A stretch of DNA of 64,000 nt from a virus. A model generated the notes under the pieces. That model had not been told where the DNA came from, did not search any database, and saw only the letters and a list, made by a program, of their open reading frames with translations. The position numbers and the translations under genes are program-made. The DNA lies in the IMG/VR virus record IMGVR_UViG_3300046517_000866, positions 11,593-75,592 of that record. One strand, given 5' to 3'. Position 1 is the first letter of the stretch, and every line of letters starts with the position of its first letter. This document shows positions 1 to 64,000 of this stretch, piece by piece.

Positions 1-750
1 GCCCGTGACATTGTAGGAGGGGCAACCTATATACCCACCGATTTCCTGTCACGAGTTCAAGAGAACTTGGCTAGCCCAGCAACAGCTGACGAGCAGCTAA
101 CTCTGGAAATGCCACCCGAGTTTAAACGTTTCACAGGAATGCCATCTAGTAAACCCTTTTCCCAATACCTTGACGATCGTGGGTTTGATGAACGTGATAC
201 AAAGCACTTCGATATCCGATACTGTACAAAAGGGCCGTTCAAAGGGCGTATAATTTTTCCAGTAGTGCATCACTACAAACTGGTGTCTTGGACAGGCAGA
301 ACGATCTACCCCGATCAAAAACTACGTTACCGAGCGCTCACGACAGATAAAGAAAAAGCCGAACGTGACAACTTGAAACCAGCGTTGGGCGCCATCAGTC
401 ATTACTTACTGTGGCATGATCACCTTGCGAAAGTATATGCTCATACTATTGTCCTGTGTGAAGGGCCATTCGACGCTTGGAAGGTGGACGTGTTAGGGAA
501 AAGGCACGGTATCTGTGCAACCTGCTTTTTCACTGCGGAGCCTACAGTTCAACAAGTTGGCCTACTGCACCAACTGTTACCTAGGTTCGAACGGCGATGC
601 CTTATGCTAGATCAGGCAGCAGAAGCCACGACAATGCGAGTAACTCGAAACCTCGCTTCATTGAATGTCGAACCAATTTATTTGCCATCAGGTATAAAGG
701 ACCCGGGTGAAATAAAACGGGAGCGGGAGCTACTCTCCATACTCTCTTGA
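1..750 (+). CDS. DNA primase, TOPRIM domain (5'-partial; frame is open from base 1)
   Basis: GRIIFPV...SWTGR motif, TOPRIM motif IVLCEGPFDA, and C-terminal LPSGIKDPGE typical of DnaG-like phage primases. Confidence 0.85.
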   Translation, partial: ARDIVGGATYIPTDFLSRVQENLASPATADEQLTLEMPPEFKRFTGMPSSKPFSQYLDDRGFDERDTKHFDIRYCTKGPFKGRIIFPVVHHYKLVSWTGRTIYPDQKLRYRALTTDKEKAERDNLKPALGAISHYLLWHDHLAKVYAHTIVLCEGPFDAWKVDVLGKRHGICATCFFTAEPTVQQVGLLHQLLPRFERRCLMLDQAAEATTMRVTRNLASLNVEPIYLPSGIKDPGEIKRERELLSILS

Positions 751-950
751 CATTATTAAGGCGAACAACATATGATTGATGTGTGTCGGGAAGCCGACAC
801 ATGCCCGAGCTGGACGGGCTTGTCTCTCTCTAAGCGAACGGAGTTGGGGGCCCCTTTCCATGCAGCCCCCGCCGATACTATCAGTTGTGTGCGTGCCTAT
901 GTGCGATGCCCTAGTCATCGCACTAAATTTTTGCGCATGGGAGGGACTAA

Positions 951-1511
951 ATGGAAATGGACAAAGGTGCTAAAGGATGGATGTACCGTACCGCCAAAAA
1001 ACACCACTGGCGGGTTTTTACCTGGATGGACTTCGAAGACATGATCCAGGAAGGCTACATCGCATGGTATCGAGTCGCTCAAAAGTATCCGCACATAACA
1101 CAAAGAGCGCATATCATGCGCTTGTTCCAGATTACCTACTTGAACAGGTTCAACGACCTGTCTAAGTGGCGAACACGGTTACCGGAATTTCTTGCGTGTG
1201 ACATCAACGTAACCCATGGTCGTCGCGGATTAGGGCCAGTAACAACGGAGTTGGAAATCTTTGACTTGTTGCTGGCTGCCGATCTCGAGTTGGGTACAAT
1301 CCAAACAATGTTCGCAGCCGCTCCCGCACCAGTAAAAGCAGCAGTAAAGCTTTTTTCGTGTCCGATTGGCTGTAAAAAACTCAGAGCGCTGTATAGGCGC
1401 CGTGTAGGGGGTTCAAGAGAAACTTTCAATCAGCGTCTTTGTCGCTTGACAGGATACGATCCCAACCAAGTTGACATTCCTGGACTGATGCTGCAACACT
1501 TCTCGTCTTAA
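951..1511 (+). CDS. RNA polymerase sigma factor-like protein
   Basis: DFEDMIQEGYIAW resembles sigma region 2 (D..DL.QEG.IG); GGAGG RBS upstream. Confidence 0.55.
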   Translation: MEMDKGAKGWMYRTAKKHHWRVFTWMDFEDMIQEGYIAWYRVAQKYPHITQRAHIMRLFQITYLNRFNDLSKWRTRLPEFLACDINVTHGRRGLGPVTTELEIFDLLLAADLELGTIQTMFAAAPAPVKAAVKLFSCPIGCKKLRALYRRRVGGSRETFNQRLCRLTGYDPNQVDIPGLMLQHFSS

Positions 1512-1532
1512 TCCCAAAACAACGGAGTATGC

Positions 1533-1928
1533 ATGAATAGGTACGCGATGATCACTCGACGTTACCATTTCGAGGCCGCACACGATCTACCAATGGTCCC
1601 GGATGGTCACAAATGCAAAAGACTACACGGGCACAACTACGTGGTGGAGTTGTCCCTCACAGGTCCAATCAACGATGACGGGTTCGTCATTGATTTCTGG
1701 GAGTTGGACGATATCATGAAGCCTCTTCTCTCAATTGTGGACCACACGTACCTCAATGGCCACGCGGATTTAGAAAATCCGACAGCGGAAAACATCGCCC
1801 TTTGGTTTGCTGGTTGGTTTGTACACGGAAAGGGCAGTACTTGTGCGCGCCTAGCGAAAAGAGAGTGCACTGTCACCAAGATTACAGTGTTCGAAACGCC
1901 GGAGTGTTCCGCAACCTACTACCTCTAA
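1533..1928 (+). CDS. queD: 6-carboxy-5,6,7,8-tetrahydropterin synthase
   Basis: FEAAHxL...KCKRLHGHNY, IDF, DHTYLN, NPTAENIA and ETP motifs. Confidence 0.95.
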   Translation: MNRYAMITRRYHFEAAHDLPMVPDGHKCKRLHGHNYVVELSLTGPINDDGFVIDFWELDDIMKPLLSIVDHTYLNGHADLENPTAENIALWFAGWFVHGKGSTCARLAKRECTVTKITVFETPECSATYYL

Positions 1929-1992
1929 ACCCCTCCAAAATAAATGCGTATGTAATGACACATGCGTATTGCAATCGTGAGAAAGAACTGGC

Positions 1993-2613
1993 ATGACACA
2001 TATCGTCGAAGTTGAGCTGCAAAAGGCAGTTAAGGTTAAGCAGAAATCCGGGGAAGAACGCCAATCTTACCTGGAGAGGCTTGTCCTAGCAGCCAACAAG
2101 ATACCCGAGGATGAGTGGGAGATCCTTTCAACCGCGGCGCAAAAGTGGGTAGTTGCTGGCGCCGACGCATTGAATGAGGAAACCAGCATCACGGATTTCG
2201 AAGGTGGCAATACCGCCACAGCGCAAGACGAGGATACTACAATGGCACGCACTGCCGAAGACACGCAAGACGAACGCCCGAACAAGAAAAAGAAAGCCAC
2301 ACCGGCTGCGCCGAAGGAAAAGAGCGCCAAAGCGGAGAAGTCCAAGGCGCCTGAAAAGTCCAAGGCACCGGAGAAGACCGAAAAGGCGGCAAAGCCCGCC
2401 AAGGTTTCCGCCGCTCCCAAAGAGGACGGTATCAAGGTTCGCATCAAGAAGTTGGTAATCAAGAAGCCCAGCATTTCGGCCGCGGAAATTGTCGAAGCTC
2501 TTTCCAAGAACGGCGAGACCCCCTCGGCTCTCACAGTTGCCAGCATTCGCGCTGAGTTCCGACATTCGTTGCATGTTCTCAAAATGTGCAACTGGCCTCA
2601 GGTCGATATCTAG
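1993..2613 (+). CDS. Putative DNA-binding protein with Lys/Ala-rich histone-like linker
   Basis: KAEKSKAPEKSKAPEK repeats followed by a basic, possibly winged-helix, C-terminus. Confidence 0.45.
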   Translation: MTHIVEVELQKAVKVKQKSGEERQSYLERLVLAANKIPEDEWEILSTAAQKWVVAGADALNEETSITDFEGGNTATAQDEDTTMARTAEDTQDERPNKKKKATPAAPKEKSAKAEKSKAPEKSKAPEKTEKAAKPAKVSAAPKEDGIKVRIKKLVIKKPSISAAEIVEALSKNGETPSALTVASIRAEFRHSLHVLKMCNWPQVDI

Positions 2614-2639
2614 TTTCTACCGAGTCCTCCCCAACTTGG

Positions 2640-2670
2640 CGGGCCCCCGATCAAAGGGGCCCGTTCTTTC
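2640..2670 (+). terminator. Rho-independent terminator
   Basis: CGGGCCCC-loop-GGGGCCCG stem followed by TTCTTT after the 1993..2613 stop. Confidence 0.6.
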
Positions 2671-2702
2671 GTATGTAATAGAAAGAAAGGGGAAACTACT
2701 TC

Positions 2703-3428
2703 ATGACAAACCTTAAACTCTGGGTGGCGCGTTTTGGTGACACATCAAAACCAGCAATCGTGTTGCTGTCGGGCGGAATGGACTCCACAGTAGCCTTATA
2801 CTGGGCAAAAGCCACATTTCCAAGCGTTCGTGCCCTATTCGTTGACTATGGGCAGATATCAGTGAACACTGAGTGGAAGTGTACTCAAAATATTGCACGG
2901 CTCGCAGACACTGACGTATTTTTCGCTCGGTTCCCTGTGTTCATTTCGCCCAGTTCGATCATAGGAGTTACACCTATCGCCCATTACGCAAACGTACAAG
3001 AGGCAATGGATGATACAGCCAACGATCCATCATATGTGCCCCTGCGCAATGCCGTTTTCACAACAGTTGCAGCACATCATCTACTTGTGCGATCACCCAA
3101 GGGGGGCTCTGTTGTCCTTGGCGTTCGCTCTCGCGCGGACGGCGACACAGAGTATGCGGGATTTCCCGATTGTTCCACACAGTTCTGCACTCGCATAGGA
3201 CAAGCACTTTCGATCGCAGCAAACGCTGTAGTTGACGTGCTTGATCCTCTCAATCATTTTGCGCCTACTCGTGGCAAAACCGTACAGATGGCGAGAGAAG
3301 TGGGAGCTTTCGAAGCACTCCGCTTTACGCACTCATGCTTCCATGCCAAACGGTGTGGAAAATGCCTTCCTTGCTTGCGCCGCGCCCAAGCATTCGCGGA
3401 AGTAGGATTAGACGATCCAGCAATGTGA
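2703..3428 (+). CDS. queC: 7-cyano-7-deazaguanine (preQ0) synthase
   Basis: PP-loop LSGGMDS, DYGQ, YVPLRN, FPDC and Zn motif SC...CGKCLPCLRR. Confidence 0.93.
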   Translation: MTNLKLWVARFGDTSKPAIVLLSGGMDSTVALYWAKATFPSVRALFVDYGQISVNTEWKCTQNIARLADTDVFFARFPVFISPSSIIGVTPIAHYANVQEAMDDTANDPSYVPLRNAVFTTVAAHHLLVRSPKGGSVVLGVRSRADGDTEYAGFPDCSTQFCTRIGQALSIAANAVVDVLDPLNHFAPTRGKTVQMAREVGAFEALRFTHSCFHAKRCGKCLPCLRRAQAFAEVGLDDPAM

Positions 3429-3527
3429 GGTTGAAATGACATGGACGGCGACAGCGGTAAAAACTGCCCATGCTTTACAAGAATTGTGATAAGAGTTGGT
3501 GGTTCTAAAAAACAGAGGTAACTCTCT

Positions 3528-4817
3528 ATGACAAAGGCTTATTACCGCTCATTTTCCGATAACCTGCCTAAGGTATGGAGCGCTCACGGTCCATGGGTAT
3601 TCCTTTCCGATCGGCGGGCTCGTGTCCTAGACATGTCTGGAAGTGCCTGCTTTGCAAGTCTAGGATATAGTAACGAATACGTAATACGAGCAATCAAGGA
3701 ACAATTAGAAGCCATACCCCACGCTTTTGCAGGACTGGGAACTTCCGACGCAGCAGAAAAAGCGGCCGACCTGATTTCACGTCCCTTAGAAAAAGCAAAC
3801 CCCGGATGGTTTGGCAAATGCTTGTTCCAGCAAGGTGGCGGCGAAACTGTTGATCTAGCGTGCAAGCTGGCCGCGCAGTATCATTTGGAAAAAGAACAGA
3901 ACCATCGCCAACGCTTTGCTGCATTAGAGTTCAGTTACCACGGGGTAGGATTATTACCGTTCTCATTGTCTGGAGGTTACCCCCGATATGCGTTGATCGA
4001 TCCATACCATGGCGTCACTAACAATTGTGTCAGTAGACTAGCACACCCTATTATAAGCAATACCCAAGACAGGACAAAAGAAATCATTTACTCCGAAAAA
4101 CTTGCTGCTGTCATCATCGAGCCCATTGGAGGACCCCCGCTTGGTGCTTGCCCCCTTCCCGGGTGGTATGTTAAGAAGCTACGCCAACTTTGTGATGATA
4201 CAGACACACTTTTGATATTTGACGAGATACTATGTGGCGCAGGACGTTGCGGGTACATGTCAATGGCGGAGTACTATGACGTTTGGCCCGACATTCTCTT
4301 ACTGGGAAAAGGGCTGACCTCAGGCTATCAACCCATGTCCGCAATCGTTGTTTCCAAGAAGGTATGTGACAGGATCAAGCAGGGTTCAGGAACAATCATG
4401 TTCGGCACCTGCTATGCCAATCACACAACAGGTTGCGCCGCTGTCGCAGCAACACTTGAATACTGCTACCAACACGCGTTGTTCGAAGTCGTCAGGCAAA
4501 ATGGTGAGTTCATCCATAAACTTCTGTCCCAAGCATTTCAGCAACCAAAATTTCAAATCAGAGGTCGCGGTCACTTATGGGGAATTGAGTTACGCCATCC
4601 AGACGCAACGTATTTTCAGCCGTCTACACAGTTCCACATGAAAGCACGCAAGGCCATTCTCGACGCTGGCGCGATTGTATACTCCAAAGGACAAACAGTA
4701 AATGGAAAGGGTGACTTCATCACGCTGGCGCCAATGTATGAAATGACTCATGCAGTGATGGAGATGGGAGTTGAAATAATCGCGGAAGGTCTCAAAAACG
4801 CCTATCAGGGAGTTTAG
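3528..4817 (+). CDS. Class-III PLP-dependent aminotransferase
   Basis: SYHG, AAVIIEPI, LIFDEILCGAGRCG, PDILLLGKGLTSGY (PLP lysine) and RGRG motifs. Confidence 0.9.
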   Translation: MTKAYYRSFSDNLPKVWSAHGPWVFLSDRRARVLDMSGSACFASLGYSNEYVIRAIKEQLEAIPHAFAGLGTSDAAEKAADLISRPLEKANPGWFGKCLFQQGGGETVDLACKLAAQYHLEKEQNHRQRFAALEFSYHGVGLLPFSLSGGYPRYALIDPYHGVTNNCVSRLAHPIISNTQDRTKEIIYSEKLAAVIIEPIGGPPLGACPLPGWYVKKLRQLCDDTDTLLIFDEILCGAGRCGYMSMAEYYDVWPDILLLGKGLTSGYQPMSAIVVSKKVCDRIKQGSGTIMFGTCYANHTTGCAAVAATLEYCYQHALFEVVRQNGEFIHKLLSQAFQQPKFQIRGRGHLWGIELRHPDATYFQPSTQFHMKARKAILDAGAIVYSKGQTVNGKGDFITLAPMYEMTHAVMEMGVEIIAEGLKNAYQGV

Positions 4818-4821
4818 ACAA

Positions 4822-5472
4822 ATGTGGTTCCAAGCAACAGTTGACGCCCCTACAATATTCGAGGCTCGTCGGTTACTATACGACTATGAAAAGGTGCCAG
4901 AAATCGACTACGTTGAGATCGGGGCGCCGATGCTGACCCACTACGGGGTCGACGTGATCAAGTCATTCACGGACTACATCCCCGTTGCCAAACTGTACGC
5001 TGACATTAAGTGCATCGATTTTCCAGAAATGGAAATGACTCCCTACATGGATCGTGGCATCACACGCATGTCGGCAATGGCCGTCATGAACTATCAAGCA
5101 TTCGTGGAGTTAGCTCGTCTGAAAGACCGATATGGATTGACCATTCTGGTTAGTTTGATGGGTTTTCCTATCAGTTACCTACGGGATAAAATTTCGGACC
5201 TTCACAGTCTTGGTTTTTTCAATTTCATCTGCCATGGAGCAGGCGTTCGGCCCCCTGATGCCTTTCACAACATGATGCAGTATCTTGTAGTAGTAAATGA
5301 GATAAAGAAAAAAATACCCGAATTGAAAATTATCGCCGCAGGTGGCATCGATCGGCATAATGCCCCTATACTTGCTTACAACTACAAAGTGGACGGATTG
5401 ATAGTTGGTCGTGGCATTGCAAAAGACGGCAACATTAGGGATGCAGTACAGCAAATCCGCAACTGCTTCTAA
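4822..5472 (+). CDS. OMP decarboxylase / 3-hexulose-6-phosphate synthase (HUMPS/KGPDC)-like TIM barrel
   Basis: QATVD, EIGAPML..YG, ADIKCID (DxKxxD), AAGGI and IVGRGI motifs. Confidence 0.8.
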   Translation: MWFQATVDAPTIFEARRLLYDYEKVPEIDYVEIGAPMLTHYGVDVIKSFTDYIPVAKLYADIKCIDFPEMEMTPYMDRGITRMSAMAVMNYQAFVELARLKDRYGLTILVSLMGFPISYLRDKISDLHSLGFFNFICHGAGVRPPDAFHNMMQYLVVVNEIKKKIPELKIIAAGGIDRHNAPILAYNYKVDGLIVGRGIAKDGNIRDAVQQIRNCF

Positions 5473-5480
5473 AAAGGGGG

Positions 5481-6068
5481 TTGATCATGACTGACTGGAG
5501 TATGTTTGGACTAGTTAGGTACCTCATTAAAAACCTTGACCCTAATCCAGAAAGAGAAGGATTGCGAGAAACGCCAAAGCGTTTCATCGAAGCCTGGCAA
5601 TTCTGGTGCTCTGGCGCTGGGATTGATCCACAGTCAGTACTGAAAGTGTTTGAAGACGGCGCCGAGCACTATGACGAAATGATTTTTCAGGGTTCAATTC
5701 CTTTTTGGAGTAACTGCGAGCACCACATGGCTCCATTTTTTGGAGTTGCCCATATCGGCTATATTCCAAATGGTCGGATTGTAGGACTCTCCAAGATCGC
5801 ACGAGTAACCGACATTCTGGCAAGACGCCTGCAAGTCCAAGAACGTTTGACTGTTCAAATTGCCGATGCATTGATGCAGGGGTTGACTCCACTGGGCGTA
5901 GGGGTCGTGCTTCAAGCAAGACACACTTGCATGGAGTCACGAGGTGTGCAAAAGATCGGCTCAATCACAACAACGTCGTCATTGATTGGTAATTTTAGGG
6001 AACCAGCAGTGCGTGCTGAGTTCATGGGATTTGTCCACAGCGCCGATCGGGGAATTGCAAGTGTCTAA
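5481..6068 (+). CDS. folE: GTP cyclohydrolase I
   Basis: REGLRETPKR, CEHHMAPFFG, GLSKIAR, QVQERLT and HTCMESRG motifs. Confidence 0.97.
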   Translation: MIMTDWSMFGLVRYLIKNLDPNPEREGLRETPKRFIEAWQFWCSGAGIDPQSVLKVFEDGAEHYDEMIFQGSIPFWSNCEHHMAPFFGVAHIGYIPNGRIVGLSKIARVTDILARRLQVQERLTVQIADALMQGLTPLGVGVVLQARHTCMESRGVQKIGSITTTSSLIGNFREPAVRAEFMGFVHSADRGIASV

Positions 6069-7365
6069 GAAACAGTTTGCCATCAAGCTCATGCTTGATA
6101 GTGGTGTCTTTTCTGCTTGGAACCGAGGACAAGAAATCAAATTGAAAGAGTACATTGCCTACCTCAAGGACCATAAAGAATGGCTGTACTCCTATGTCAA
6201 CCTAGATCAGATACCCGGCGAATTTGGACGCACCCCGACACAGGCAGACGTGGCACAATCGGCGCGCGTCGGATATGACAACTTCCAAAAAATGAAAGCC
6301 GAAGGTCTAGACCCAATCCCCGTGTTTCACCAAGGGGAGGATATTCGCTGGCTAGAACGGATGATCAATGACGGTGACAAGTACATCGGACTAGCGACAC
6401 GCAAAGACGTGTGGGCCATAGATCAGCGGCGCTGGTTGGACAAGATTTTTTCGATCATCACAAACGCCAAGGGCGAACCCCTTGTCAAAACTCACGGCTT
6501 CGGAATTACGCGACCAGGATTTCTATTCCGCTACCCATGGTTTTCAACTGACAGCACAACATGGTCACTGACTCCTGGGTACGGACAAATTCTAGTGCCA
6601 CGTTACAAGAACGGCAAACCTGATTACCTACATACGCCGCAAAAGGTCATAATGTCGGGCATTCAGCCATCAGTCCATGCACAGACAAAGAACCAGTTCG
6701 AGGCTTTAGGTCCGGCGACACAAGATCATATTTTACAGTTTCTTGACGAAGTCTGTGGACTGACGATTGAGCAAGTACGCTATCAAACAAATACTCGCCG
6801 TACTGCGATGCTGATATACTACGTTGCATTATGCAAAGCGCTCCATCACGTAACCTTCCATGATCGCACAAGTGGGGGCCTCAATCGCGACGGGTTCAAA
6901 CACAACCTGAAGGCACCACCCAAACCATGGAACTTGCAGATATTCTTTGCAACGGCTCTCAATCGATCCTGGAATAAACTCATGCTAGACACCAATGCAA
7001 ATACGCGCTTGTTGTCCTACTATGAGATGCGGGAGAAGTCGACAGAATGCCTGCAACAGTATGTTGAAAATGGCGTGATCATCACGGACCCACGGAAACC
7101 ACGGAAGACAGTTACCACAAAGAAAACTCCGATTACTCAGGAACGTAAAAAGGAAGTTATTGAACTGTTGCTGGCACCTGGAGCTGACTTGGACACGATT
7201 GCACACCTAACGGGTATCAAACGATCAGCCCTTGCCTTATGGCAACGCAAAGCAGCAGGTCGGTTTGCCATCATGGCAAAATGGAAACGCGAAGTATATG
7301 TAAACATCCGTCGCGCAAGCATCGCAGAACGCAGCAAAAGGGCAGAACCAGATGGACAGGTCTAA
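6061..7365 (+). CDS. TGT-fold deazaguanine DNA transglycosylase (DpdA-like) with C-terminal extension
   Basis: LDSGVFSAW, NLDQIPG, PIPVFHQGE, HGFG and PWFSTDSTTW motifs; directly follows folE. GTG at 6061 chosen over the ORF-track start 5986. Confidence 0.72.
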   Translation: MSKKQFAIKLMLDSGVFSAWNRGQEIKLKEYIAYLKDHKEWLYSYVNLDQIPGEFGRTPTQADVAQSARVGYDNFQKMKAEGLDPIPVFHQGEDIRWLERMINDGDKYIGLATRKDVWAIDQRRWLDKIFSIITNAKGEPLVKTHGFGITRPGFLFRYPWFSTDSTTWSLTPGYGQILVPRYKNGKPDYLHTPQKVIMSGIQPSVHAQTKNQFEALGPATQDHILQFLDEVCGLTIEQVRYQTNTRRTAMLIYYVALCKALHHVTFHDRTSGGLNRDGFKHNLKAPPKPWNLQIFFATALNRSWNKLMLDTNANTRLLSYYEMREKSTECLQQYVENGVIITDPRKPRKTVTTKKTPITQERKKEVIELLLAPGADLDTIAHLTGIKRSALALWQRKAAGRFAIMAKWKREVYVNIRRASIAERSKRAEPDGQV

Positions 7366-8446
7366 ACTCGTAGCAAAACTACAGACGATCGATCCTGCCA
7401 CGACCTCAAACCAATTGATCCCGATCATGAGCCACTACTGGTTCATGGGTGATCGCGTCATGGCGTATAACGATCAAATATCAATCAGCGTGCCATGCAA
7501 AACAGATTTCACGGGTGCTGTTCCGGCGACGCTTTTGGGTTTGTTGAAATCGTCCAAGGCAAAGGAAGTTGAGTTCACAGAACAAGGTGACGACCTACTG
7601 ATCAAGGCAGCAGCGACAAAGATCAAGTTACCGTTGATCCCCGCCGATGAACTTACAATGTTTACGATGCCTGAACCAAAATCCGATTTTAAGCATGTGA
7701 TGGCGAAGTCAGGGAAGTTCCTCGAGTGCCTTGAAGCCTGCATGCAATCAACAACCACAGACACGTCAACTCCTGACTACCTTGGCGTCACAGCCATGGC
7801 GAAGGACGAAAGTCTACAACTGTTTGCCTGCAATGACGAAACAATGACCTACGCCAACCTGCATATCGGAGAGCTTGTCTTTAAGTCCCGTGTCGTGCTT
7901 TCAGCGGCATTCTGTACTCAACTACTCAAGCAAATTTCCAGTGATGTAAAATTCTCAACTCTGGAACTGCACAATGATTACTCACTAGCGACAATGACAA
8001 ATGGCACGATCTTGTTCGGCCGGTTGATTGATGTTCAAAAACCTTTGGACTATGCCAGTATTATCGCACGTAACTACAACACAAGTATCATTTCAAAGCT
8101 TGTCCAAATACCAACCAAACTGGAAGGCATTCTTGAACGGGCAGTCATCATCACAGACTCAGCAGTTGATCAGACAAAGACCTCAGTTTCGGTGCGTGAT
8201 GGTATCATGCGTTTCAAGTCCAAGTCAGCAAAGGGCGAGATTTCTGACAGTATGCAGGTTCCCAATCACCCAGATGTATCTGTCATGCTGGAAGCGCGTC
8301 GATTAAGAAAAGGACTTGAAGCAGGCTTTTCTCATATATTAGTTACCGACACATGTGCAGTAATGGTGAAGGGGGTAACAAATGACAAGGGAACACTGAC
8401 CCGAGCGGAAGTGGTCTACCTTGTCGCAGCAACAGACCCCGCCTGA
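7352..8446 (+). CDS. DNA polymerase sliding clamp (beta-like)
   Basis: 364 aa; N-terminus MDRSKLVAKLQ...IPIMSH resembles DnaN; lies beside polymerase and clamp loader. Confidence 0.7.
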   Translation: MDRSKLVAKLQTIDPATTSNQLIPIMSHYWFMGDRVMAYNDQISISVPCKTDFTGAVPATLLGLLKSSKAKEVEFTEQGDDLLIKAAATKIKLPLIPADELTMFTMPEPKSDFKHVMAKSGKFLECLEACMQSTTTDTSTPDYLGVTAMAKDESLQLFACNDETMTYANLHIGELVFKSRVVLSAAFCTQLLKQISSDVKFSTLELHNDYSLATMTNGTILFGRLIDVQKPLDYASIIARNYNTSIISKLVQIPTKLEGILERAVIITDSAVDQTKTSVSVRDGIMRFKSKSAKGEISDSMQVPNHPDVSVMLEARRLRKGLEAGFSHILVTDTCAVMVKGVTNDKGTLTRAEVVYLVAATDPA

Positions 8447-8469
8447 TGTTGCCTTTTTGCAACATAATA

Positions 8470-8572
8470 GGCCTCTATTAGGCCCTCGCTGAGTGGCATA
8501 TCATTGGAGCGCTACACATACAGCGCCCCACCCCTGAAAACCTCTGGAGCGCCAAAATTCCCGGAGAAAAAA
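8470..8572. repeat. Dispersed ~100-bp dyad element, copy 1
   Basis: Core GGAGCGCTA-cacata-CAGCGCCCC at 8506-8529; flanks match the reverse complement of copy 2 (CTCGCTGAGTG; CTCTG.AGCGCCAAA). Confidence 0.85.
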
Positions 8573-8576
8573 CGAC

Positions 8577-11240
8577 ATGGGCTTCGCAGGTCTTCCGCCG
8601 ACAGAAAAACTCCCGATCAGCTCCCTACAAGGCATCTCCTTTGCGACATTGCACAAGATGCAATGCCAGATTTGTCCACTCAATCACGCCAAGCACCCAA
8701 AGCATCCACATCAAAAGCCTTGGGGTGCCACAAATCCAATAGTCTACATGTTGGGCGACGCACCAAGTGAGGTCGAGGATCGAAATGGCAAACCGTTCCA
8801 ATCCAGCGCTGGCAAACTCATACGTGAGCGCATTCCAGACAAGTACGCGTCTGCCGTTAGATGGAACAACGCCACTCGAACAATGCCAGCAAAGGCCATA
8901 ACTAAAGACCCTAATACTTGGCCGTCACAAATCGTCATCGAGTGTTGTCGTCCATCAATAGTCCAAGATATTGAAGCCTCTAAACCCGAAGTCATTTTCG
9001 GATTTGGTCCTGTAGTATTACAATGGGCAATCCAGCAAACGGGTTTGGCAAAATGGAACGGGCGGCGTGTGCCGATCAAGGTGGGAAATCACAAGTGCTG
9101 GTTTTATCCCATGCATCACCCAAGGGACGTGATTGCAGGGCGTCGTGTGTTCAAGGATGGCAACAAGTACAAACCGCGAGGATTGAATGACTACGGCTCC
9201 GAACAAGAGTTCTGTTTCGCCCTTGATCTGAAAAATGCTTTCAATGAACTAGACAGTTTGCCGGAACCTATTATCCACACGTCAGAATTTGCCAACAAGA
9301 ACTGTGAGTATCGAACAGGCTCGAACGGATGGAAAGACGTTGAGTGGGTTCAGAACAGATTGCGAGAATTGTATGATGAACCAATCGTTGGCATGGACTA
9401 CGAAACGAACAGATTGCGCCCATATGAGGACGGCGCCAAACTTCTGACCGTTGCCCTGTCATCAGCCCGAGGAACGTTTGCATTTCCCTTCGAACACAAA
9501 CAAGCAAAGTGGACCGAGGAACAGCTTGATAGAGTTTACACGTACTTCATTAATTTCTTGCACAAAGCAAACTGCCGAAAGGTAGTTCACCAATTGGCGT
9601 TTGAAATGGAGTGGTCGGCTGTCTTTTTTGGCAAGTCAATACTACGCTGCAAGCCATGGGGCGACTCCGTTACTCAAGCATTTGTGCTTGACGAGCGTAT
9701 GAAGATGGGGAAGCCTGATGCATTATCGCTGGAGTTCCTAACTGTCCAATACTTCGGCCTCAATCTAAAACACCTGTCCGATATTGATCGCTTAGACCTG
9801 GACAACGAGCCATTGGATCAAGTCCTGACCTACAATAATCTGGACGCCAAATACCATCGGTTACTGTACATTGAACAAGCAGCACGGATCAAAAAGGAAG
9901 ACCTGCTGACTGTATATCACAACCAACTACATCGTGTTCCCACAATGGTTCTCACGCAAATGAAGGGATTGCCTGTTGATCAGGTCCGCGTTATGGAGTT
10001 CAAAAAGTTCTATGAAAGCATAATCAGTAGAGTTGAAGAAGAGATTGCTGACCAACCCATAATTGCACAGTACAAAAGCCTGAAAGGGGCAAAGTTTCGT
10101 CCCTCGGCAAATGAAGATGTACTTTTCCTTGTCCGCAAGGTCATCAAACAAGGTATCAAGAACGTTGACGAAAAGTCACTAGCAGACGTTCATCATCCAG
10201 TAATTCCACTACTGATCGAGCACCGCAAGGCATCCAAAAACCTTTCCACCTATGTCAAACCTGTGATGCCCGGAAGTCCCTGCTTGTTTCCAGATGGAAA
10301 ATTGCACCCGATCATTTCCACAACACGCACTAGGACCTCGCGAACAGCATCGGACAGTCCCAATGTCCAGAACTGGCCGAAGCGAAAGAACAAAAAGATA
10401 CGCTCACAAATCAGGGGCAAACTCAATCAGAAAATTGTGTCCTTTGACTATGGACAAATCCAGGCACGCAATGTGGCAATGGAGTCACTAGATAAGGCAT
10501 TAGTCAAAGCATTCTGGGATCGGTATGATATTCACGCGGATTGGGTCGAGCGGATCGTCAAAAAATACCCAGCATGGGTGCCGGGCGGCGTCAAGTTCCT
10601 AAAGGACCCCGATGTTTTCAAGGCACTCCGCAACAAGGCCAAAAATGAGTTCGTGTTTCCTTCATTCTTTGGTGCACAAGCGAAGTCACTGTCCAGATAT
10701 TTAGGCGTTCCTGTAGAAATAACTGAAAGACTGCATGATGACTTTTGGGAAATGTTTCCCGAGATCAAGGACTGGCAAAAAGGACTGATCAAAACGTACT
10801 TCAAAACGGGATACGTCACAGGGTTATCAGGATTTCGCCGTCGCGCGCCAATTTCCCCAAATGAATTGATCAATGCACCAATTCAAGCGGACGAGTGCTT
10901 GATCGTATGCGATGCAATGACACGATTGTCAAAGTACGATGAACCACGTTTCCAAGCATCGATGGAAATTCACGATGACTTGACCTTCATTTGGGAGCAA
11001 CAGGAAATCGAGAAAAACGCAGAAGTTGCGATCCGAGAAATGCTGACATGCCCCTATGACTGGATCAATGTTCCAATCGTAGTTGAAATGTCGATTGGTG
11101 ACGATTGGTCCAACGGTAAAGAAGTTGCACATTTTGCTTCGGACTTATGGGAAGGCAAAGACCCGTTCAAGGGAACGTGGGCAGATGGTACAGGTTGGGC
11201 AAACGCTAAGGGGATGGAAAAGGCACGGGGTAGCAAATGA
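8577..11240 (+). CDS. Family A DNA polymerase with N-terminal uracil-DNA-glycosylase (family 4)-like domain and 3'-5' exonuclease
   Basis: CQICPL...GDAPSEVED..GKPF...AG and HP (UDG4-like); MDYET and YNNLDA (exonuclease); PNVQNWP, DYGQIQAR, NAPIQ and IHDDL (PolA). Confidence 0.9.
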   Translation: MGFAGLPPTEKLPISSLQGISFATLHKMQCQICPLNHAKHPKHPHQKPWGATNPIVYMLGDAPSEVEDRNGKPFQSSAGKLIRERIPDKYASAVRWNNATRTMPAKAITKDPNTWPSQIVIECCRPSIVQDIEASKPEVIFGFGPVVLQWAIQQTGLAKWNGRRVPIKVGNHKCWFYPMHHPRDVIAGRRVFKDGNKYKPRGLNDYGSEQEFCFALDLKNAFNELDSLPEPIIHTSEFANKNCEYRTGSNGWKDVEWVQNRLRELYDEPIVGMDYETNRLRPYEDGAKLLTVALSSARGTFAFPFEHKQAKWTEEQLDRVYTYFINFLHKANCRKVVHQLAFEMEWSAVFFGKSILRCKPWGDSVTQAFVLDERMKMGKPDALSLEFLTVQYFGLNLKHLSDIDRLDLDNEPLDQVLTYNNLDAKYHRLLYIEQAARIKKEDLLTVYHNQLHRVPTMVLTQMKGLPVDQVRVMEFKKFYESIISRVEEEIADQPIIAQYKSLKGAKFRPSANEDVLFLVRKVIKQGIKNVDEKSLADVHHPVIPLLIEHRKASKNLSTYVKPVMPGSPCLFPDGKLHPIISTTRTRTSRTASDSPNVQNWPKRKNKKIRSQIRGKLNQKIVSFDYGQIQARNVAMESLDKALVKAFWDRYDIHADWVERIVKKYPAWVPGGVKFLKDPDVFKALRNKAKNEFVFPSFFGAQAKSLSRYLGVPVEITERLHDDFWEMFPEIKDWQKGLIKTYFKTGYVTGLSGFRRRAPISPNELINAPIQADECLIVCDAMTRLSKYDEPRFQASMEIHDDLTFIWEQQEIEKNAEVAIREMLTCPYDWINVPIVVEMSIGDDWSNGKEVAHFASDLWEGKDPFKGTWADGTGWANAKGMEKARGSK

Positions 11241-11393
11241 ACTCTGTAATACCATGCAAACGTGGGTCCAAATGTAGTTGGCCGTCTTGCAGTCTACACT
11301 GTGACGGTCGACCAGGATTGGACCCTCCGTTAGAGCACATCATTGATTGGATGGTTTATCGGGTATGTCATCTAAGACAAAAGGAAGTCAGAA

Positions 11394-12320
11394 ATGAGTC
11401 TTTACAACAAGTACCGTCCAAAGACCTTCAAAGGGGTAATCGGACAAAACGCAGCAATCCGTAGTTTAGAAAAGGCATTGGAAGGAGATACCCAACAATT
11501 CCTTTTCAGCGGACCATCAGGAACGGGCAAAACAACACTCGCCAGGATTGCCGCACGCACTCTGCCTTGTGAGCCACATGATATACTAGAGATTTCGGGT
11601 GCCAAATACACAGGCATCGATGACATGAAACGGATCATGGATGGTTTAGCGTGCAAACCATTCGGTGGAGGCAAGTTCAAGGCAGTCGTTCTTGACGAGT
11701 GCCACATGTTGTCCAAATCCGCTTGGAACTCCCTTTTGAAGGACGTGGAGGAACCACCGAAACATGTCTACTGGTTCTTTTGCACTACAGAACTGGCAAA
11801 GGTTCCCAAGACCATCAAGACACGATGCCTTGCATTCGACCTCAAATCAGTCAGCGAAAAGGACTTGGCAGCACTGGTCAAGTACGTTGCAGACAAAGAG
11901 GCAATCAAACTGCCTGCGGACGTCAGCGACATGATATGCACAGAAGCCATGGGGTCACCCAGACAGGCACTCGTCAATCTGGAAGCATGCCGCGAGGCAA
12001 AGGACAAAAAGGAAGCCGCAACTCTGCTGAAAGTGGCGCTGGAAGGTGACTCCATTCGTGAACTATGCCAGTTCCTACTCAAGGGTGGGTCTTGGATGAA
12101 GTGTGCGGGAATACTGGCGAAGTTGGCGGAAGAAAACCCTGAGTCCATACGTATTGTCGTTTGCAACTACATGGCTGCCGTCATCAGGAATGCGCGAAGT
12201 GACAAAGACGCTTGCTCAACCTTGTCAATACTCCAAGCATTTTCCACACCCTACAATGCCGCCGAACAAATGGCACCATTGTACTTGTCTGTGGGTCAAG
12301 TCTTATTCAGGTCTGAATAA
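11394..12320 (+). CDS. Clamp loader AAA+ subunit (DnaX gamma/tau-like)
   Basis: LYNKYRPKTF..VIGQ, Walker A GPSGTGKTT, LDECH, EEPP and TRC motifs. Confidence 0.92.
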   Translation: MSLYNKYRPKTFKGVIGQNAAIRSLEKALEGDTQQFLFSGPSGTGKTTLARIAARTLPCEPHDILEISGAKYTGIDDMKRIMDGLACKPFGGGKFKAVVLDECHMLSKSAWNSLLKDVEEPPKHVYWFFCTTELAKVPKTIKTRCLAFDLKSVSEKDLAALVKYVADKEAIKLPADVSDMICTEAMGSPRQALVNLEACREAKDKKEAATLLKVALEGDSIRELCQFLLKGGSWMKCAGILAKLAEENPESIRIVVCNYMAAVIRNARSDKDACSTLSILQAFSTPYNAAEQMAPLYLSVGQVLFRSE

Positions 12321-12353
12321 TCCACAGTATGTATCAATAGGAGGACCCTTGAT

Positions 12354-12662
12354 ATGACCTATAAAGCAATAGGTATTCCCGTTTCGGACTACGAACGGGA
12401 GCTGTTGATCATTCTAATGGAAGAGTGTGCTGAGGTTATTCAGGCGTCATCAAAATTATTACGTTTTGGCAGGGGCGACAAATACGATGATGGGATCGAA
12501 AACACTGTAAAATTAGGACTGGAAATTGGTGACCTAGAGTATATGGTCACTATGATAATAAAAGCAGGACTAGTAGCGGAGTGCGACATTGACAATGGCG
12601 CAAAACAGAAGTGTGAACGCCTGCTAATGTATCTACAGACACAACAAGGAACCAGCAAATGA
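12354..12662 (+). CDS. MazG-like NTP pyrophosphohydrolase
   Basis: MEECAEVIQA.SK..R and EIGDL motifs. Confidence 0.75.
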   Translation: MTYKAIGIPVSDYERELLIILMEECAEVIQASSKLLRFGRGDKYDDGIENTVKLGLEIGDLEYMVTMIIKAGLVAECDIDNGAKQKCERLLMYLQTQQGTSK

Positions 12663-13213
12663 CACAAGGAAGGATAATACCCGAAAAGTTTACCAAGAAG
12701 TCGTCTGAAATGGAAGACTTCGCGGACGAACTCGAGCAATTGCAAGAAGGTCTTGCAATCGACAAGAATGACCTTGACGAGTGTGCCATTCAACACGGCG
12801 AACTCATGTATGCTGTGTCGTCGCGTCTGGAAATGGAAATTTCACGGCGCGATGCAGCAGAACAAGAGTCAAAAGAAACTGCTGCTACCATCGACTCTGA
12901 ATTGCGAGAACACGCCGCAAAGCAGCAAGTCAAGACAACGGAAAACGAGATCAAAGCGCAAATCCTGACCCATGGCCGCGTGATCGAAGCGCAAGCCAAG
13001 TACAATCGTCTGGCGTATAAGGTCGGGCAATTGACGGCACTGCGCGATGCATACAAGGCACGGGGGTATGCTTTGTCACAACTCGTTGACTTGTTTGTCG
13101 CCGGATACTTCGACAAGGCAGGTCAGGCATCATCGACAAACAAATTGCGGGACCGCCATGCCGCCGAAAACCGAGAAAGAATGCACGAGGAACGCCAACG
13201 TCGGCAACGTTGA
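12659..13213 (+). CDS. Helical protein, possible UvsY-like recombination mediator
   Basis: LAIDKNDLDE and TTENEIKAQI pattern; lies upstream of SSB and RecA. Confidence 0.45.
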   Translation: MTQGRIIPEKFTKKSSEMEDFADELEQLQEGLAIDKNDLDECAIQHGELMYAVSSRLEMEISRRDAAEQESKETAATIDSELREHAAKQQVKTTENEIKAQILTHGRVIEAQAKYNRLAYKVGQLTALRDAYKARGYALSQLVDLFVAGYFDKAGQASSTNKLRDRHAAENRERMHEERQRRQR

Positions 13214-13399
13214 TTTAGCAAGGCTATAGGAGGTAAAGCCACATGAGCCTACTGCTTGAAGTATTTTGGTTTCTTATCACTTTGACGTACGGAATAATAC
13301 TACTGTACGTCGTAGCGTTCTGCCTTTTGGCGGAATACTTCAAGCGGAAACTGAACCACCACTTGTCTGTCTTGAAATCGGTAGAAAACAGGAGTGACT

Positions 13400-14623
13400 A
13401 TGATCAATAGGATAAAGTCAACGAAGAAGCCTGAACTGAAGGGGAAGAAATCAGGGTTCCGATACATTCCCCGTGATCCGGGTGTTTTGAAACAGCGCGC
13501 CGAACAAAAAGGGGGCCGCTTCGACTCACCATTCAAACCAAACTTCGATACCTGGCGTCCCAAGCAGGGCCAGAATTGCATTCGTATTTTGCCGCCGACG
13601 TGGGATGACGCGAAGCACTACGCCTACGATATCTGGGTCCATCGGTTCATCGGCGCGGACAACTCAAACTATATGTGTCCGCAGAAAATGAAGCAGAAAT
13701 TCTGCCCGATCTGCAAGGCGGCAAATGAAGCGGCTGCCGCAGGAGAAAAGGACGAGGCCAAGGAACTCAGCGCCGCTCTGTTATGTGTCGTCTGGATTGT
13801 CGACCGCGATGACGATGAACTAAAACCCGCCATCTACACAATGTCTGCAACTATGGAACGGGACATTTGCGGGCTGGCACGCAACGAACGGACCGGCAAA
13901 ACGCTTTCGATCGATCAACCAGACACTGGGTATGACGTGTTCTTGAAGCGATCGGGACAGGGTATCAAGACACGGTACAACGGTATCGCCATTGATCGGG
14001 ACCCAACTCCCATTTCCGAAGATGAAGCCTTGCAAGGGGAAATCCTCGACTTCATTTCGGAAAATCCGATCCCATCAACCTTCCACTATTACTCAGCGGA
14101 ACACATGGAAGCAGCGATGCTGGGTTCGGTTGAGTCCAATGAAGACGATGACGAGGAAGACACGCCCAAGAAAAAGCGGCGCGAAGAACCCGAAGATGAC
14201 GAAACGGCAGATGATCCACCGCCGAAAAAGAAACGGCGCGAGGAACCGGAAGACGAAACGGCAGATGATGACGAGGCGGCAGATGACGATCCGCCACCGA
14301 AAAAGCGTCGGGCAGAACCGGAGGATGACGACCCGCCACCCAAAAAACGACGCAGGGACGAACCTGAAGACGAGCCCGAGGATGAACCGGAAGACGAAGA
14401 CCCCCCGCCGAAAAAGAAACGTCGGGAAGAGCCAGAAGACGAACCGGCAGATGATGATCCACCCCCTCGAAAGCGTCGCCGGGAAGAGCCTGAAGACGAA
14501 CCCGAGGATGAACCTGCTGACGATGATCCACCCCCTCGAAAACGTCGCCGGGAAGAACCCGAGGATGACGAAGAGGACCCGCCAAAGAAGTCTGTCAGTC
14601 GGGTTGCAGTGAAGCACAGGTAA
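13400..14623 (+). CDS. Single-stranded DNA-binding protein (T4 gp32-like) with long repetitive C-terminal tail
   Basis: IRILPP, H.....C......CPIC zinc motif and D..TGYD; GGAG RBS before the ATG at 13400. Confidence 0.75.
   Translation: MINRIKSTKKPELKGKKSGFRYIPRDPGVLKQRAEQKGGRFDSPFKPNFDTWRPKQGQNCIRILPPTWDDAKHYAYDIWVHRFIGADNSNYMCPQKMKQKFCPICKAANEAAAAGEKDEAKELSAALLCVVWIVDRDDDELKPAIYTMSATMERDICGLARNERTGKTLSIDQPDTGYDVFLKRSGQGIKTRYNGIAIDRDPTPISEDEALQGEILDFISENPIPSTFHYYSAEHMEAAMLGSVESNEDDDEEDTPKKKRREEPEDDETADDPPPKKKRREEPEDETADDDEAADDDPPPKKRRAEPEDDDPPPKKRRRDEPEDEPEDEPEDEDPPPKKKRREEPEDEPADDDPPPRKRRREEPEDEPEDEPADDDPPPRKRRREEPEDDEEDPPKKSVSRVAVKHR
14150..14590 (+). repeat. Coding tandem repeat (D)DPPP[KR]K[KR]R(R)EEPED, about 7 full copies
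   Basis: Directly visible in the translation and as degenerate DNA repeats. Confidence 0.9.
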
Positions 14624-14668
14624 TCGAAAACCTTCGGCCTAAATAAAACATGGGCTCGGCCGAAGGTC

Positions 14669-14712
14669 AGGGTGGGAGTGGAGGCTGCAAATCCATTCCC
14701 ACCCACCTTTTT
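14669..14712 (+). terminator. Hairpin / probable terminator between ssb and recA
   Basis: GGGTGGGAGTGGA...TCCATTCCCACCC followed by ACCTTTTT; a second hairpin CCTTCGGCC...GGCCGAAGG lies just upstream. Confidence 0.5.
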
Positions 14713-14726
14713 AGGGGAGTTTGGAA

Positions 14727-15737
14727 ATGATCGCGCGCGTAAAGATCAAAGCGAAGGAAGACGGGGGCAACTACTTCGCCTCGCCAAAGAAGAACCTAAC
14801 GTTCATTCCATCTGGTTGCACGACGCTCGATTTAGCGTTGGGGGGCGGGTGGGCGACAAACCGCATAGTCAATATCGTAGGCGACAAATCAACCGGCAAA
14901 ACTCTACTATGTATCGAGGCGTCAGCCAACTTCATTCTGACATTTCCCAAAGCATGGGTACGGTACAGGGAGTGTGAGTCAGCATTTGATGTACCATATG
15001 CTGGTGCACTAGGAATGCCGCTGGATCGTGTTGATTTTGGAAGCAATACTATTGAGACTGTAGAAGATTTGTTCAAAGATTTAGTCAAGATCATTGCCAG
15101 CGCCACGACTGAAGAGCTAGTCATAGTTGACTCTCTTGACTCCCTATCAGACGACGCAGAAATGCAACGAGACATGTCGGAAGGTACATATGGTGCCCAA
15201 AAGGCAAAAAACATGTCGCAAATGTTTCGACGCCTTGTGCGTCAACTGGCAAATTCAAAGGTTACTCTTATCATCGTATCACAGGTCCGCGACAAGATTG
15301 GCGCGATGGGGTACGGCAGAAAAACGACACGATCGGGGGGTCGCGCACTCGATTTCTATGCATCACAAGTCGTCTACTTGGCACATATCGAAAAACTCAC
15401 ACGCACGATCCACAATATCAAGCGTGCCACAGGCGTACACATCAAAGCCATGGTTGACAAGAACAAGATCGGACTAGCCTTTCGTGAGTCCGAGTTCAAT
15501 ATCAACTTTGGCTTTGGTATCGATGACGTGACAGCATGTCTGACTTGGCTGAAAGAGGCCAAATACCTCAAGGACGTTGATATCTCCGAAAAGGAAGTCA
15601 AATCGTACCACGAAACCCTCATGAAGGGTTCTCGCGCTGACTATGACAAAGAACTGGCATACTTGCAGCGCGCCGTCAAAAAACGCTGGTATGAATTAGA
15701 AACAAGCTTCTTACCAACGAGGAAAAAATATGGCTAA
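14727..15737 (+). CDS. recA: RecA/UvsX-like recombinase
   Basis: IPSGCTTLDLALGGG, Walker A GDKSTGKT, IVDSL, SQVRDKIG and SGGRALDFYAS motifs. Confidence 0.93.
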   Translation: MIARVKIKAKEDGGNYFASPKKNLTFIPSGCTTLDLALGGGWATNRIVNIVGDKSTGKTLLCIEASANFILTFPKAWVRYRECESAFDVPYAGALGMPLDRVDFGSNTIETVEDLFKDLVKIIASATTEELVIVDSLDSLSDDAEMQRDMSEGTYGAQKAKNMSQMFRRLVRQLANSKVTLIIVSQVRDKIGAMGYGRKTTRSGGRALDFYASQVVYLAHIEKLTRTIHNIKRATGVHIKAMVDKNKIGLAFRESEFNINFGFGIDDVTACLTWLKEAKYLKDVDISEKEVKSYHETLMKGSRADYDKELAYLQRAVKKRWYELETSFLPTRKKYG

Positions 15738-16128
15738 GAACCCACGACGACGCTTAACCGAAGAAGAGATTGAAGCTCTTTTCGAAGAAGCTATGGAACC
15801 TTCCTTTAAGAAGGGCCTTATACTTATTGGTCTAGACAATCGTCTTGACCTGTATAAAGGTATAGTTTTAGGATGGTCAACTGACAAAAAACGAAACAGA
15901 GCAGCCACAGACCTTACAGAAAGGGGCATACAATCATTAGAGCATGGTTGGATTATATACGAGTGTGAAGTCTCCCACGATGGTTGTATTACTCTAACAA
16001 ACTATAAACCCATTAAATACAGTGACTCTTTGAAAAATCGTGTCAATACGCCAGCATTCAAAAATTGCCGACTGACTATGATAGGAGGCATAGGCGGAGG
16101 CTGCCGTAAACTAAACATCAACTTCTAA
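15730..16128 (+). CDS. Hypothetical protein (AT-richer than neighbours)
   Basis: ORF overlapping the recA stop; no motif recognised. Confidence 0.5.
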   Translation: MAKNPRRRLTEEEIEALFEEAMEPSFKKGLILIGLDNRLDLYKGIVLGWSTDKKRNRAATDLTERGIQSLEHGWIIYECEVSHDGCITLTNYKPIKYSDSLKNRVNTPAFKNCRLTMIGGIGGGCRKLNINF

Positions 16129-16143
16129 AAAGGACCAACCAAA

Positions 16144-16368
16144 ATGAGTAACCAAGAAGAACGCGAGGTCGTCATAAACTATACAAACTGGAGAGGCGAA
16201 CGCCGCAACCGCCGCATCCGTCCTGTCAGTCCATACCTAACATTCACAACCAACGAATGGCACAAGGAAGCTTGTTGGATGGTTGTCGCGCGGGACCTGG
16301 ACCTCGATGCTGTCAGATACTTCCCACTAAAAAGCATCCATCACTGGGAAGAGAGGATACCGAGATGA
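16144..16368 (+). CDS. Small WYL-domain-like protein
   Basis: YTNWRGE...R.IRP...W...A.DLD..AVRYF.LKSI pattern. Confidence 0.7.
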   Translation: MSNQEEREVVINYTNWRGERRNRRIRPVSPYLTFTTNEWHKEACWMVVARDLDLDAVRYFPLKSIHHWEERIPR

Positions 16369-16889
16369 AATCAGGTGGAGGCAAAGCAAAAGGCGCTGCA
16401 TTCGAACGCAAGGTGTGCCAGGAATTATCCTTGTGGATTTCAGGTGGCAAACACAAAGATTTGTACTGGCGTTCTGCCATGTCAGGGGGCCGTGCAACAG
16501 TTGCACGAAAGAGGGGCACAGCACTGGCACGACAAGCCGGCGATATCACAGCCACAGCACCCGAGGGTCACAAACTCACCGACTTTTTCTATATCGAGTG
16601 CAAGCACGTCCGCAGTTTGAAAATTGATCGGTTCATCATTGAAGGGACCGGACCCCTCGCACAGTTCTGGCACACAACATGTAAAGAAGCTAAGGCACAC
16701 AATCGACAACCCATGCTGATTGCAAAGCAAAACGGACTTTCAATTATTGTGGTAACCAAAAGCAATGACCTATACACATTTTCAAAAAAGATAACCGACT
16801 CTATGCATACTGTTGCAGACGTAGCGACTTCTCCCGCATCACGAATTTGTCTGTACTCCGACATGCTAACCAAAAGGATGCCTCGATAA
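16365..16889 (+). CDS. Holliday junction resolvase (PD-(D/E)xK, Hjc-like)
   Basis: KAKGAAFERKV...GDI...IECK; ATG at 16365 overlaps the upstream TGA. Confidence 0.8.
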   Translation: MKSGGGKAKGAAFERKVCQELSLWISGGKHKDLYWRSAMSGGRATVARKRGTALARQAGDITATAPEGHKLTDFFYIECKHVRSLKIDRFIIEGTGPLAQFWHTTCKEAKAHNRQPMLIAKQNGLSIIVVTKSNDLYTFSKKITDSMHTVADVATSPASRICLYSDMLTKRMPR

Positions 16890-17521
16890 TGCACCAAGCC
16901 GCAATCTTCGATCTTGACGGCACAATTGCCGACCTTACCCATCGCCGCCCACTCCTGGACGGACCAAAGCCTAAGTGGCCGGAGTTTTCCGACCTTTGTT
17001 GGGCAGACAAACCACACCATCACGTCATCAACTTGTGCAACATCATCGCAGCACACTACACAGTTTTCATTTGTACTGGCAGAATGGAAACCCATCGAGA
17101 GATGACGGAGGATTGGTTACGCCAGCATAAAGTACGCTACCACTCAATGCATATGCGGGCTACAGGCGACTATCGGAAAGACGAAATCGTCAAGTTAGAA
17201 ATGCTGAAGCACATACGCGGTGGCGGGTACCAAGTTGAGTTTGCCGTTGATGATCGACCAACCGTTGTGAAAATGTGGCGTGCAAACGGGGTACCCTGCT
17301 TTGTCTGTGATGACACAGAGTGGATCATCGCCAAGCATGCAACCATCGAGGCTGTTCGCAAGGACCTGATGGATCGCTCCAACGCCGGGTTCCGCAAGTT
17401 TGTCAAAGACGAAAAGAACTTTGACATTCGTATGAGTCTAGAAAAGACCTACGAAGAAACCCTCGAAAATGCCTGTGCGTTGCGCGCCGCAATCAACGCG
17501 TTACCGGCAGAAACAAAATGA
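16889..17521 (+). CDS. HAD phosphatase (T4 PNK/PseT 3'-phosphatase-like)
   Basis: IFDLDGTIAD, TGR, MR..GDYRKD..VK and VDDR motifs. Confidence 0.88.
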   Translation: MHQAAIFDLDGTIADLTHRRPLLDGPKPKWPEFSDLCWADKPHHHVINLCNIIAAHYTVFICTGRMETHREMTEDWLRQHKVRYHSMHMRATGDYRKDEIVKLEMLKHIRGGGYQVEFAVDDRPTVVKMWRANGVPCFVCDDTEWIIAKHATIEAVRKDLMDRSNAGFRKFVKDEKNFDIRMSLEKTYEETLENACALRAAINALPAETK

Positions 17522-18516
17522 CCGTACTTGTAACCGCTGACCTGCATTTTAGCGACAATCCCCGTGACGCCTATCGCCACGGGTTTCAAGCAACGCTGCA
17601 AGCCATCATCAAAAAGCACAACCCAAACATGCTGTTCATCCTCGGTGACCTGACCGAGGAAAAGGATCACCACGGTGCGAAGCTCGTCAATCAGGTTGTC
17701 AATCACATTGCCGCGCTGGGGCGGATACTCCCTGTTGTGATCTTGCAAGGCAACCATGACTACATCGATATCGCCCACCCGTTCCTCGAGTTTGTTCGAA
17801 ACATCCCAAACGTTTTTTGGATCAATACACCAAAGGCAAGCACCACATATCCGAACTGGTGTGCCCACATCGGGGACTTCCTATTTCTTCCGCACTCTAC
17901 CAACTACAAGCGCGACTGGCATTATCTAGGGGACTTCACAAAATACAACTGGATTTTTACCCACAACTCATTCGATGGCGCAGACATGGGTCATGGTCAG
18001 CGTGCTTCAGGAATACCAACAACTGTAATGCAGGGTGCTCGAGTTATTTCCGGCGACATTCACATCCCGCAAAAGTTCACCAACATTACCTATGTCGGTG
18101 CCCCCTATACTGTTGACTTCGGGGATAATTATGAACCACGCCTTTTGCTAGTTCACAAAGACAAATACGAGTCAATCAAGGTCAGCGGTCCCATGAAACG
18201 TCTAGTTGAGATTACTAGCATCGCCGATTTGAAAAACATCAAAACTCACGATGCTGATATAGTCAAAGTTCGCGTCATGCTGGACCCTGCCGAGTACGAT
18301 AAGTGGCCCAACCTCAAGGACAAGATCAATGAGTGGGCGGAAGGGCGAAACGTCTGGGCACAAACGATTACGCCGAAGCTTCTCCAACCTCGTGTAGCAA
18401 AGCGAAAAATAATTCCGGCAGTATCAGACAAACAGCTTTTACAGCAGTATGCAAAAGCGAAGGGTGTTGACGAAAGCACTCTAAAAACAGGACTCGTTCT
18501 TTTGGAGAAACAGTAA
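17518..18516 (+). CDS. SbcD/Mre11-like nuclease
   Basis: ADLH, LGDL, GNHD, TH and GDIH metallophosphoesterase motifs. Confidence 0.88.
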   Translation: MTVLVTADLHFSDNPRDAYRHGFQATLQAIIKKHNPNMLFILGDLTEEKDHHGAKLVNQVVNHIAALGRILPVVILQGNHDYIDIAHPFLEFVRNIPNVFWINTPKASTTYPNWCAHIGDFLFLPHSTNYKRDWHYLGDFTKYNWIFTHNSFDGADMGHGQRASGIPTTVMQGARVISGDIHIPQKFTNITYVGAPYTVDFGDNYEPRLLLVHKDKYESIKVSGPMKRLVEITSIADLKNIKTHDADIVKVRVMLDPAEYDKWPNLKDKINEWAEGRNVWAQTITPKLLQPRVAKRKIIPAVSDKQLLQQYAKAKGVDESTLKTGLVLLEKQ

Positions 18517-18887
18517 TGACAAATAATCGATCACACTTATCAACAACCCAGGTTTTTCGAATTGGCACACTTCTAAAAGAGGGGATGGAGCTAACACTAG
18601 AAGGCAGAGCAATCCGCTACAAAGACGGATGGTATGACATGCGTATCGCCAAAGAAGTTGGTGTAAAGCACACACAAGTTGCACGTGTCCGCCTGCAACT
18701 GTTCGGCACATTTCCGATAAGGACAAAAGGTCCCAGTCATAAACCACTAGGTGTTCAGATGGCAGAACTGGAAGAACGTATTTCAAACTTGGAACGACTT
18801 GCTAATTTCACCGCGGATGACGATGAAGAGTATGGAAAACCCAACCGAACAACTAAACGCTGTTACAAGGACGAAGAGGAAGAGTGA
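18516..18887 (+). CDS. Hypothetical protein, possible HTH
   Basis: DMRIAKEVGV...QVARVR; translationally coupled to neighbours. Confidence 0.45.
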   Translation: MTNNRSHLSTTQVFRIGTLLKEGMELTLEGRAIRYKDGWYDMRIAKEVGVKHTQVARVRLQLFGTFPIRTKGPSHKPLGVQMAELEERISNLERLANFTADDDEEYGKPNRTTKRCYKDEEEE

Positions 18888-19147
18888 CACGAGCCATGCG
18901 CAAATACTCACTGAACGAAATCAACGCAATGCGCGCTGCATTGCGATCTTACCGAATTTCCAGACAAATACCCACCAACTGGTTCAACGATAATCCCGGC
19001 AAGTGTTATCTTTCCAACTCCATGTCTGACCCTGATAAAGGCATAGAGGATGAATTACGAACACTGATGACGGGCGGCGTGGAGCCATCAGAAGTAATTG
19101 AGCGTGCGCGCAAGGAACACAATCGTGTTCATGGAGAGCCAAAATGA
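18884..19147 (+). CDS. Hypothetical protein
   Basis: Coupled ORF (GTGA overlap). Confidence 0.5.
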   Translation: MTRAMRKYSLNEINAMRAALRSYRISRQIPTNWFNDNPGKCYLSNSMSDPDKGIEDELRTLMTGGVEPSEVIERARKEHNRVHGEPK

Positions 19148-19617
19148 AGTCCGTACTACAAGACTGGGTGATGGAATTGACGCTTAGGCAACAGGGGGTT
19201 TTAGTCCTAGCCTTGCGAGGACCCGACGGTGCACGAAAGGAAGACCCAGCAAAGCCAATAGTTCGGACATTGCGTGCCCTTGTCATGAACTCAGGTCGTG
19301 AAGGTTGCCCGATGGCAATGGGTTCCCACTTTGAAGGCGACGCTTTCATGCGTACGGATTTGATAGCCGATCCACGCACATGGATTGATGTTTGCCAACG
19401 TTTCTACAGCTCGATCGACCAATACAATATCCACTTCCTGCAACACCTCTGGCATGCATACGCACTGCTAGGAGTGTTTCATCCACTTGAAGTCGTTCAA
19501 TGGCACTCTATGCAGTTCTATCTAGACGGCGCAAAGAAACTACACTTCAACCCAGAAACACGTGACGAGATCACGTATCGCCTACGTGATGGCATACGGC
19601 CGGAAAGTGACGAATAG
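19144..19617 (+). CDS. Hypothetical phage protein
   Basis: Coupled ORF (ATGA overlap); SVLQDWV...LRGPDG. Confidence 0.55.
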   Translation: MKSVLQDWVMELTLRQQGVLVLALRGPDGARKEDPAKPIVRTLRALVMNSGREGCPMAMGSHFEGDAFMRTDLIADPRTWIDVCQRFYSSIDQYNIHFLQHLWHAYALLGVFHPLEVVQWHSMQFYLDGAKKLHFNPETRDEITYRLRDGIRPESDE

Positions 19618-19708
19618 GTTGCCTTCGCAGATTGGCATCAAAGAAGGCAGCCCAAAGGGGAGCCCAACATAGGGTCGCGGGCTCCCCTTCTTATTCAAAG
19701 GAAGTAAC

Positions 19709-19921
19709 ATGATGGAAGAAATCACAGTAGGTGCAATCATAATGGGAGCGTTAGCAGCAGTTTTCATGCTGGCATTCCTGATGTACAACGAGGTTACGTC
19801 CGACAAAATTGTACTGATCAAGAATGAATGGACTTGCACCAAAAGCGTGGTATCAGTTTTGCCCATGGCAGGTGGTGGACTAATTCCGATCGATAACTGT
19901 ACGCGCTGGGAAGCAAAATGA
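19709..19921 (+). CDS. Small membrane-anchored protein
   Basis: N-terminal hydrophobic helix; two cysteines. Confidence 0.5.
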   Translation: MMEEITVGAIIMGALAAVFMLAFLMYNEVTSDKIVLIKNEWTCTKSVVSVLPMAGGGLIPIDNCTRWEAK

Positions 19922-21786
19922 AACTTGATTTCAACTACGTCTGGCTAAAGCAGTTCAAATCATTTTCAAAAGCATGCACCTTCCGCTTGGATTTGAAACC
20001 AGGTGTGCACTTCATTCGTGGCATCAACTCGGACAAGCCCCGCCTAGGATCGAACGGCGCTGGCAAGTCTACGATCTTTGACGCGCTATGTTGGGTGCTC
20101 TATGGCAAGACAAGCCGAGGGCTCAAGAACCCGGACGTTGCTGCTCGCAAGGCAAACGGAAAAACAACTACCGTAATCCTGGGTATCACGATCGATGATA
20201 TCGAGTACACGATTACGAGATCAATCCGCCCAAATAAGTTACTGATTGACAACAAGGAAGTTGGACAAGAACAAATTATTGAACTGATAGGAATGGACTT
20301 CCCGGTATTCACGCACACAATCCTGCTTGGTTCATTATGCCCGCTGTTCTTTGATTTGACGGCGCGCGACAAGATGCAACTGTTTGTTGACGTACTTGAT
20401 CTGGAACGCTGGGATAACCGATCGGAAATTGCATCCAAGAAATTGCAGGAACGCGTCAGCATTCAAGTAGGAGTGCAAAGTGACCTCAGCGCCCTGGAAA
20501 CTACCTATGCAACAGTCACAGAACTGAAAAAGAGTTTACAGGAACAATCGGACGAATGGAACGCCCAACAAGAAACACGCTTGCAGGGTTACGTCAACAA
20601 ACGCAAGCAGCGTTACAAAGAACTGAAAGTACAGGAAAAGCTTTATGAGGATGCACTCCTGGGTCTCGATGGCGCTGGTGTGGAGGTTAAACAACTGGAA
20701 ATCGATTTGGCTAGACAGACAGATGATCTGGCCCGAGCAAAAAACGCCAGAAACAAAGTTGAGGCAGAGCTCAAAATACTACACAGCCAGTATGAACAAT
20801 TGGCTGACCAATACCATCAACTTGGAGAAGGGGCGCATTGCCCGACGTGTGGACAATCAACCAAGGGCACCGCCCTGGAAAAGCAAAAGAAGCAGATGCG
20901 TCATGACCTCGCCAAGGCCCGAGCAATCTTGGATGCTGGCATACCATCGGAAATCGACTTAGCAGTTACTACAGCAAAGAAGATAGTTCACACGACACAG
21001 GAGCATTTAGCGAACTGGCGTGCCAAGGAAGACGATGCACAATCGACAGTACGTCGTGTCGAGCCATTCGTTAATAGTTACAAGACGGAAATCGGCACAC
21101 TCACAAGACAAATCGAGGAACGCGAACACGAAAACAATCCTTATACGCTGCAAATTCGTAAACTGATCAAGCAGACCCAAAAGTTGGAAGGGGATCGCAA
21201 AGCGTTGACGGAACGCCTTGGCAAAATGAACTCACTAGTTGAGCGGACCAAATTCTGGGTCAAGGGGTTCAAAGATGTACGCTTGTTCGTCATTGAAGAG
21301 TTGCTGCAAGAATTGGAGTTGACTACAAACGCTGTCCTGGATGATGTTGGTTTGGTTGGGTGGTCGATCAAATATGCAATCGAGCGTGAGACAAAAGCAG
21401 GAACGATCCAACGAGGGTTGACAGTATCCATCCTCGAACCGGGCAACGAAACACCAGTTAGGTGGGAGGCTTGGTCTGGGGGTGAGGGGCAGCGATTGCG
21501 TGTCATCGGTGCATTGGCGTTGTCCGAAACACTACTCAATCACGCGGGGGTTGAAACGTCCATCGAAATATTGGACGAACCGACACAACATCTAAGCGAT
21601 ATTGGTGTCAATGACCTCAACGATTATTTGGCCGAACGGGCAAGGCAGTTGAAGCGATGCATTTTCTATATCGATCATGCATCGGTCGAGAGTTCAAAAT
21701 TTGCCTCTGTTTTGACGATCGAAAAAGGTGAAGTGGGGTCATTCCTGCGGAAATCCGGCAAAGCCGAAGAAGAGTGCCCGTTTTGA
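19918..21786 (+). CDS. SbcC/Rad50-like ATPase
   Basis: Walker A NGAGKS, zinc hook CPTCG, coiled coils, signature SGGE, Walker B ILDEP and H-loop. Confidence 0.92.
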   Translation: MKLDFNYVWLKQFKSFSKACTFRLDLKPGVHFIRGINSDKPRLGSNGAGKSTIFDALCWVLYGKTSRGLKNPDVAARKANGKTTTVILGITIDDIEYTITRSIRPNKLLIDNKEVGQEQIIELIGMDFPVFTHTILLGSLCPLFFDLTARDKMQLFVDVLDLERWDNRSEIASKKLQERVSIQVGVQSDLSALETTYATVTELKKSLQEQSDEWNAQQETRLQGYVNKRKQRYKELKVQEKLYEDALLGLDGAGVEVKQLEIDLARQTDDLARAKNARNKVEAELKILHSQYEQLADQYHQLGEGAHCPTCGQSTKGTALEKQKKQMRHDLAKARAILDAGIPSEIDLAVTTAKKIVHTTQEHLANWRAKEDDAQSTVRRVEPFVNSYKTEIGTLTRQIEEREHENNPYTLQIRKLIKQTQKLEGDRKALTERLGKMNSLVERTKFWVKGFKDVRLFVIEELLQELELTTNAVLDDVGLVGWSIKYAIERETKAGTIQRGLTVSILEPGNETPVRWEAWSGGEGQRLRVIGALALSETLLNHAGVETSIEILDEPTQHLSDIGVNDLNDYLAERARQLKRCIFYIDHASVESSKFASVLTIEKGEVGSFLRKSGKAEEECPF

Positions 21787-21787
21787 T

Positions 21788-21895
21788 GGCAAAATTCCTG
21801 CGATATTTGGCGCTACAGAGCCTTTATGGGTGGGGGCGCCACCCCCCTAGCGCTCCCGATCCAATGGGCACTCAGCGAGAGCCTATCGAAGGCCA
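21788..21895. repeat. Dispersed ~100-bp dyad element, copy 2
   Basis: CAAAATTCCTGCGATA flank; core GGGGCGCCA-cccccc-TAGCGCTCC at 21833-21856. Confidence 0.88.
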
Positions 21896-22055
21896 CGGAT
21901 AAAGGAAAAGTTTCCCATGAAGCAGGCGGCAACCTATGTCTGTCAGAACTGCGGCGAAACCTACAAGAACATTCCGGCAGTTCCGACACCGAAGTACTGT
22001 TCTAAAGTATGTTTTTCACAAGCACGCATAAAGGCGCCAAGCAAGGAAAGATCAA

Positions 22056-22358
22056 ATGACAAACAGCGAACTGTACTTCAAAAACACGGCTAGCATACCA
22101 GTCAACAATATGAAGGTAGCTTCCGACCCGTACCCACACCTTAGGGATGCTGATGGCTGCATCCTCGCAAGAGACTACATCAACGTGGGGAAGATGAAGT
22201 ACGTACTGGAGTGTGTCTACACTCATGAAAAGTTACGAAGTGCACTAGAAACAATTGCCAGTATAGAAGGTGATTACGGATCAGGGCAAATTGCTAACAA
22301 AGCACTTGAACCATTTCAGCCCCCTGCAAACTTCAAATACGAATGTGAGCCCCAATGA
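22056..22358 (+). CDS. Hypothetical protein
   Basis: ORF with RBS in a run of small + strand genes. Confidence 0.45.
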   Translation: MTNSELYFKNTASIPVNNMKVASDPYPHLRDADGCILARDYINVGKMKYVLECVYTHEKLRSALETIASIEGDYGSGQIANKALEPFQPPANFKYECEPQ

Positions 22359-22510
22359 TCCCCACATGGCTGTTTCCCAGTACATTGATCGGCGTCTCGT
22401 TCATTTCTGCCGTAGTATATGCAATTGACGGTGATTGGCGACGGGCAGCATATTGGACGGCAGCCACAGTCATCACGATCACAGTTACATTTTGAAAAGG
22501 GAAAGCAAAA

Positions 22511-22738
22511 ATGGAGCATCTAGAGCCCCGTGGGGTGGAAATCAAAAATGCAGTGTTTGAACTAGACCTCAAAAATGCCCAACTCACACTCAAGATTGGG
22601 TATGCAGTTCGTGGGTTAGAACGGATCGGCGCTGAAGTAACGAAGTTAATCCCACTATTAGGTGCTGACATAACCTGCCAACGTCTGCATGATCTGAACC
22701 AATACGTTTACACGCTTATTGCTGACCTAAAGAAGTAA
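22511..22738 (+). CDS. Hypothetical protein
   Basis: ORF with RBS. Confidence 0.45.
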   Translation: MEHLEPRGVEIKNAVFELDLKNAQLTLKIGYAVRGLERIGAEVTKLIPLLGADITCQRLHDLNQYVYTLIADLKK

Positions 22739-22920
22739 CTAACCATGTACGACTACAAGTTGGAGGACAGTACTGGAAAAATTACTCCGATAGCCGAAGT
22801 ATCAACTGCAGAAATCACTGAGTTACTAATGTACGGCTTTCAACCTGTAGGAACTGCAGGAGTTGAAGCAATACGGGAACGCCTTCTACTTGAACTATTC
22901 ATCCGTGAAAGGAGCCTACG

Positions 22921-23193
22921 ATGACCGACAAGAAAATGACTGTCAGCGAACAAGATGTGCACCTGATCAAGCTACTGCGAGCGATCGCAAGTGGTATAGA
23001 CGCACAAGCCTCCGGGCACGCACTCATATTCGAGGGTGCAGCCCAGAGGCTTGAGCAACTAACGGAAGTGGTGAACAGACTGAAAGCCACGCTGTCGATG
23101 ATAGGGACGGCGATCAACGCAACACTGGAACGACTCAAGCAGGAACCGTCGCCACCAAAACCTACTTCGCAGATGAAACCAACTGCCGATTGA
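22921..23193 (+). CDS. Hypothetical protein (last gene of the + arm)
   Basis: AAGGAG RBS; helical. Confidence 0.5.
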   Translation: MTDKKMTVSEQDVHLIKLLRAIASGIDAQASGHALIFEGAAQRLEQLTEVVNRLKATLSMIGTAINATLERLKQEPSPPKPTSQMKPTAD

Positions 23194-23366
23194 AGACGCA
23201 GCCATCCCGCCAACAGACGATCAGTCGCCCACCTTCATTGTCAGCGCCGCACTTCGGACACGTGATCAACGTGACCGGAGTGCTTCCTTTTAACTGCCAC
23301 TTTGGTTCTTGCCACGGACCATCATGGCCGAACTTTTGCAGGCATTGAACGATCCTCTTCAGCCAC

Positions 23367-23858
23367 TTACGCACTTTTTACTCCAGCAACAGCAGCCACC
23401 ATTGCGGGAGCACCTGTACCTGTCGCAGTTGCCGGGATCGTAAAGTGAAAGTTCGCCAGTGCTGCGGCAATTGCTGCCTGTGTGATCTGACCGGCAAGGC
23501 CGTCAATCTTAAGGCCCAACTTTGCCTGCATCAAGTACACGGCATCACGGGTCTTTACGCCATAAATACCGTCGACCACAAGATTGGGTGACGGCACCAA
23601 CATTGCGTTGAGTGCCCCTTGCAGCCACTTCGTGGTGTTTGTGTCGAATGCTGCAATCGCACCGCCGACAATGTGCAAAGCCGGAGCTGCCTTCGGGAAC
23701 AGCGTCGCACCGATTTCCTCCAACATTGTCGCAACCGTCGGGGAAATTTCCTTGATCTTCGCCACCAAACCTTCGTTGGAAGATGCGATATCGATGGCAG
23801 CCTTCACCAACGGTGCAAACTGCAGCACCATTTGAATGATCGTGAAAACACTACCCAT
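23367..23858 (-). CDS. Peptidoglycan-binding-domain protein (lysis cassette)
   Basis: KWLQGALN...LVVDGIYG.KT..AV..MQ..LGL.IDGLAG.IT (PG_binding_1 pattern); start at MGSVF with AAGGAG RBS. Confidence 0.78.
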   Translation of the reverse strand: MGSVFTIIQMVLQFAPLVKAAIDIASSNEGLVAKIKEISPTVATMLEEIGATLFPKAAPALHIVGGAIAAFDTNTTKWLQGALNAMLVPSPNLVVDGIYGVKTRDAVYLMQAKLGLKIDGLAGQITQAAIAAALANFHFTIPATATGTGAPAMVAAVAGVKSA

Positions 23859-24159
23859 TGTACTGTACTCCTTCTTTCGCTGATTGTGAACTTCCATTTT
23901 TGGCAGATTGCGTTGCAATCCCTGCCAACGTCTCTCCCTTCGCCTTTGACTCCAGGCTTGATCCGAAATAGTACTGCACAACTGTATTGGCGTTAGAGAT
24001 CAAGGCACCTGTGAGCAACGTCAACGTGTTCAGTAACGTTGGGTGCCCGTCAATCGAATTTGGAAACACAAAGATGACGATTACCAGCACGATCATGCAC
24101 AGGATGATGATCGTGCCGATAGTAGCCTTTGCATCGGGCCAATCGAAATTCCAATTCAT
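23851..24159 (-). CDS. Holin
   Basis: Two hydrophobic helices and YYFGSS motif; directly downstream of the endolysin. Confidence 0.75.
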   Translation of the reverse strand: MNWNFDWPDAKATIGTIIILCMIVLVIVIFVFPNSIDGHPTLLNTLTLLTGALISNANTVVQYYFGSSLESKAKGETLAGIATQSAKNGSSQSAKEGVQYNG

Positions 24160-24866
24160 ACGTGGAACTCACGTTTCCAGATTGCCAACCAGGCACGCCG
24201 ATCGGCAAGGCCGTTCAGTCCACCGTTGAGATGCCTTGTTTCGGTAACAATGTCATCGCGCAAGGAAAACGGCAGACAACCACACAGGATCAGGTCAGCA
24301 ACTCCGCACTCCAGCGCATGATCGGGATCACTCAATAGTTCTGGGTGACCCAAAAGATCAAATCCGGTCTTCGCCGCGAGTTTGCCATACCCCTCGCGTC
24401 CCGTGACTTGAGAGAAGCCTCGACCTCGGAAGTTCCATCCATCGTCGGACGGAGGGGGTGCATTCCCCATGCGACCACCGTATGCAATGTCGGCAATCAT
24501 TCGCGGATTGTGTGCGTATCGTGCTGCCATCGATCCGGTGAAGTGTGTAGGAAATATCTGGAGCAGCCGTTGCTCCGAATAGTTCATGTTCTCGACCATT
24601 TCCAACCCGGCACCACACTCTTCCGAGAACTGCGCCATGGCGTGGGCGATACTCATTGGAGAAGTATAGCCATACTTTGGAAAAACAGTCGGTGCCGCCT
24701 TGACAACCCCTTCGATCAGTCCAGGAGTATGTTGGTTTGCATGAGGCCAGCGCCTCTGTAGCATATCCAATGTCAGTATTGATGCGGGTATTGTTTGTAC
24801 CACGCCCGTACTAAGTACGGGGCCTCCGATTGCGCCTGTTGCGCCTGTAACATCAGCCATGATCAC
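24156..24866 (-). CDS. Endolysin, glycoside hydrolase family 19
   Basis: AHAMAQ..EE, ENMNYS, YGGRMGN, DGWNFRGRG..QVTGR..Y and LNGGLNGLADR motifs. Confidence 0.92.
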   Translation of the reverse strand: MIMADVTGATGAIGGPVLSTGVVQTIPASILTLDMLQRRWPHANQHTPGLIEGVVKAAPTVFPKYGYTSPMSIAHAMAQFSEECGAGLEMVENMNYSEQRLLQIFPTHFTGSMAARYAHNPRMIADIAYGGRMGNAPPPSDDGWNFRGRGFSQVTGREGYGKLAAKTGFDLLGHPELLSDPDHALECGVADLILCGCLPFSLRDDIVTETRHLNGGLNGLADRRAWLAIWKREFHV

Positions 24867-24871
24867 TCTCC

Positions 24872-25186
24872 CTATTTGATTATCAGCATTCGACCGAATA
24901 ACTGATTTAGAAACTCGACCTCAGGTTTATCACAGGTCCGAGCCAGATTAAAGAGCTTAAACATAAACTCCACCTGTGCAATCTCGTCTGGCGCTGGGTG
25001 GCTGTCAAGTATCAGTTGTTGCACATTCCTGCGACCACCTTTCAGTCCCTGCATGATTTTCAGCATGCGGGTAGCCAATCGCAACTCGTCCTTTGATATC
25101 GTGAACGGAGGACGAGGCAGCATCGACTCGACAGCTTCATCCCTCACGCTGTCTTTTATGAATTCGTTGAAATCTTTCCAAGCCAC
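24872..25186 (-). CDS. Hypothetical protein
   Basis: ORF with AAGGAG RBS. Confidence 0.5.
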   Translation of the reverse strand: MAWKDFNEFIKDSVRDEAVESMLPRPPFTISKDELRLATRMLKIMQGLKGGRRNVQQLILDSHPAPDEIAQVEFMFKLFNLARTCDKPEVEFLNQLFGRMLIIK

Positions 25187-25327
25187 GACTACTTACTCCT
25201 TTTCCATGAAACCCCGCCCGTGACCGGGGAGAGTACAATCACGGGCGGGGCCGCGACACGAAGTCCCCTGCCGGGTTCAAACCATGCACGCGCAAGAATG
25301 CATGATCCAAACAGGACCTCGTGATCT

Positions 25328-25876
25328 CTAACTACGTAAAAATTCGATCGAGGGTGTGCCTAGTTGCTCGGCTGTCCAGCCTGAGAAACTGCGTGCATGC
25401 AGTTTGATCGTTTTCATATAGGGTTCCCAACGTTCTCTAAAACGTTCGGCGCTAGGCCATGGGACTTGACGCTTGAAGTGTCTCATTTTCGGGTCCATCG
25501 GTACGCCGCAAAGAAGCACCTTGTTGAACCCCTCTTCCAACGCAACTTTGACGGCGAACAACCCAGACGATCCAGTCCAATCTGAAGTTGTGTGCGTCAC
25601 ACCCCTGTCGTGCGTACATGAGTAAACCTTGCCGGGGGGCCACAACACAGAGTCCTCACGCCAGCGAAGCCAAACCTCTAACTTGATCGGGTGCAGAGTA
25701 ATGGCAAAATCAATATGGTCTGGAAACAAGGCGATCATGTCATTGACGACAAAAGTCGCAAAAGCAAGATCGCCAGCATCAATGCAGAGTTGCCTTGCTC
25801 TTTTGTACTCGTCTAGTACATTCTCGGCACCCCCGATGACAATCGCTACTGTCATGATAGTCGTGAGTGTAGCCAT
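25328..25876 (-). CDS. Putative glycosyltransferase-like protein (Maf/DUF115/GT29-like), paralog 1
   Basis: IVIGGA, VVNDM, ITLHP, GSSGLFAV..A...GF..V.LCGVPM and RSFSGWT, shared with two paralogs. Confidence 0.5.
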   Translation of the reverse strand: MATLTTIMTVAIVIGGAENVLDEYKRARQLCIDAGDLAFATFVVNDMIALFPDHIDFAITLHPIKLEVWLRWREDSVLWPPGKVYSCTHDRGVTHTTSDWTGSSGLFAVKVALEEGFNKVLLCGVPMDPKMRHFKRQVPWPSAERFRERWEPYMKTIKLHARSFSGWTAEQLGTPSIEFLRS

Positions 25877-26415
25877 GAGGCATCAGGAAAGCCAAACTCT
25901 TGCATTGTCCATCCTGAAAAACTGCGCACGATCGGCGCTATCTGCTTTTTATGGACTACCCAGCCATTCTGGAAACCGATGCCTTGGGTCCACCGCGTCT
26001 TTCTAATGACGTGCAGCTGCTCAGGTGACATAGGCACGCCGCACAGTAGGCATGCCTGGAAGTCCAAGCGCTGTGCAACTTGAACCATGAACAATCCGAC
26101 AGACCCTCGCCAACATTCGTTGACGTGTGTGACGTACTTTGCAATCCCCTGATTTCGCTTTTCAGAAAACCTGTGGGACCAGACTTGATTGGGTGCTGAG
26201 TAACCCTTTTCAAGCCTCTTTTCAATCCATGGATTGACGGAGTCTGTGTGGATCATGCATGCGTGGTCAATGTCATCTGGAAAGATCGTGCAAATGTCAT
26301 TTGCGACAAATGTACTCCATCCAACGCCAACCTGCATGCACAGTTGCTTTGCTTGTTCGTACTCCTTAAATACGAACTGAGCACCCCCGATCAAGATCGC
26401 CGCTTGGCGCATCAT
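25852..26415 (-). CDS. Putative glycosyltransferase-like protein (Maf/DUF115/GT29-like), paralog 2
   Basis: ILIGGA, VAND, GSVGLF, LLCGVPM and RSFSGWT. Confidence 0.5.
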
Positions 26416-27947
26416 TTCAAGCCATACAAAGTGAACACGCCACCAGCTTCAAAGGCATTCGTAGTCGTGAAGGTCAACCTTGAAATTGCACTGACAGGAG
26501 TGTTATGACTATTATCATCCCAGAAGCTAAAAGCATGACCGGCAAATTTTCCGTTGCCTGATGTGAAGTTGAAAAAGAATGCCATTATAGATTTGACCAC
26601 GTTAGTTGTGTAGTTAGCGAATGTAATCTCACCATACCCGGCAAAGGCACTGCTTTGTGTAAGCAGACCAACCCATGCACCCGCTGACGTCGAAGCTAAG
26701 ACGTCTGTAGCTCCAGACCCGTCAAGTTGATAAATGCGATCAGCAGCAGAATAGTCCCCAGAAGTAGCGTCATTGTTTACTTTACAACTCAAGTTCGCAT
26801 AACTACCTCCCGCAGCATTATCTCTCGCGCTGTAGACAACCTTTAGACTCGTGTAACTGCCAGAAATGCTAGTGAAGTCAACAGATGATTGTCCGGCAGT
26901 TGTTGTGATTTGTGCAAGTTGCACAAAATCGCTTGCACTGCTAGGTCCTGTCGCACCTGTCGCGCCTGTTGCACCTGCGGGTCCTGTAGCCCCTGTTGCA
27001 CCCGTCGCGCCGCTTGCGCCACCGGGAGTTCCTGATGCACCCGTTGGCCCCGTGGCGCCTGTAGCTCCAACGGGACCTGTTGCACCTGTTGCCCCTCCGG
27101 GTGATCCTGATGCACCTGTTGCGCCTGTAGCCCCTGTCGGACCTGTAGCCCCTGTAACACCAATTGAACCTGTAGCCCCTGTCGGACCCGTCGCGCCTGT
27201 GGCGCCGATTGGGCCTGTAGCCCCCGTTGGCCCCGTCGCGCCTGTTGCACCCACACCTCCCACAACAGTACTCGCAGCGACGTTTTCCCAAACTCCATAC
27301 GAAGCATTATAAAGCAGCATATCGTCATTTTGTGGACTGGAGATTGACGTATCAATCAGTTGTGCAAGGGCTGTGACACGGGACACCCATTCTGTGTCGC
27401 CGTCAACGTCACTATGCTTGACTAGTGCGTCACCTGTGGCGCCACCTGCCGGAACTCCATACACTGTATGCCAGATGAAGTCATAGTCCGTGTTGGACGC
27501 TTTTGCTAGAAGTTGCCCTGTCGTTCCTCCGATCGGCAAACCAGCGGGGATTGTGAATAGCAACGCATAGACACTATGCCCATTGCCATCACTTGCACCT
27601 GGATCAAACAGTGTCGCGGACGTGTGATCGAAACTGACAATATATGCCGAGTTACCCTCGCCAAAAACGTCACCAACAAAGTATTGTGTATCTGGTGCCC
27701 AAATGCCACGACCATGTATCCCCAACAAGGGCATCTTGACAAAAAACGATGACGCATCAGTCATCGCAATTGTCATTATGTCACCGTCGGTCGTGATATC
27801 CATGATCGAAACAGGTTCGATCGGATGGTTCTCGATCGCAGCGATACGTTGTAAAACTTCCCAGAAGTTCTGGTCAACTTCAAAGTCGTCAAGTAACCTA
27901 TTTAGGCCACTGCCCCAACGTGAAAAATCAGTAGTGCACCAGTACAT
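26412..27947 (-). CDS. Tail fibre with Gly-X-Thr collagen-like segment
   Basis: [16 protein letters not shown] fibre repeats, about 35 GXY triplets (GAT/GPT), globular C-terminus; last gene of the tail block. Confidence 0.8.
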
Positions 27948-27958
27948 CGTGTTCTCCC

Positions 27959-28246
27959 TTAGAACCCTGGAAACTTTGGAAAGAAGGCAGAAGGATCAAA
28001 CCCGTTGAAAGTTTGGGTGGTCTTTTCCTTCGGATATTTGATCGCATACAACTGTACTTCTAGACTATCCTCGCCAGTCAGAATTTTTGGATTGCCACCA
28101 TTACCCCAAGTAACTGATACGTTAGCCGGGGATGTTGCCGGTCCCGTCGGTTGTGCGACAGGAGCTGATGCAACTGTGCTAGGAACTTGAAATGGTCTGA
28201 CAAGACCTTCGAATGTGTTAGCCATTTGAAGGAGCCTCCAAGTCAA
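27959..28246 (-). CDS. Small tail-associated protein
   Basis: Position in the tail operon; true start is probably MANTFEG. Confidence 0.45.
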
Positions 28247-30725
28247 TACCCTTTGGCAATACTAACGGACCCATAACAACAGTGGCCTCGTTATTTACCG
28301 GACCTCCGTCAACTGCTTTTAGTTCTAGGTAGTATTGACCATATGCAGAGTGGGCGGCAACTGCTGCTGCCTCTTGCTGTGCCTGCATCTCTTCTAGGCG
28401 GGTCAGCGTATCGTCTAGATTTGGGTCCGCTCCGGGAGCGCTCGCACGCGCTTTAATGAAAATATCTTCAAGCGTATTAAATAGTGTTTGTTCGCCATCG
28501 AGATTTAGACTCGAATGCACAACTACGGAGCTTGGTTCTATTCCCCCCGTTGTTGTAGCGACGGGGAACGTCGTGTCGTCAGCAGAAAGTGTTACGGTTG
28601 GAACAGAGTATGTCGTGTTTCCAGCAACGTTTGGAACGGCTGCACCGACAGTGGTGCGATATCCACTGACGTAACCATTGACGTAGGTTGGAGTTCCGGG
28701 CGAAGTCACAACGGCATTTCCATACCCAATGCAACACGCGATAGTAACCTCACAAGTCAGTTTGCCTGTATCACCATCGGCTGTGGCTTTGAGTTCAACA
28801 ATCTTTCCAGTCGCAACTCCGCCAGGAATATGGCGGTTGTGTATTGTTGCACTCATTCTCAAAGTGAGGCCCAAGAACTGCTCAAAGAAGACTTCAGTCT
28901 TAACTAGCACAGCTCTGGATCGGGCGATTAGGTGTTTACTGGCGACTAGCGTGAGATACTCAAACGCTGTCACCCCGGCTGAAGTATTAAAGAACGTGTT
29001 TGATGCGATGTTAGAAAGTGCGGCCCCCGTATTTGCAGTATTGGCAACAACTCCCAAACTAACCCAAATCACGCCGCCATCAGTCGTAAAATCACCAAAC
29101 GTAGAACTGAACGCTGGCACAAAAGGTTTACCATTGACGACGTTGGGCCCCGAAACTCCCGCTTGAATGCACAACTGCTTCGTGGTAACGACAGAGGTGA
29201 CGCCAGTTTGGGATGTTGCCGTTTCCTTTAGGGCATAGACGACACGACCTAATTTATACGCTGTGTTACCCTGCCACGCTGCATTCTGATAGTATGGATA
29301 AGGAGTTGGGCCAATACAAGCCCACTTGACGCCCGTAGTTTCGTCAGTTTCAACGCCGATCACATTGGAAAATGTGGGTATAGTTGTTGATGTGGTTCCA
29401 GGATGGATACAGATTTGGTAACTCAAGTCTGGAGCTCTAATCAGCGTGCCGTACTCAACAGCCGCTGCCTGGTAGGCCGTCCAGTCTTGGATGACAGCCG
29501 TCGGTCCCGTTCCTGTCAACGGTGCCGACGCATCTTGTGACGTGAATGTCAAAATTTCAAAGTCTTGTGGTAATGAACTGTCCTGTGGACCACTAGGTGA
29601 CGGCAAGTCCACCATCAGCGGCTGCATTTGGGCCGTCAACCGTGTCCGCAAATGCTCGGATCGTTTGCGATTAACGTTGAACTCTAACTCTAAAAAGAGT
29701 TTAAGCCAATACTCGACAATCCAAACCTTTGTCGTTTTAGAACTGGCATTCGGCTGGTCCACAAGATCAGGATTGTTGGGATATAGTCTAGCAAAAACCT
29801 GTTCCGTACTTGTCACATACGGTCCCAAAACAGGACTGCTGACAACTGGATGTGTAGTTGAAACACGGGACGAAATAACGCTACCCTCAGCATGAAACTT
29901 GGAGGTATCCTTAAACTGCCAAGATACAGTTACCGTATGGGCTTGCGAGGAACCCCAATAATCAACAGCCGCTGCATTCTTGACGGACCATCCACCCCCG
30001 ATCCCTGCTCCCGGCTTAGGCCACCCAGTAAGCAAGGAGTCTGTATATAAGGGACCAACTAACTGCCCATCAAAAAGTGTCATAGTGCCTGAAGCAGATT
30101 GCGTCCAATTTGTTGTCGCATCAATGATGACGGTTGTCAGCGGTACTTGACCGAGTTGAATGTCCACAGAGTCTTCAAAACAATCGGACTCTTGAAAAGT
30201 TACAGTTCCATCCTCACCAGTCAGCAAGTTCGAACTGCTGACGTGTAGCGTGAGCGGATTGACGTACATTGCTACAGGATACGCGTCTAAAATAGTGTCT
30301 GGATCATCCTGGTGCGCTGGATCGATCCACAGTGGATTATAGTATGGAGGAACTTTAAGTGTTTCGACGTAGACCTGCTTTTTGCCAGCGAAACCTAGAG
30401 GCTTCGCAACATAAACGACAGTCACGATTTCCTGGATCAGGTTACCGGGCAGACCCACGATCCGACCAAACATGAACGGTTGGACGTGCCCGTTGTCCTT
30501 ACGCCGCCACGAAAACCACGCCCATATCAACACACCGGGTGCAAGTAAACCACGCCGCGGGTTTTCGATGTTGAGCGTAATCTGCATTGCATCCCCTTCG
30601 GACCAATCGATTTCGAAGGAGTATATGCGAAAATCCTTGCGGATCATTTCGTCAGTGAACGTTGTCTCCCAAGGGTTGACAAGGGCCACGTATAATGGAC
30701 CAACGAAATCTGTAAACAGACCCAT
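28218..30725 (-). CDS. Tail tip / hub protein
   Basis: 835 aa, two genes after the tape measure; twice-repeated CI..G....P.FS...G..TD..V.W..G module. Confidence 0.6.
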   Translation of the reverse strand: MGLFTDFVGPLYVALVNPWETTFTDEMIRKDFRIYSFEIDWSEGDAMQITLNIENPRRGLLAPGVLIWAWFSWRRKDNGHVQPFMFGRIVGLPGNLIQEIVTVVYVAKPLGFAGKKQVYVETLKVPPYYNPLWIDPAHQDDPDTILDAYPVAMYVNPLTLHVSSSNLLTGEDGTVTFQESDCFEDSVDIQLGQVPLTTVIIDATTNWTQSASGTMTLFDGQLVGPLYTDSLLTGWPKPGAGIGGGWSVKNAAAVDYWGSSQAHTVTVSWQFKDTSKFHAEGSVISSRVSTTHPVVSSPVLGPYVTSTEQVFARLYPNNPDLVDQPNASSKTTKVWIVEYWLKLFLELEFNVNRKRSEHLRTRLTAQMQPLMVDLPSPSGPQDSSLPQDFEILTFTSQDASAPLTGTGPTAVIQDWTAYQAAAVEYGTLIRAPDLSYQICIHPGTTSTTIPTFSNVIGVETDETTGVKWACIGPTPYPYYQNAAWQGNTAYKLGRVVYALKETATSQTGVTSVVTTKQLCIQAGVSGPNVVNGKPFVPAFSSTFGDFTTDGGVIWVSLGVVANTANTGAALSNIASNTFFNTSAGVTAFEYLTLVASKHLIARSRAVLVKTEVFFEQFLGLTLRMSATIHNRHIPGGVATGKIVELKATADGDTGKLTCEVTIACCIGYGNAVVTSPGTPTYVNGYVSGYRTTVGAAVPNVAGNTTYSVPTVTLSADDTTFPVATTTGGIEPSSVVVHSSLNLDGEQTLFNTLEDIFIKARASAPGADPNLDDTLTRLEEMQAQQEAAAVAAHSAYGQYYLELKAVDGGPVNNEATVVMGPLVLPKGIDLEAPSNG

Positions 30726-30728
30726 GGT

Positions 30729-31169
30729 TTACTGCTCCTCGAAATCTATTTGCCAGGGCTGATCGGCTGTCCACTCATCAAGATTGTCACTCCAATCAAC
30801 GATCAAGCAGTACAAAATAGGGAGGTAACGGATGAACCCAGGATCATCATTGTTTTCCGAACCGCAGACGACCTGTCTTGCTGGTGACCCACCCACAGGG
30901 TATGAAAAATATTTGGGTAACCATAACACAACGGGGTCTCCGGGAAACACACCATCAAGTGCCGGTGGTTGCTGATCCTTGGAGGAAATCGATATCGCGT
31001 ACTTACGGAATTGAGCGTAGGAAGTATTCCGTAACTCTCCATCAACAGTTCGCCGTAAGTTTTTTGATGCCTGTATTGGTTTGAGAGCAATAGTCAATCC
31101 TCGCGCGGAGTACAATGGTATACCCACACCATCCATGACCAGCATTGTACCAGTGTCAGGAAGGGTCAT
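30729..31169 (-). CDS. Distal tail (Dit-like) protein
   Basis: Follows the tape measure; RRTVDG.L motif and W.IDFEE C-terminus. Confidence 0.6.
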   Translation of the reverse strand: MTLPDTGTMLVMDGVGIPLYSARGLTIALKPIQASKNLRRTVDGELRNTSYAQFRKYAISISSKDQQPPALDGVFPGDPVVLWLPKYFSYPVGGSPARQVVCGSENNDDPGFIRYLPILYCLIVDWSDNLDEWTADQPWQIDFEEQ

Positions 31170-34100
31170 CGAATTGCACTCCCCTTGCGACCAAGTGAGG
31201 CCGTCTGCTTCTTAATGGCATATTTCGACATTTGCGAGAATGCATCATTGGTCATCGTGATGCCCGGAATTTTGTTACCGTCCAGAATGAACACGGCAGG
31301 GCGCTCACCCGATGCCTTGCCACCCGAGGCCAATCGTGCAGGTGCCTGACTATTCATGGCTCCAGCCAATCCACCGACAGCAAATGAACTGAAGTCAACT
31401 GTTGGCATAGGTGACGCAATCGCACGTGCGATCGATCCACCTCCGGCAAACCCACCCTGTGCCATCTTGACGACCTGATTGATCGTCTTGACAGTGTTTG
31501 CCACGTGCCTAACAAGGCCCCCGCTTTTGAAAGCGCTGACTAAATTAACTGTCGGTACTGACCCATCATAATGATACTTGGGAGTTCCGCCCAGCTCGTG
31601 ATGTTTTTGATGATGGTAAATGTTTGTCGTGTCGCCAGCAGAACCCCCAGACGCCAATCGTGCGACGGCCTCATACCCGTTATGGATCACGTTACTGATG
31701 TGGTTTGCTGTTGTCGCAGCCCCACCGGCAGCCAAGCGAATGACGTTTGTCACGCCTTGTACCAAACCACCCAAATTGAACTTACCCTCATTAACTGCAT
31801 GCATGAAGGGTTGTCCGTATTTTTCAACGGACTTTGTTTGCATGACAAACTCACCATGAGACAGCTTCGCATCAATGCTATCGCTGGTCGAGTGCCCGGC
31901 ACCCCAAACGGGACCACCCGCTGCTTTTCCTGCAACAGGCGACGGTCCGTCATCACTTGACGAGTCAGGAGCACTTGAAGACGTGCCACTGTCACCAGAC
32001 TTCTTGTCCAAAGCGTCTAGGAAATCTTTCAGCTTACCGGTGACGCTATCGAGTGTATCACCAAGCCCTGTCCACTTACCATCAAGCCCGAGAAGAGCTT
32101 CAGTCGTCACACCAGCTTGTGTGCCCAAGCTTTCAACAGAGGTATCGGCAGTATCTGTAGTTGTCTTGAGGCTTGTCTCAGCCGTGGCTACATCAGTACT
32201 GGCTTTTGAAAATGCAGTGTCAGTGGTATTTAGATCAGTACCAGTCTTTTCAAGTTCAGGATTAACCTTCTTTAAGCCGGCCGAAAACTCTTCAAGTGAA
32301 GCATTCGCCTCAGTTTTCTTATCGGATGACGTTGGAGTGGGAGGGGGCTGGAAAAAAGGATTGTTTTTGATAAGTCCGGGACCACCCGTAACAACATCCC
32401 CTTGTGCGTTTGGGTTATCAAAGAACGGGTTAGTTCTGATAGTCCCTTTATCCTTACTGAACTCTGAACCCTTTAACTTGTCTGTCGCACCCTTGATTTT
32501 TTCTGCTGCATCATGTGTTGCCGCAGCCAACTCATGGGTTCCAGTGACAGCACTTTTTATAGAAGCCTCATGGTCAGCTACTAATGCCTTCAACTGCTCA
32601 GTCACGGACTTATCTGCTGCCGGTGCACTGCCGGGCCGCGATTTTGGAAGTGGGACTTTTTCACCATCCTCGTCTGGATTTGCAGGACCAGCAGAACCCA
32701 ACGGTTTTGGTGCCGTCTTGTTTGACAGTAACTGCATACCTTTGATAATTGCCGTAACCAACGCAGCAGCAATGGCAAGACCTACTACTCCAATAGCTGC
32801 CTCCGCAAGACCAGGAAGACCAACTAGCGCGGTAACAAATGCTGTTGCTAAACCAATTGCCATGCGCGTGCCGATAAGGGCAATGCCGGCTAACAGGGCG
32901 GTGCCCAAACCAGCGAGGATCACGTCAGCAGCAGACGTACCTAAGGTCTCCGCCATGTAGTTACGGAGTTCCAAGACTTTCGCCTTGATCTTCTCAAATG
33001 CCGCTGTTGCAACTTCAACTATTTTATCCCAGAACAAGTAGATACCGGCGCCGATCACAAACGCAGCAGTGATCCACCCTGGAACTAATAGCAGCAGTGA
33101 GCCTAGTAATCCTAACGCGCCTGTCATTCTGCCAAGCGCGTACAGGAACACAACGTCCATCTTGGACAAGTTTGTGCCAAAAGCGTCATTGATGGTATTT
33201 TTGATTTTGTCTATGAACCCAATCAATAACTCGAACGCAGGAATAACAATACCCTTGATAGTACTTCCCAAGGAGTTTAGTAACTCAACTACTGTCCTTA
33301 CCCATGGTGTTTGAACTTGCTGACCAGCAAGCAGCCTGAGAAGATCACCTATGACTGGTTTAACTGAACTTGTGATGAAAGACCCAAGATTACTCAACGC
33401 TTGCTGGATAACTAAAATCCATGTGATTTTTGGTTCCTCACCGGCAAGTAAGCGAAACAAGTCCGTGATGATAGGCTTGACCTGATTAGCGATATCACTG
33501 GCAAATTTCAGTAGTTCAGGATGACTCTTGCGGATCGCTTCATCCAGTATGTTGAAGCCAGCAGTAAAGCCTGGAGCAAACAGGTTACCTATTTGTTCTG
33601 CAGTAACCTTTAGATCGCCCTGCAGTTGGTTCAAGGATTTGTGGAAGTCTTTCGCAATGTGCTCATCGTTTTCCGTCAATGCGAGTCCGGCTTCCTTTTG
33701 TGCTTCACGGAACTCCAGAAAAGCCTTCGATCCGACAGACATTGCCGCAACAAGGTCTTGGCTTACACCACGACCAAACAACTGATGTGCGAGAGCCATC
33801 TTCTTGGTCTCGTCAGTCATATTGTGGAAAATATCCATCAACTTCAAAAAGGCAGGTTCCAGCGCTGGCTCAATGTTTCGTAAGTCAGACGCGTTGCCCT
33901 TGAACTCTTTGAACGAGTTACCGCCGTCAAGCAGGGTTGCTTCGAAACCCTTGACCATATTCTGAACGCTGAAATTAACTCTACTCAAATCCTGCGGAAT
34001 ACCATTCGCCAAATTCTCGACGGCACGCTGCAAGGTAGGTACGGAATTTGCGGCGTCTTCATTCGCCTTCTTTACGGCTTCGGCCGCTTTTTGGACTGCT

Positions 34101-34909
34101 TCTATTTTCTTTTGCTCGGCCTCCCGAATTGCAAGTGCAGCCAACTGCGCGACGTTTGCCGCGTTCTGGTCGTCCTGCTCCTGCTTGCGCCTTGCAACAG
34201 CCTCGGCCTCGATTGCCTGCTTCAAGGCAAGTCGGGCTTCCTTCTCTTTCAGTACTTGCTGTTCCGCAGCAGTCGGTGGATTTCCCTCGATTGCCGCCAG
34301 TGCTTGCTTTGCACGCTCAACACTCAGCACCGCACCTTGAACGGAAAAGGCGTTTGCAACCTGTGTATGCGCCGCTGCTTTTTCTGCATCAGCCGCTTTG
34401 ATGTACGCCTCAGACAACTTGATTGTAGACTGCTCGACCGCTTGGTTTGCATCGATGATCTTATTGTGATCATCAACCATTTTATCCGAAGCGTCACGCG
34501 ACGCTCTTGCAACGTTGGGGAAGTCATTCTCCAATCGAACGGCAAAGCGCTTGAACGCCTGCTCAAGGTTGCCGGTAGATGCTCCCAACGCACCAAGCGT
34601 TGTGATCATTGCCGACATGTTTTCGATGGTTGATCCAGTCTGGGTAGCAAGGTGCTCCATTTCGACTGTGGCCTCGACCGAAGTCTTAGACCACTCGAAC
34701 AGAGCAAGCGTTGTCCCGACAATTGCTACGCCAACGGCAGCAATGGCTTCTGCAAGTCCAGCAAATACTGTATGACTGGCAACTTCTTCCAGTTTCTCGA
34801 AAGCTGCTTTGCCAGCTTCCGCGATACTGTCGAATGCCTTTTCAATATCTTCTTGACCTTCGACTCCAATCGTTTGGACGATTGCAGGTAGGCCACTATC
34901 GCCAGCCAT
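31166..34909 (-). CDS. Tail tape measure protein
   Basis: 1247 aa, Ala-rich helical with hydrophobic segments; C-terminal AAGGPV.G.G..TSDSI.A.LS.GEFV motif. Confidence 0.88.
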   Translation of the reverse strand: MAGDSGLPAIVQTIGVEGQEDIEKAFDSIAEAGKAAFEKLEEVASHTVFAGLAEAIAAVGVAIVGTTLALFEWSKTSVEATVEMEHLATQTGSTIENMSAMITTLGALGASTGNLEQAFKRFAVRLENDFPNVARASRDASDKMVDDHNKIIDANQAVEQSTIKLSEAYIKAADAEKAAAHTQVANAFSVQGAVLSVERAKQALAAIEGNPPTAAEQQVLKEKEARLALKQAIEAEAVARRKQEQDDQNAANVAQLAALAIREAEQKKIEAVQKAAEAVKKANEDAANSVPTLQRAVENLANGIPQDLSRVNFSVQNMVKGFEATLLDGGNSFKEFKGNASDLRNIEPALEPAFLKLMDIFHNMTDETKKMALAHQLFGRGVSQDLVAAMSVGSKAFLEFREAQKEAGLALTENDEHIAKDFHKSLNQLQGDLKVTAEQIGNLFAPGFTAGFNILDEAIRKSHPELLKFASDIANQVKPIITDLFRLLAGEEPKITWILVIQQALSNLGSFITSSVKPVIGDLLRLLAGQQVQTPWVRTVVELLNSLGSTIKGIVIPAFELLIGFIDKIKNTINDAFGTNLSKMDVVFLYALGRMTGALGLLGSLLLLVPGWITAAFVIGAGIYLFWDKIVEVATAAFEKIKAKVLELRNYMAETLGTSAADVILAGLGTALLAGIALIGTRMAIGLATAFVTALVGLPGLAEAAIGVVGLAIAAALVTAIIKGMQLLSNKTAPKPLGSAGPANPDEDGEKVPLPKSRPGSAPAADKSVTEQLKALVADHEASIKSAVTGTHELAAATHDAAEKIKGATDKLKGSEFSKDKGTIRTNPFFDNPNAQGDVVTGGPGLIKNNPFFQPPPTPTSSDKKTEANASLEEFSAGLKKVNPELEKTGTDLNTTDTAFSKASTDVATAETSLKTTTDTADTSVESLGTQAGVTTEALLGLDGKWTGLGDTLDSVTGKLKDFLDALDKKSGDSGTSSSAPDSSSDDGPSPVAGKAAGGPVWGAGHSTSDSIDAKLSHGEFVMQTKSVEKYGQPFMHAVNEGKFNLGGLVQGVTNVIRLAAGGAATTANHISNVIHNGYEAVARLASGGSAGDTTNIYHHQKHHELGGTPKYHYDGSVPTVNLVSAFKSGGLVRHVANTVKTINQVVKMAQGGFAGGGSIARAIASPMPTVDFSSFAVGGLAGAMNSQAPARLASGGKASGERPAVFILDGNKIPGITMTNDAFSQMSKYAIKKQTASLGRKGSAIR

Positions 34910-34914
34910 GGACT

Positions 34915-35487
34915 TTATCCTTTCGGTAAGTTCTTGCTGTACTGCGAACGGAAACTACGCATTTCCCTTTCAATGATATCACGTAAGTGAAATCGTTTCT
35001 TCAATGTGACTTCTTCGATCAGGAAGTATTTAGGTTTGCCGTCATCCTTGGAAATCAGCAAAGGTGCAGCGCCGGGCTCTTTCCGATTGAACACCGAAAC
35101 AAGACCTCCGGGATAATCCCTGGCAAGTACACCCTTTGGCACGTTCGCGAACGACAACGGGATTGCCAGCCATGGGTTACCATGTATGGTTTTGCCCGTT
35201 TCGAACACGCTGGCGTAGGGAACGTCATGTGAGACGGTGATAGTACAGTTAATTAACGCGCCGGACTTGGGGCTCACATCGACATGCAAGCCTTGCGTCC
35301 AGCGCGATCCAAAGTTCCCACCAGCAGCAATATCGGCTTTTCCCTTTTCCAGGATTGCCGCGGCAACGTCACGAGCAGCCCCCGTCACTGCAATTGCCAT
35401 GCGAGACAAGTTCTTGGTACTTGCCGCATGCCATTTCGGACCGGCGGGTTGTCCCTTGAACAAGAATTTGACTCGAACGCTGCTCAT
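34915..35487 (-). CDS. Tail completion / neck protein (HK97 gp10-like)
   Basis: Basic protein with VPYASVFETG.TI and LAIP motifs. Confidence 0.6.
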   Translation of the reverse strand: MSSVRVKFLFKGQPAGPKWHAASTKNLSRMAIAVTGAARDVAAAILEKGKADIAAGGNFGSRWTQGLHVDVSPKSGALINCTITVSHDVPYASVFETGKTIHGNPWLAIPLSFANVPKGVLARDYPGGLVSVFNRKEPGAAPLLISKDDGKPKYFLIEEVTLKKRFHLRDIIEREMRSFRSQYSKNLPKG

Positions 35488-35632
35488 GTTTCCTTATCCC
35501 AAGCCTCAATTTGCTTGTCGATTGCCTCGACGTTACCCGAGGTACCCAGATTTGTCGCTGAGACAATTTCTGATAGTTCAACAAGCCTACGTCGGCTTTT
35601 CAGGAACAGATATGCAGCAATCTGCTTTGGGG

Positions 35633-36148
35633 TCAGGTCCCAGACTCTTGGATTGGTGGCTCCACCGAGGGCTTCGATCCCCGTGGCGAGTTCATAACCC
35701 GCGCCTTTCCAGACGCGACGGAGCCGGGATCGGACAACTCCTGGATTTTCTTGACGAAAGGGCCGTAGCCACTTGGGAACGTGACCTCTCCAATCTTCAA
35801 GATAAAATCAACTTGCAACTCAATCCCCAATAGTTCAGCCGACCTGACGTACCTCGGATCGATATCAAATATACTAGTCTCGATCCCATTCTGTTCCTCG
35901 ATTGTGACTTTTAGTCCGCCAGTTCCACAGGCGATGACTTCTGCAACAGCATCGGGTGCCAGTTTGACGATATCACCCATGCTCAACTTTCCTGCGGCGA
36001 TCGTCTGAATGAGTTGTGGGTAACGGTTCATCAAAAACGCGACAGCTTTTGACGGGATACCGAAGACTTCAACGTCAGAGTCCCCGACAGTCAAGAAAGC
36101 CTTTTGCGGCAGGAGATCCAATATACCAATTTGACGTTTCGAGGCCAT
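35633..36148 (-). CDS. Tail assembly chaperone (gpG-like); a -1 frameshift would give a gpGT-like product ending at 35484
   Basis: Follows the tail tube; slippery C-CCT-TTC at 35762-35756; the -1 frame stays open to a TGA overlapping the next ATG. Confidence 0.75.
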   Translation of the reverse strand: MASKRQIGILDLLPQKAFLTVGDSDVEVFGIPSKAVAFLMNRYPQLIQTIAAGKLSMGDIVKLAPDAVAEVIACGTGGLKVTIEEQNGIETSIFDIDPRYVRSAELLGIELQVDFILKIGEVTFPSGYGPFVKKIQELSDPGSVASGKARVMNSPRGSKPSVEPPIQESGT

Positions 36149-36204
36149 TTGCCTTGCGCCTTTCCAGTGTGTTGCAGGAATGCAGCACCCCCGACAGCGG
36201 GACC

Positions 36205-36300
36205 GCTGAAATTCCTTCGATAGGGCGTGCTGGGGTGGTTTTTATGAGGGGAGCGCTACACATGCAGCGCCCCCATCGAAGACAAGCCCACAGGGGGCCG
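36205..36300. repeat. Dispersed ~100-bp dyad element, copy 3
   Basis: AAATTCCTTCGATAG flank; core GGAGCGCTA-cacatg-CAGCGCCCC at 36250-36273. Confidence 0.85.
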
Positions 36301-36344
36301 TAGGAAGGATTGTAAGGAACGATCCGAACAATCCTCGATTGTTT

Positions 36345-36893
36345 TTACGGCGACTCGGACAGGGTCGCCGTGACGGACCCGAAAAAGCCTGTTGTCGGAT
36401 CAGCAAGAACGTCGGCTTCCAGTTCCATGTCACCCCACTTCGAGTTGCCGATCAAGGAAACGGCCTTTGATGGTGTGATACGGCATTTCGGGAAGATCGC
36501 AGTCCAACGCGGACCAACGTCATTTTGACCGACGAACTTGATTGCCGCCTCGATGATCGACGCCGAGAAGATATCGACCGTGATCGATCCAGGCGGGGAG
36601 TCAATGATCGGAATGCCCATAAACGCCATACCAACGTTGCGTCCGGTGAACTCTTCGAGTACCATCGTCAACGTTGCGTCCTTTTGGACAATCGCGATCG
36701 CATCACGAACTTTCACGCCAGTCCGTGAACTGTAGTGGTCAAGCCTTGTCGGCTTGCACAGGAACTCGAACGTCGGTGCGTTACCGCAGTCAACATAATC
36801 GAGGTCGCCAGTCAGCTTGACCGAAACGATGCCCGTGCCAATGTAGTAGTTGTTGGTGTTGGGCGAATTGACTGAACCGAGAATGATAGGCAT
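36345..36893 (-). CDS. Major tail tube protein
   Basis: NYYIGTG...DCGNAP.FE.....LDHYSSRTG pattern; lies between the terminator and chaperone genes. Confidence 0.75.
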   Translation of the reverse strand: MPIILGSVNSPNTNNYYIGTGIVSVKLTGDLDYVDCGNAPTFEFLCKPTRLDHYSSRTGVKVRDAIAIVQKDATLTMVLEEFTGRNVGMAFMGIPIIDSPPGSITVDIFSASIIEAAIKFVGQNDVGPRWTAIFPKCRITPSKAVSLIGNSKWGDMELEADVLADPTTGFFGSVTATLSESP

Positions 36894-36907
36894 TTCTTTG
36901 TCCTTTC

Positions 36908-37387
36908 TTAGAGTTTGAACTCGGCAGGTATGAGGGGATATCGCGCAAACAGTTTGATACCCAACTTACCTTCCATGGTGAGGCCCTCGGCCATATCAGT
37001 CATCATCGACTCATATCGAAGTAACCCGCCGCCTCGCGCATTGACGATTACCTCAAGCTGACTGTCGTTGAGTATACCATCGAGAATAGCAATTCGGAAC
37101 GTGTTTAGGTCCCGACCCACATTCTCATTCAGCGGCTTGCGCCCTTCGAGCACAACCCAGACTTCTGTAATCATGTTCACTAGACACGGTGATCTCGACA
37201 CGCGACCTGGTGTTATCTGGGCTTCCGGCTCTACAACCTCATGCCCGTCAAGTAGGATGATGCAGGGACGCTTGTCATCCGGGACCTCGCCACGGTTACG
37301 GAAGTAGGACGGCATGAACCCTGGAACTACAAGACCACTCAGAATGGCCTCATAACGATCAAGAATGCCTGTACGACGATCAACCAT
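36908..37387 (-). CDS. Tail terminator-like protein
   Basis: Size and position; R..ILD...PCIILLDG.E pattern. Confidence 0.55.
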   Translation of the reverse strand: MVDRRTGILDRYEAILSGLVVPGFMPSYFRNRGEVPDDKRPCIILLDGHEVVEPEAQITPGRVSRSPCLVNMITEVWVVLEGRKPLNENVGRDLNTFRIAILDGILNDSQLEVIVNARGGGLLRYESMMTDMAEGLTMEGKLGIKLFARYPLIPAEFKL

Positions 37388-37395
37388 TTTAGCTC

Positions 37396-39618
37396 CTAAG
37401 TATCTTTTGGAGGTGGAGGAATTTTACCCATCACTATTCCGGCAAACCCATTGAGCTTATCCGCGTACGGATGGGTTGTTATTTTGGTAAAAGTAACTCC
37501 GTCTTCTGACCGCCATAGTTGAAACCCTTGTGTCACAAGAGCAGCTCGCAAGTCTGGCCCCCCTTCCGTACCACCACCCTCAGCGTCATTGTACTGTGTG
37601 TAGACCGCAAGCTGTCTCTTGTATAAAAAAGTCCCAATAGCTTGGGTGTTATCCTTGTCCTTAAAACCATTCACCTCGATTTGTGGCGGCTGTCCTGGTC
37701 TAAAATTCCCTTCCGGTCCAGGAATAGGGAGAAAATAAGCGTTGTAGTGGACAAATTGAGCGTGTGGTGGGTTCGGGTCTGTAAAGAAACTTTCGGCCAC
37801 AACCTCAGCGTTATGGCTAACAATACCCCCGCAGAAGTAACCTTCCGAATTATTAACGTCAAGAACGCCTTCTTGGTCTGAGGTAGTATCAACGTGGTAG
37901 TTATTAAATAATTCAGGCATTGTAGCAAAATGAACTGGAGGGTTGGAGATCAGGGTGAGATTTATCTCTTGCTCCAGCTTAGCAAGACTAATAGCAACTT
38001 TATCCCCAATACAAGCAGGCCAGCCTCCGTAGTAGGATGGATTGATAAAATTGTCAATGGCAGTAATATGGGCTATTTCACCACCTGTCGCTTGGTCTAT
38101 TATTATTTCGTCAGTACTAGTTTGTCCAAATTCTCCGAATTTATTAACACCATTGAATAATTTTGGATCGGATGCCTCAGCATAAAACATCACTGTATTA
38201 GCGTAACCAGCACACCCAGAAATTACAAACGTCTTACTCTTTTTCTTATAAACCATTTTGAAGACATTGACACTTGGATAAACAGGAATGTGAAACAATT
38301 CATCATCGAATGTGGCTTTCGTGATCCCTTGCAAAATTTCTGTGCCGTCATCCCAGTCTATCCCGTTTCTAGATGTGTACAACTTACAAATACCTTCGAA
38401 GGCATTAGCAGGTAAAATGTTAGGAAAACTAGAGGTATTTGGAGCATTTCCAAAAACACAGGCGTAGAAAACACCCTGAATGCAATTTATGAACAAAGGA
38501 GTCCACTGTGAAAAAACCCCATCCGTGTTGATCGTTTTTACAACTTGCCAAGAGTCACTCAAGTCTTTTGAGATATAAATCTTGAGGTGTGTGCGATCGG
38601 GAGAGCTGAGAGCTGCAAAAATGCCGTTCTTGATAATCAGTGGGTCATCGGTCAACTTAGCGTCCACGGGCATCCCATAGCATGCCCCCACACCTAGAGC
38701 AAAGATATCGGGAGTATCCCCATCGACAGACTTCCACGTCTTAAAAAGGTCTGTCGATTTGGAGTTACCCGTTGTCCACACACCCTTGCCGTAAACTCCA
38801 GGATTGTGGTACGGAGTAATTTCTCGCCACGTTAAGCCATCGTGTGAAACAGTAAGAAAATTCTTGCGAACAGGATTAAAAACATCAGTGTTCGTCTGGT
38901 AACTACCGTGAACCACAAAGTCATTGGCTGTCCACTGCACATCGATCGGATTTTGAAAAGGATCAAACTTCCAACCAGCCGTGTCATCATCCTTTGGTGG
39001 CGAAAAAAGCTTTTCATCATCACTGTCGTCTGGCGGCGCGTCTTCCTCTTTTGGAATGTCCGAACCATCGATCGGCTGCGTGATAGTATAAACGTACTCT
39101 TGCGCATAGGACTTATTGTCAGTAACTGAAAACTGATCAATAACTTCCATCTTGATCCAAGCATCGGCTCCTGTCGGCTCCTGTGTCGGATCAGGGGCAC
39201 CACCATCTGTTTTTTCAACGGCATCAGGTGGCGACGCCCAATAACGAATATGTGTCTTTTTGTGTGGACCACCCGTTCCGCCCTTGTCGTCCAAAAGGGC
39301 TTGTTCGTCATCATTGTTCAAAATGAACTTGTACTCTTGCGCATAAGACTTCGCGTCAGAAACGCCAAACTTCAAAATACGCTCAACCTTCAGATGCCCG
39401 TCGCCATTCTTGGACTGAACATCCGCTACACGAACCTTGCGTGAAGTATTGTTGTTCGTGTTTTCAAATATGAAACGATGCTCTTGCGCGTATGATTTTG
39501 CATCTCCCAACTCAATACGTTTGACGCAAGGCACAAGCACATACTGGGAGTCATCGTCTGGGTTCCTAACCTTCTTAACGATATACTGCCGGTATTTAGT
39601 GTCGATCGAGGTGGTCAT
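37396..39618 (-). CDS. Large virion-associated protein with Asp-box (BNR)-like motifs
   Basis: SHDGLTW, SKDLSDSW, SRNGIDW and SEDGVTF; three N-terminal D[AN]KSYAQE repeats. Confidence 0.55.
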   Translation of the reverse strand: MTTSIDTKYRQYIVKKVRNPDDDSQYVLVPCVKRIELGDAKSYAQEHRFIFENTNNNTSRKVRVADVQSKNGDGHLKVERILKFGVSDAKSYAQEYKFILNNDDEQALLDDKGGTGGPHKKTHIRYWASPPDAVEKTDGGAPDPTQEPTGADAWIKMEVIDQFSVTDNKSYAQEYVYTITQPIDGSDIPKEEDAPPDDSDDEKLFSPPKDDDTAGWKFDPFQNPIDVQWTANDFVVHGSYQTNTDVFNPVRKNFLTVSHDGLTWREITPYHNPGVYGKGVWTTGNSKSTDLFKTWKSVDGDTPDIFALGVGACYGMPVDAKLTDDPLIIKNGIFAALSSPDRTHLKIYISKDLSDSWQVVKTINTDGVFSQWTPLFINCIQGVFYACVFGNAPNTSSFPNILPANAFEGICKLYTSRNGIDWDDGTEILQGITKATFDDELFHIPVYPSVNVFKMVYKKKSKTFVISGCAGYANTVMFYAEASDPKLFNGVNKFGEFGQTSTDEIIIDQATGGEIAHITAIDNFINPSYYGGWPACIGDKVAISLAKLEQEINLTLISNPPVHFATMPELFNNYHVDTTSDQEGVLDVNNSEGYFCGGIVSHNAEVVAESFFTDPNPPHAQFVHYNAYFLPIPGPEGNFRPGQPPQIEVNGFKDKDNTQAIGTFLYKRQLAVYTQYNDAEGGGTEGGPDLRAALVTQGFQLWRSEDGVTFTKITTHPYADKLNGFAGIVMGKIPPPPKDT

Positions 39619-39624
39619 TGGGAC

Positions 39625-39972
39625 TTACTTGCGCACCTGCAACGTAAACATGATCTGTTGTTCGCCGGGTGTCAGAGGCTCCACAGTCACAACCCGCAAA
39701 GGCGTCATTGCCGGATACTCATCATGCCCGTCAACGTACAATAGTTTGTCACGTTCCGGGTCAGGCGTTATGCCAGGAATGTACGCCGACGGTAACAAAA
39801 CCTTGCGATCATTCCACTGGATAAGGTCCCGTTCCATTCTTGACGAATTGAACATGGTCGTGATGACCTTGCACGGAAAGTCCTCGTACCCATCACGGCG
39901 CAGTATGGCTTTGGCACCCTTCTTTTCCGCCATCTTGTGGGCCAGCGCCACCTGCCGATCATAGACACCCAT
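39625..39972 (-). CDS. Head closure protein
   Basis: Position after the adaptor; size; LQVRK C-terminus. Confidence 0.6.
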   Translation of the reverse strand: MGVYDRQVALAHKMAEKKGAKAILRRDGYEDFPCKVITTMFNSSRMERDLIQWNDRKVLLPSAYIPGITPDPERDKLLYVDGHDEYPAMTPLRVVTVEPLTPGEQQIMFTLQVRK

Positions 39973-39976
39973 GGGT

Positions 39977-40495
39977 TTAGTACCTCACGAGCTGCCGAAT
40001 GTTACTGCCACCGATCAGGCTGGACAATAACTGCTCAATCACAGTAATGCGCGGAATAGGATCAAGAGGTCCTTTGTCCGAGTATCTTGTCATGATCGGA
40101 CCGACGCGTTCCTCGATTATCTTTTCCTGTGCCGGAACGAAATCAGGCGTCAAAGAAAAGGGGTCCGTGAGTTCACGAAAGACGGCCTCATTGCAAGCCT
40201 CGACAAGTTCCTTGGGCAACGTTGTACTGTCAACCAAATACCCCTCGTTGTCATAGACATTGACGCGTGGCCAGTCCAAGGCTTGGGCACGTCCATTCAG
40301 GCGACGACCCCGCCAAAGTAACTTATACTTTGAGTCCAAGTAGATCGTACCTCGCCGCAAGGCGCCTTCGATTTGTTCATCGGTAAACTCTGTAACGTCA
40401 CGACCAAATGCAGCAGAAGCTGTCTGAAAGCCGAGTACGGATTGATAGCTCTCGGCATCTGCAAGGCCCGTTCCGTCCTCGACAACGATGGTCAT
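39977..40495 (-). CDS. Head-tail adaptor (DnaT-like ssDNA-binding family)
   Basis: MTIVVEDGTGLADAESY, QALDWPR and E.VGPI...Y motifs. Confidence 0.8.
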   Translation of the reverse strand: MTIVVEDGTGLADAESYQSVLGFQTASAAFGRDVTEFTDEQIEGALRRGTIYLDSKYKLLWRGRRLNGRAQALDWPRVNVYDNEGYLVDSTTLPKELVEACNEAVFRELTDPFSLTPDFVPAQEKIIEERVGPIMTRYSDKGPLDPIPRITVIEQLLSSLIGGSNIRQLVRY

Positions 40496-41247
40496 TTCTG
40501 TTTCTCCGCTGCGTACGCCTCAATGATTGCCAAAGCATCGTTGCGGCTGGCGGGCTTCTCGCCTGAAATGCGACCTGCAAGATTTTGCAAACTCTTCCAA
40601 GGCAGCGCCAGATAATCCCGAGGGATCACGATCGGACGCTTCAATGCGCCGGACGTTTTCGGCACAGGCTTGTTGCTTGGAACTGCTGGTTCTGCGGGAG
40701 GTGTCTCTTGATCAGGTGTTGGCTTGTCAGGATCAAGCAAACCAGGTGTTAAAACGGCACCAAGCTTTGTCGCTGCGTCACCAATCTGTTCCGGCATAGT
40801 CAACTTGCGGACCCGTTCCTTGATGACTTCAAGCGAAGGGCGATCCTGCACTTTTGCCTGCTCCGGATGCCCGTCATCTTGTGTGACGCCAGGACCAACT
40901 TCCCGCGTCGTGTTCTTTGGAGTAACTGAGAATGTGCCGGACTGCGGACCAATGAAAAACTCAAGTGGCGCTCCGGCCTCTTTTGCCATCCGTGTCGCCT
41001 TGACGACATTTGTACGCGCCAGTTCAACGATGGCTTCGCGGTCAAACGTGTCAGGCATGAAGGGGTTGGTTTCGTGTGGAACGACGCCAGCAACTGGGTG
41101 GTCTTCCGGCAGGTCACCGTTTGCGATCATAGACGCAATGGGCGCGTCATGACCCTTGCCGATTGCAACTGCATACCTGCGCCGGATCATCATGATATCT
41201 TCCGATGCGGATGATACCTGGCGCGTAGCTCGCTTGATAATCGTCAT
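40492..41247 (-). CDS. Hypothetical capsid-associated protein
   Basis: Directly after the major capsid gene; short helical C-terminal module. Confidence 0.45.
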   Translation of the reverse strand: MTIIKRATRQVSSASEDIMMIRRRYAVAIGKGHDAPIASMIANGDLPEDHPVAGVVPHETNPFMPDTFDREAIVELARTNVVKATRMAKEAGAPLEFFIGPQSGTFSVTPKNTTREVGPGVTQDDGHPEQAKVQDRPSLEVIKERVRKLTMPEQIGDAATKLGAVLTPGLLDPDKPTPDQETPPAEPAVPSNKPVPKTSGALKRPIVIPRDYLALPWKSLQNLAGRISGEKPASRNDALAIIEAYAAEKQK

Positions 41248-41322
41248 AGTATTTTCTCCCTATGTACTCAAAAATGACAGGGAGCTTTTCAGTTCCCTGT
41301 CATTTCATTTGTGACTTTGCAC

Positions 41323-42309
41323 TTACTGGATTTTGTGGATGAACCGGACCAGCCGGACGTTCTTGGAATTGTAGACGGCCGTCCAGTTTCCGTCATCGGC
41401 CAACTCGGCATCGGAAGGCGTCTGACTCGCAGGAACACCGTTTTGCGGAGTCCAGCGGATACCACGCGGGTGGAGGACGAAATGACGCCGATACACAAGA
41501 TACTCCTGACCGCCGTTGATCAGGGGGTTTCTGTGTGTCTCGGACGGCACCTTGGGATTGCCTTCGCCCCAACCGATAGCGCCGGGTCCGAACAGGTAGG
41601 TCGTGTAGACGCCTGCCGTTGTCGGAGCCATCGCGTCATCAACGATGACACGCTTGCCCATGAAGGTCTTCATAACCAACTGCCCTTCGCTGTCGCGAAT
41701 GAAGTCGATCAAGTCGTTCTTGGCAAGCGAGGACTCAACCGCGGAATGCATTGCAACACCGGCAATGTTTTCCTTGGCATCGCCAAGGGACTGGGCCGCA
41801 TCGATAAACGAGTGACCATCGATGTACTGAGCACCTGCGGACAAGCCGGAGATGTCATGTGTGTTTGTCGCCGGTGACGGACCGTGCGACGCTGTTGCAA
41901 GAGCACCTTGCAGAGTCGACAGGAGCATATGATTGAACTCAGTGCTCCAGTTCTTGGCGATGCCATCGCCGATCGCCATCATCGGGTCATCCCCGGCAAG
42001 GGCTGCGGCGAGGTCCGTCGAGCCGTACACGAGTGCACGCGCATGCTGAACGGCAGTGTCCTGACCCGACTGAATTTTCTTCATGACGAGGTCTTCGGTG
42101 TCGTTCAGGAGTTGGGCACGTTCACCGAGCTCCTTCCAGTACGGCATTTCGATTTGCAGACCACCGCGTGTGCCGAAGTTGAGGTCGGCGACAGGTGCGA
42201 TGATGCCGGACTGGAAAAACGCATTCAGGAGGATCGACTGCTCCCGAACGTACGGGTTGAAGATTTCCGGAACGATAACGTCCGAAACTTTCGTGGGGGT
42301 ATTGGGCAT
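41323..42309 (-). CDS. Major capsid protein
   Basis: TKVSDVIVPEIFNPY, MP.W..L, DL...LAGDDPM..I, MHS, GKRVIVDD and HP.GIRW; follows the scaffold. Confidence 0.9.
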   Translation of the reverse strand: MPNTPTKVSDVIVPEIFNPYVREQSILLNAFFQSGIIAPVADLNFGTRGGLQIEMPYWKELGERAQLLNDTEDLVMKKIQSGQDTAVQHARALVYGSTDLAAALAGDDPMMAIGDGIAKNWSTEFNHMLLSTLQGALATASHGPSPATNTHDISGLSAGAQYIDGHSFIDAAQSLGDAKENIAGVAMHSAVESSLAKNDLIDFIRDSEGQLVMKTFMGKRVIVDDAMAPTTAGVYTTYLFGPGAIGWGEGNPKVPSETHRNPLINGGQEYLVYRRHFVLHPRGIRWTPQNGVPASQTPSDAELADDGNWTAVYNSKNVRLVRFIHKIQ

Positions 42310-42421
42310 TGCTTGTTGTCCTTTTCAAGATTTCAGGGAGAAGTCAAAGGACAATCGCAGCCTTCGGCTTTGGAATGTCCACAATCGAAACTAAACTGCA
42401 GCTTCGCTGCGGGCAGATTTA

Positions 42422-43267
42422 TCAAGCCGCGACAGGGATAGTCTTGCCAGCGGCCTTCGCCAATTTCTCGGCTTTGGCACGATCAGTCATCAGTAACTGA
42501 CCTTGCTGTGTGAGGTTCCAGGTGTCTTTGGACCACGGGTTCGGCTCGTTGGATTTGTTTCCGGTTCCCTGCTTGCCTGTGCCAGTTCCAGCATCGGCAC
42601 CTTTTGCCGGGACAACGAAAACTTTTCCTTCGTCCGAAGAAATCCAATCAGACACGAACTTCTGAACGTCAACTGAACCCATGTCGGTCTCGACAATGGC
42701 CGAATAATCGCCGTCGCCGTCTTCCGTCACCTTGACGTTCTCGCGCAACATGGCTTTTGCAGCCTTCAACAACTTCGGATCGACACCCCCATCCATGAGA
42801 GCCTTTGTCAATCCGTCATCGATCAGCAACTTGGCGATGAAGGTTTCCTTGCTTGCCAACTTCGCCTCGAGTGCCTTCACAGCATTCGTATGCTTCGCCT
42901 CGATTGCAGTGATCTTCTGCTCCAGCATCTTGCGCGCGGCAACGGCTTCCGCGTTCTTCGTCTTGTCTTCAGGTGTCGTGCCGCCGCCCTTGTCGAGCTC
43001 GGCCTTGAGCTCTTTCAACTGCACGTACTCTTCGGCATTGAAGTCTTCCGGCACTGACGAATACTTTTCCTTCAGTGCCTTGACTTCATCTAGCACACGC
43101 CGCCGATCCTGCTTTGTCTTTTCGTGCGCCGTCTTCAAATTGATGACCTTGGGGTGACTATCGATATCGTCCAACTGAAGGACAAACTTGCCACCATCCT
43201 CATCGTAAAACTCACGCTGGGCCTCCGGGATATCATCCAAAGAGTCCAGTACTGCTTTCAAAGGCAT
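42422..43267 (-). CDS. Capsid scaffolding protein
   Basis: LK..LDSLDDIPE..REFY....GKFVL, coiled coil, C-terminal NPWSK.TWNLTQQG..A..LAKAAG. Confidence 0.8.
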   Translation of the reverse strand: MPLKAVLDSLDDIPEAQREFYDEDGGKFVLQLDDIDSHPKVINLKTAHEKTKQDRRRVLDEVKALKEKYSSVPEDFNAEEYVQLKELKAELDKGGGTTPEDKTKNAEAVAARKMLEQKITAIEAKHTNAVKALEAKLASKETFIAKLLIDDGLTKALMDGGVDPKLLKAAKAMLRENVKVTEDGDGDYSAIVETDMGSVDVQKFVSDWISSDEGKVFVVPAKGADAGTGTGKQGTGNKSNEPNPWSKDTWNLTQQGQLLMTDRAKAEKLAKAAGKTIPVAA

Positions 43268-43280
43268 CGCCTTGCTCCTG

Positions 43281-43850
43281 TTACGCCGACCTGTGTTTCA
43301 GCCACTCGGCTGTCGGCGCTCCGAGTTTCTCTTTTGTCCACCCACTCATTGATCGTGTGTATGGACTAAACCTATGTAAATTGACTTCCCACGCTCCGAC
43401 AAATAAAGAGCGATCAGTCCATGCTGTGTGGCGCAAGAAGTGCTTACCTGAAATCGTCATAGGCACGCCACATAGTATGATCCGCTCGAACCCTTCTAAG
43501 ACTGCAACGGCTACCGCAAACAACCCCGAGGACCCCGCGCAATCTTCAACTAGCATCGTGAAGTACTTGGCAAACTGCTGTTCAATAGGCTTCAACATTG
43601 GACCAACTACTTCAAAATCACTTGACTCAACCCACAATCGGCGTTGTGCTAACCAATCACAAATCTTCTCCGGGTGCAAGGTTATTGCGTAGTCAAGACG
43701 TTCAGTCCAAGTACCAATCATATCGTTGACTACAAAATAAGCGTCGGGCTCCACGAGCGACCGCGCCGACATGTAATCATCGATGACGCACTCAGCGCCA
43801 CCGATGACAAATGCAACTGGCATCAGGGATAAGGATGGCTCGGCGCCCAC
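43281..43850 (-). CDS. Putative glycosyltransferase-like protein (Maf/DUF115/GT29-like), paralog 3
   Basis: FVIGGA, VVNDM, ITLHP, GSSGLFAV, ILCGVPM and RSMSGWT. Confidence 0.5.
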   Translation of the reverse strand: MGAEPSLSLMPVAFVIGGAECVIDDYMSARSLVEPDAYFVVNDMIGTWTERLDYAITLHPEKICDWLAQRRLWVESSDFEVVGPMLKPIEQQFAKYFTMLVEDCAGSSGLFAVAVAVLEGFERIILCGVPMTISGKHFLRHTAWTDRSLFVGAWEVNLHRFSPYTRSMSGWTKEKLGAPTAEWLKHRSA

Positions 43851-44140
43851 CCATTACAGTGTGCACTTTCATGTCGCCAGTAGAAAGCCGATTGTCCAAC
43901 TGGCATATAGAAAATGCAGTAACTACGCATAGTGAAAGTGCAGGCGTACGCCATGCCCCTGCAATGGTACATGACGCTTGCCGGACTCACCTCATAAAGG
44001 ATCATCCGCTTTGTGGGTTGATGATCGAAGCGCGGAGGTATTGGAAACCTGTTATACTCCGCCCAACTACAAGTTGACATAAGCAGCAGTACAGTAATCA
44101 CAGTCCACAGAAGCAATAGTGCAGCGATCAGGGTTTTCAT
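43823..44140 (-). CDS. Exported small protein with HExxH motif
   Basis: Signal-like N-terminus; RHESAHCNGW. Confidence 0.45.
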   Translation of the reverse strand: MKTLIAALLLLWTVITVLLLMSTCSWAEYNRFPIPPRFDHQPTKRMILYEVSPASVMYHCRGMAYACTFTMRSYCIFYMPVGQSAFYWRHESAHCNGWAPSHPYP

Positions 44141-44143
44141 GGT

Positions 44144-44599
44144 TCACGCTCCCGATGGCAAAAAGTAGCAACGAGGTTCGCCGTTGCCATTGTTCAAGAA
44201 CAGCACACCGTGACCCGTGGGATTTGGTGGCATGTAAATGATCTTGCCTTGTGGCACAAAGTAACTACGTTGCTGTGGCACCTTCTGCCGACACGTCGTA
44301 CCCCTTGTGTCCTCATCCTCATTGTACCACTCCCAGCAAGGCGGGTCCTCGTCATTGTCCGTGATGTGTGCAATAACCCCACCTTCCGTGTGACCAGCTT
44401 CACCTGGACGCACACGATCATACTCATCTGCCAAAAAGCCATCTGCCAAAGCGCAACAAGAATGTACAGGAGCGGATTGTAGCCACTCCTGTACTTTAGG
44501 ATTGTCTGACCAACCACCAGCAAGAGTATTGTGTGTGCAATACGCTACTGCACCCGCGAGAACAACTACACAGAACAAGGCGCGAAGGTACTGCATCAC
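44144..44599 (-). CDS. Exported Cys-containing hypothetical protein
   Basis: Signal-like N-terminus; SCC..AD...NPTGH..L......CY pattern. Confidence 0.55.
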   Translation of the reverse strand: MMQYLRALFCVVVLAGAVAYCTHNTLAGGWSDNPKVQEWLQSAPVHSCCALADGFLADEYDRVRPGEAGHTEGGVIAHITDNDEDPPCWEWYNEDEDTRGTTCRQKVPQQRSYFVPQGKIIYMPPNPTGHGVLFLNNGNGEPRCYFLPSGA

Positions 44600-44610
44600 A
44601 AAGAACTCCT

Positions 44611-44838
44611 TTAAGACTTTGCTGGTGCGGGAGCGGGAGCGGCAGGTGCCGGAGCAGGAGCTGCCTTTTCAAAAGCAGCAACGGCCTTTTTCGTAGCCCG
44701 CAAAATCTTGTCGTCCGTCAAGAAGCCCTTGACTGAAGACTGTGCCCAAAACGGGATACTAGAGGACTCACTGATTTCCTCGAAAAGGTCCGCCTTGAGC
44801 GCATCAAAAACGGCATTGAGCTGTTGAGTAGTAGCCAT
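44611..44838 (-). CDS. Hypothetical protein with Pro-Ala tail
   Basis: GGAG RBS; APAPAP C-terminus. Confidence 0.5.
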   Translation of the reverse strand: MATTQQLNAVFDALKADLFEEISESSSIPFWAQSSVKGFLTDDKILRATKKAVAAFEKAAPAPAPAAPAPAPAKS

Positions 44839-45066
44839 GACTTTCTCTCCACTGTTTGAGTTACGGTAATCTGGACACAGGAACTACAGGGTCAGAAATC
44901 GGACCACCGTCCGATTGTTCCTGATCCCAACCTTGACCAGCAGGTGCGCCGTGCGGATAGTACTCCATCAACTGCTGGTAACCCTGTTTCATCATAGTCG
45001 TATGATCGCCCGCAGGTGCGGGAGCAGGCTTGTGGATTTGCTGTGAGTACCGCGACATATTGACTC

Positions 45067-45237
45067 CTACCCTCGAATAGGTGGCCCGTACACTTGCCAC
45101 CCAAGCAGAACAAACAAGATCAACTCGACAGCGCCGCTAGCTCGGGGTCCATATGTGCCACCGTACCCAAAAGATACGGCGACAAAAAATACGACCCAAA
45201 CCAGCATGATTACCCAGAAGATAAGTCCTCTTTGCAT
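45067..45237 (-). CDS. Small two-helix membrane protein
   Basis: MQRGLIFWVIMLVW...LFVLLGWQVYGPPIRG; GGAGG RBS. Confidence 0.55.
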   Translation of the reverse strand: MQRGLIFWVIMLVWVVFFVAVSFGYGGTYGPRASGAVELILFVLLGWQVYGPPIRG

Positions 45238-45253
45238 GTGAAATCCTCCGAAG

Positions 45254-45598
45254 TTAGGCCGAAGTGAAACGCCCGTCATGCGGGTCATGGTTCGGATTGC
45301 CCACCTTCCCACCACCATGCTGAGGTGCCCCGATCTTCGAATGATCACCCTTCGGTCCATGCCTTGCTGGACTGATAGGGTGGGTCGTATTTGGAACGTT
45401 CAAATTCCCCGACGCCCTTTTGTTAAACTCAGGATTTTTGTAAAAGGAGGACGTATTTTTTGTAGTTGATCCATGAGCCCGAGCGTAGTAACCCCCATGA
45501 TAGTTTGGATCACGTGTCGGAAAGCTGACGCCCCTTGTGTCCACCGGCCCCAATTGCTTCCCCGCACGTGACGCCGCCAACATCTTTGAGAACTTCAT
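45254..45598 (-). CDS. Basic low-complexity protein ending in NPNHD..GRFT motif
   Basis: Motif shared with the ART and MuF proteins. Confidence 0.5.
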   Translation of the reverse strand: MKFSKMLAASRAGKQLGPVDTRGVSFPTRDPNYHGGYYARAHGSTTKNTSSFYKNPEFNKRASGNLNVPNTTHPISPARHGPKGDHSKIGAPQHGGGKVGNPNHDPHDGRFTSA

Positions 45599-45945
45599 TT
45601 TCGATCTCCAGGTATGGCAACGCAGCGACATAGCGCTGAGCCGCTGGAAAGGTTTCAAGTAAGCGAAGTACGTCGTCCCGGCGAAGCACGCGGATCATGA
45701 CTCAGCACTTGCCGTGACGCATTGAGTCCATGGAGTCCCAAGTATCGTTGTCCCCATCGGTATCATAGGGGTCATTGGCTTGTGTCTGGAGTTTCGCCAG
45801 TCCGCGAGCCATCATGTTCTTGTGAGGGTTCGCCATCGGCGCAGCCTTCGGGTGCGTCGAGTTGATCATTCCCTTTGTGGGACGAACGGGTGCTTGCACG
45901 TTCTTTGTTGCAGACCACATGATGAACTCCTGTTTCTTAGGAAAT

Positions 45946-46022
45946 TGGTGCCAGTAGCAAGGGTTCGAACCTGCGACCTGACGCTTACAAGGCGCCTGCT
46001 CTACCAACTGAGCTATACCGGC
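45946..46022 (-). tRNA. tRNA-Thr(UGU)
   Basis: GCCGGTA/TACTGGC acceptor stem, TAGCTCAGTTGGTAGAGC D-arm, loop CT-TGT-AA, GGTTCGAA T-loop, encoded CCA; one extra T in the T-stem. Confidence 0.9.
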
Positions 46023-46121
46023 TCTCTTATAGTTAGAAAAACCCCGCAGGAAACCCCATTCCTGCGGGGGTAGGGCCTAAGAGTTGGGTGTGGGGGGTGT
46101 GATCTTAGGCCGGAGTTCCTT

Positions 46122-46466
46122 TTAAGCGGACTTGTCGACCGGCGCGCCGACTTCAAGATCGGTGATACGCTGTGCCGACCTCGGGTCGAGCGTGACGTTG
46201 CAGTCCACCGTGCCGACAACATCATTCTCGGTACCAGGAATGACCTCGGCGTCGGCTGTCACGGCAACACGTGCCGTTCCGGCAGTCACGCTGTTGATGA
46301 CACCCGACCACGTCTTGTTGTCATCGCTGGTCAAAGCAGAAACAGTAACCACCGTCTCGTCAGACGATGCGGCAGTCGGAGTGCCGGTAATAGCGACAAC
46401 ACGGCCTCGACCATCCTTGACCGAGAACGTAAACGGAACTGTCTGTTCTGTGGTGAAATCAACCAT
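46122..46466 (-). CDS. Ig-like virion decoration protein
   Basis: All-beta, Thr/Val-rich; SSDETVVTV and AGTA.V.VTAD. Confidence 0.55.
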   Translation of the reverse strand: MVDFTTEQTVPFTFSVKDGRGRVVAITGTPTAASSDETVVTVSALTSDDNKTWSGVINSVTAGTARVAVTADAEVIPGTENDVVGTVDCNVTLDPRSAQRITDLEVGAPVDKSA

Positions 46467-46625
46467 GGGGTATCTCCTTGTCCATTGCCGTGCCGGGAAT
46501 GATGATCACTTCATTGGCGGCCAGCACTTTACCCACCAACGTCAGATAGTCTTTAAGCAGACCAAACTCGCCTGCTGTCGCAAGCGTATTGACTGTCGTC
46601 AAGAAAATACGAATGAGACTCATTG

Positions 46626-46805
46626 TCACCGTCCCTTCGCGGCCAACTTGTTGAAGCGTTTGGCCCCGTACTTTTTGCGACCGATATAAGCGGCAAGTGC
46701 ACCGCTTATACCCTTCTTTCGAAGTGCTGCGAACCTTCCGCCAGTGCCCAGTTTTGCGTGAGGGTTCGGAGCAGGTTTATGAAGCTTCCTTGAGTAGCGT
46801 GCCAT
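46626..46805 (-). CDS. Small highly basic protein (59 aa, below ORF-track cutoff)
   Basis: MARYSRKLHK...GGRFAALRKKG..GALAAYIGRKKYG; AGAGG RBS. Confidence 0.55.
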   Translation of the reverse strand: MARYSRKLHKPAPNPHAKLGTGGRFAALRKKGISGALAAYIGRKKYGAKRFNKLAAKGR

Positions 46806-46820
46806 TTTTGCCTTTCCTCT

Positions 46821-47753
46821 TTATGGATGACTACTAGCGTCGGTTAATGTACCGGTCGTCGTAAATGATCCACCCGTACCCTGATTGGTCCCGAATGCAG
46901 ATGCGCTACCACTAAACAATAGCGTGCCAGCTGTCCCAAGCGCAGCCGTAGCAACTGCAGGGTCGACCGGTTTTCCAGCCTCGTCAATAAATAAGCGCCT
47001 TGTCGCAAGTGGAATGTCACCACCCCCGTCTAGCAACGAAATGCCATAGAGTACGCGAAAATCGGCGATGTCACCGACAAAGTTGTCAAACCCGTCCGTC
47101 CCTATCCATGTCTCCAGCCCATTACCACCGACTGTGAAAGGCGTGGTCGCTATAGCATCTACATTTGTCACGTCAACATCGTCAATATAAACCTTAATCG
47201 CCAATGATGCCCCATCAAATCCAAGGATCATACAATGCCATAATCCATCATTCACTGCTGATGTCGAATGCGTTTCCATATTTGTGCTGACCGCAAACGG
47301 AACCGCGCCGACCTCATTATAAAGTATACCACTAATCAAGTTAAAATATGGATCAACGTCGTTTTCCGGGTCAACCACATAAAAGACGCCTCTCGCCTGC
47401 GTTGTCTTAAACCAGATGATGCTAGAAAATAAAGCACTAGCGCTTGCCGAAAGACTCGCAATCCGCAAGGAGGTCGATCCATCAAAGTGAACCGCTGAAG
47501 CAACGTAAGGTGGAGGAGTACTAAGCGCCAAGACGATGGCCGCCTCCCAACCAACTCCAGGATATTTTGCTTCCAATGCCTCACGCCAATCCACCGGACT
47601 AGCCGTGCTACTGATGAACGTCAACAAAGCTTGGCGCCAATCAACAGCCGACAAAGAACTTCCGGTCAAGCTAATGACAGCTTCACGCCAATCGACGCCA
47701 CGCATCCCTGCCAATTCGGCGAGCGTTTCACGCCAATCAACATCCGCCATCAC
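46821..47753 (-). CDS. LamG/concanavalin-like virion protein with N-terminal VDWR repeats
   Basis: AVHFDG, WFKT, NDGLWH and VYID motifs; four VDWR[EQ] repeats. Confidence 0.65.
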   Translation of the reverse strand: MMADVDWRETLAELAGMRGVDWREAVISLTGSSLSAVDWRQALLTFISSTASPVDWREALEAKYPGVGWEAAIVLALSTPPPYVASAVHFDGSTSLRIASLSASASALFSSIIWFKTTQARGVFYVVDPENDVDPYFNLISGILYNEVGAVPFAVSTNMETHSTSAVNDGLWHCMILGFDGASLAIKVYIDDVDVTNVDAIATTPFTVGGNGLETWIGTDGFDNFVGDIADFRVLYGISLLDGGGDIPLATRRLFIDEAGKPVDPAVATAALGTAGTLLFSGSASAFGTNQGTGGSFTTTGTLTDASSHP

Positions 47754-48382
47754 GGAAACCTTTCGAATGCTATCCAGGTCCCCTCGACCCGGAATATAGT
47801 GCGTCCTTGTGACACGAGCTTGTCAATCACAGGCTTCACCTGGACAACCGGCATGTCATGATAATCATGCCAGATAATCGTACCACCAGGTTTGATTGCT
47901 GCAAGAGCCAACTCTGTGTCGTGAGTAACGCCACGTGCACTATGGTCACCATCGATAAAGATTACATCCGCAGGGGGCAACTCGCCCACCTTGATATCCC
48001 CGGAACCATTTGCGCTGACCAGCAGTTCAAACCGCCGATCATTTACGCAGTGCCTACCGGGCGCTCCGGGTACTTCCCTTCGTTGGACGGGAAGTAACTT
48101 CGAACTGTAACCCGGAAGTACGTCGATACCTATATAACGTTGAAACTCAATGTGATCAAGGACCATTCGTGCAGTCCGCCCGGAGTTTACACCGATCTCG
48201 ATCATCGTGTGTTTCGTCTGTGCAGTATTCGCAACTGCAAGGATCATCTCCATTTCGCCTTGGTTCAAGTAGGGCAGTCGAGACAATCCAGGCGTCCAAC
48301 GAAAGTCTTTGGGCATGTAGCACTTCAACGCCTTTTGTTGAACGACCATCGGCGTTGTCTGTGGCCTCTTCACCGGGATCAT
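47750..48382 (-). CDS. Class I SAM-dependent methyltransferase (Methyltransf_24-like)
   Basis: IEIGVNSG, YIGID, DVIFIDGDH and KPGG.I.WHDY; ATGA-coupled to the glycosyltransferase. Confidence 0.85.
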   Translation of the reverse strand: MIPVKRPQTTPMVVQQKALKCYMPKDFRWTPGLSRLPYLNQGEMEMILAVANTAQTKHTMIEIGVNSGRTARMVLDHIEFQRYIGIDVLPGYSSKLLPVQRREVPGAPGRHCVNDRRFELLVSANGSGDIKVGELPPADVIFIDGDHSARGVTHDTELALAAIKPGGTIIWHDYHDMPVVQVKPVIDKLVSQGRTIFRVEGTWIAFERFP

Positions 48383-49293
48383 CTCAGGAACTCCATCAGC
48401 CTCTTGGTTGCATTGACCATGTCGATTTTCTTGTTGCAACTGTGCATGGCAGACCAACAGTTGCAAGGATTGATCGGGTCGATACCCAGGAATGGTGCCC
48501 ATACAGTTGATGATCTATGTGCATATGAACTCTCCATTCCACCAAAAACAATTACAACTGGTGTCCCTGTCGCTTGGGCCATTGCAAGGGCGAAGCCTGG
48601 CGCTGCCATTACAAGATTGGCAATCGAAAACAATCCAATCAATGTCTCAGTTGGTAAAGGATGTTCATAAAACTGGTGATCTGCCCATAGTTCTGGACCA
48701 ATCAACCACTCACGATCCTTTTCCAAGTCAGCAACAGAAACGACATGGAAATACTTGCGAATGGAGTTGTAAAGAGCAAAATAGTGGTTTGTATCTGGAT
48801 TGCGTTGCGTAATCGGGTTCCATTCTGTTCGAACAGTCAATGGTCGGACAACAAGAATTGGCTTTTCAGGATACCCGATCAACTTTCGTGCAGCCTCCTG
48901 CCATGCTGCCGGAACCGTCATTCTGTAGTCATAGTCTGTTTCAATGTGAGTGACTGCAGCCATCGCTTGCGGCAGTCCACCTAACTGAACGGCGATTGGA
49001 AAGGGATAATGAACTCTAACTTCTTGCAATGGGGTTGTCCCCATCGGATTTCTAACAAAGTACTTTAAGTTCTTGTTGACGCTTTTTGCCTGAGTCCGCA
49101 GTCGCGTATTGGACGCAACGAACTTCAACCGAGGCATGTCGTGATAAATTGCGGGCCACGATGTCTCCAACCACACGTCTTCGGCCTTTTCCAGGATAGG
49201 CTTGACAACTGCACGTTGGTAGAAACTGTCACCCATCCCCTGCATTCCATGGATGAAAACACGCCTTTGGATCGTGACATGCATGATTGCCAT
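48379..49293 (-). CDS. GT-B glycosyltransferase (GT9 heptosyltransferase-like)
   Basis: GMGD near the N-terminus, ANLV....GFA.AMAQA.GTP.VIVFG and C-terminal PCNC.....C.K.I. Confidence 0.75.
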   Translation of the reverse strand: MAIMHVTIQRRVFIHGMQGMGDSFYQRAVVKPILEKAEDVWLETSWPAIYHDMPRLKFVASNTRLRTQAKSVNKNLKYFVRNPMGTTPLQEVRVHYPFPIAVQLGGLPQAMAAVTHIETDYDYRMTVPAAWQEAARKLIGYPEKPILVVRPLTVRTEWNPITQRNPDTNHYFALYNSIRKYFHVVSVADLEKDREWLIGPELWADHQFYEHPLPTETLIGLFSIANLVMAAPGFALAMAQATGTPVVIVFGGMESSYAHRSSTVWAPFLGIDPINPCNCWSAMHSCNKKIDMVNATKRLMEFLR

Positions 49294-49311
49294 CCGTGTT
49301 CGGATCAGGGG

Positions 49312-49415
49312 TGCCAAAATTCCTGCGATAGAGCGGGCTACAGAGGTTTTTGGGAGGGGAGCGCTACCTCCCTAGCGCCCCCATGCGAAAGGGCGCTGTA
49401 GCCCGCTCTAATGGA
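49312..49415. repeat. Dispersed ~100-bp dyad element, copy 4
   Basis: CAAAATTCCTGCGATA flank; core GGAGCGCTA-cctccc-TAGCGCCCC at 49358-49381; perfect 15-bp outer inverted repeat 49329-49343 / 49396-49410. Confidence 0.9.
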
Positions 49416-49445
49416 GGGTCCGTTTGTTGTATTTTTGCAACACAC

Positions 49446-49883
49446 TCAGTACCCATTGAACAATTGATGCTTGAAGGACTCCAGCAAGAACAGCCCTGTC
49501 GCAAGGTCCAGATCATCGTCATGAATGAAGTGTGCATAACCGTCGTCATTCTCAATCAACACAATAGTATGCTTTGCCTTGTGCTCCGCTGCAGCCTCTA
49601 GAACAGACTTTACTGCTCGCACCCGTTCGGGCAACTTGACTACAACATTGTCGGAAGACGCGCCAGGAGGTATGAACACACCACCCGCAGCATATTTGGT
49701 TTTGGATACAGCATCATTATGACCAACTGCTGCAACCAACTGTGTATTGATCTCGTAAATCTGCTTACTCAACCATTCGTTAACTCGACAATCAATGTCG
49801 CCTGATTGCGCGTTTCGATTAAACACACGAGTTAGATAAGTCAGCAGGTCATAACGCTCGCGCAGTTGCTCATAGGTCATCAT
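49446..49883 (-). CDS. Hypothetical protein
   Basis: ORF with GGAG RBS. Confidence 0.5.
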   Translation of the reverse strand: MMTYEQLRERYDLLTYLTRVFNRNAQSGDIDCRVNEWLSKQIYEINTQLVAAVGHNDAVSKTKYAAGGVFIPPGASSDNVVVKLPERVRAVKSVLEAAAEHKAKHTIVLIENDDGYAHFIHDDDLDLATGLFLLESFKHQLFNGY

Positions 49884-50282
49884 CGGATTATCTCCACACG
49901 TCGTAGCTTGCTTTGCGCTGGTTGCTTGTCTTTTGGAAAGACGCCGGGTCGCCGTAATGCAGCGTGACCTTTAGACGTTAAACTGTAACACCCTCGAAAA
50001 TGGAATAAGTAACCCCTAATGACTAGTTGCGCCAATCGGCTTGGCGCAACGTATAGTCCAGTATGCCAACGCTTGAGGTCCCAAGTCGCGGGACCTATTC
50101 CAGTTCCCACATCAGGCCTCTACAACAGGAACGTCTTGCCAGTCACGAACAATCCTAATCCACCCCTCTTTTGTTAGCATGGCTCCAGGGGTGTCCTCGT
50201 CAGCAAACTCCCAGGTTTCTATGTACTGCTGGAGTCGATCACCGTCCTTGGTTCGGAGTATTCGTAATTGCATCTTGCAACC

Positions 50283-50918
50283 TCATGCCTTGGGAAGCAC
50301 AATACCAACTTGATCCTGGTACTTCCCCTTTCGATCGGCATACGATGTCTCACAACCCACCACATCAACACTCTCCAGCATTGGGTGACCCACATGCTTG
50401 GGTCTAGAAACAATATGCCGATGAAAGGTCAACTGCAGAAAACCCTCGCCAGCATACATACGCACGGGCAAGGGCGAGGTGTTAGCAATTTCTGTAGTGA
50501 TCTGCCCAACCCACTCCGGCTCGAGGGGCGTCACATTACAGACAATGCCGCAACGGGCATAAGTGGACTTGCCGATACATATGACCAACACGTCACGAGG
50601 AACTCGGATCGTTTCCATGCTGACACCCAAAGCAAACGAGTTCGGAGGTATCAGTATCTCATCTGCCTCAACATCAACGAAACAACTATCGGCCATACTC
50701 TTCGGATCGATAACTGAATTGTTGACGTTCGTGAATACCTTGAACTGGCGACCCAGGCGAACGTCATACCCATAGGATGACAACCCATAGGAAATGATGC
50801 GGCCATTGCGGGTGAATACCCCGTGCTTTTCCTTGACCTGTGTTGCCGAAAACGGTGCAATCATCGGCACGTTTCCATAACAACGATCCTTGATTTCCCA
50901 GTCAGCCATGATAGTCAT
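50283..50918 (-). CDS. dcd: dCTP deaminase
   Basis: [31 protein letters not shown] and [11 protein letters not shown] motifs. Confidence 0.95.
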
Positions 50919-51032
50919 TCTTGCGCTTCCTTTTTCAATGAGACAAGACACGTTCCAGCAGCATACCCATTGACATACCAAACACCGCCGACGCAGCGCA
51001 TAGCAACAATATTCGAAAATGAAGATCAGTCA

Positions 51033-51257
51033 TCAGTTCACCGTTTCGTCATGACGCACAACAAGTGCTCCCAAACAATTGTAGACATGAGTCAGTAACA
51101 CCTCCCAATCCTTCTCGTAGTAGCGGCAGTGAATGTAACCAGCCATAACGCTTGTCAATGCCGACAAAGCAATATCGGGGTCATGATCTTCCAGTACTAG
51201 ACAAAGTTGCAATGACAATTCATTGATGGACGCTACCCGCTGTTTCACATCAGCCAT
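51033..51257 (-). CDS. Hypothetical protein
   Basis: ORF with RBS. Confidence 0.45.
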   Translation of the reverse strand: MADVKQRVASINELSLQLCLVLEDHDPDIALSALTSVMAGYIHCRYYEKDWEVLLTHVYNCLGALVVRHDETVN

Positions 51258-51286
51258 TTTTTGTGGACTCCCTTCATCCTCACATA

Positions 51287-51967
51287 CTACTTAATGAGGC
51301 GGGTCATGTGGACAACAACGTCAAGCCGACCACCGTCTGCCCCCCGACCTTCGGATCGAGTAACGGACTTGACCTTAAAATGATTGCCACGTTGAAACAA
51401 GAACTCGAACTCCCTTGGATTGTAAATTGCCTTTGGGTTTTTAACAGTTGATGGGATCACCTGCAACAGCACATCAGTTTCGCCAAGGTTCCCCTTCAAA
51501 GCATGCTCCGCCCATGCTTTAGCGGTGGTAGTTGCAACGTAACCCTGGTCTACAAAAACTCCACCAACTTTTAATTTATCCAGCAATGGATCATCTTCCG
51601 GCAAATGCAAGCCACGCCACAATTTAACTCCAGCAGGAACAGGTCTTCCATTTTCGGCAAGGTCTTTGTCGATCGCTGCAACCTTAGTATCCAAATCTCG
51701 TCGCTCGTCTGAATACCCACCGTTGCGGAGATAGTCATTGATCTTTTCAAATTCAGATGAAAACATGTACTGCTTAACTGCGCCGTCAGATGTAGCAAAG
51801 CGGCCCTTCTCATCATGATAGGGGTTCATACCCAACTTATGTGCACCAAGAGGATGACGCGTTGCAAAGAAACTACCCACCTTCTTCGGCTCGTCCTCGA
51901 CTATGTTCAAAGTTCCGTCTTCAAGCATGCCGGGCGGAGTATCGTCAACTGACTTGTTCATGATCAC
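51287..51967 (-). CDS. ADP-ribosyltransferase (VIP2/Alt-like)
   Basis: Y.....INDYLR, LWRG, GYVATT and EFEFLF.RG (R-S/T-ExE); N-terminal NPYHDEKGRF. Confidence 0.8.
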   Translation of the reverse strand: MIMNKSVDDTPPGMLEDGTLNIVEDEPKKVGSFFATRHPLGAHKLGMNPYHDEKGRFATSDGAVKQYMFSSEFEKINDYLRNGGYSDERRDLDTKVAAIDKDLAENGRPVPAGVKLWRGLHLPEDDPLLDKLKVGGVFVDQGYVATTTAKAWAEHALKGNLGETDVLLQVIPSTVKNPKAIYNPREFEFLFQRGNHFKVKSVTRSEGRGADGGRLDVVVHMTRLIK

Positions 51968-54900
51968 ACCTCTCGCAACACTGTATCATACTTGCCGTCT
52001 TTTGCTTTCTTGACGGAAATGACTTTGAACCGTGTACCACTCCTGAATAGAACCTCCCGTTCCTCAGGATTAAAAGCAATTCGTGCAATGTCCTTGCCAG
52101 TCTTGCCTTGGATCGTGAAATTGACAAGTGGCCGATGCCCCGGGTCAAAACTACTGTCCGATCGTTTTGTACTCAAGAACGCCCGTTCCTCAATCGTCTT
52201 TCCAACTGCATCCTGATAAACCTTCAACACGTCTGGATTGTTGGACCCGACACGATCGGTCGTTCCTTCATAATTAGGCATACGCCCCAGTGCTGAGTTC
52301 AGCTTTTCGACGTAATCCTGCTGCTCAGGAGTCAACGTCTGGCGCCGCAATGAATTGTTTATACCGAGGTAGGACGGACCCGTGTAGTCATGAATGATGT
52401 TGCGCTCACCAACAGACAATTTGACATAATTGGGTATATCTTCGTCCATGGTGAAGTGAGCACTGACACCTTTGATTGCTTTGTCGAACTCAGCATCGGT
52501 GAACTCAGAGGTTGCAAAGCGTCCCTTCTCGTCATGGTTCGGATTGAACCCCAACTTGCCTACGTCCATGTTATCCAGGATTGTCTGCAACCCTGTCAGT
52601 GCCTCGAGTACTTCATCACGTGCCACCTTCAACTTCTTCGCATTCCTTTCCGTACGCAGGGCAATCATCGCCGCAACTGCGCGAGACATGTAGTCCTTTG
52701 CAATACCAACAGACACTTGAGCATTTTCAGCAAAGTTGACAACTTGTGCATGGATTGCCTCTTCCACATCCGCAGGGAAATCAGCACCAGCAACATGGTA
52801 CAAACTGAAGGTGATGGCAGCTGCCAATAACTCCCGTTTGTTGTCATTCAGTTTGCTTCCTACAGTATGAACTATATCCTTCGCAGGACCAGCAAGAAAC
52901 GCCTTGATCGGCCCCGTTGCAAACTTGCCATGCTCGTCATGGAACGGATTAAACCCTACCTGATTGACAGTTGAGTCCTGTGGCATGTCAGGATTGAGAC
53001 CAGGCCCCAACTTGCGGATGGTCCAGAAGTCATCCGCAAGGTCCCGATCTTCTAAGTAATCGCCTGGTATCCAGAAGTGGCCTGCATCACCCCAATCCGT
53101 GCCATAGGAGTTGCGCACCTCATACATGAAGGACGGCACAGCAACAGCAGGTAACCCCGATCGCAGGAACACTGGATTACTATGGAAATCCGTGTCATAC
53201 CCAACGATGCAAACGGCATGACCACCAATCTGCTTTTCAGAGTTGAAGTCGGGCATCAACAATATGCCTGTTTTCGCAACCTGATCATCCTGGAATGACG
53301 AGTACACAGTGAACCCACCGACAAACGGAAACTTAGACGCAATGCATTTCATGAAGTCGTCGTGTGTCTTCAGTCGAGAGTATTTGGATATACGATAGTC
53401 TTGATCATCTGGCGGCAACGGTGGCTTGACCTTGAACTTCTTGATCTTGTACGGCCATTCGGCTTCCGTGCAAACTCCGATTTTGGCAAGTACCTTGATA
53501 CCGTCACGGATTTCCGCGCCACTATCGGACTTCACACTGTCTTCAATTTGTCGCTCCAGATAGTAGAGTTGTAATCGTGAAAGCATCGGCGTGTTTGGAC
53601 CATGCAAGTACATCACAGGTGGGATCAAGGCGTTTGCCGTGCATGAACCCAAATCCCCTTGATCAAAGATCGGACACAGCAATTTCCGTAGTGAAGCCTT
53701 TGCCGGCAACCCAATTGACTTGGGGTGCTCGAGTGCATAAAGCAAGTCCCGCTTGTCAGGTGTATCTGGCGACCAGCCGAAATTCTTTTTGATGACAAGG
53801 GACTCAACTGCCGCTCGCGCAACCATACGAGTATTCCTTTTCTTAGCAGGCTTGAATTGGGAGGTATCAATCTGCCTCAACTGATCGATCGTATACCTCA
53901 AACCCGTATGATCTATGAACTTCCCCACCTTCATCGTGCCATGTCGAAACATCGCCGCATGAACTGTACCAAGCAATCCGTCTTGCACATGTGGAGGTTG
54001 ACGCTTGAGCCATCCACTGTAGGTCAGCTTTGCAGGCACCTCACCATTCATGTACTCGACAACATCATCGGGCAAGTCACCTGGATCAAACCCAAGGTCC
54101 TTGATTGCCTTGATCAAAGCAACAAACGCCGATCGACACCCAATGTGCGCGGGAGGACGAGGGCCTTCACCGATACCAAAAATTGACCCATCCAGTCCTT
54201 CGCAAATGTCTGTTGTTCTGTCGTCCAGAACAGACACCCACATACCACTACCAATCAGGTCTGAGTTTGCTTCATAGAACAACTCTCGCGCATTGTTTGC
54301 CGCATGGTTCGCCGCAGTCCTTGTAACCGACGCCGCCGATCTTCGCGATACCGCGAGAACCCCGTCTTGATAATTTGCTGCTTTCGTTCCACGTATGGCC
54401 TTGATAATTGAGTTGACTGAGTCCTTAGCCGTGCTTCCAGCTCTAATCGCAGCGCGAATGCGATTGAACCGACCAACACGCATACCCTCAATCCACTCAG
54501 AAAGTAGAGCACCCTGAAATGGAACATCTGTAACCCCCTCTTCCAACGCAGCGCTGGCTGCGCGTCCGAAGTCCCATTCGATTGGCAGTAATCGTGTCAG
54601 CGCTGTTTGCTGATACTCTTGCTCATACTTCGCCAACTTGACCAACCTGTCAGTCAACGCCTTTTCGATATCGCGGAATGTCTTGTCATTGACGCCAGCA
54701 ACAGCACGCAGGACTGTATCGATGCGACCAAGAGTACCATCCTGCTTTGCTCGATCGGCAATCGCTGCAAGTAGCAATGAGTCGTTGCTGTCAAGAATGA
54801 CTGTTAACTCGTCAATCATCGTGCGCTGAAGACGAGTCAAACCAATCTGGTGTGATACTAGTTTGTCAAGAAGGTCCTCGTTGATGTTGTCACCGGGTGC

Positions 54901-55062
54901 TGCCCCATACTTCATGGCAAGCAAGTGTGCCGGTGGCAGGACTTCAATCTCAGAAGGTCCCCAAACAAATCGAGACTGCCTAGACAAACCAAGACGTGCT
55001 AAAGGATGAGTCTTCGGCAAGACTTCAAAGTCAGAAGGACCCCAAACAAATCGTGAGTTCAT
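51964..55062 (-). CDS. MuF (SPP1 gp7-like) head protein fused to a papain-like C1A peptidase and an ADP-ribosyltransferase
   Basis: MuF: RTA..H, W.S.LD.RT..IC..LDG, PPAH..CRS. Peptidase: DQGDLGSCTANA, GGHAV, RNSYG..WGD.G.FW. ART: YT...Y..IN..LR, FLSTK, EREVLF..G. Confidence 0.88.
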   Translation of the reverse strand: MNSRFVWGPSDFEVLPKTHPLARLGLSRQSRFVWGPSEIEVLPPAHLLAMKYGAAPGDNINEDLLDKLVSHQIGLTRLQRTMIDELTVILDSNDSLLLAAIADRAKQDGTLGRIDTVLRAVAGVNDKTFRDIEKALTDRLVKLAKYEQEYQQTALTRLLPIEWDFGRAASAALEEGVTDVPFQGALLSEWIEGMRVGRFNRIRAAIRAGSTAKDSVNSIIKAIRGTKAANYQDGVLAVSRRSAASVTRTAANHAANNARELFYEANSDLIGSGMWVSVLDDRTTDICEGLDGSIFGIGEGPRPPAHIGCRSAFVALIKAIKDLGFDPGDLPDDVVEYMNGEVPAKLTYSGWLKRQPPHVQDGLLGTVHAAMFRHGTMKVGKFIDHTGLRYTIDQLRQIDTSQFKPAKKRNTRMVARAAVESLVIKKNFGWSPDTPDKRDLLYALEHPKSIGLPAKASLRKLLCPIFDQGDLGSCTANALIPPVMYLHGPNTPMLSRLQLYYLERQIEDSVKSDSGAEIRDGIKVLAKIGVCTEAEWPYKIKKFKVKPPLPPDDQDYRISKYSRLKTHDDFMKCIASKFPFVGGFTVYSSFQDDQVAKTGILLMPDFNSEKQIGGHAVCIVGYDTDFHSNPVFLRSGLPAVAVPSFMYEVRNSYGTDWGDAGHFWIPGDYLEDRDLADDFWTIRKLGPGLNPDMPQDSTVNQVGFNPFHDEHGKFATGPIKAFLAGPAKDIVHTVGSKLNDNKRELLAAAITFSLYHVAGADFPADVEEAIHAQVVNFAENAQVSVGIAKDYMSRAVAAMIALRTERNAKKLKVARDEVLEALTGLQTILDNMDVGKLGFNPNHDEKGRFATSEFTDAEFDKAIKGVSAHFTMDEDIPNYVKLSVGERNIIHDYTGPSYLGINNSLRRQTLTPEQQDYVEKLNSALGRMPNYEGTTDRVGSNNPDVLKVYQDAVGKTIEERAFLSTKRSDSSFDPGHRPLVNFTIQGKTGKDIARIAFNPEEREVLFRSGTRFKVISVKKAKDGKYDTVLREV

Positions 55063-55730
55063 TTTATCACCGTCAAGTAAATAACACGTCCTTGACGCTT
55101 AATTACGCGATATGTTGTGCCTCGCCGCAACAAGACCTCTTGCTCTCCACCTTGGAGACTCTGCCCTTTTAACAAAGCCTTTGCCTTTTTAGTCAGATTT
55201 TTTGAACTAACTTCTGGACTGATAACCTTCGTCCCCTTTGGCAAAAGGATATGAGCCAAGTATCCGCTGGTTTCATCACCTTCATCGTCTTCCATCCTAG
55301 TGAAGATTTCAGCCGCCTCCTTGTCAATAGAAGTTGAGTTGAAACCACGATCCGTAAACGTGTCACCCTCTTTCAACTCGCCAATTGCGTCCTTGTCCAT
55401 GCCACGGTAAACAACTGTATCTTCAGTTAGGCTTTGCGCACCATAGTCAAACGCCCGATCCAACCCCCGAATAGTTCTTTGCTGGGAACCACTAGTCCAA
55501 TCATTCTCGTCACCACTACGCAAAGCATTGTTGATTGCCAAATACTTCCCACTAACCCAATCCGAACATGCAACTTGCGAGGTGGGTAACAAAGCGTCAG
55601 GCAGATTGGACCAGTTTGGTTCTAACTTTTTAACATCATCGCCAGTAAGTCTCTTAGCGTTCTCACCAACCCATTCACCGGCCCCAGGCTGGCCAGCAGG
55701 AACACGTGGTTGCTTAGGATCAAATGACAT
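55059..55730 (-). CDS. ADP-ribosyltransferase (VIP2/Alt-like)
   Basis: Y.AINNALR, VYRG, D.GFNSTS and EQEVLL.RG; N-terminal FDP.QPRVPAG.PG.GEW. Confidence 0.82.
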   Translation of the reverse strand: MSFDPKQPRVPAGQPGAGEWVGENAKRLTGDDVKKLEPNWSNLPDALLPTSQVACSDWVSGKYLAINNALRSGDENDWTSGSQQRTIRGLDRAFDYGAQSLTEDTVVYRGMDKDAIGELKEGDTFTDRGFNSTSIDKEAAEIFTRMEDDEGDETSGYLAHILLPKGTKVISPEVSSKNLTKKAKALLKGQSLQGGEQEVLLRRGTTYRVIKRQGRVIYLTVIK

Positions 55731-56099
55731 TTTCAGACCTTCACCATCATGTACGCCACAACTGCAAAGATCGCAGCCATAGGCGCACTGATGTACCAAA
55801 CGTCTCGCCGTTCCGAGAACAGATCAAAAATAGTGGTAACCGCACACATTGCAAATAATGCAGTGCATGCGGCACCAACCCATATCAAGACTTGATGACC
55901 CATCTAGGCATCATCGACAAGCGCGTTGCGGATGACGACCTTCCGCAACGATCCATTCTTTGCAGGCTTGACGACTCGCGTCATTCCAGCAGGTGCTCGC
56001 TGAACCCGAGGCTTCATTGCCTTCGGATGATACTTCGCCGCAACCTTCGGCTTTCGTGCGTAACCCATCTTTGCCATTTATACTTTCCTTTCAGGTTCA

Positions 56100-56567
56100 C
56101 TACGCAAACGTTGTTATCACACCATTGACAACAGTGATCGTCTTTCCGACCAGCGATGCTGTAGTTATTGTCCCGCTAAATCCAGTAGTGGCTGGCCCTT
56201 GTGGTCCTGTTGCACCTATCGGACCTGTCGCCCCTGTTGATCCAATTGCACCTGTCGCCCCGATTGGACCCGTCGCCCCGATCGGACCCGTGGCACCTGT
56301 GACACCAATTGGACCTGTTGAACCTGTTGCCCCGATCGGACCTGTAACTCCCGTGGCACCTATTGGACCCGTTACACCCGTCGCCCCGATTGGGCCTGTA
56401 GCGCCTGACGCCCCTGTCGCACCATTTCCCACAACACTTGCAGGTCGCCATTTCAAAGTGGGGGCGTCATCTGCTACGACCCTTGTCAGTACATCGCCGT
56501 CCACACCACCCTCGGGTATAGTATTTGAGAATGGCTTGGACTGATCTGTTGTTCGGCCGCGTGACAT
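56100..56567 (-). CDS. Short collagen-like fibre protein
   Basis: About 26 GXY triplets; N-terminus shared with 57960..60518; [11 protein letters not shown]-terminus. Confidence 0.75.
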
Positions 56568-56581
56568 GTTACCTCCAACTC

Positions 56582-57424
56582 TTATCCGAAAACGTAACCG
56601 TAGCTCTGTGCGGCGTTACCAGGAATGGCGAAGTTCAAGAAAATATCGTCTGGCTGCTGAAACATGATGAAAGGATCATTTCCTAAGCGAATTACTTCGC
56701 CATTCGTCAACGCACGGTTCCAACCACAGGACAAAGCAAAATTGCAGTTAGAAGCTTGGTCTTCAGAAAGAGTAGCCGCTCCGCCAATAATCAAGTAGAC
56801 TAACGTAGGATCGTTACCTCCGATAGAAACACTCAAGGCTGTAGTTTGTCCAGTCGTAACATCAATACCATCTCGCCATATAGAATGCACGCCAAGCACG
56901 CGACGAAAAATCCAGCAATGAACCTGACCATCCAATGAACCAGCAGCATCAGCACCGCCCTGAATAGACGACCCATTATACTCAAGCATTGTCATGTTAC
57001 CAGCAACTACACCGCCAGTTGCATAAGATAAATTCCCCATCATGGTAAGGTTTGAACTGGCTCCATAGTCTGCATGACCTTGATGCCAAAGACGTGTATA
57101 CGCCCCACCCGATGCAGGGTTACCCAACATCATGACAGTGAAGTCGCCTGTAAAGGTTCCATCGGACGTGTAGAGATAGGGAACATAAGGAGTTGCATAA
57201 CCAATAACCGTAGTCTTAGAACTACTAAACTTCTGCCCTATAATCTTTCTTCCTCGAAAAGTTATTGGCTGCAGGTTCATAACAGGTGGGTTGGGCGTAT
57301 TGGAGCCACTGATGCCAGCACGGCTATAGTTAGTGCCAGCCCCATACCTGTAACTTGCAGGGGTAATGGCGTGAGCAAGTCCGTGCGTATACGGACCGGG
57401 TTGTAATTTGAAAGCGGGCAACAT
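56582..57424 (-). CDS. LamG/concanavalin-like virion protein
   Basis: [17 protein letters not shown] and WNRALT..EV..L...PF motifs. Confidence 0.6.
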
Positions 57425-57437
57425 CTAGTAACCCTCT

Positions 57438-57941
57438 TTATACGAACTGATACTGAATTGGGCATCGCGAGAAAATGTTTCCGCTAGATGCCAACGAGGC
57501 ACCTGACCCATTGATGAACACAGGACCCCACTTCTTCGGCATTGTGCCGCCGAATATCTGCTTAACTCTCGCCGATCCAGACCACACCCTGTTGGCGCTC
57601 GCATCAAAAATGATTGAGTCAACAAATTTCAATGCGCTGGCCTTAACACTCACAGACGTAAAAGTAACTGTTCCCTCAGAACCCGTGATAGTGTCGGGGT
57701 ATGTGGGTCCATCATCCAAAATTTCGTAACACCAAATCTCGCCAGTATTATTCACAGTCGGCGTACTACCCGATTTGATCTGCCATGATAAAATCTGGTC
57801 CATTGCGAGGTCTGCCGTGTTGTCCACAACAGCCCCCATCCAGCCTGCAACCAACGTTGAACTATTGGCGAGCGACTGCAGGTTCGTCACAGTGAACGCA
57901 GAAAATACTGCATATGACGGCTTCAGAATAGTCGTAGTCAT
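57438..57941 (-). CDS. Virion structural protein (fibre-associated)
   Basis: Beta-rich; lies between the collagen and LamG genes. Confidence 0.5.
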   Translation of the reverse strand: MTTTILKPSYAVFSAFTVTNLQSLANSSTLVAGWMGAVVDNTADLAMDQILSWQIKSGSTPTVNNTGEIWCYEILDDGPTYPDTITGSEGTVTFTSVSVKASALKFVDSIIFDASANRVWSGSARVKQIFGGTMPKKWGPVFINGSGASLASSGNIFSRCPIQYQFV

Positions 57942-57959
57942 GAGCCTTTACCTTTCCGT

Positions 57960-60514
<2,555 letters not shown>

Positions 60515-60518
<4 letters not shown>

Positions 60519-62044
60519 TGCGTGTTATCTCCGAAATTACCACCAGGCTTATTTGGCGGCTGATTGTTCGGGGGCTGTTGTGCTGGATTGTTCGGATCGG
60601 GCTTGATCACGGCACCAGGACCAACGGGAAGCGGGTTGTCTATGACTTCTTTTTCGATGAGTGCTTGTTCTTCCTCGAATGTCCGCTCGGTCGATGCGAT
60701 CTCGCCACGCTGGAAGTTCTCGTACAGCGTTTCCTTGGAAATGCCACCACCCTGCCAAACCTGCATGAGGAACGTTGCATCTTGCGGTGTCATCACGCTG
60801 TCAACGAACTTCAGGTTCGGCTTGACTGTAATTTCCAATGGGTCTTGTCCGACAAACATTGCCGCGTAACGCAATGCCTTTTCGAGCGCGGCGGCAGATG
60901 CCTGTGAAATCGTAGTTAATGTTGTCGTCTGAGCACTGGCACGCAAACGTAAGGCCTCACCCGACTCCCGTTGCCCACCCTGATCGAACAAGCGCAACCC
61001 CTCGCGAACTGCATTCGCACGTTCATCCTGGATTGCCACCCTATGTGCGTTGATACCCACACCTTGTGGACCGACGTACTTTGCATCAGAGTCAGGAGGT
61101 AACCCAACAACTACGCCAGCACCAACTGCATTCGGAAGGTCATCAGTCAACCCCATAATGAAGAGTGTCTCTTGCCCTGACATGTGCAGCTGATGGCGAT
61201 AGTCAGCGTCTAAGCGAAAGATTGCCAGACATGCACGACCTACGCCAAACAGTGGGGGTTCCTCGGGTGCCAAGCGCAAGTCACGGGGACCGACGACAAC
61301 AAGCGGAATTTCCTGAAACGTTTTGCCACCCAACATCTGCGGTGTGAACTTGTTAACGGCTTCCGTGTTGTCATAAACTTCTGCCGTGTAAGTATTTCCC
61401 TCGAGTCGTAGTACACGATAGTGCTCACGCCGTGTCCACACAAACTCAGACTCAATGCGTTCCTCGCGTGTCTCGTCAAAAACGAACAAGTCCTTTTCGA
61501 TCTCCGCCCAATTAATCAGGCGCTCCGCCGTGTACCCTGCAAAGTAGGGCAATGCTGCTGGCTTCGTGATTGAGCCGTCGCCCGATGGAACATCAACCAG
61601 AATTGAGAAACGCCCCTGCATCAGTAGTTCAGTTGTGATCCGTGTATGGAATGCCTCGAGTGTCAATCCATCGAGGCTACAGTTTTCGAACATGAAGGCA
61701 AGTGGCTTGCCATCCTCCAACCCTGTGATCTCGGCGGCAGTTCGATGGACCAAGCCAACCATGCCTGACAATGTGGGTGCAAAGATATCCGGGAACTGAG
61801 CGCGATTGGCGTAAGCCATATACAGCGCTGAACCCTTGTCATAGTTAACACCAGCGGCCAGGTTCCAGTTGCCAGTTCCAGTCCCAAGGTTGACGAAAGC
61901 ACCCTGTGCCGCAAACCCGGAAGGCATCGGCAAATACTGCAGAATGTACTTCTTGACCTCACGCTCGCCATGGGCAATGCGGCGCATAGTTTGCCAATCC
62001 TCGAAATGTATCTCGTAATCGGGATGGCGACTATTGACAGACAT
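60515..62044 (-). CDS. Portal protein (DUF4055-type)
   Basis: HPDY....DW...R...G...VK.....YLP, AY..RA.F, EIPLV..G, ESGEAL..R and IS.ET....QRG motifs. Confidence 0.88.
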
Positions 62045-62057
62045 GGAAGCCTTTTCC

Positions 62058-62378
62058 TTATACTAGATGAACATGACCCAGACCATTGATCCGACACGCA
62101 CGTGCCAATCCCGGTGACAAATCGAAACTGCGTCCTGTCCATGCTGCGGGACCACGATCCACAACCCTTGCAGTAACTACGCGCCCATTGCATGCCACTT
62201 TATGAACTGAACCAAGTGGAAGTGTCCTATGGGCGAAAACCATGGACCCGCAATTCATCCCACCAGTTGCCGTTACACGATCACAAAACACTGATGCATT
62301 GTGACCAGTAGTCTGTCGGGCCTCTGCTGTCTGGAAAGAGGCAAGCACGAAAAGCAAACTGATAGCAGCATAGTTCAT
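62058..62378 (-). CDS. RlpA-like double-psi beta-barrel (lytic transglycosylase-like) exported protein
   Basis: Signal peptide; TATG...FAHRTLPLGS...NGR.V..RV.DRGP....R.FDLS. Confidence 0.82.
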   Translation of the reverse strand: MNYAAISLLFVLASFQTAEARQTTGHNASVFCDRVTATGGMNCGSMVFAHRTLPLGSVHKVACNGRVVTARVVDRGPAAWTGRSFDLSPGLARACRINGLGHVHLV

Positions 62379-62590
62379 TGCAAACTCCTCCTAACGTCTC
62401 GACACACAACGTCAATCTCATGACACTGGACGTCAATACGGGCCAAAGCGCTGTCAATAGTAAGAATGGCCTTTACTTGTGTCTGATGAAACTCAACAGC
62501 AAGCCTGTATATCTGGACGACGACTATTGCAATTGCGCAAAGCGCGACAAGCGATAGTCCCATGAACACAAGGGTCAAAAAGTCCATCAT
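62375..62590 (-). CDS. Small membrane protein
   Basis: N-terminal TM helix; coupled ORF. Confidence 0.5.
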   Translation of the reverse strand: MMDFLTLVFMGLSLVALCAIAIVVVQIYRLAVEFHQTQVKAILTIDSALARIDVQCHEIDVVCRDVRRSLQ

Positions 62591-62955
62591 GGCTGATGAC
62601 TCCTTGCTTGTGCTGACTTGATCGTCAGAATGTGTTGAGTATTCGCGTCAATACGCGCTAACGTAGTATCAATTGTCTTGAAACGAACTTCGTCCTGCCC
62701 CGTATGAACTGCCAACTCTTGCTTTGTCTGAAAAATGTGGTTCGTCAACTCTTCCTTGACTTTGACTTGCTGTGCAATTAGTTCTTCTTTGAGTTTCTGC
62801 TGCCCCCGTGATAACTCTTCCTTCACTGCCATTTGCTCTAATCGAATTGAAAGAACTACATTTCGTACTTTCATACCGAACCAGGCAACGACGCCCGTGG
62901 CAACTAATGAAAGAACCTCTAGTCCTATTTTTACGGTGTCCAGGTCAGCGCCCAT
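62587..62955 (-). CDS. Membrane-anchored coiled-coil protein
   Basis: One TM helix followed by repeated Q.K.KEEL heptads. Confidence 0.5.
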   Translation of the reverse strand: MGADLDTVKIGLEVLSLVATGVVAWFGMKVRNVVLSIRLEQMAVKEELSRGQQKLKEELIAQQVKVKEELTNHIFQTKQELAVHTGQDEVRFKTIDTTLARIDANTQHILTIKSAQARSHQP

Positions 62956-63092
62956 TGCGAGTTCCCCTCATGTTGACAACAGCGATCAGGCTGGAACATG
63001 CAGGTGACCTCGTCACCCAAAGACAAATCCTACCATAACAGTAGGAACGTGTCTTGTCGACCTATAAGCTACCGTTAACTTAGGGGTTTCGC

Positions 63093-63200
63093 CAGGCCCT
63101 CATTAGAGCCCCAAGGGGTGGGGTGGAACGGGAGCGCTATGTGTGTAGCGCCCCCATCCACAAAAGCTATGGAGCGCCAAATATCGCAGGATTTTTGCCT
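63093..63200. repeat. Dispersed ~100-bp dyad element, copy 5
   Basis: Core GGAGCGCTA-tgtgtg-TAGCGCCCC at 63131-63154; right flank AGCGCCAAATATCGCAGGA is the exact reverse complement of the copy 2 left flank. Confidence 0.88.
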
Positions 63201-64000
63201 ACCCCATGTCGCACCCTTTTTTCAGGCGAGGACATGCTGGTGTGACAGTTATTTGTCAGTTATCCGATCCAAATGCTTGATCTGGCATTCTAGTATAAGT
63301 TCAATCTTTTCCAATGTGCGAGCCACTCGCCAGCAAATTAGACAGAGGGTTATCAAGGCTATCAGTATTGCTGCTAAAGTTGAGTCCATATGTGATCAAT
63401 CCCCTAGTGCTTTCATCGACTCAGCCATTGCAGGAGTGCGATGAACCAGACCATAACAAATCTCTTCGGCACGGGCAGCCGCTGCCTCCCTTTGCAACAG
63501 TCTGACACGCTCGACGTGTAGTACAGCAATCCCGTAATCCAACGTACTTTGGACTACTTTTTCTTGAAAGCAAGGCATGGTATCCTCCGTGGATTGACAT
63601 GAAAGAACAAGTACTCAATTTCATTCGCCAAACCGTAAAAGTGCAAATGAAAGCGATCACGCTCTAGATGGATTTTGTCTCGGATCAAGCCCACACAATC
63701 AGGACAACCGGAAGAACTCGCCTTTTGACACCTGAAGACAACAAAAGACTTGTCGTGAACTGCACACCATAGCAAGTTCCGCTGACTCACGCTGGGGGTG
63801 CCTCAATCGTTTATCTTGACTGTGATCCAGTCATTAGAGTAGTCAAAGATCACCTGCTTGCCATCCTTGATTGCCTCCCCGACAATTTCCATGAGTTTAG
63901 TATAACGCTTTCCCTGACCCTTGGGTCGTTTCCAAAACATAGGTGTGTCATAACGAACTGTAGCCCTGAAATTCTTGGGAGCAGTCATTTCATCATCCAT

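Follow-up and report, generated by a model that had tools for sequence, protein, structure and literature searches.

The window considered here is a stretch of 64,000 nucleotides from the IMG/VR record IMGVR_UViG_3300046517_000866 (positions 11,593 to 75,592), and close to its start lies a group of genes related to the biosynthesis of 7-deazaguanines (Table 1). A preliminary description, made from the letters alone, had placed six genes there, namely queD, queC, a class-III aminotransferase (AT), a HUMPS/OMPDC-like barrel, folE and a TGT-like gene. All six are confirmed at those positions, every one on the + strand, by profile matches and, for the last, by a TGT-fold model. The final four were said to be nearly abutting, and they are: 4 nt separate AT from the barrel, 8 nt separate the barrel from FolE, and FolE overlaps DpdA.

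Table 1. Genes of the deazaguanine cluster, in positions of the window, with the matches on which the assignments rest
Feature	Position	Strand	Evidence
QueD (6-carboxytetrahydropterin synthase)	1533..1928	+	PF01242 5.2e-30; TIGR03367 90.2 bits vs cut-off 89.25
206-aa lineage-conserved protein	1993..2613	+	no family match; weak C-terminal HTH signal
atypical QueC-family ATP-dependent ligase (QueC*)	2703..3428	+	PF06508 1.6e-35; TIGR00364 97.5 vs 150.3
class-III (omega-type) PLP aminotransferase (AT)	3528..4817	+	PF00202 7.3e-53
HPS/KGPDC-like ribulose-phosphate-binding barrel (OMPDC/HUMPS family)	4822..5472	+	PF00215 1.5e-11; TIGR03128 HxlA 73 vs 200
FolE (GTP cyclohydrolase I)	5481..6068	+	PF01227 9.1e-63; TIGR00063 190.3 bits vs cut-off 181.6
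DpdA-type DNA guanine transglycosylase, "long" form	6055..7365	+	phrog_887 2.2e-40; TGT-fold model

Regarding the precursor genes, FolE and QueD score above their curated cut-offs, and the same record holds a QueE-like radical SAM gene outside the window, 2.7 kb before it (record bases 8059-8871, minus strand), which has QueE models as its best matches, yet stays below the cut-off of every equivalog. We found no QueF in the record, whose completeness is 73% according to CheckV, and a QueF or a second QueC could sit in the missing part; the deazaguanine/AT module has no linked phosphatase either. With FolE, QueD, QueC and DpdA in the window and QueE in the record, the locus is, judged by its gene content, a module of an uncultured soil phage for the replacement of guanine by 7-deazaguanine in DNA, in agreement with the preliminary description. 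The 206-aa protein is probably outside this chemistry: homologs also occur in relatives that lack AT, its ends are conserved and its middle is variable, and the HTH-like structural matches are weak and confined to residues 145-200.

The TGT-like gene has no match in Pfam or NCBIfam, and its assignment to DpdA comes from profile and structure comparison, with phrog_887, "queuine tRNA-ribosyltransferase", on one side and the AlphaFold model (pLDDT 86.5) on the other. The model superposes on TGT structures with Z of 12.4-13.4 over ~220 residues (rmsd 3.4-4.2), and the DpdA crystal structure 7ui4 is its top Foldseek match (E 0.02). Its architecture consists of a TGT-like core, residues 4-275, followed by a C-terminal helical extension, and its start is that of the public gene call. 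Residues 8-270 are 30-38% identical to DpdA of 9g-like, NP1-like and ZHS phages, and D15 (DSGAF) and D166 (DSTTW), invariant in 28 homologs, are the putative catalytic aspartates by their resemblance to the DSGxF motif.

The best known counterparts are the phage DpdA1 systems, such as those of Enterobacteria phage 9g and Escherichia phage CAjan (Hutinet et al. 2019, PMC6884629; Cui et al. 2023, PMC10516641), which share with this locus the precursor genes FolE/QueD/QueE/QueC, the DpdA sequence family (30-38% core identity) and the position beside replication genes. The enzymes known to tailor the base are QueF, Gat-QueC, ArcS, DpdL, DpdM and DpdN (PMC10516641); in contrast to the locus described here, this set contains neither an aminotransferase nor a sugar-phosphate enzyme, and the present QueC lacks part of the canonical signature. 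The earlier remark that AT and the HPS-like enzyme were not described members of such clusters agrees with the literature searched, from which both are absent. The nearest isolate, Edwardsiella phage vB_EpM_ZHS (OM621816), and the Mardecavirus-like Vibrio phages SSP002 and MAR10 have a syntenic replication module (primase, sigma-like gene, DnaN, UDG-fused PolA, clamp loader, SSB and RecA; PolA 30-33% identical). However, in ZHS the order is QueC-FolE-DpdA with no intervening gene, QueC carries the canonical signature, DpdA is short (266 aa), and AT, the HPS-like gene and the aldolase discussed below are all missing, while SSP002 has no deazaguanine genes in the corresponding interval.

AT matches PF00202 over its full length (residues 19-420, 180 bits vs a cut-off of 30.5), but falls below the cut-offs of all the NCBIfam equivalogs (PRK07483, 262 vs 485; BioA, 192 vs 405; daptide AT, 207 vs 450). 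No characterised close relative was found, and the closest solved one, 3i4j, is a protein whose function is not known. We prefer the start at 3528 over that of the public 394-aa call because the alignment with homologs begins at residue 1. These homologs, 39-53% identical, form one clade of 29 proteins split from other aminotransferases with a support of 100, in which K261 and D232, the putative PLP residues, are invariant.

The only context in which this clade was seen is that of deazaguanine clusters. On 14 other contigs AT homologs have the HPS-like gene, QueC or FolE/DpdA as neighbours. Six of these linkages were read directly from the DNA, and eight were deduced from the equal size of the longest contigs. 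Those read directly are primase-sigma-QueD-206aa-QueC-AT in L060, QueC-AT in L005, L006 and L037, and AT-aldolase-FolE-DpdA in L007 and L008. Matching contig sizes couple AT with this DpdA subfamily on six contigs (41176, 13370, 25591, 19827, 16741 and 89234) and with HPS-like homologs on two (81857 and 2250), and in the same way couple the HPS-like gene with DpdA on one (4053). On the other hand, 80 IMG/VR loci that encode a relative of this DpdA were searched by tblastn and HMM, and none of them returned AT, the HPS-like gene or a class II aldolase. The co-occurrence with such clusters that had been proposed as a check holds for AT, which recurs in them on independent contigs. The HPS-like gene is a less constant member: in three sister contigs its slot is taken by a class II aldolase that is AraD-like and not homologous to it.

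The barrel belongs to a distinct subfamily of ~45 representatives, the profile of which matches structures of HPS at 1e-40 to 1e-28, KGPDC at 1e-25 and OMPDC at 1e-15, although the protein itself is below the equivalog cut-offs of HxlA (73 vs 200) and KGPDC (23 vs 250). Nine residues (E32, D61, K63, D66, H138, G174, G175, G196 and R197) do not vary among 43 members, and from what is known of KGPDC we take them to be the metal ligands, the catalytic Lys/Asp/His and the phosphate-binding loops. Aligned to structures of 3-hexulose-6-phosphate synthase (HPS) and 3-keto-L-gulonate-6-phosphate decarboxylase (KGPDC), the barrel shares with them the catalytic Glu, Asp-x-Lys-x-x-Asp and His as well as the phosphate loops, and a metal-enediolate active site with a phosphate grip is predicted for this separate subfamily. 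The aldolase of the sister contigs, in turn, keeps the Asp/His metal site of L-ribulose-5-phosphate 4-epimerase (AraD/UlaF), and one of its copies scores above the cut-off of NF005123. Metal- and phosphate-binding residues are kept in both alternative partners, and both come from families acting on ketose phosphates via a metal-stabilised enediolate.

The gene that changes along with AT is queC. QueC* keeps SGGMDS, YVPLRN, FPDC and the Zn cysteines (C-x6-CGKCLPC), and with 241 aa it has the size of canonical QueC and no extra DNA-binding domain. The signature of canonical QueC, which is cluster 1 of PF06508, is YxQxHxxE (PMC13329287), and QueC* reads YGQISVNTE at this site. In a motif table of 63 loci, 52 of 54 phage QueCs without AT retain the His, and none of the four complete AT-linked QueCs does. 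The latter form a single clade (SH-aLRT 99), so the loss counts as one evolutionary event. AT-linked QueCs are 42-58% identical to QueC*, and those without AT at most 34%, whereas for FolE, DpdA, PolA and QueD the similarity is equal in the two groups; of these proteins QueC alone co-varies with AT. Three invariant arginines, R142, R144 and R226, were gained in the same clade and would suit an anionic co-substrate. Other departures from the E. coli enzyme, FPDC for YPDC (Y131), CF for the Y189 that follows the first Zn-Cys and Arg for K165, are not specific to AT linkage, as three AT-less sister QueCs share all three. Y131 and Y189 are essential in canonical QueC, although the Y131F mutant is still partly active, and the mutants made in that study concern Y35, R99, Y131 and Y189, a set to which the signature His does not belong (PMC13329287).

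These observations bear on the reading by which AT and the sugar-phosphate enzyme are metabolic passengers that raise a precursor pool, for example of pentose phosphates for GTP or PRPP, or of an amino donor, while the base is unchanged and the drift of QueC is unrelated. Auxiliary metabolic genes are common in phages, some organisms draw pentose phosphate from HPS-type enzymes, and one member of the barrel subfamily is fused to a type-I phosphoribosyltransferase. However, the pair always lies between QueC and FolE, frequently abutting or overlapping, the AT clade was seen in no other context, and a nearly universal QueC residue is lost precisely in the AT-linked clade. We consider this reading unlikely; taken together, the gene order and the motifs suggest that QueC*, AT and a ketose-phosphate enzyme form a conserved accessory unit.

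As to what the altered QueC makes, an altered QueC has been proposed to produce ADG in dADG (Campylobacter) phages (PMC10516641), and the score of QueC* far below the TIGR00364 equivalog cut-off could be read in the same way: the enzyme would halt at the primary amide, the modified base would be the known dADG, and the AT pair would serve another function. We find this quite improbable. Both the His and the CY motif, which are missing from AT-linked QueCs, are intact in the QueC of the dADG phage CP220, so that loss of the His is not a mark of halting at the plain amide, and the strict pairing of QueC with AT would have no explanation.

A closer parallel is offered by the "deazaguanylation" ligases Cap9 and QatC of type IV CBASS and QatABCD (Wassarman et al. 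2025; PMC13329287; PMC13279940), ATP-dependent members of the QueC family with a His-less Y/FxQ(x)5E site. The YxQ(x)5E variant was reported for Cap9, which joins 7-carboxy-7-deazaguanine (CDG) to an N-terminal amine (PMC13329287); the Cap9 structure 9nto reads FGQAAVAPE, and YGQISVNTE of QueC* fits the same pattern. For Cap9 and QatC the proposed reaction couples a primary amine with the carboxylate of CDG and forms no nitrile, and the same is predicted for QueC*. The differences are also clear: Cap9 and QatC modify the N-terminus of a partner protein in bacterial defence, whereas the amine of QueC* would be a small molecule and its product would enter phage DNA. Moreover, Cap9 has a minimal scaffold of ~185 aa and an adjacent CD-NTase, whereas QueC* has phage replication and deazaguanine genes as neighbours and neither a CD-NTase nor a QatB partner at its locus; QueC* is also closer to the QueC structure 3bl5 (2e-11) than to Cap9 (1e-6).

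The pathway that we favour, to which we would give nearly an even chance, is one in which the sugar-phosphate enzyme and AT make a phosphorylated amine, QueC links it to CDG as an amide, and DpdA inserts the product. In the first step FolE, QueD and QueE, the genes of which are present, would provide CDG by the established pathway. The ketose-phosphate enzyme may then supply an unusual keto- or aldo-sugar phosphate for AT to convert into a primary amine, although we know of no class-III aminotransferase that uses ketose phosphates. By analogy with Cap9/QatC, QueC* would adenylate the CDG carboxylate and join it to this amine in place of ammonia, giving an N-substituted 7-carboxamido-7-deazaguanine that could not be dehydrated to the nitrile preQ0. 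Finally, DpdA would exchange this product for guanine in the phage DNA, which should block restriction.

The preliminary description had instead suggested that the two enzymes decorate the base after preQ0, for example by transamination of a C7 formyl or keto group. Here QueC would be normal, and AT and the aldolase-type enzyme would modify a formyl, keto or aminomethyl substituent at C7, either on the free base or in DNA, for example from preQ1 through a 7-formyl intermediate to the aldol addition of a ketose phosphate. Enzymes of the HPS-like and AraD-like families join an enediolate to an aldehyde, and class-III aminotransferases interconvert terminal amines and aldehydes, which favours such tailoring, as does the place of AT and its partner genes inside the cluster. 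Yet neither the record nor the sister loci yielded a QueF or another reductase of nitriles or carboxylates, and nothing in this scheme explains why QueC alone should change with AT and lose its His. Ligation of an amine to the CDG carboxylate by the altered QueC fits better, and we hold decoration after preQ0 to be improbable.

DpdA raises a different point. No column of its alignment separates AT-linked from AT-less sequences, and the two are interleaved in its tree, which is unexpected if the enzyme must take a much bulkier base. An unchanged small substrate would be in keeping with this, and DpdA3 phages have been proposed to insert CDG (PMC10516641). DpdA might accordingly insert CDG, or preQ0, with QueC* then amidating the base within DNA by means of the AT-made amine and the gained arginines of AT-linked QueCs binding the DNA backbone. 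In bacterial Dpd systems DpdC acts on dPreQ0, a parallel for such amidation. QueC*, however, has no added DNA-binding domain in its 241 aa, we know of no QueC-family enzyme that acts on DNA, and to amidation in DNA we attach only a small probability.

Returning to amide ligation before insertion, no description of such a pathway to a DNA base was found in the literature searched, and the new base is a prediction from gene context and motifs. To our knowledge, eight 7-deazaguanine derivatives occur in phage DNA, all of them with small groups at C7. We put forward tentatively, and at somewhat less than an even chance, that the soil phages of this clade employ a QueC-family "deazaguanylation" of small molecules, in which an amine derived from a sugar phosphate and made by the transaminase is joined to CDG and installed by DpdA, with the HPS-like or AraD-like partner setting the nature of the side chain. 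If so, the amide-linked side chain would put this base, a purine analogue bearing a polyol or an amino sugar, in a chemical class not yet described for DNA. QueC-family amine ligation would then extend from the proteins of bacterial defence to the DNA of phages, and restriction enzymes, glycosylases and sequencing chemistry would meet a new target or obstacle.

The left end of the window is a + strand phage replication module in which the genes named in the preliminary description are present as described. The spacing reported for the last four, namely the class-III aminotransferase (AT), the OMPDC/HUMPS-family barrel, FolE and the DpdA-like gene, also holds: AT and barrel are 4 nt apart, barrel and FolE 8 nt, and FolE overlaps the DpdA-like gene. 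The source record, of which the window is 11593-75592, is 75.6 kb long with a CheckV completeness of 73%; it encodes QueE 2.7 kb ahead of the window on the opposite strand, and neither QueF nor a second QueC was found in this 73% complete record. Regarding the AT, the public gene call has 394 aa and would start at 3633, compared to a 429-aa frame from 3528; homologs match from residue 1 of the longer frame, which adds 3528-3632.

Genes of the replication module at the left end of the window, in order
Gene	Position	Strand	Remark
Primase fragment		+	first listed gene of the module
Sigma-like gene		+	between primase fragment and QueD
QueD	1533-1928	+
206-aa protein	1993-2613	+	no named function
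QueC-family gene	2703-3428	+
Class-III aminotransferase (AT)	3528-4817	+
OMPDC/HUMPS-family barrel	4822-5472	+
FolE	5481-6068	+
DpdA-like gene	6055-7365	+
DnaN-like clamp		+	after the DpdA-like gene
UDG-fused PolA	8577-11240	+	family-A DNA polymerase with N-terminal UDG-superfamily domain and 3'-5' exonuclease
Clamp loader, gp32-like SSB, RecA		+	after UDG-fused PolA

The layout of the UDG-fused PolA recurs, at 30-33% identity, in Edwardsiella phage vB_EpM_ZHS (hereafter ZHS) and in Mardecavirus-like Vibrio phages. In ZHS, the interval from DpdA to DnaN contains a gene annotated as nucleoside 2-deoxyribosyltransferase (L003:11724-12134); in the window this interval is empty. The 206-aa protein has conserved ends (about 70 and 40 aa), a variable middle and a weak HTH-like signal at residues 145-200, and its homologs, of 164-430 aa, occur in most relatives, AT-bearing or AT-less. 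It was considered as a member of the deazaguanine module and rejected, because AT-less relatives also carry it.

Searches of isolated phages gave no barrel homologs and, for the AT, only matches of bacterial type, in records attributable to contamination or transduction. Scans with a single AT, barrel or DpdA protein (viral contigs) and with the barrel alignment A1 (viral and metagenome contigs) returned nothing. A large protein collection holds 27 relatives of the AT (39-53% identity), which together with the window protein form a single clade, with a support of 100 for its separation from other aminotransferases. Six AT-bearing metagenome contigs were read directly: one (L060) has primase, the sigma-like gene, QueD, the 206-aa gene, QueC and AT; three (L005, L006 and L037) have QueC followed by AT; and two (L007 and L008) have AT, one more gene, FolE and DpdA, continuing in L008 with DnaN and PolA. 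Other linkages are deduced, with the DNA itself unread, from equal "longest contig" sizes among homologs of AT, barrel and DpdA. Such matches would join AT and DpdA (41176, 13370, 25591, 19827, 16741 and 89234), AT and barrel (81857 and 2250), and barrel and DpdA (4053), and the larger AT-bearing contigs known by size include those of 81857, 89234, 61391 and 41176, among others.

Tblastn and profile searches of 80 IMG/VR loci that encode a related DpdA found no AT, barrel or class II aldolase; most of these loci share the order primase...QueC-FolE-DpdA-DnaN-PolA, and in ZHS, the nearest isolate, QueC, FolE and DpdA directly adjoin. From the contig linkages and these absences, it follows that the AT and its partner gene are a rare accessory insertion, recurrent at one fixed place. 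The two enzymes could be metabolic passengers; recurrence at a fixed site favors instead the part of the preliminary description that made them members of the deazaguanine module. Two bacterial-looking soil contigs carry a distant AT (27-29% identity) adjoining queC/queE (L017:1512-4329 and L023:9932-12821); this was treated as probable coincidence, since the genes converge and a single organism is the probable source of both contigs. A NUMOD4/HNH homing-endonuclease gene separates FolE from DpdA in one AT-bearing sister contig (L008:2404-2928), and in a sister IMG/VR phage FolE (L075:8359-9753) is split by an HNH-bearing intein, as indicated by Intein_splicing (2.8e-13), HNH_3 (1.4e-5) and two GTP_cyclohydroI stretches.

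The partner of the AT can be exchanged: a class II aldolase-family protein (PF00596, 6e-33 to 1e-44) takes the place of the barrel after the AT in L005, L007 and L008. The Asp/His/His/His metal site of AraD-type enzymes and the phosphate loop GTSGN are conserved in all three aldolases, and the L008 protein clears the L-ribulose-5-phosphate 4-epimerase subfamily cut-off (258.9 vs 251). The window barrel belongs to a separate subfamily of about 45 representatives, with E32, D61-x-K63-x-x-D66, H138 and both phosphate loops invariant; it scores far under the HxlA and UlaD equivalog cut-offs, and the subfamily profile matches, among structures, HPS best, then KGPDC, then OMPDC. Families of the HPS/KGPDC and AraD types both act on ketose-phosphate substrates through a metal-stabilised enediolate, and KGPDC and the 4-epimerase are members of one pentulose-phosphate pathway. 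In the AT tree, barrel-partnered and aldolase-partnered proteins are interleaved. Among solved relatives of the AT, no substrate was assignable and no close relative is characterised. One member of the barrel subfamily, on a 39,503-base ENA contig (P0016), has a type-I phosphoribosyltransferase domain joined to its N-terminus (PF00156, 1.9e-12), a layout that resembles UMP synthase.

Among the proteins compared, only QueC changes with the AT. Identity to the window protein in AT-linked vs AT-less loci is 55-59% vs 50-66% for FolE, 40-51% vs 35-47% for DpdA and 44% vs 40-55% for PolA, and QueD is about equally similar in both groups. For QueC, by contrast, identity is 42-58% in AT-linked contigs but never exceeds 34% elsewhere, nor 33% in any isolated phage. 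When 62 QueCs are placed in a tree, the four AT-linked proteins that are complete group as one clade (SH-aLRT 99, stem 0.77). According to a recent study of the family (PMC13329287), a canonical QueC is recognised by SGGxDS, YxQxHxxE, VPxRN and YPDC, by a conserved Lys, and by C(x)8CxxCxxC together with an essential Tyr. The window protein retains SGGMDS, VPLRN, FPDC and the cysteines, and has YGQISVNTE at the YxQxHxxE site. Of 54 AT-less phage QueCs, 52 have the His of this motif, which every AT-linked one lacks; the loss represents one evolutionary event in four sequences. R142, R144 and R226 are gained specifically in the AT-linked clade; the Tyr-to-Phe and Lys-to-Arg changes are not AT-specific, since three AT-less sister QueCs share them.

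Cap9, an ATP-dependent ligase of the QueC family, has the His-less "Y/FxQ(x)5E variant" and joins 7-carboxy-7-deazaguanine (CDG) to the N-terminal amine of a partner protein (PMC13329287); the Cap9 structure 9nto has FGQAAVAPE at this site. His loss was also considered as the mark of an ADG synthase, which would suit the rival explanation that the DNA base is plain dADG. This was rejected: Campylobacter phage CP220 has dADG in its DNA, and its QueC retains both the CY motif and the His (in YGSNH), so that the loss is not simply a sign of stopping at the primary amide. Elsewhere, a 453-aa frame read from stop to stop (L091:7205-8563) matches QueC in two stretches, the last at residues 343-440, with a weak Asn_synthase match at 177-266, and may be an insertion or fusion. 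Two QueC-family proteins of 400-440 aa (L133 and L145), with SSGLDS and YGCRA/YNCKA, likewise lack the His; our guess is that they are Gat-QueC-type fusions.

Alongside the observed gene content, linkage, partner exchange and QueC co-variation, we propose a mechanism in which every chemical step is inferred and to which we give somewhat less than even chances. FolE, QueD and QueE would make CDG; the ketose-phosphate enzyme would supply an unusual carbonyl compound, which the AT would turn into a primary amine; the atypical QueC would adenylate CDG and join the amine, giving an N-substituted 7-carboxamide unable to become a nitrile; and DpdA would insert this base into DNA. The proposal is weakest in that the His loss arose only once, that close relatives of the AT are uncharacterised, and that DpdA has not adapted to the AT. 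The preliminary description placed the tailoring after preQ0, an alternative against which the co-variation of QueC argues.

The DpdA-like gene has no match in Pfam or NCBIfam and matches phrog_887 (2e-40); residues 8-270 are 30-38% identical to DpdA of 9g-like, NP1-like and other phages. A sequence search of its profile against solved structures gave nothing real, and a fold search was required. The AlphaFold model, built with 28 homologs in the alignment (pLDDT 86.5), aligns over residues 4-275 to TGT structures (Z 12.4-13.4, about 220 residues), its top Foldseek row is the DpdA crystal structure 7ui4, although weakly (E 0.02), and a helical tail extends beyond residue 340. D15 (DSGAF) and D166 (DSTTW) are invariant among homologs, most of which have 370-430 aa, and this is therefore a "long" form of DpdA. 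Neither the tree nor the alignment columns, none of which separates AT-linked from AT-less phages, reveal adaptation of DpdA to the AT. Such a protein would better fit either an open pocket or the rival explanation of ligation on DNA, after insertion.

By gene content and DpdA fold, the module belongs with the phage DpdA-type deazaguanine systems. The incomplete signature of its QueC sets it apart from the canonical preQ0 system; the proposed ligation resembles that of Cap9/QatC, although the module lies outside those defence systems. The tailoring enzymes described to date are QueF, Gat-QueC, ArcS, DpdL, DpdM and DpdN (PMC10516641); we found no literature in which deazaguanine clusters are tied to aminotransferases, HPS-like enzymes or class II aldolases. 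The earlier interpretation finds partial support and is sharpened into a testable prediction, that the DNA of this phage would carry an undescribed base.

What the first reader, a model, noticed from the sequence alone, without database searches (positions are those of the whole stretch)
8470..63200. Five copies of a ~100-bp dyad element spaced almost evenly, every ~13.7 kb
Seen: a core GG[A/G]GCGCTA-N6-[T/C]AGCGC[C/T]CC starts at 8506, 21833, 36250, 49358 and 63131. The intervals are 13,327, 14,417, 13,108 and 13,773 bp. Each copy carries a one-sided flank related to AAAATTCCTGCGATA (degenerate in copy 1) about 25-30 bp from the core. All copies are intergenic, and some split tightly coupled modules (clamp|polymerase; tail tube|chaperone). 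Flank orientation (right, left, left, left, right) does not follow transcription direction (+, +, -, -, -), which argues against ordinary promoters or terminators. Inference: placement looks selected for distance rather than gene context, like a genome-wide ruler. Candidate roles are nucleoid-organising or looping sites (parS/matS-like), periodic primosome or clamp loading sites, programmed nick sites (T5-like), or packaging/ejection checkpoints. I know of no described system matching this.
Basis: partly seen in the sequence, partly recalled or inferred. Interest (0 to 1): 0.92.

Follow-up and report, generated by a model that had tools for sequence, protein, structure and literature searches.

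The report
Evenly spaced fold-back repeats in phage
An uncultured tailed phage carries five copies of a new ~130-base fold-back repeat between genes at oddly regular 13-14 kb steps; the repeat is real, but the 'genome ruler' idea failed its one testable prediction, and the copies most likely act as hairpin punctuation in long phage transcripts.

Summary
There are exactly five copies of GGRGCGCY-N8-RGCGCYCC at the stated coordinates, against 0.01 expected by chance. Each is the centre of a ~130-bp nested imperfect palindrome, and all five lie between genes that run the same way.

A profile search of the whole 75.6-kb virus record finds no sixth copy. The copy predicted about 5 kb left of the window is absent, and the contig ends 869 bp after copy 5. 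The four intervals are very even (CV 0.042; P about 1e-4 under random placement), but the ruler is not genome-wide.

The element matches no Rfam family, no other IMG/VR contig and no sampled bacterial genome. Seven whole genomes that share the replication genes lack it and have no comparable array.

It lacks a U tract, so it is not an intrinsic terminator, and it carries no sigma-70 promoter match.

Most relatives have clamp and polymerase genes abutting. Two other lineages hold unrelated hairpins at that same junction. The phage's early operon carries hammerhead ribozymes.

My best reading (0.35) is transcript-level hairpin punctuation. The main rival (0.28) is a docking site for a dimeric DNA-binding protein.

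This scan's unchecked AI notes describe similar even palindrome arrays in other phages.

The parts
8448..8574 (-). Copy 1 of the fold-back element, core hairpin/dyad at 8506-8529. It lies between the sliding clamp gene (7352-8446, +) and the DNA polymerase gene (8577-11240, +). The outer arm next to the polymerase start is degenerate and overlaps its ribosome-binding region. A third GGAGCGCC half-site lies at 8546.
   Evidence: nhmmer E 5e-30
21785..21916 (+). Copy 2, core at 21833-21856. It is the only copy reading GGGG..CTCC on the + strand, and its closing pair is lost, leaving a 7-bp stem. It begins right after the SbcC-like gene stop (21786) and ends at the start of a 58-aa Cys-rich ORF (21917). 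Gene order shared with relatives stops here.
   Evidence: (E 7e-32)
36203..36330 (+). Copy 3, core at 36250-36273. It lies between the major tail protein gene (36345-36893, -) and the pre-tape-measure chaperone gene (35633-36148, -). It folds as a long two-tier hairpin on both strands (z -5.95 and -4.03).
   Evidence: (E 1.5e-27)
49309..49441 (+). Copy 4, core at 49358-49381. It is the best-preserved palindrome: arms 49322-49366 and 49373-49417, 45 nt, 76% complementary, including a perfect 15-bp outer stem. It lies between a 145-aa ORF (49446-49883, -) and a 312-aa ORF (48379-49317, -).
   Evidence: E 1.8e-30; strongest local fold in the genome, z -5.3
63074..63203 (-). Copy 5, core at 63131-63154, with a third GGAGCGCC half-site at 63171. 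It sits in the 293-bp gap between a 46-aa membrane ORF (63249-63389, -) and a 122-aa ORF (62587-62955, -). This is upstream of the portal and head genes and 869 bp from the contig end.
   Evidence: (E 4.9e-32)

Best explanation
The five copies are a phage-specific family of ~130-bp nested imperfect palindromes. Their selected part is the central GC-rich hairpin: an 8-10-bp stem with one conserved wobble or mismatch and an 8-nt loop of free sequence.

I think they act mainly on the transcript. Each lies inside a long polycistronic middle or late operon. Once transcribed, it folds into a stable hairpin with no U tract, next to a conserved A/U-rich run. Such a structure can block 3'-exonucleases or mark an endonuclease site (RNase E or RNase III type). 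The mRNA on its two sides would then have different lifetimes. That would uncouple expression of a high-demand gene (clamp, major tail protein) from a low-demand neighbour (polymerase, tail chaperones).

Shown: the family, its anatomy, its position, the absence of terminator and promoter consensus, and the comparative pattern at the clamp|polymerase junction.

Inferred: transcription through the element, folding in vivo, and any effect on RNA decay.

On this reading the near-equal spacing is a by-product of how the operons are cut into blocks, not a measured distance.
For: (1) All five copies lie between co-directional genes and none lies at the divergent or convergent junctions.

(2) Sequence identity is concentrated in the stem. 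Mean pairwise identity is 0.90 for the arms when copies are oriented by flank. Apart from the strand flips of the wobble position, only one arm base differs among the five copies when they are oriented by stem. The loop scores 0.42 and the flanks 0.59 and 0.40.

(3) In 4 of 5 copies the sense RNA has G.U rather than A.C at the single imperfect stem position.

(4) There is no run of T after the stem on either strand. The phage does use canonical hairpin+T terminators after its tRNA (46069-46042) and after its major capsid gene. So these are hairpins of another kind.

(5) In 10 of 16 relatives examined, the clamp and polymerase genes abut (0-10 bp). Two other lineages (L098; L100, with L101 holding the identical hairpin) carry an unrelated, single-copy 111-114-bp hairpin at exactly this junction. 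That suggests a hairpin as such is what gets recruited there.

(6) Another unique U-less 62-bp hairpin follows the polymerase gene.

(7) The early operon of the same phage is punctuated by type II hammerhead ribozymes: two above the Rfam gathering score and three weaker. Intercistronic RNA processing is therefore already a habit of this genome.

(8) Copies 3 and 4 form irregular helices of about 35 bp or more (z about -6), the size class of RNase III substrates.
Against: - There is no expression or RNA-end data.
- The stem shows no compensatory changes. Its sequence, not merely its pairing, is kept, while the loop varies. That is the opposite of most protein-recognised RNA hairpins and typical of dyad DNA sites.
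- Copy 1 has the A.C mismatch in the sense RNA.
- In copies 3 and 4 the antisense strand folds better than the sense strand (-64.6 and -73.0 against -56.2 and -61.1 kcal/mol).
- The outer arms are placed either way round relative to transcription (3 against 2).
- A transcript-level role gives no reason for the even spacing, in particular across the convergent junction between copies 2 and 3.
Confidence: 0.35

Rival explanations
1. Docking sites on double-stranded DNA for a two-fold symmetric (dimeric) DNA-binding protein of the phage or host. This could be an operator, silencer or organiser array of the kind seen as dispersed dyad repeats in other phages. The protein would read the two 8-bp arms and ignore the 8-bp spacer.
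For: - The arms are essentially invariant, the spacer length is fixed and the spacer sequence is free. This is the same conservation logic as the 17-bp Cluster O mycobacteriophage repeat (PMC4351075).
- There are no compensatory stem changes.
- Function would not depend on orientation, which matches the mixed orientations.
- Copies 1 and 5 carry a third GGAGCGCC half-site 40 bp from the first.
- GGGGCGCT occurs nowhere else in the 75.6-kb record.
- A DNA-level role is the only kind that could make spacing across the convergent junction meaningful.
Against: - The half-site centres are 16 bp apart, about 1.5 helical turns, which is awkward for a simple dimer.
- A short operator does not need palindromy extending to 45-nt arms.
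- Every copy keeps one half-site with A and the other with G. That asymmetry has a clear meaning only in a folded hairpin.
- There are only five sites, none at the divergent control region.
- No candidate reader protein was identified. Pfam and PHROG scans found no recombinase, ParB or HUH protein.
- Relatives have no counterpart array.
Confidence: 0.28
2. A selfish or relic palindromic repeat (REP, ERIC or MITE-like) that spread within this phage lineage and is decaying. It would have no function of its own, and its spacing would be a coincidence.
For: - It is a nested imperfect palindrome of ERIC-like size, is dispersed, and occurs in both orientations.
- Different pairs of copies share different segments, which suggests recombination among the copies.
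- It has been inserted where relatives have abutting genes.
- It is absent from all relatives.
Against: - The core is held nearly invariant while the flanks have drifted to 40-59% identity, which indicates purifying selection on the core.
- There are no target-site duplications.
- No transposase or RAYT-like gene was found.
- No matching family was found in 120 bacterial loci that hit the core pattern. All of those matches stop at the core.
- Random insertion gives this evenness about once in 10,000 trials.
Confidence: 0.12
3. The distance itself is selected. The palindromes would be cis-acting DNA sites laid out about every 13.7 kb over the middle and late part of the chromosome. Candidate roles are programmed nick or hairpin-extrusion sites, loop anchors, or entry sites for the phage's own sliding clamp. 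The last role would resemble the clamp of phage T4, which is loaded at nicks and tracks to late promoters (textbook knowledge, not tested here).
For: - CV of the four intervals is 0.042, P about 1e-4.
- The distance from copy 3 to the end of the late operon (about 12.9 kb) is similar to the intervals.
- The copies split tightly coupled gene pairs instead of sitting at natural module borders.
- The phage encodes a beta-type clamp, a clamp loader, SbcCD and a small ECF-like sigma factor.
- Unchecked AI notes of this scan report even palindrome arrays in other phages. These are leads, not support.
Against: - The predicted sixth copy is absent and the left 20.1 kb is empty.
- There are only four intervals, and they were picked out after the fact.
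- Known phage nick motifs are short, asymmetric and all on one strand (PMC3517423). These sites are dyads with mixed polarity.
- Seven whole genomes of relatives show no such array.
- A scan for strong local folds shows no other hairpins filling the gaps in the ruler.
Confidence: 0.1
4. Composite promoter plus stem-loop cassettes, like the PeSL cassettes of T4-type phages, read by the host RNA polymerase or by the phage's ECF-like sigma factor. They would start the middle and late transcription units.
For: - The phage encodes a two-domain sigma-like protein (window 951-1511). Pfam Sigma70_r2 gives E 0.004 and phrog_351 gives 8e-4. The top structural matches are nearly all ECF sigma factors, but all are weak (best E 0.016).
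- In copies 2 and 5, whose well-kept arm points toward the downstream genes, that arm reads TGCGATATT, which resembles an extended -10 element. In copies 3 and 4, where the arm points the other way, the last T is lost.
- Copy 5 lies upstream of the head gene block.
Against: - There is no sigma-70 match inside any copy, and promoter-like sites in the window are not enriched over shuffles.
- The sigma-54-like GG-N10-GC in copies 2 and 5 is a low-information match; GGCA-N7-TGC occurs 24 times in the record.
- Three of the five copies face the wrong way for the conserved arm to act as a promoter.
- Relatives keep the sigma gene but not the motif.
- Copy 1 sits in mid-operon.
Confidence: 0.08

Closest known systems
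REP/BIME and ERIC (IRU) intergenic palindromic repeats of enterobacteria
   Same: Both are imperfect GC-rich palindromes inside transcribed intergenic regions, are dispersed, occur in either orientation and have no U tract. ERIC is about 127 bp, the same size class as this nested palindrome. Known effects of those repeats are on the stability of the flanking mRNA.
   Different: Those are chromosomal families with tens to hundreds of copies, and REP is tied to RAYT transposases. Here there are five copies in one phage, no host counterpart was found, there is no sequence similarity, and the spacing is strikingly even.
PeSL promoter/stem-loop cassettes of T4-type phages (PMC2839356, PMC4122927; found, titles and abstracts only)
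   Same: Both are repeated composite intergenic motifs with a stem-loop in a phage genome. Copy 2 lies at a break in gene order shared with relatives.
   Different: PeSLs carry a recognisable early promoter and cluster in hyperplastic regions. These copies have no sigma-70 match, lie 13-14 kb apart, and copy 1 sits inside a conserved gene pair.
17-bp dyad repeat of Cluster O mycobacteriophages (PMC4351075)
   Same: Both have invariant inverted arms, a spacer of fixed length and variable sequence, no fixed orientation relative to transcription, placement mostly at gene boundaries, and unknown function.
   Different: Cluster O has 34 or more copies of a 17-bp site, some inside genes, and the site is conserved across the cluster. 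Here there are five copies of a 24-bp core inside a 130-bp palindrome, all intergenic and absent from relatives.
Localised nick sites of T5-, phiKMV- and tf-type phages (PMC3517423)
   Same: Both are a handful of conserved sites scattered along a lytic phage genome with no agreed function.
   Different: Nick motifs are short, asymmetric, all on one strand and irregularly spaced. These sites are dyads with mixed polarity. Nicks cannot be seen in an assembly.
RNase III processing hairpins between genes of phage T7 (own knowledge)
   Same: Both are long irregular intercistronic hairpins that cut polycistronic phage mRNA into units. Copies 3 and 4 are of comparable helix length.
   Different: T7 sites are oriented with transcription and are not a sequence family. 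Copies 1, 2 and 5 here form only the 8-13-bp core helix.

Membership tests
Intrinsic (Rho-independent) terminator | GC-rich hairpin followed directly by a run of U in the transcript | tested here: not met
   A run of T precedes the stem on one strand and a run of A follows it on the other. The terminator scan flags none of the five cores. It does find true terminators at 46069-46042 and after the capsid gene.
Sigma-70 promoter / PeSL cassette | -35 and -10 hexamers at 16-18 bp spacing inside the repeat | tested here: not met
   The scans place no promoter-like site inside any copy, and counts in the window are not above shuffles. The only resemblance is an extended -10-like TGCGATATT in copies 2 and 5.
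Any Rfam RNA family (ribozymes, riboswitches, sRNAs) | Covariance-model match | tested here: not met
   No hit on the elements at the gathering threshold or at E <= 10 with permissive filters. The same library finds hammerheads elsewhere in the genome.
REP/ERIC-type repeat | Imperfect palindrome, intergenic within operons, dispersed, either orientation | tested here: met
REP/ERIC-type repeat | Many copies in a bacterial chromosome, or a shared host/phage family | tested here: not met
   120 loci in bacterial genomes hit the core pattern. They are scattered across phyla and none extends beyond the core in the profile search.
MITE | Target-site duplications and a cognate transposase | tested here: not met
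   No direct repeats at the element borders. No transposase, HUH or recombinase was found among the proteins scanned. Presence/absence polymorphism is not testable because no close relatives were found.
Dispersed dyad operator array (Cluster O type) | Invariant inverted arms with a fixed-length variable spacer | tested here: met
Dispersed dyad operator array (Cluster O type) | Array conserved, or re-spelled, in related phages | tested here: not met
   G001, G002, G005, G006, G007, G009 and G010 have no dispersed palindrome family of three or more copies.
Phage nick-site motif (T5, phiKMV, tf) | All sites on one strand; a nick present in virion DNA | not testable with these tools
   Core polarity is 4:1 on the + strand, so the sites are not all on one strand. 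Nicks need virion DNA.
   No copy anywhere in the 20.1 kb left of copy 1. The right side is beyond the contig end.

The most novel reading that the evidence does not exclude
The even 13-14 kb spacing is itself under selection. The five palindromes would be DNA-level landmarks laid across the middle and late half of the chromosome. They might be hairpin-extruding or nicked entry sites where the phage's own sliding clamp or another tracking or looping protein is loaded, serving late transcription by the phage's ECF-like sigma factor or chromosome organisation. This would be one instance of a wider, undescribed habit of large phages to keep regularly spaced palindromes.
Probability: 0.1. Interest if true: 0.8.

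Novelty: new variant of a known kind. Interest (0 to 1): 0.4.

Why it matters
Dispersed palindromic repeats are known in phage genomes, but their job is almost never known.

This family is small enough to dissect: five copies, an invariant stem, a free loop and a conserved wobble. It sits at junctions where the expected outcome is clear, namely the clamp-to-polymerase ratio and the tail-tube-to-chaperone ratio.

If it works on RNA, then together with the hammerheads of the early operon it shows a phage that punctuates all its long transcripts with structured elements. If it works on DNA and the spacing is real, it would be a new kind of chromosome-scale landmark.

Either way, one experiment separates the readings: compensatory stem mutants in a two-reporter construct, plus RNA-end mapping.

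Tried and rejected
- **Read-level evidence.** I therefore had no near-identical contigs, no RNA or DNA reads, and read laying went unused.
- **Rfam.** Nothing on the elements.
- **IMG/VR pattern scans.** The core pattern gave 67 single, unrelated hits. The flank+core pattern gave 8 hits. None resembles the element beyond the core.
- **JGI metagenome contigs.** A scan with the polymerase found no close relative.
- **Major tail protein in IMG/VR.** No relative found, so the junctions of copies 3-5 could not be compared.
- **Host MITE idea.** Rejected for lack of any extended match. The five hits in one Acidoferrales MAG are identical copies of an unrelated longer repeat.
- **Sigma-54 promoter in copies 2 and 5.** The motif is too common to mean anything.
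- **Restriction-site or HaeII-type (RGCGCY) avoidance or concentration.** There are 110 sites with no depletion.
- **Heterogeneous ruler.** A sliding-window fold scan shows many structured spots with no periodic pattern. Copies 1 and 5 are not among the top folds.
- **Degenerate hairpin search.** A search with relaxed arms and loops found no further family member.
- **k-mer search of intergenic regions for a shared late-promoter motif.** Only a start-codon-context word turned up.
- **Self-cleaving ribozyme reading.** Rejected, because the conserved unpaired blocks lie on opposite strands relative to transcription in different copies.

Full report
**What is there**

The core GGRGCGCY-N8-RGCGCYCC occurs five times in the window, at 8506, 21833, 36250, 49358 and 63131. 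Shuffled sequence gives 0.01 occurrences. The window is bases 11593-75592 of a 75,592-bp IMG/VR virus record that CheckV rates 73% complete.

A profile built from 134 bp around each copy was run with all filters off over the whole record. It finds the five copies (E 1.5e-27 to 4.9e-32) and nothing else below E = 1. A relaxed hairpin search finds no degenerate members. So the family has exactly five members in the DNA that is held.

**Anatomy**

Aligned, each copy has these parts in order: an outer arm (AAAATTCCTGCGATA-like), a GC-rich inner arm, a run of T, the core hairpin, about 22 nt, and a second outer arm (CTCTAATGGAGGG-like). The second outer arm is the diverged mirror image of the first.

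In copy 4 the whole element is a palindrome with 45-nt arms that are 76% complementary. This is the longest inverted repeat in the window and the strongest local fold in the genome. Copies 3 and 4 fold as two-tier hairpins on both strands (z -4.0 to -6.0). Copies 1, 2 and 5 keep only the core plus a few extra pairs.

Mean pairwise identity is 0.90 in the 16 arm positions, 0.42 in the loop, and 0.59 and 0.40 in the flanks. When the copies are oriented by stem, only one arm base differs among the five, apart from the strand flips of the wobble position.

Every copy keeps one imperfect stem position. It reads A.C on one strand and G.T on the other, and which strand carries which flips between copies. 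Flank orientation and loop orientation flip independently of it.

The loops fall into two classes, ACACAYRY and ACCYCCCT, which alternate along the genome.

The octamer GGGGCGCT occurs nowhere else in the record.

**Context**

Genes run on the + strand to about 23.2 kb and on the - strand from 23.4 kb to the end of the window.
- Copy 1 lies between the beta-type sliding clamp gene and the family A DNA polymerase gene.
- Copy 2 lies right after the SbcC-like gene.
- Copy 3 lies between the major tail protein gene and a pre-tape-measure chaperone gene.
- Copies 4 and 5 lie between small or unknown genes upstream of the tail and head blocks.

Relative to transcription, the outer arms face one way in copies 1, 3 and 4 and the other way in copies 2 and 5. 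The core gives a G.U wobble in the sense RNA in copies 2-5 and an A.C mismatch in copy 1.

**What it is not**

- It is not an intrinsic terminator. No run of U follows the stem on either strand, yet the phage has textbook terminators after its tRNA-Thr and after its capsid gene.
- It is not a sigma-70 promoter.
- It is not a known RNA family.
- It is not a concentration of an otherwise avoided restriction site.
- It is not part of a host repeat family, as far as a capped scan of 185,579 species' genomes shows.
- It is not present in any other IMG/VR contig.

**The spacing**

The intervals are 13327, 14417, 13108 and 13773 bp, giving CV 0.042. Random placement reaches this evenness in 8e-5 of trials (uniform), 7e-5 (random gene junctions) and 1.3e-4 (random gaps of 100 bp or more). 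Taken alone, that is striking.

Against it:
- The record extends 11.6 kb beyond the left edge of the window, and the copy predicted about 5 kb out is not there. The left 20.1 kb holds none.
- The right-hand prediction lies beyond the contig end.
- The pattern was chosen after the fact from four intervals.
- One interval spans the point where the two transcription directions converge.
- A genome-wide fold scan finds no other hairpins that would fill in a ruler.

**Relatives**

An alignment of clamp homologues brought in 41 IMG/VR loci with the same clamp-polymerase order. Only the replication module is shared with this phage. The tail and head genes have no close relative.

In 10 of the 16 relatives examined, the clamp and polymerase genes abut or are 0-10 bp apart. 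Two other lineages (L098; L100, with L101 holding the identical hairpin) carry an unrelated 111-114-bp hairpin at exactly this junction. It is single-copy in their genomes.

I self-compared seven whole genomes: G001, G002, G005, G006, G007, G009 and G010. None has a dispersed palindrome family of three or more copies or any regular array. So the element is lineage-specific, and the ruler is not a trait of the clade.

**Reading**

The same phage punctuates its early operon with type II hammerhead ribozymes. It carries other unique U-less hairpins between replication genes. Hairpins are recruited independently at the clamp|polymerase junction in other lineages.

Together with the strictly intra-operonic position, this makes transcript-level punctuation my first choice (0.35). 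By that I mean an exonuclease barrier or a processing site that sets different levels for the genes on its two sides.

The conservation pattern gives almost equal weight to a dimeric DNA-binding protein (0.28). That pattern is an invariant stem sequence, no compensatory changes, a free loop of fixed length, and a third half-site in two copies. It is the pattern of the Cluster O dyad repeat.

The other readings follow:
- A decaying selfish palindrome: 0.12.
- A distance-selected landmark, such as a nick or clamp-entry site: 0.10.
- A promoter cassette for the phage's ECF-like sigma factor: 0.08.

Known phage nick motifs are short, one-stranded and irregularly spaced, unlike these sites.

**Limits**

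The genome is incomplete. With five copies, no statistical test of covariation is possible.

Other agents of this scan have noted evenly spaced palindrome arrays in other phages, including a 130-bp fold-back about every 10 kb in a 110-kb phage. Those are unchecked notes on other DNA. I could not identify or test those genomes, and the 100-111-kb relatives I did test show no such array.

Noticed in passing
L091:678-3334 (-), i.e. 8.3-10.9 kb left of the window start: Type II hammerhead ribozymes lie in the intergenic gaps of the early minus-strand operon. Two score above the Rfam gathering score (40.4 and 39.3 bits) and three are weaker. They sit in a family of near-identical repeat cassettes (self-BLAST pairs at genome 67-3283).
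   Followed up: partly
window 951-1511 (+): A 186-aa protein with weak sigma-70 region 2 similarity. The predicted two-domain fold has a top PDB match list made up almost entirely of ECF sigma factors (sigma H, sigma E, AlgU), all weak (best E 0.016). It is conserved in relatives G002, G005, G006, G007, G009 and G011. A strong sigma-70-like promoter (TTGACA-18-TATGAT, 747-776) lies just upstream.
   Followed up: partly
window 1533-7365 (+): QueD-like, QueC-like, class III aminotransferase and OMP-decarboxylase/HUMPS-fold genes precede the clamp gene. This is consistent with a 7-deazaguanine DNA-modification cluster noted by another reader. Only the family hits were checked here.
   Followed up: partly
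L098:7087-7197 and L100:7087-7200 (relatives G002, G003/G004): An unrelated, single-copy 111-114-bp nested hairpin (outer stem ACGGGCG/CGCCCGT) lies between the clamp and polymerase genes. Most relatives have abutting genes there.
   Followed up: partly
window 11264-11325 (+): A unique 62-bp imperfect palindrome without a U tract lies between the polymerase and clamp-loader genes.
   Followed up: no
window 2640-2663: A perfect 8-bp GC stem with an 8-nt loop (CGGGCCCC/GGGGCCCG) lies between the Lys/Ala-rich 206-aa protein gene and queC. It has the same stem and loop geometry as the family core but is unrelated in sequence.
   Followed up: no
window 51287-55799 (-): A MuF-like head protein is fused to peptidase and ADP-ribosyltransferase regions (1032 aa). 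It is flanked by a 246-aa protein with an ADP-ribosyltransferase exoenzyme domain (Pfam E 6e-15).
   Followed up: no
window 57960-60518 (-) and 26412-27947 (-): Collagen-repeat fibre proteins. The first lies in a 2-kb stretch of 62% G+C, against 50% for the genome, directly downstream of the portal gene.
   Followed up: no
G001 40.6-47.4 kb and 74.5-76.2 kb; G011 26.6-36.2 kb: Relatives carry their own dense clusters of 30-90-bp direct repeats every 0.5-1.5 kb. These may be early-region cassettes like the hammerhead repeats of this phage.
   Followed up: no
window 63255-63275 (-): A dyad TGACA-N6-TGTCA lies about 60 bp upstream of copy 5, and a promoter-like site with a TG extension lies at 63060-63032 downstream of it. 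The real start of the head operon may be here.
   Followed up: no
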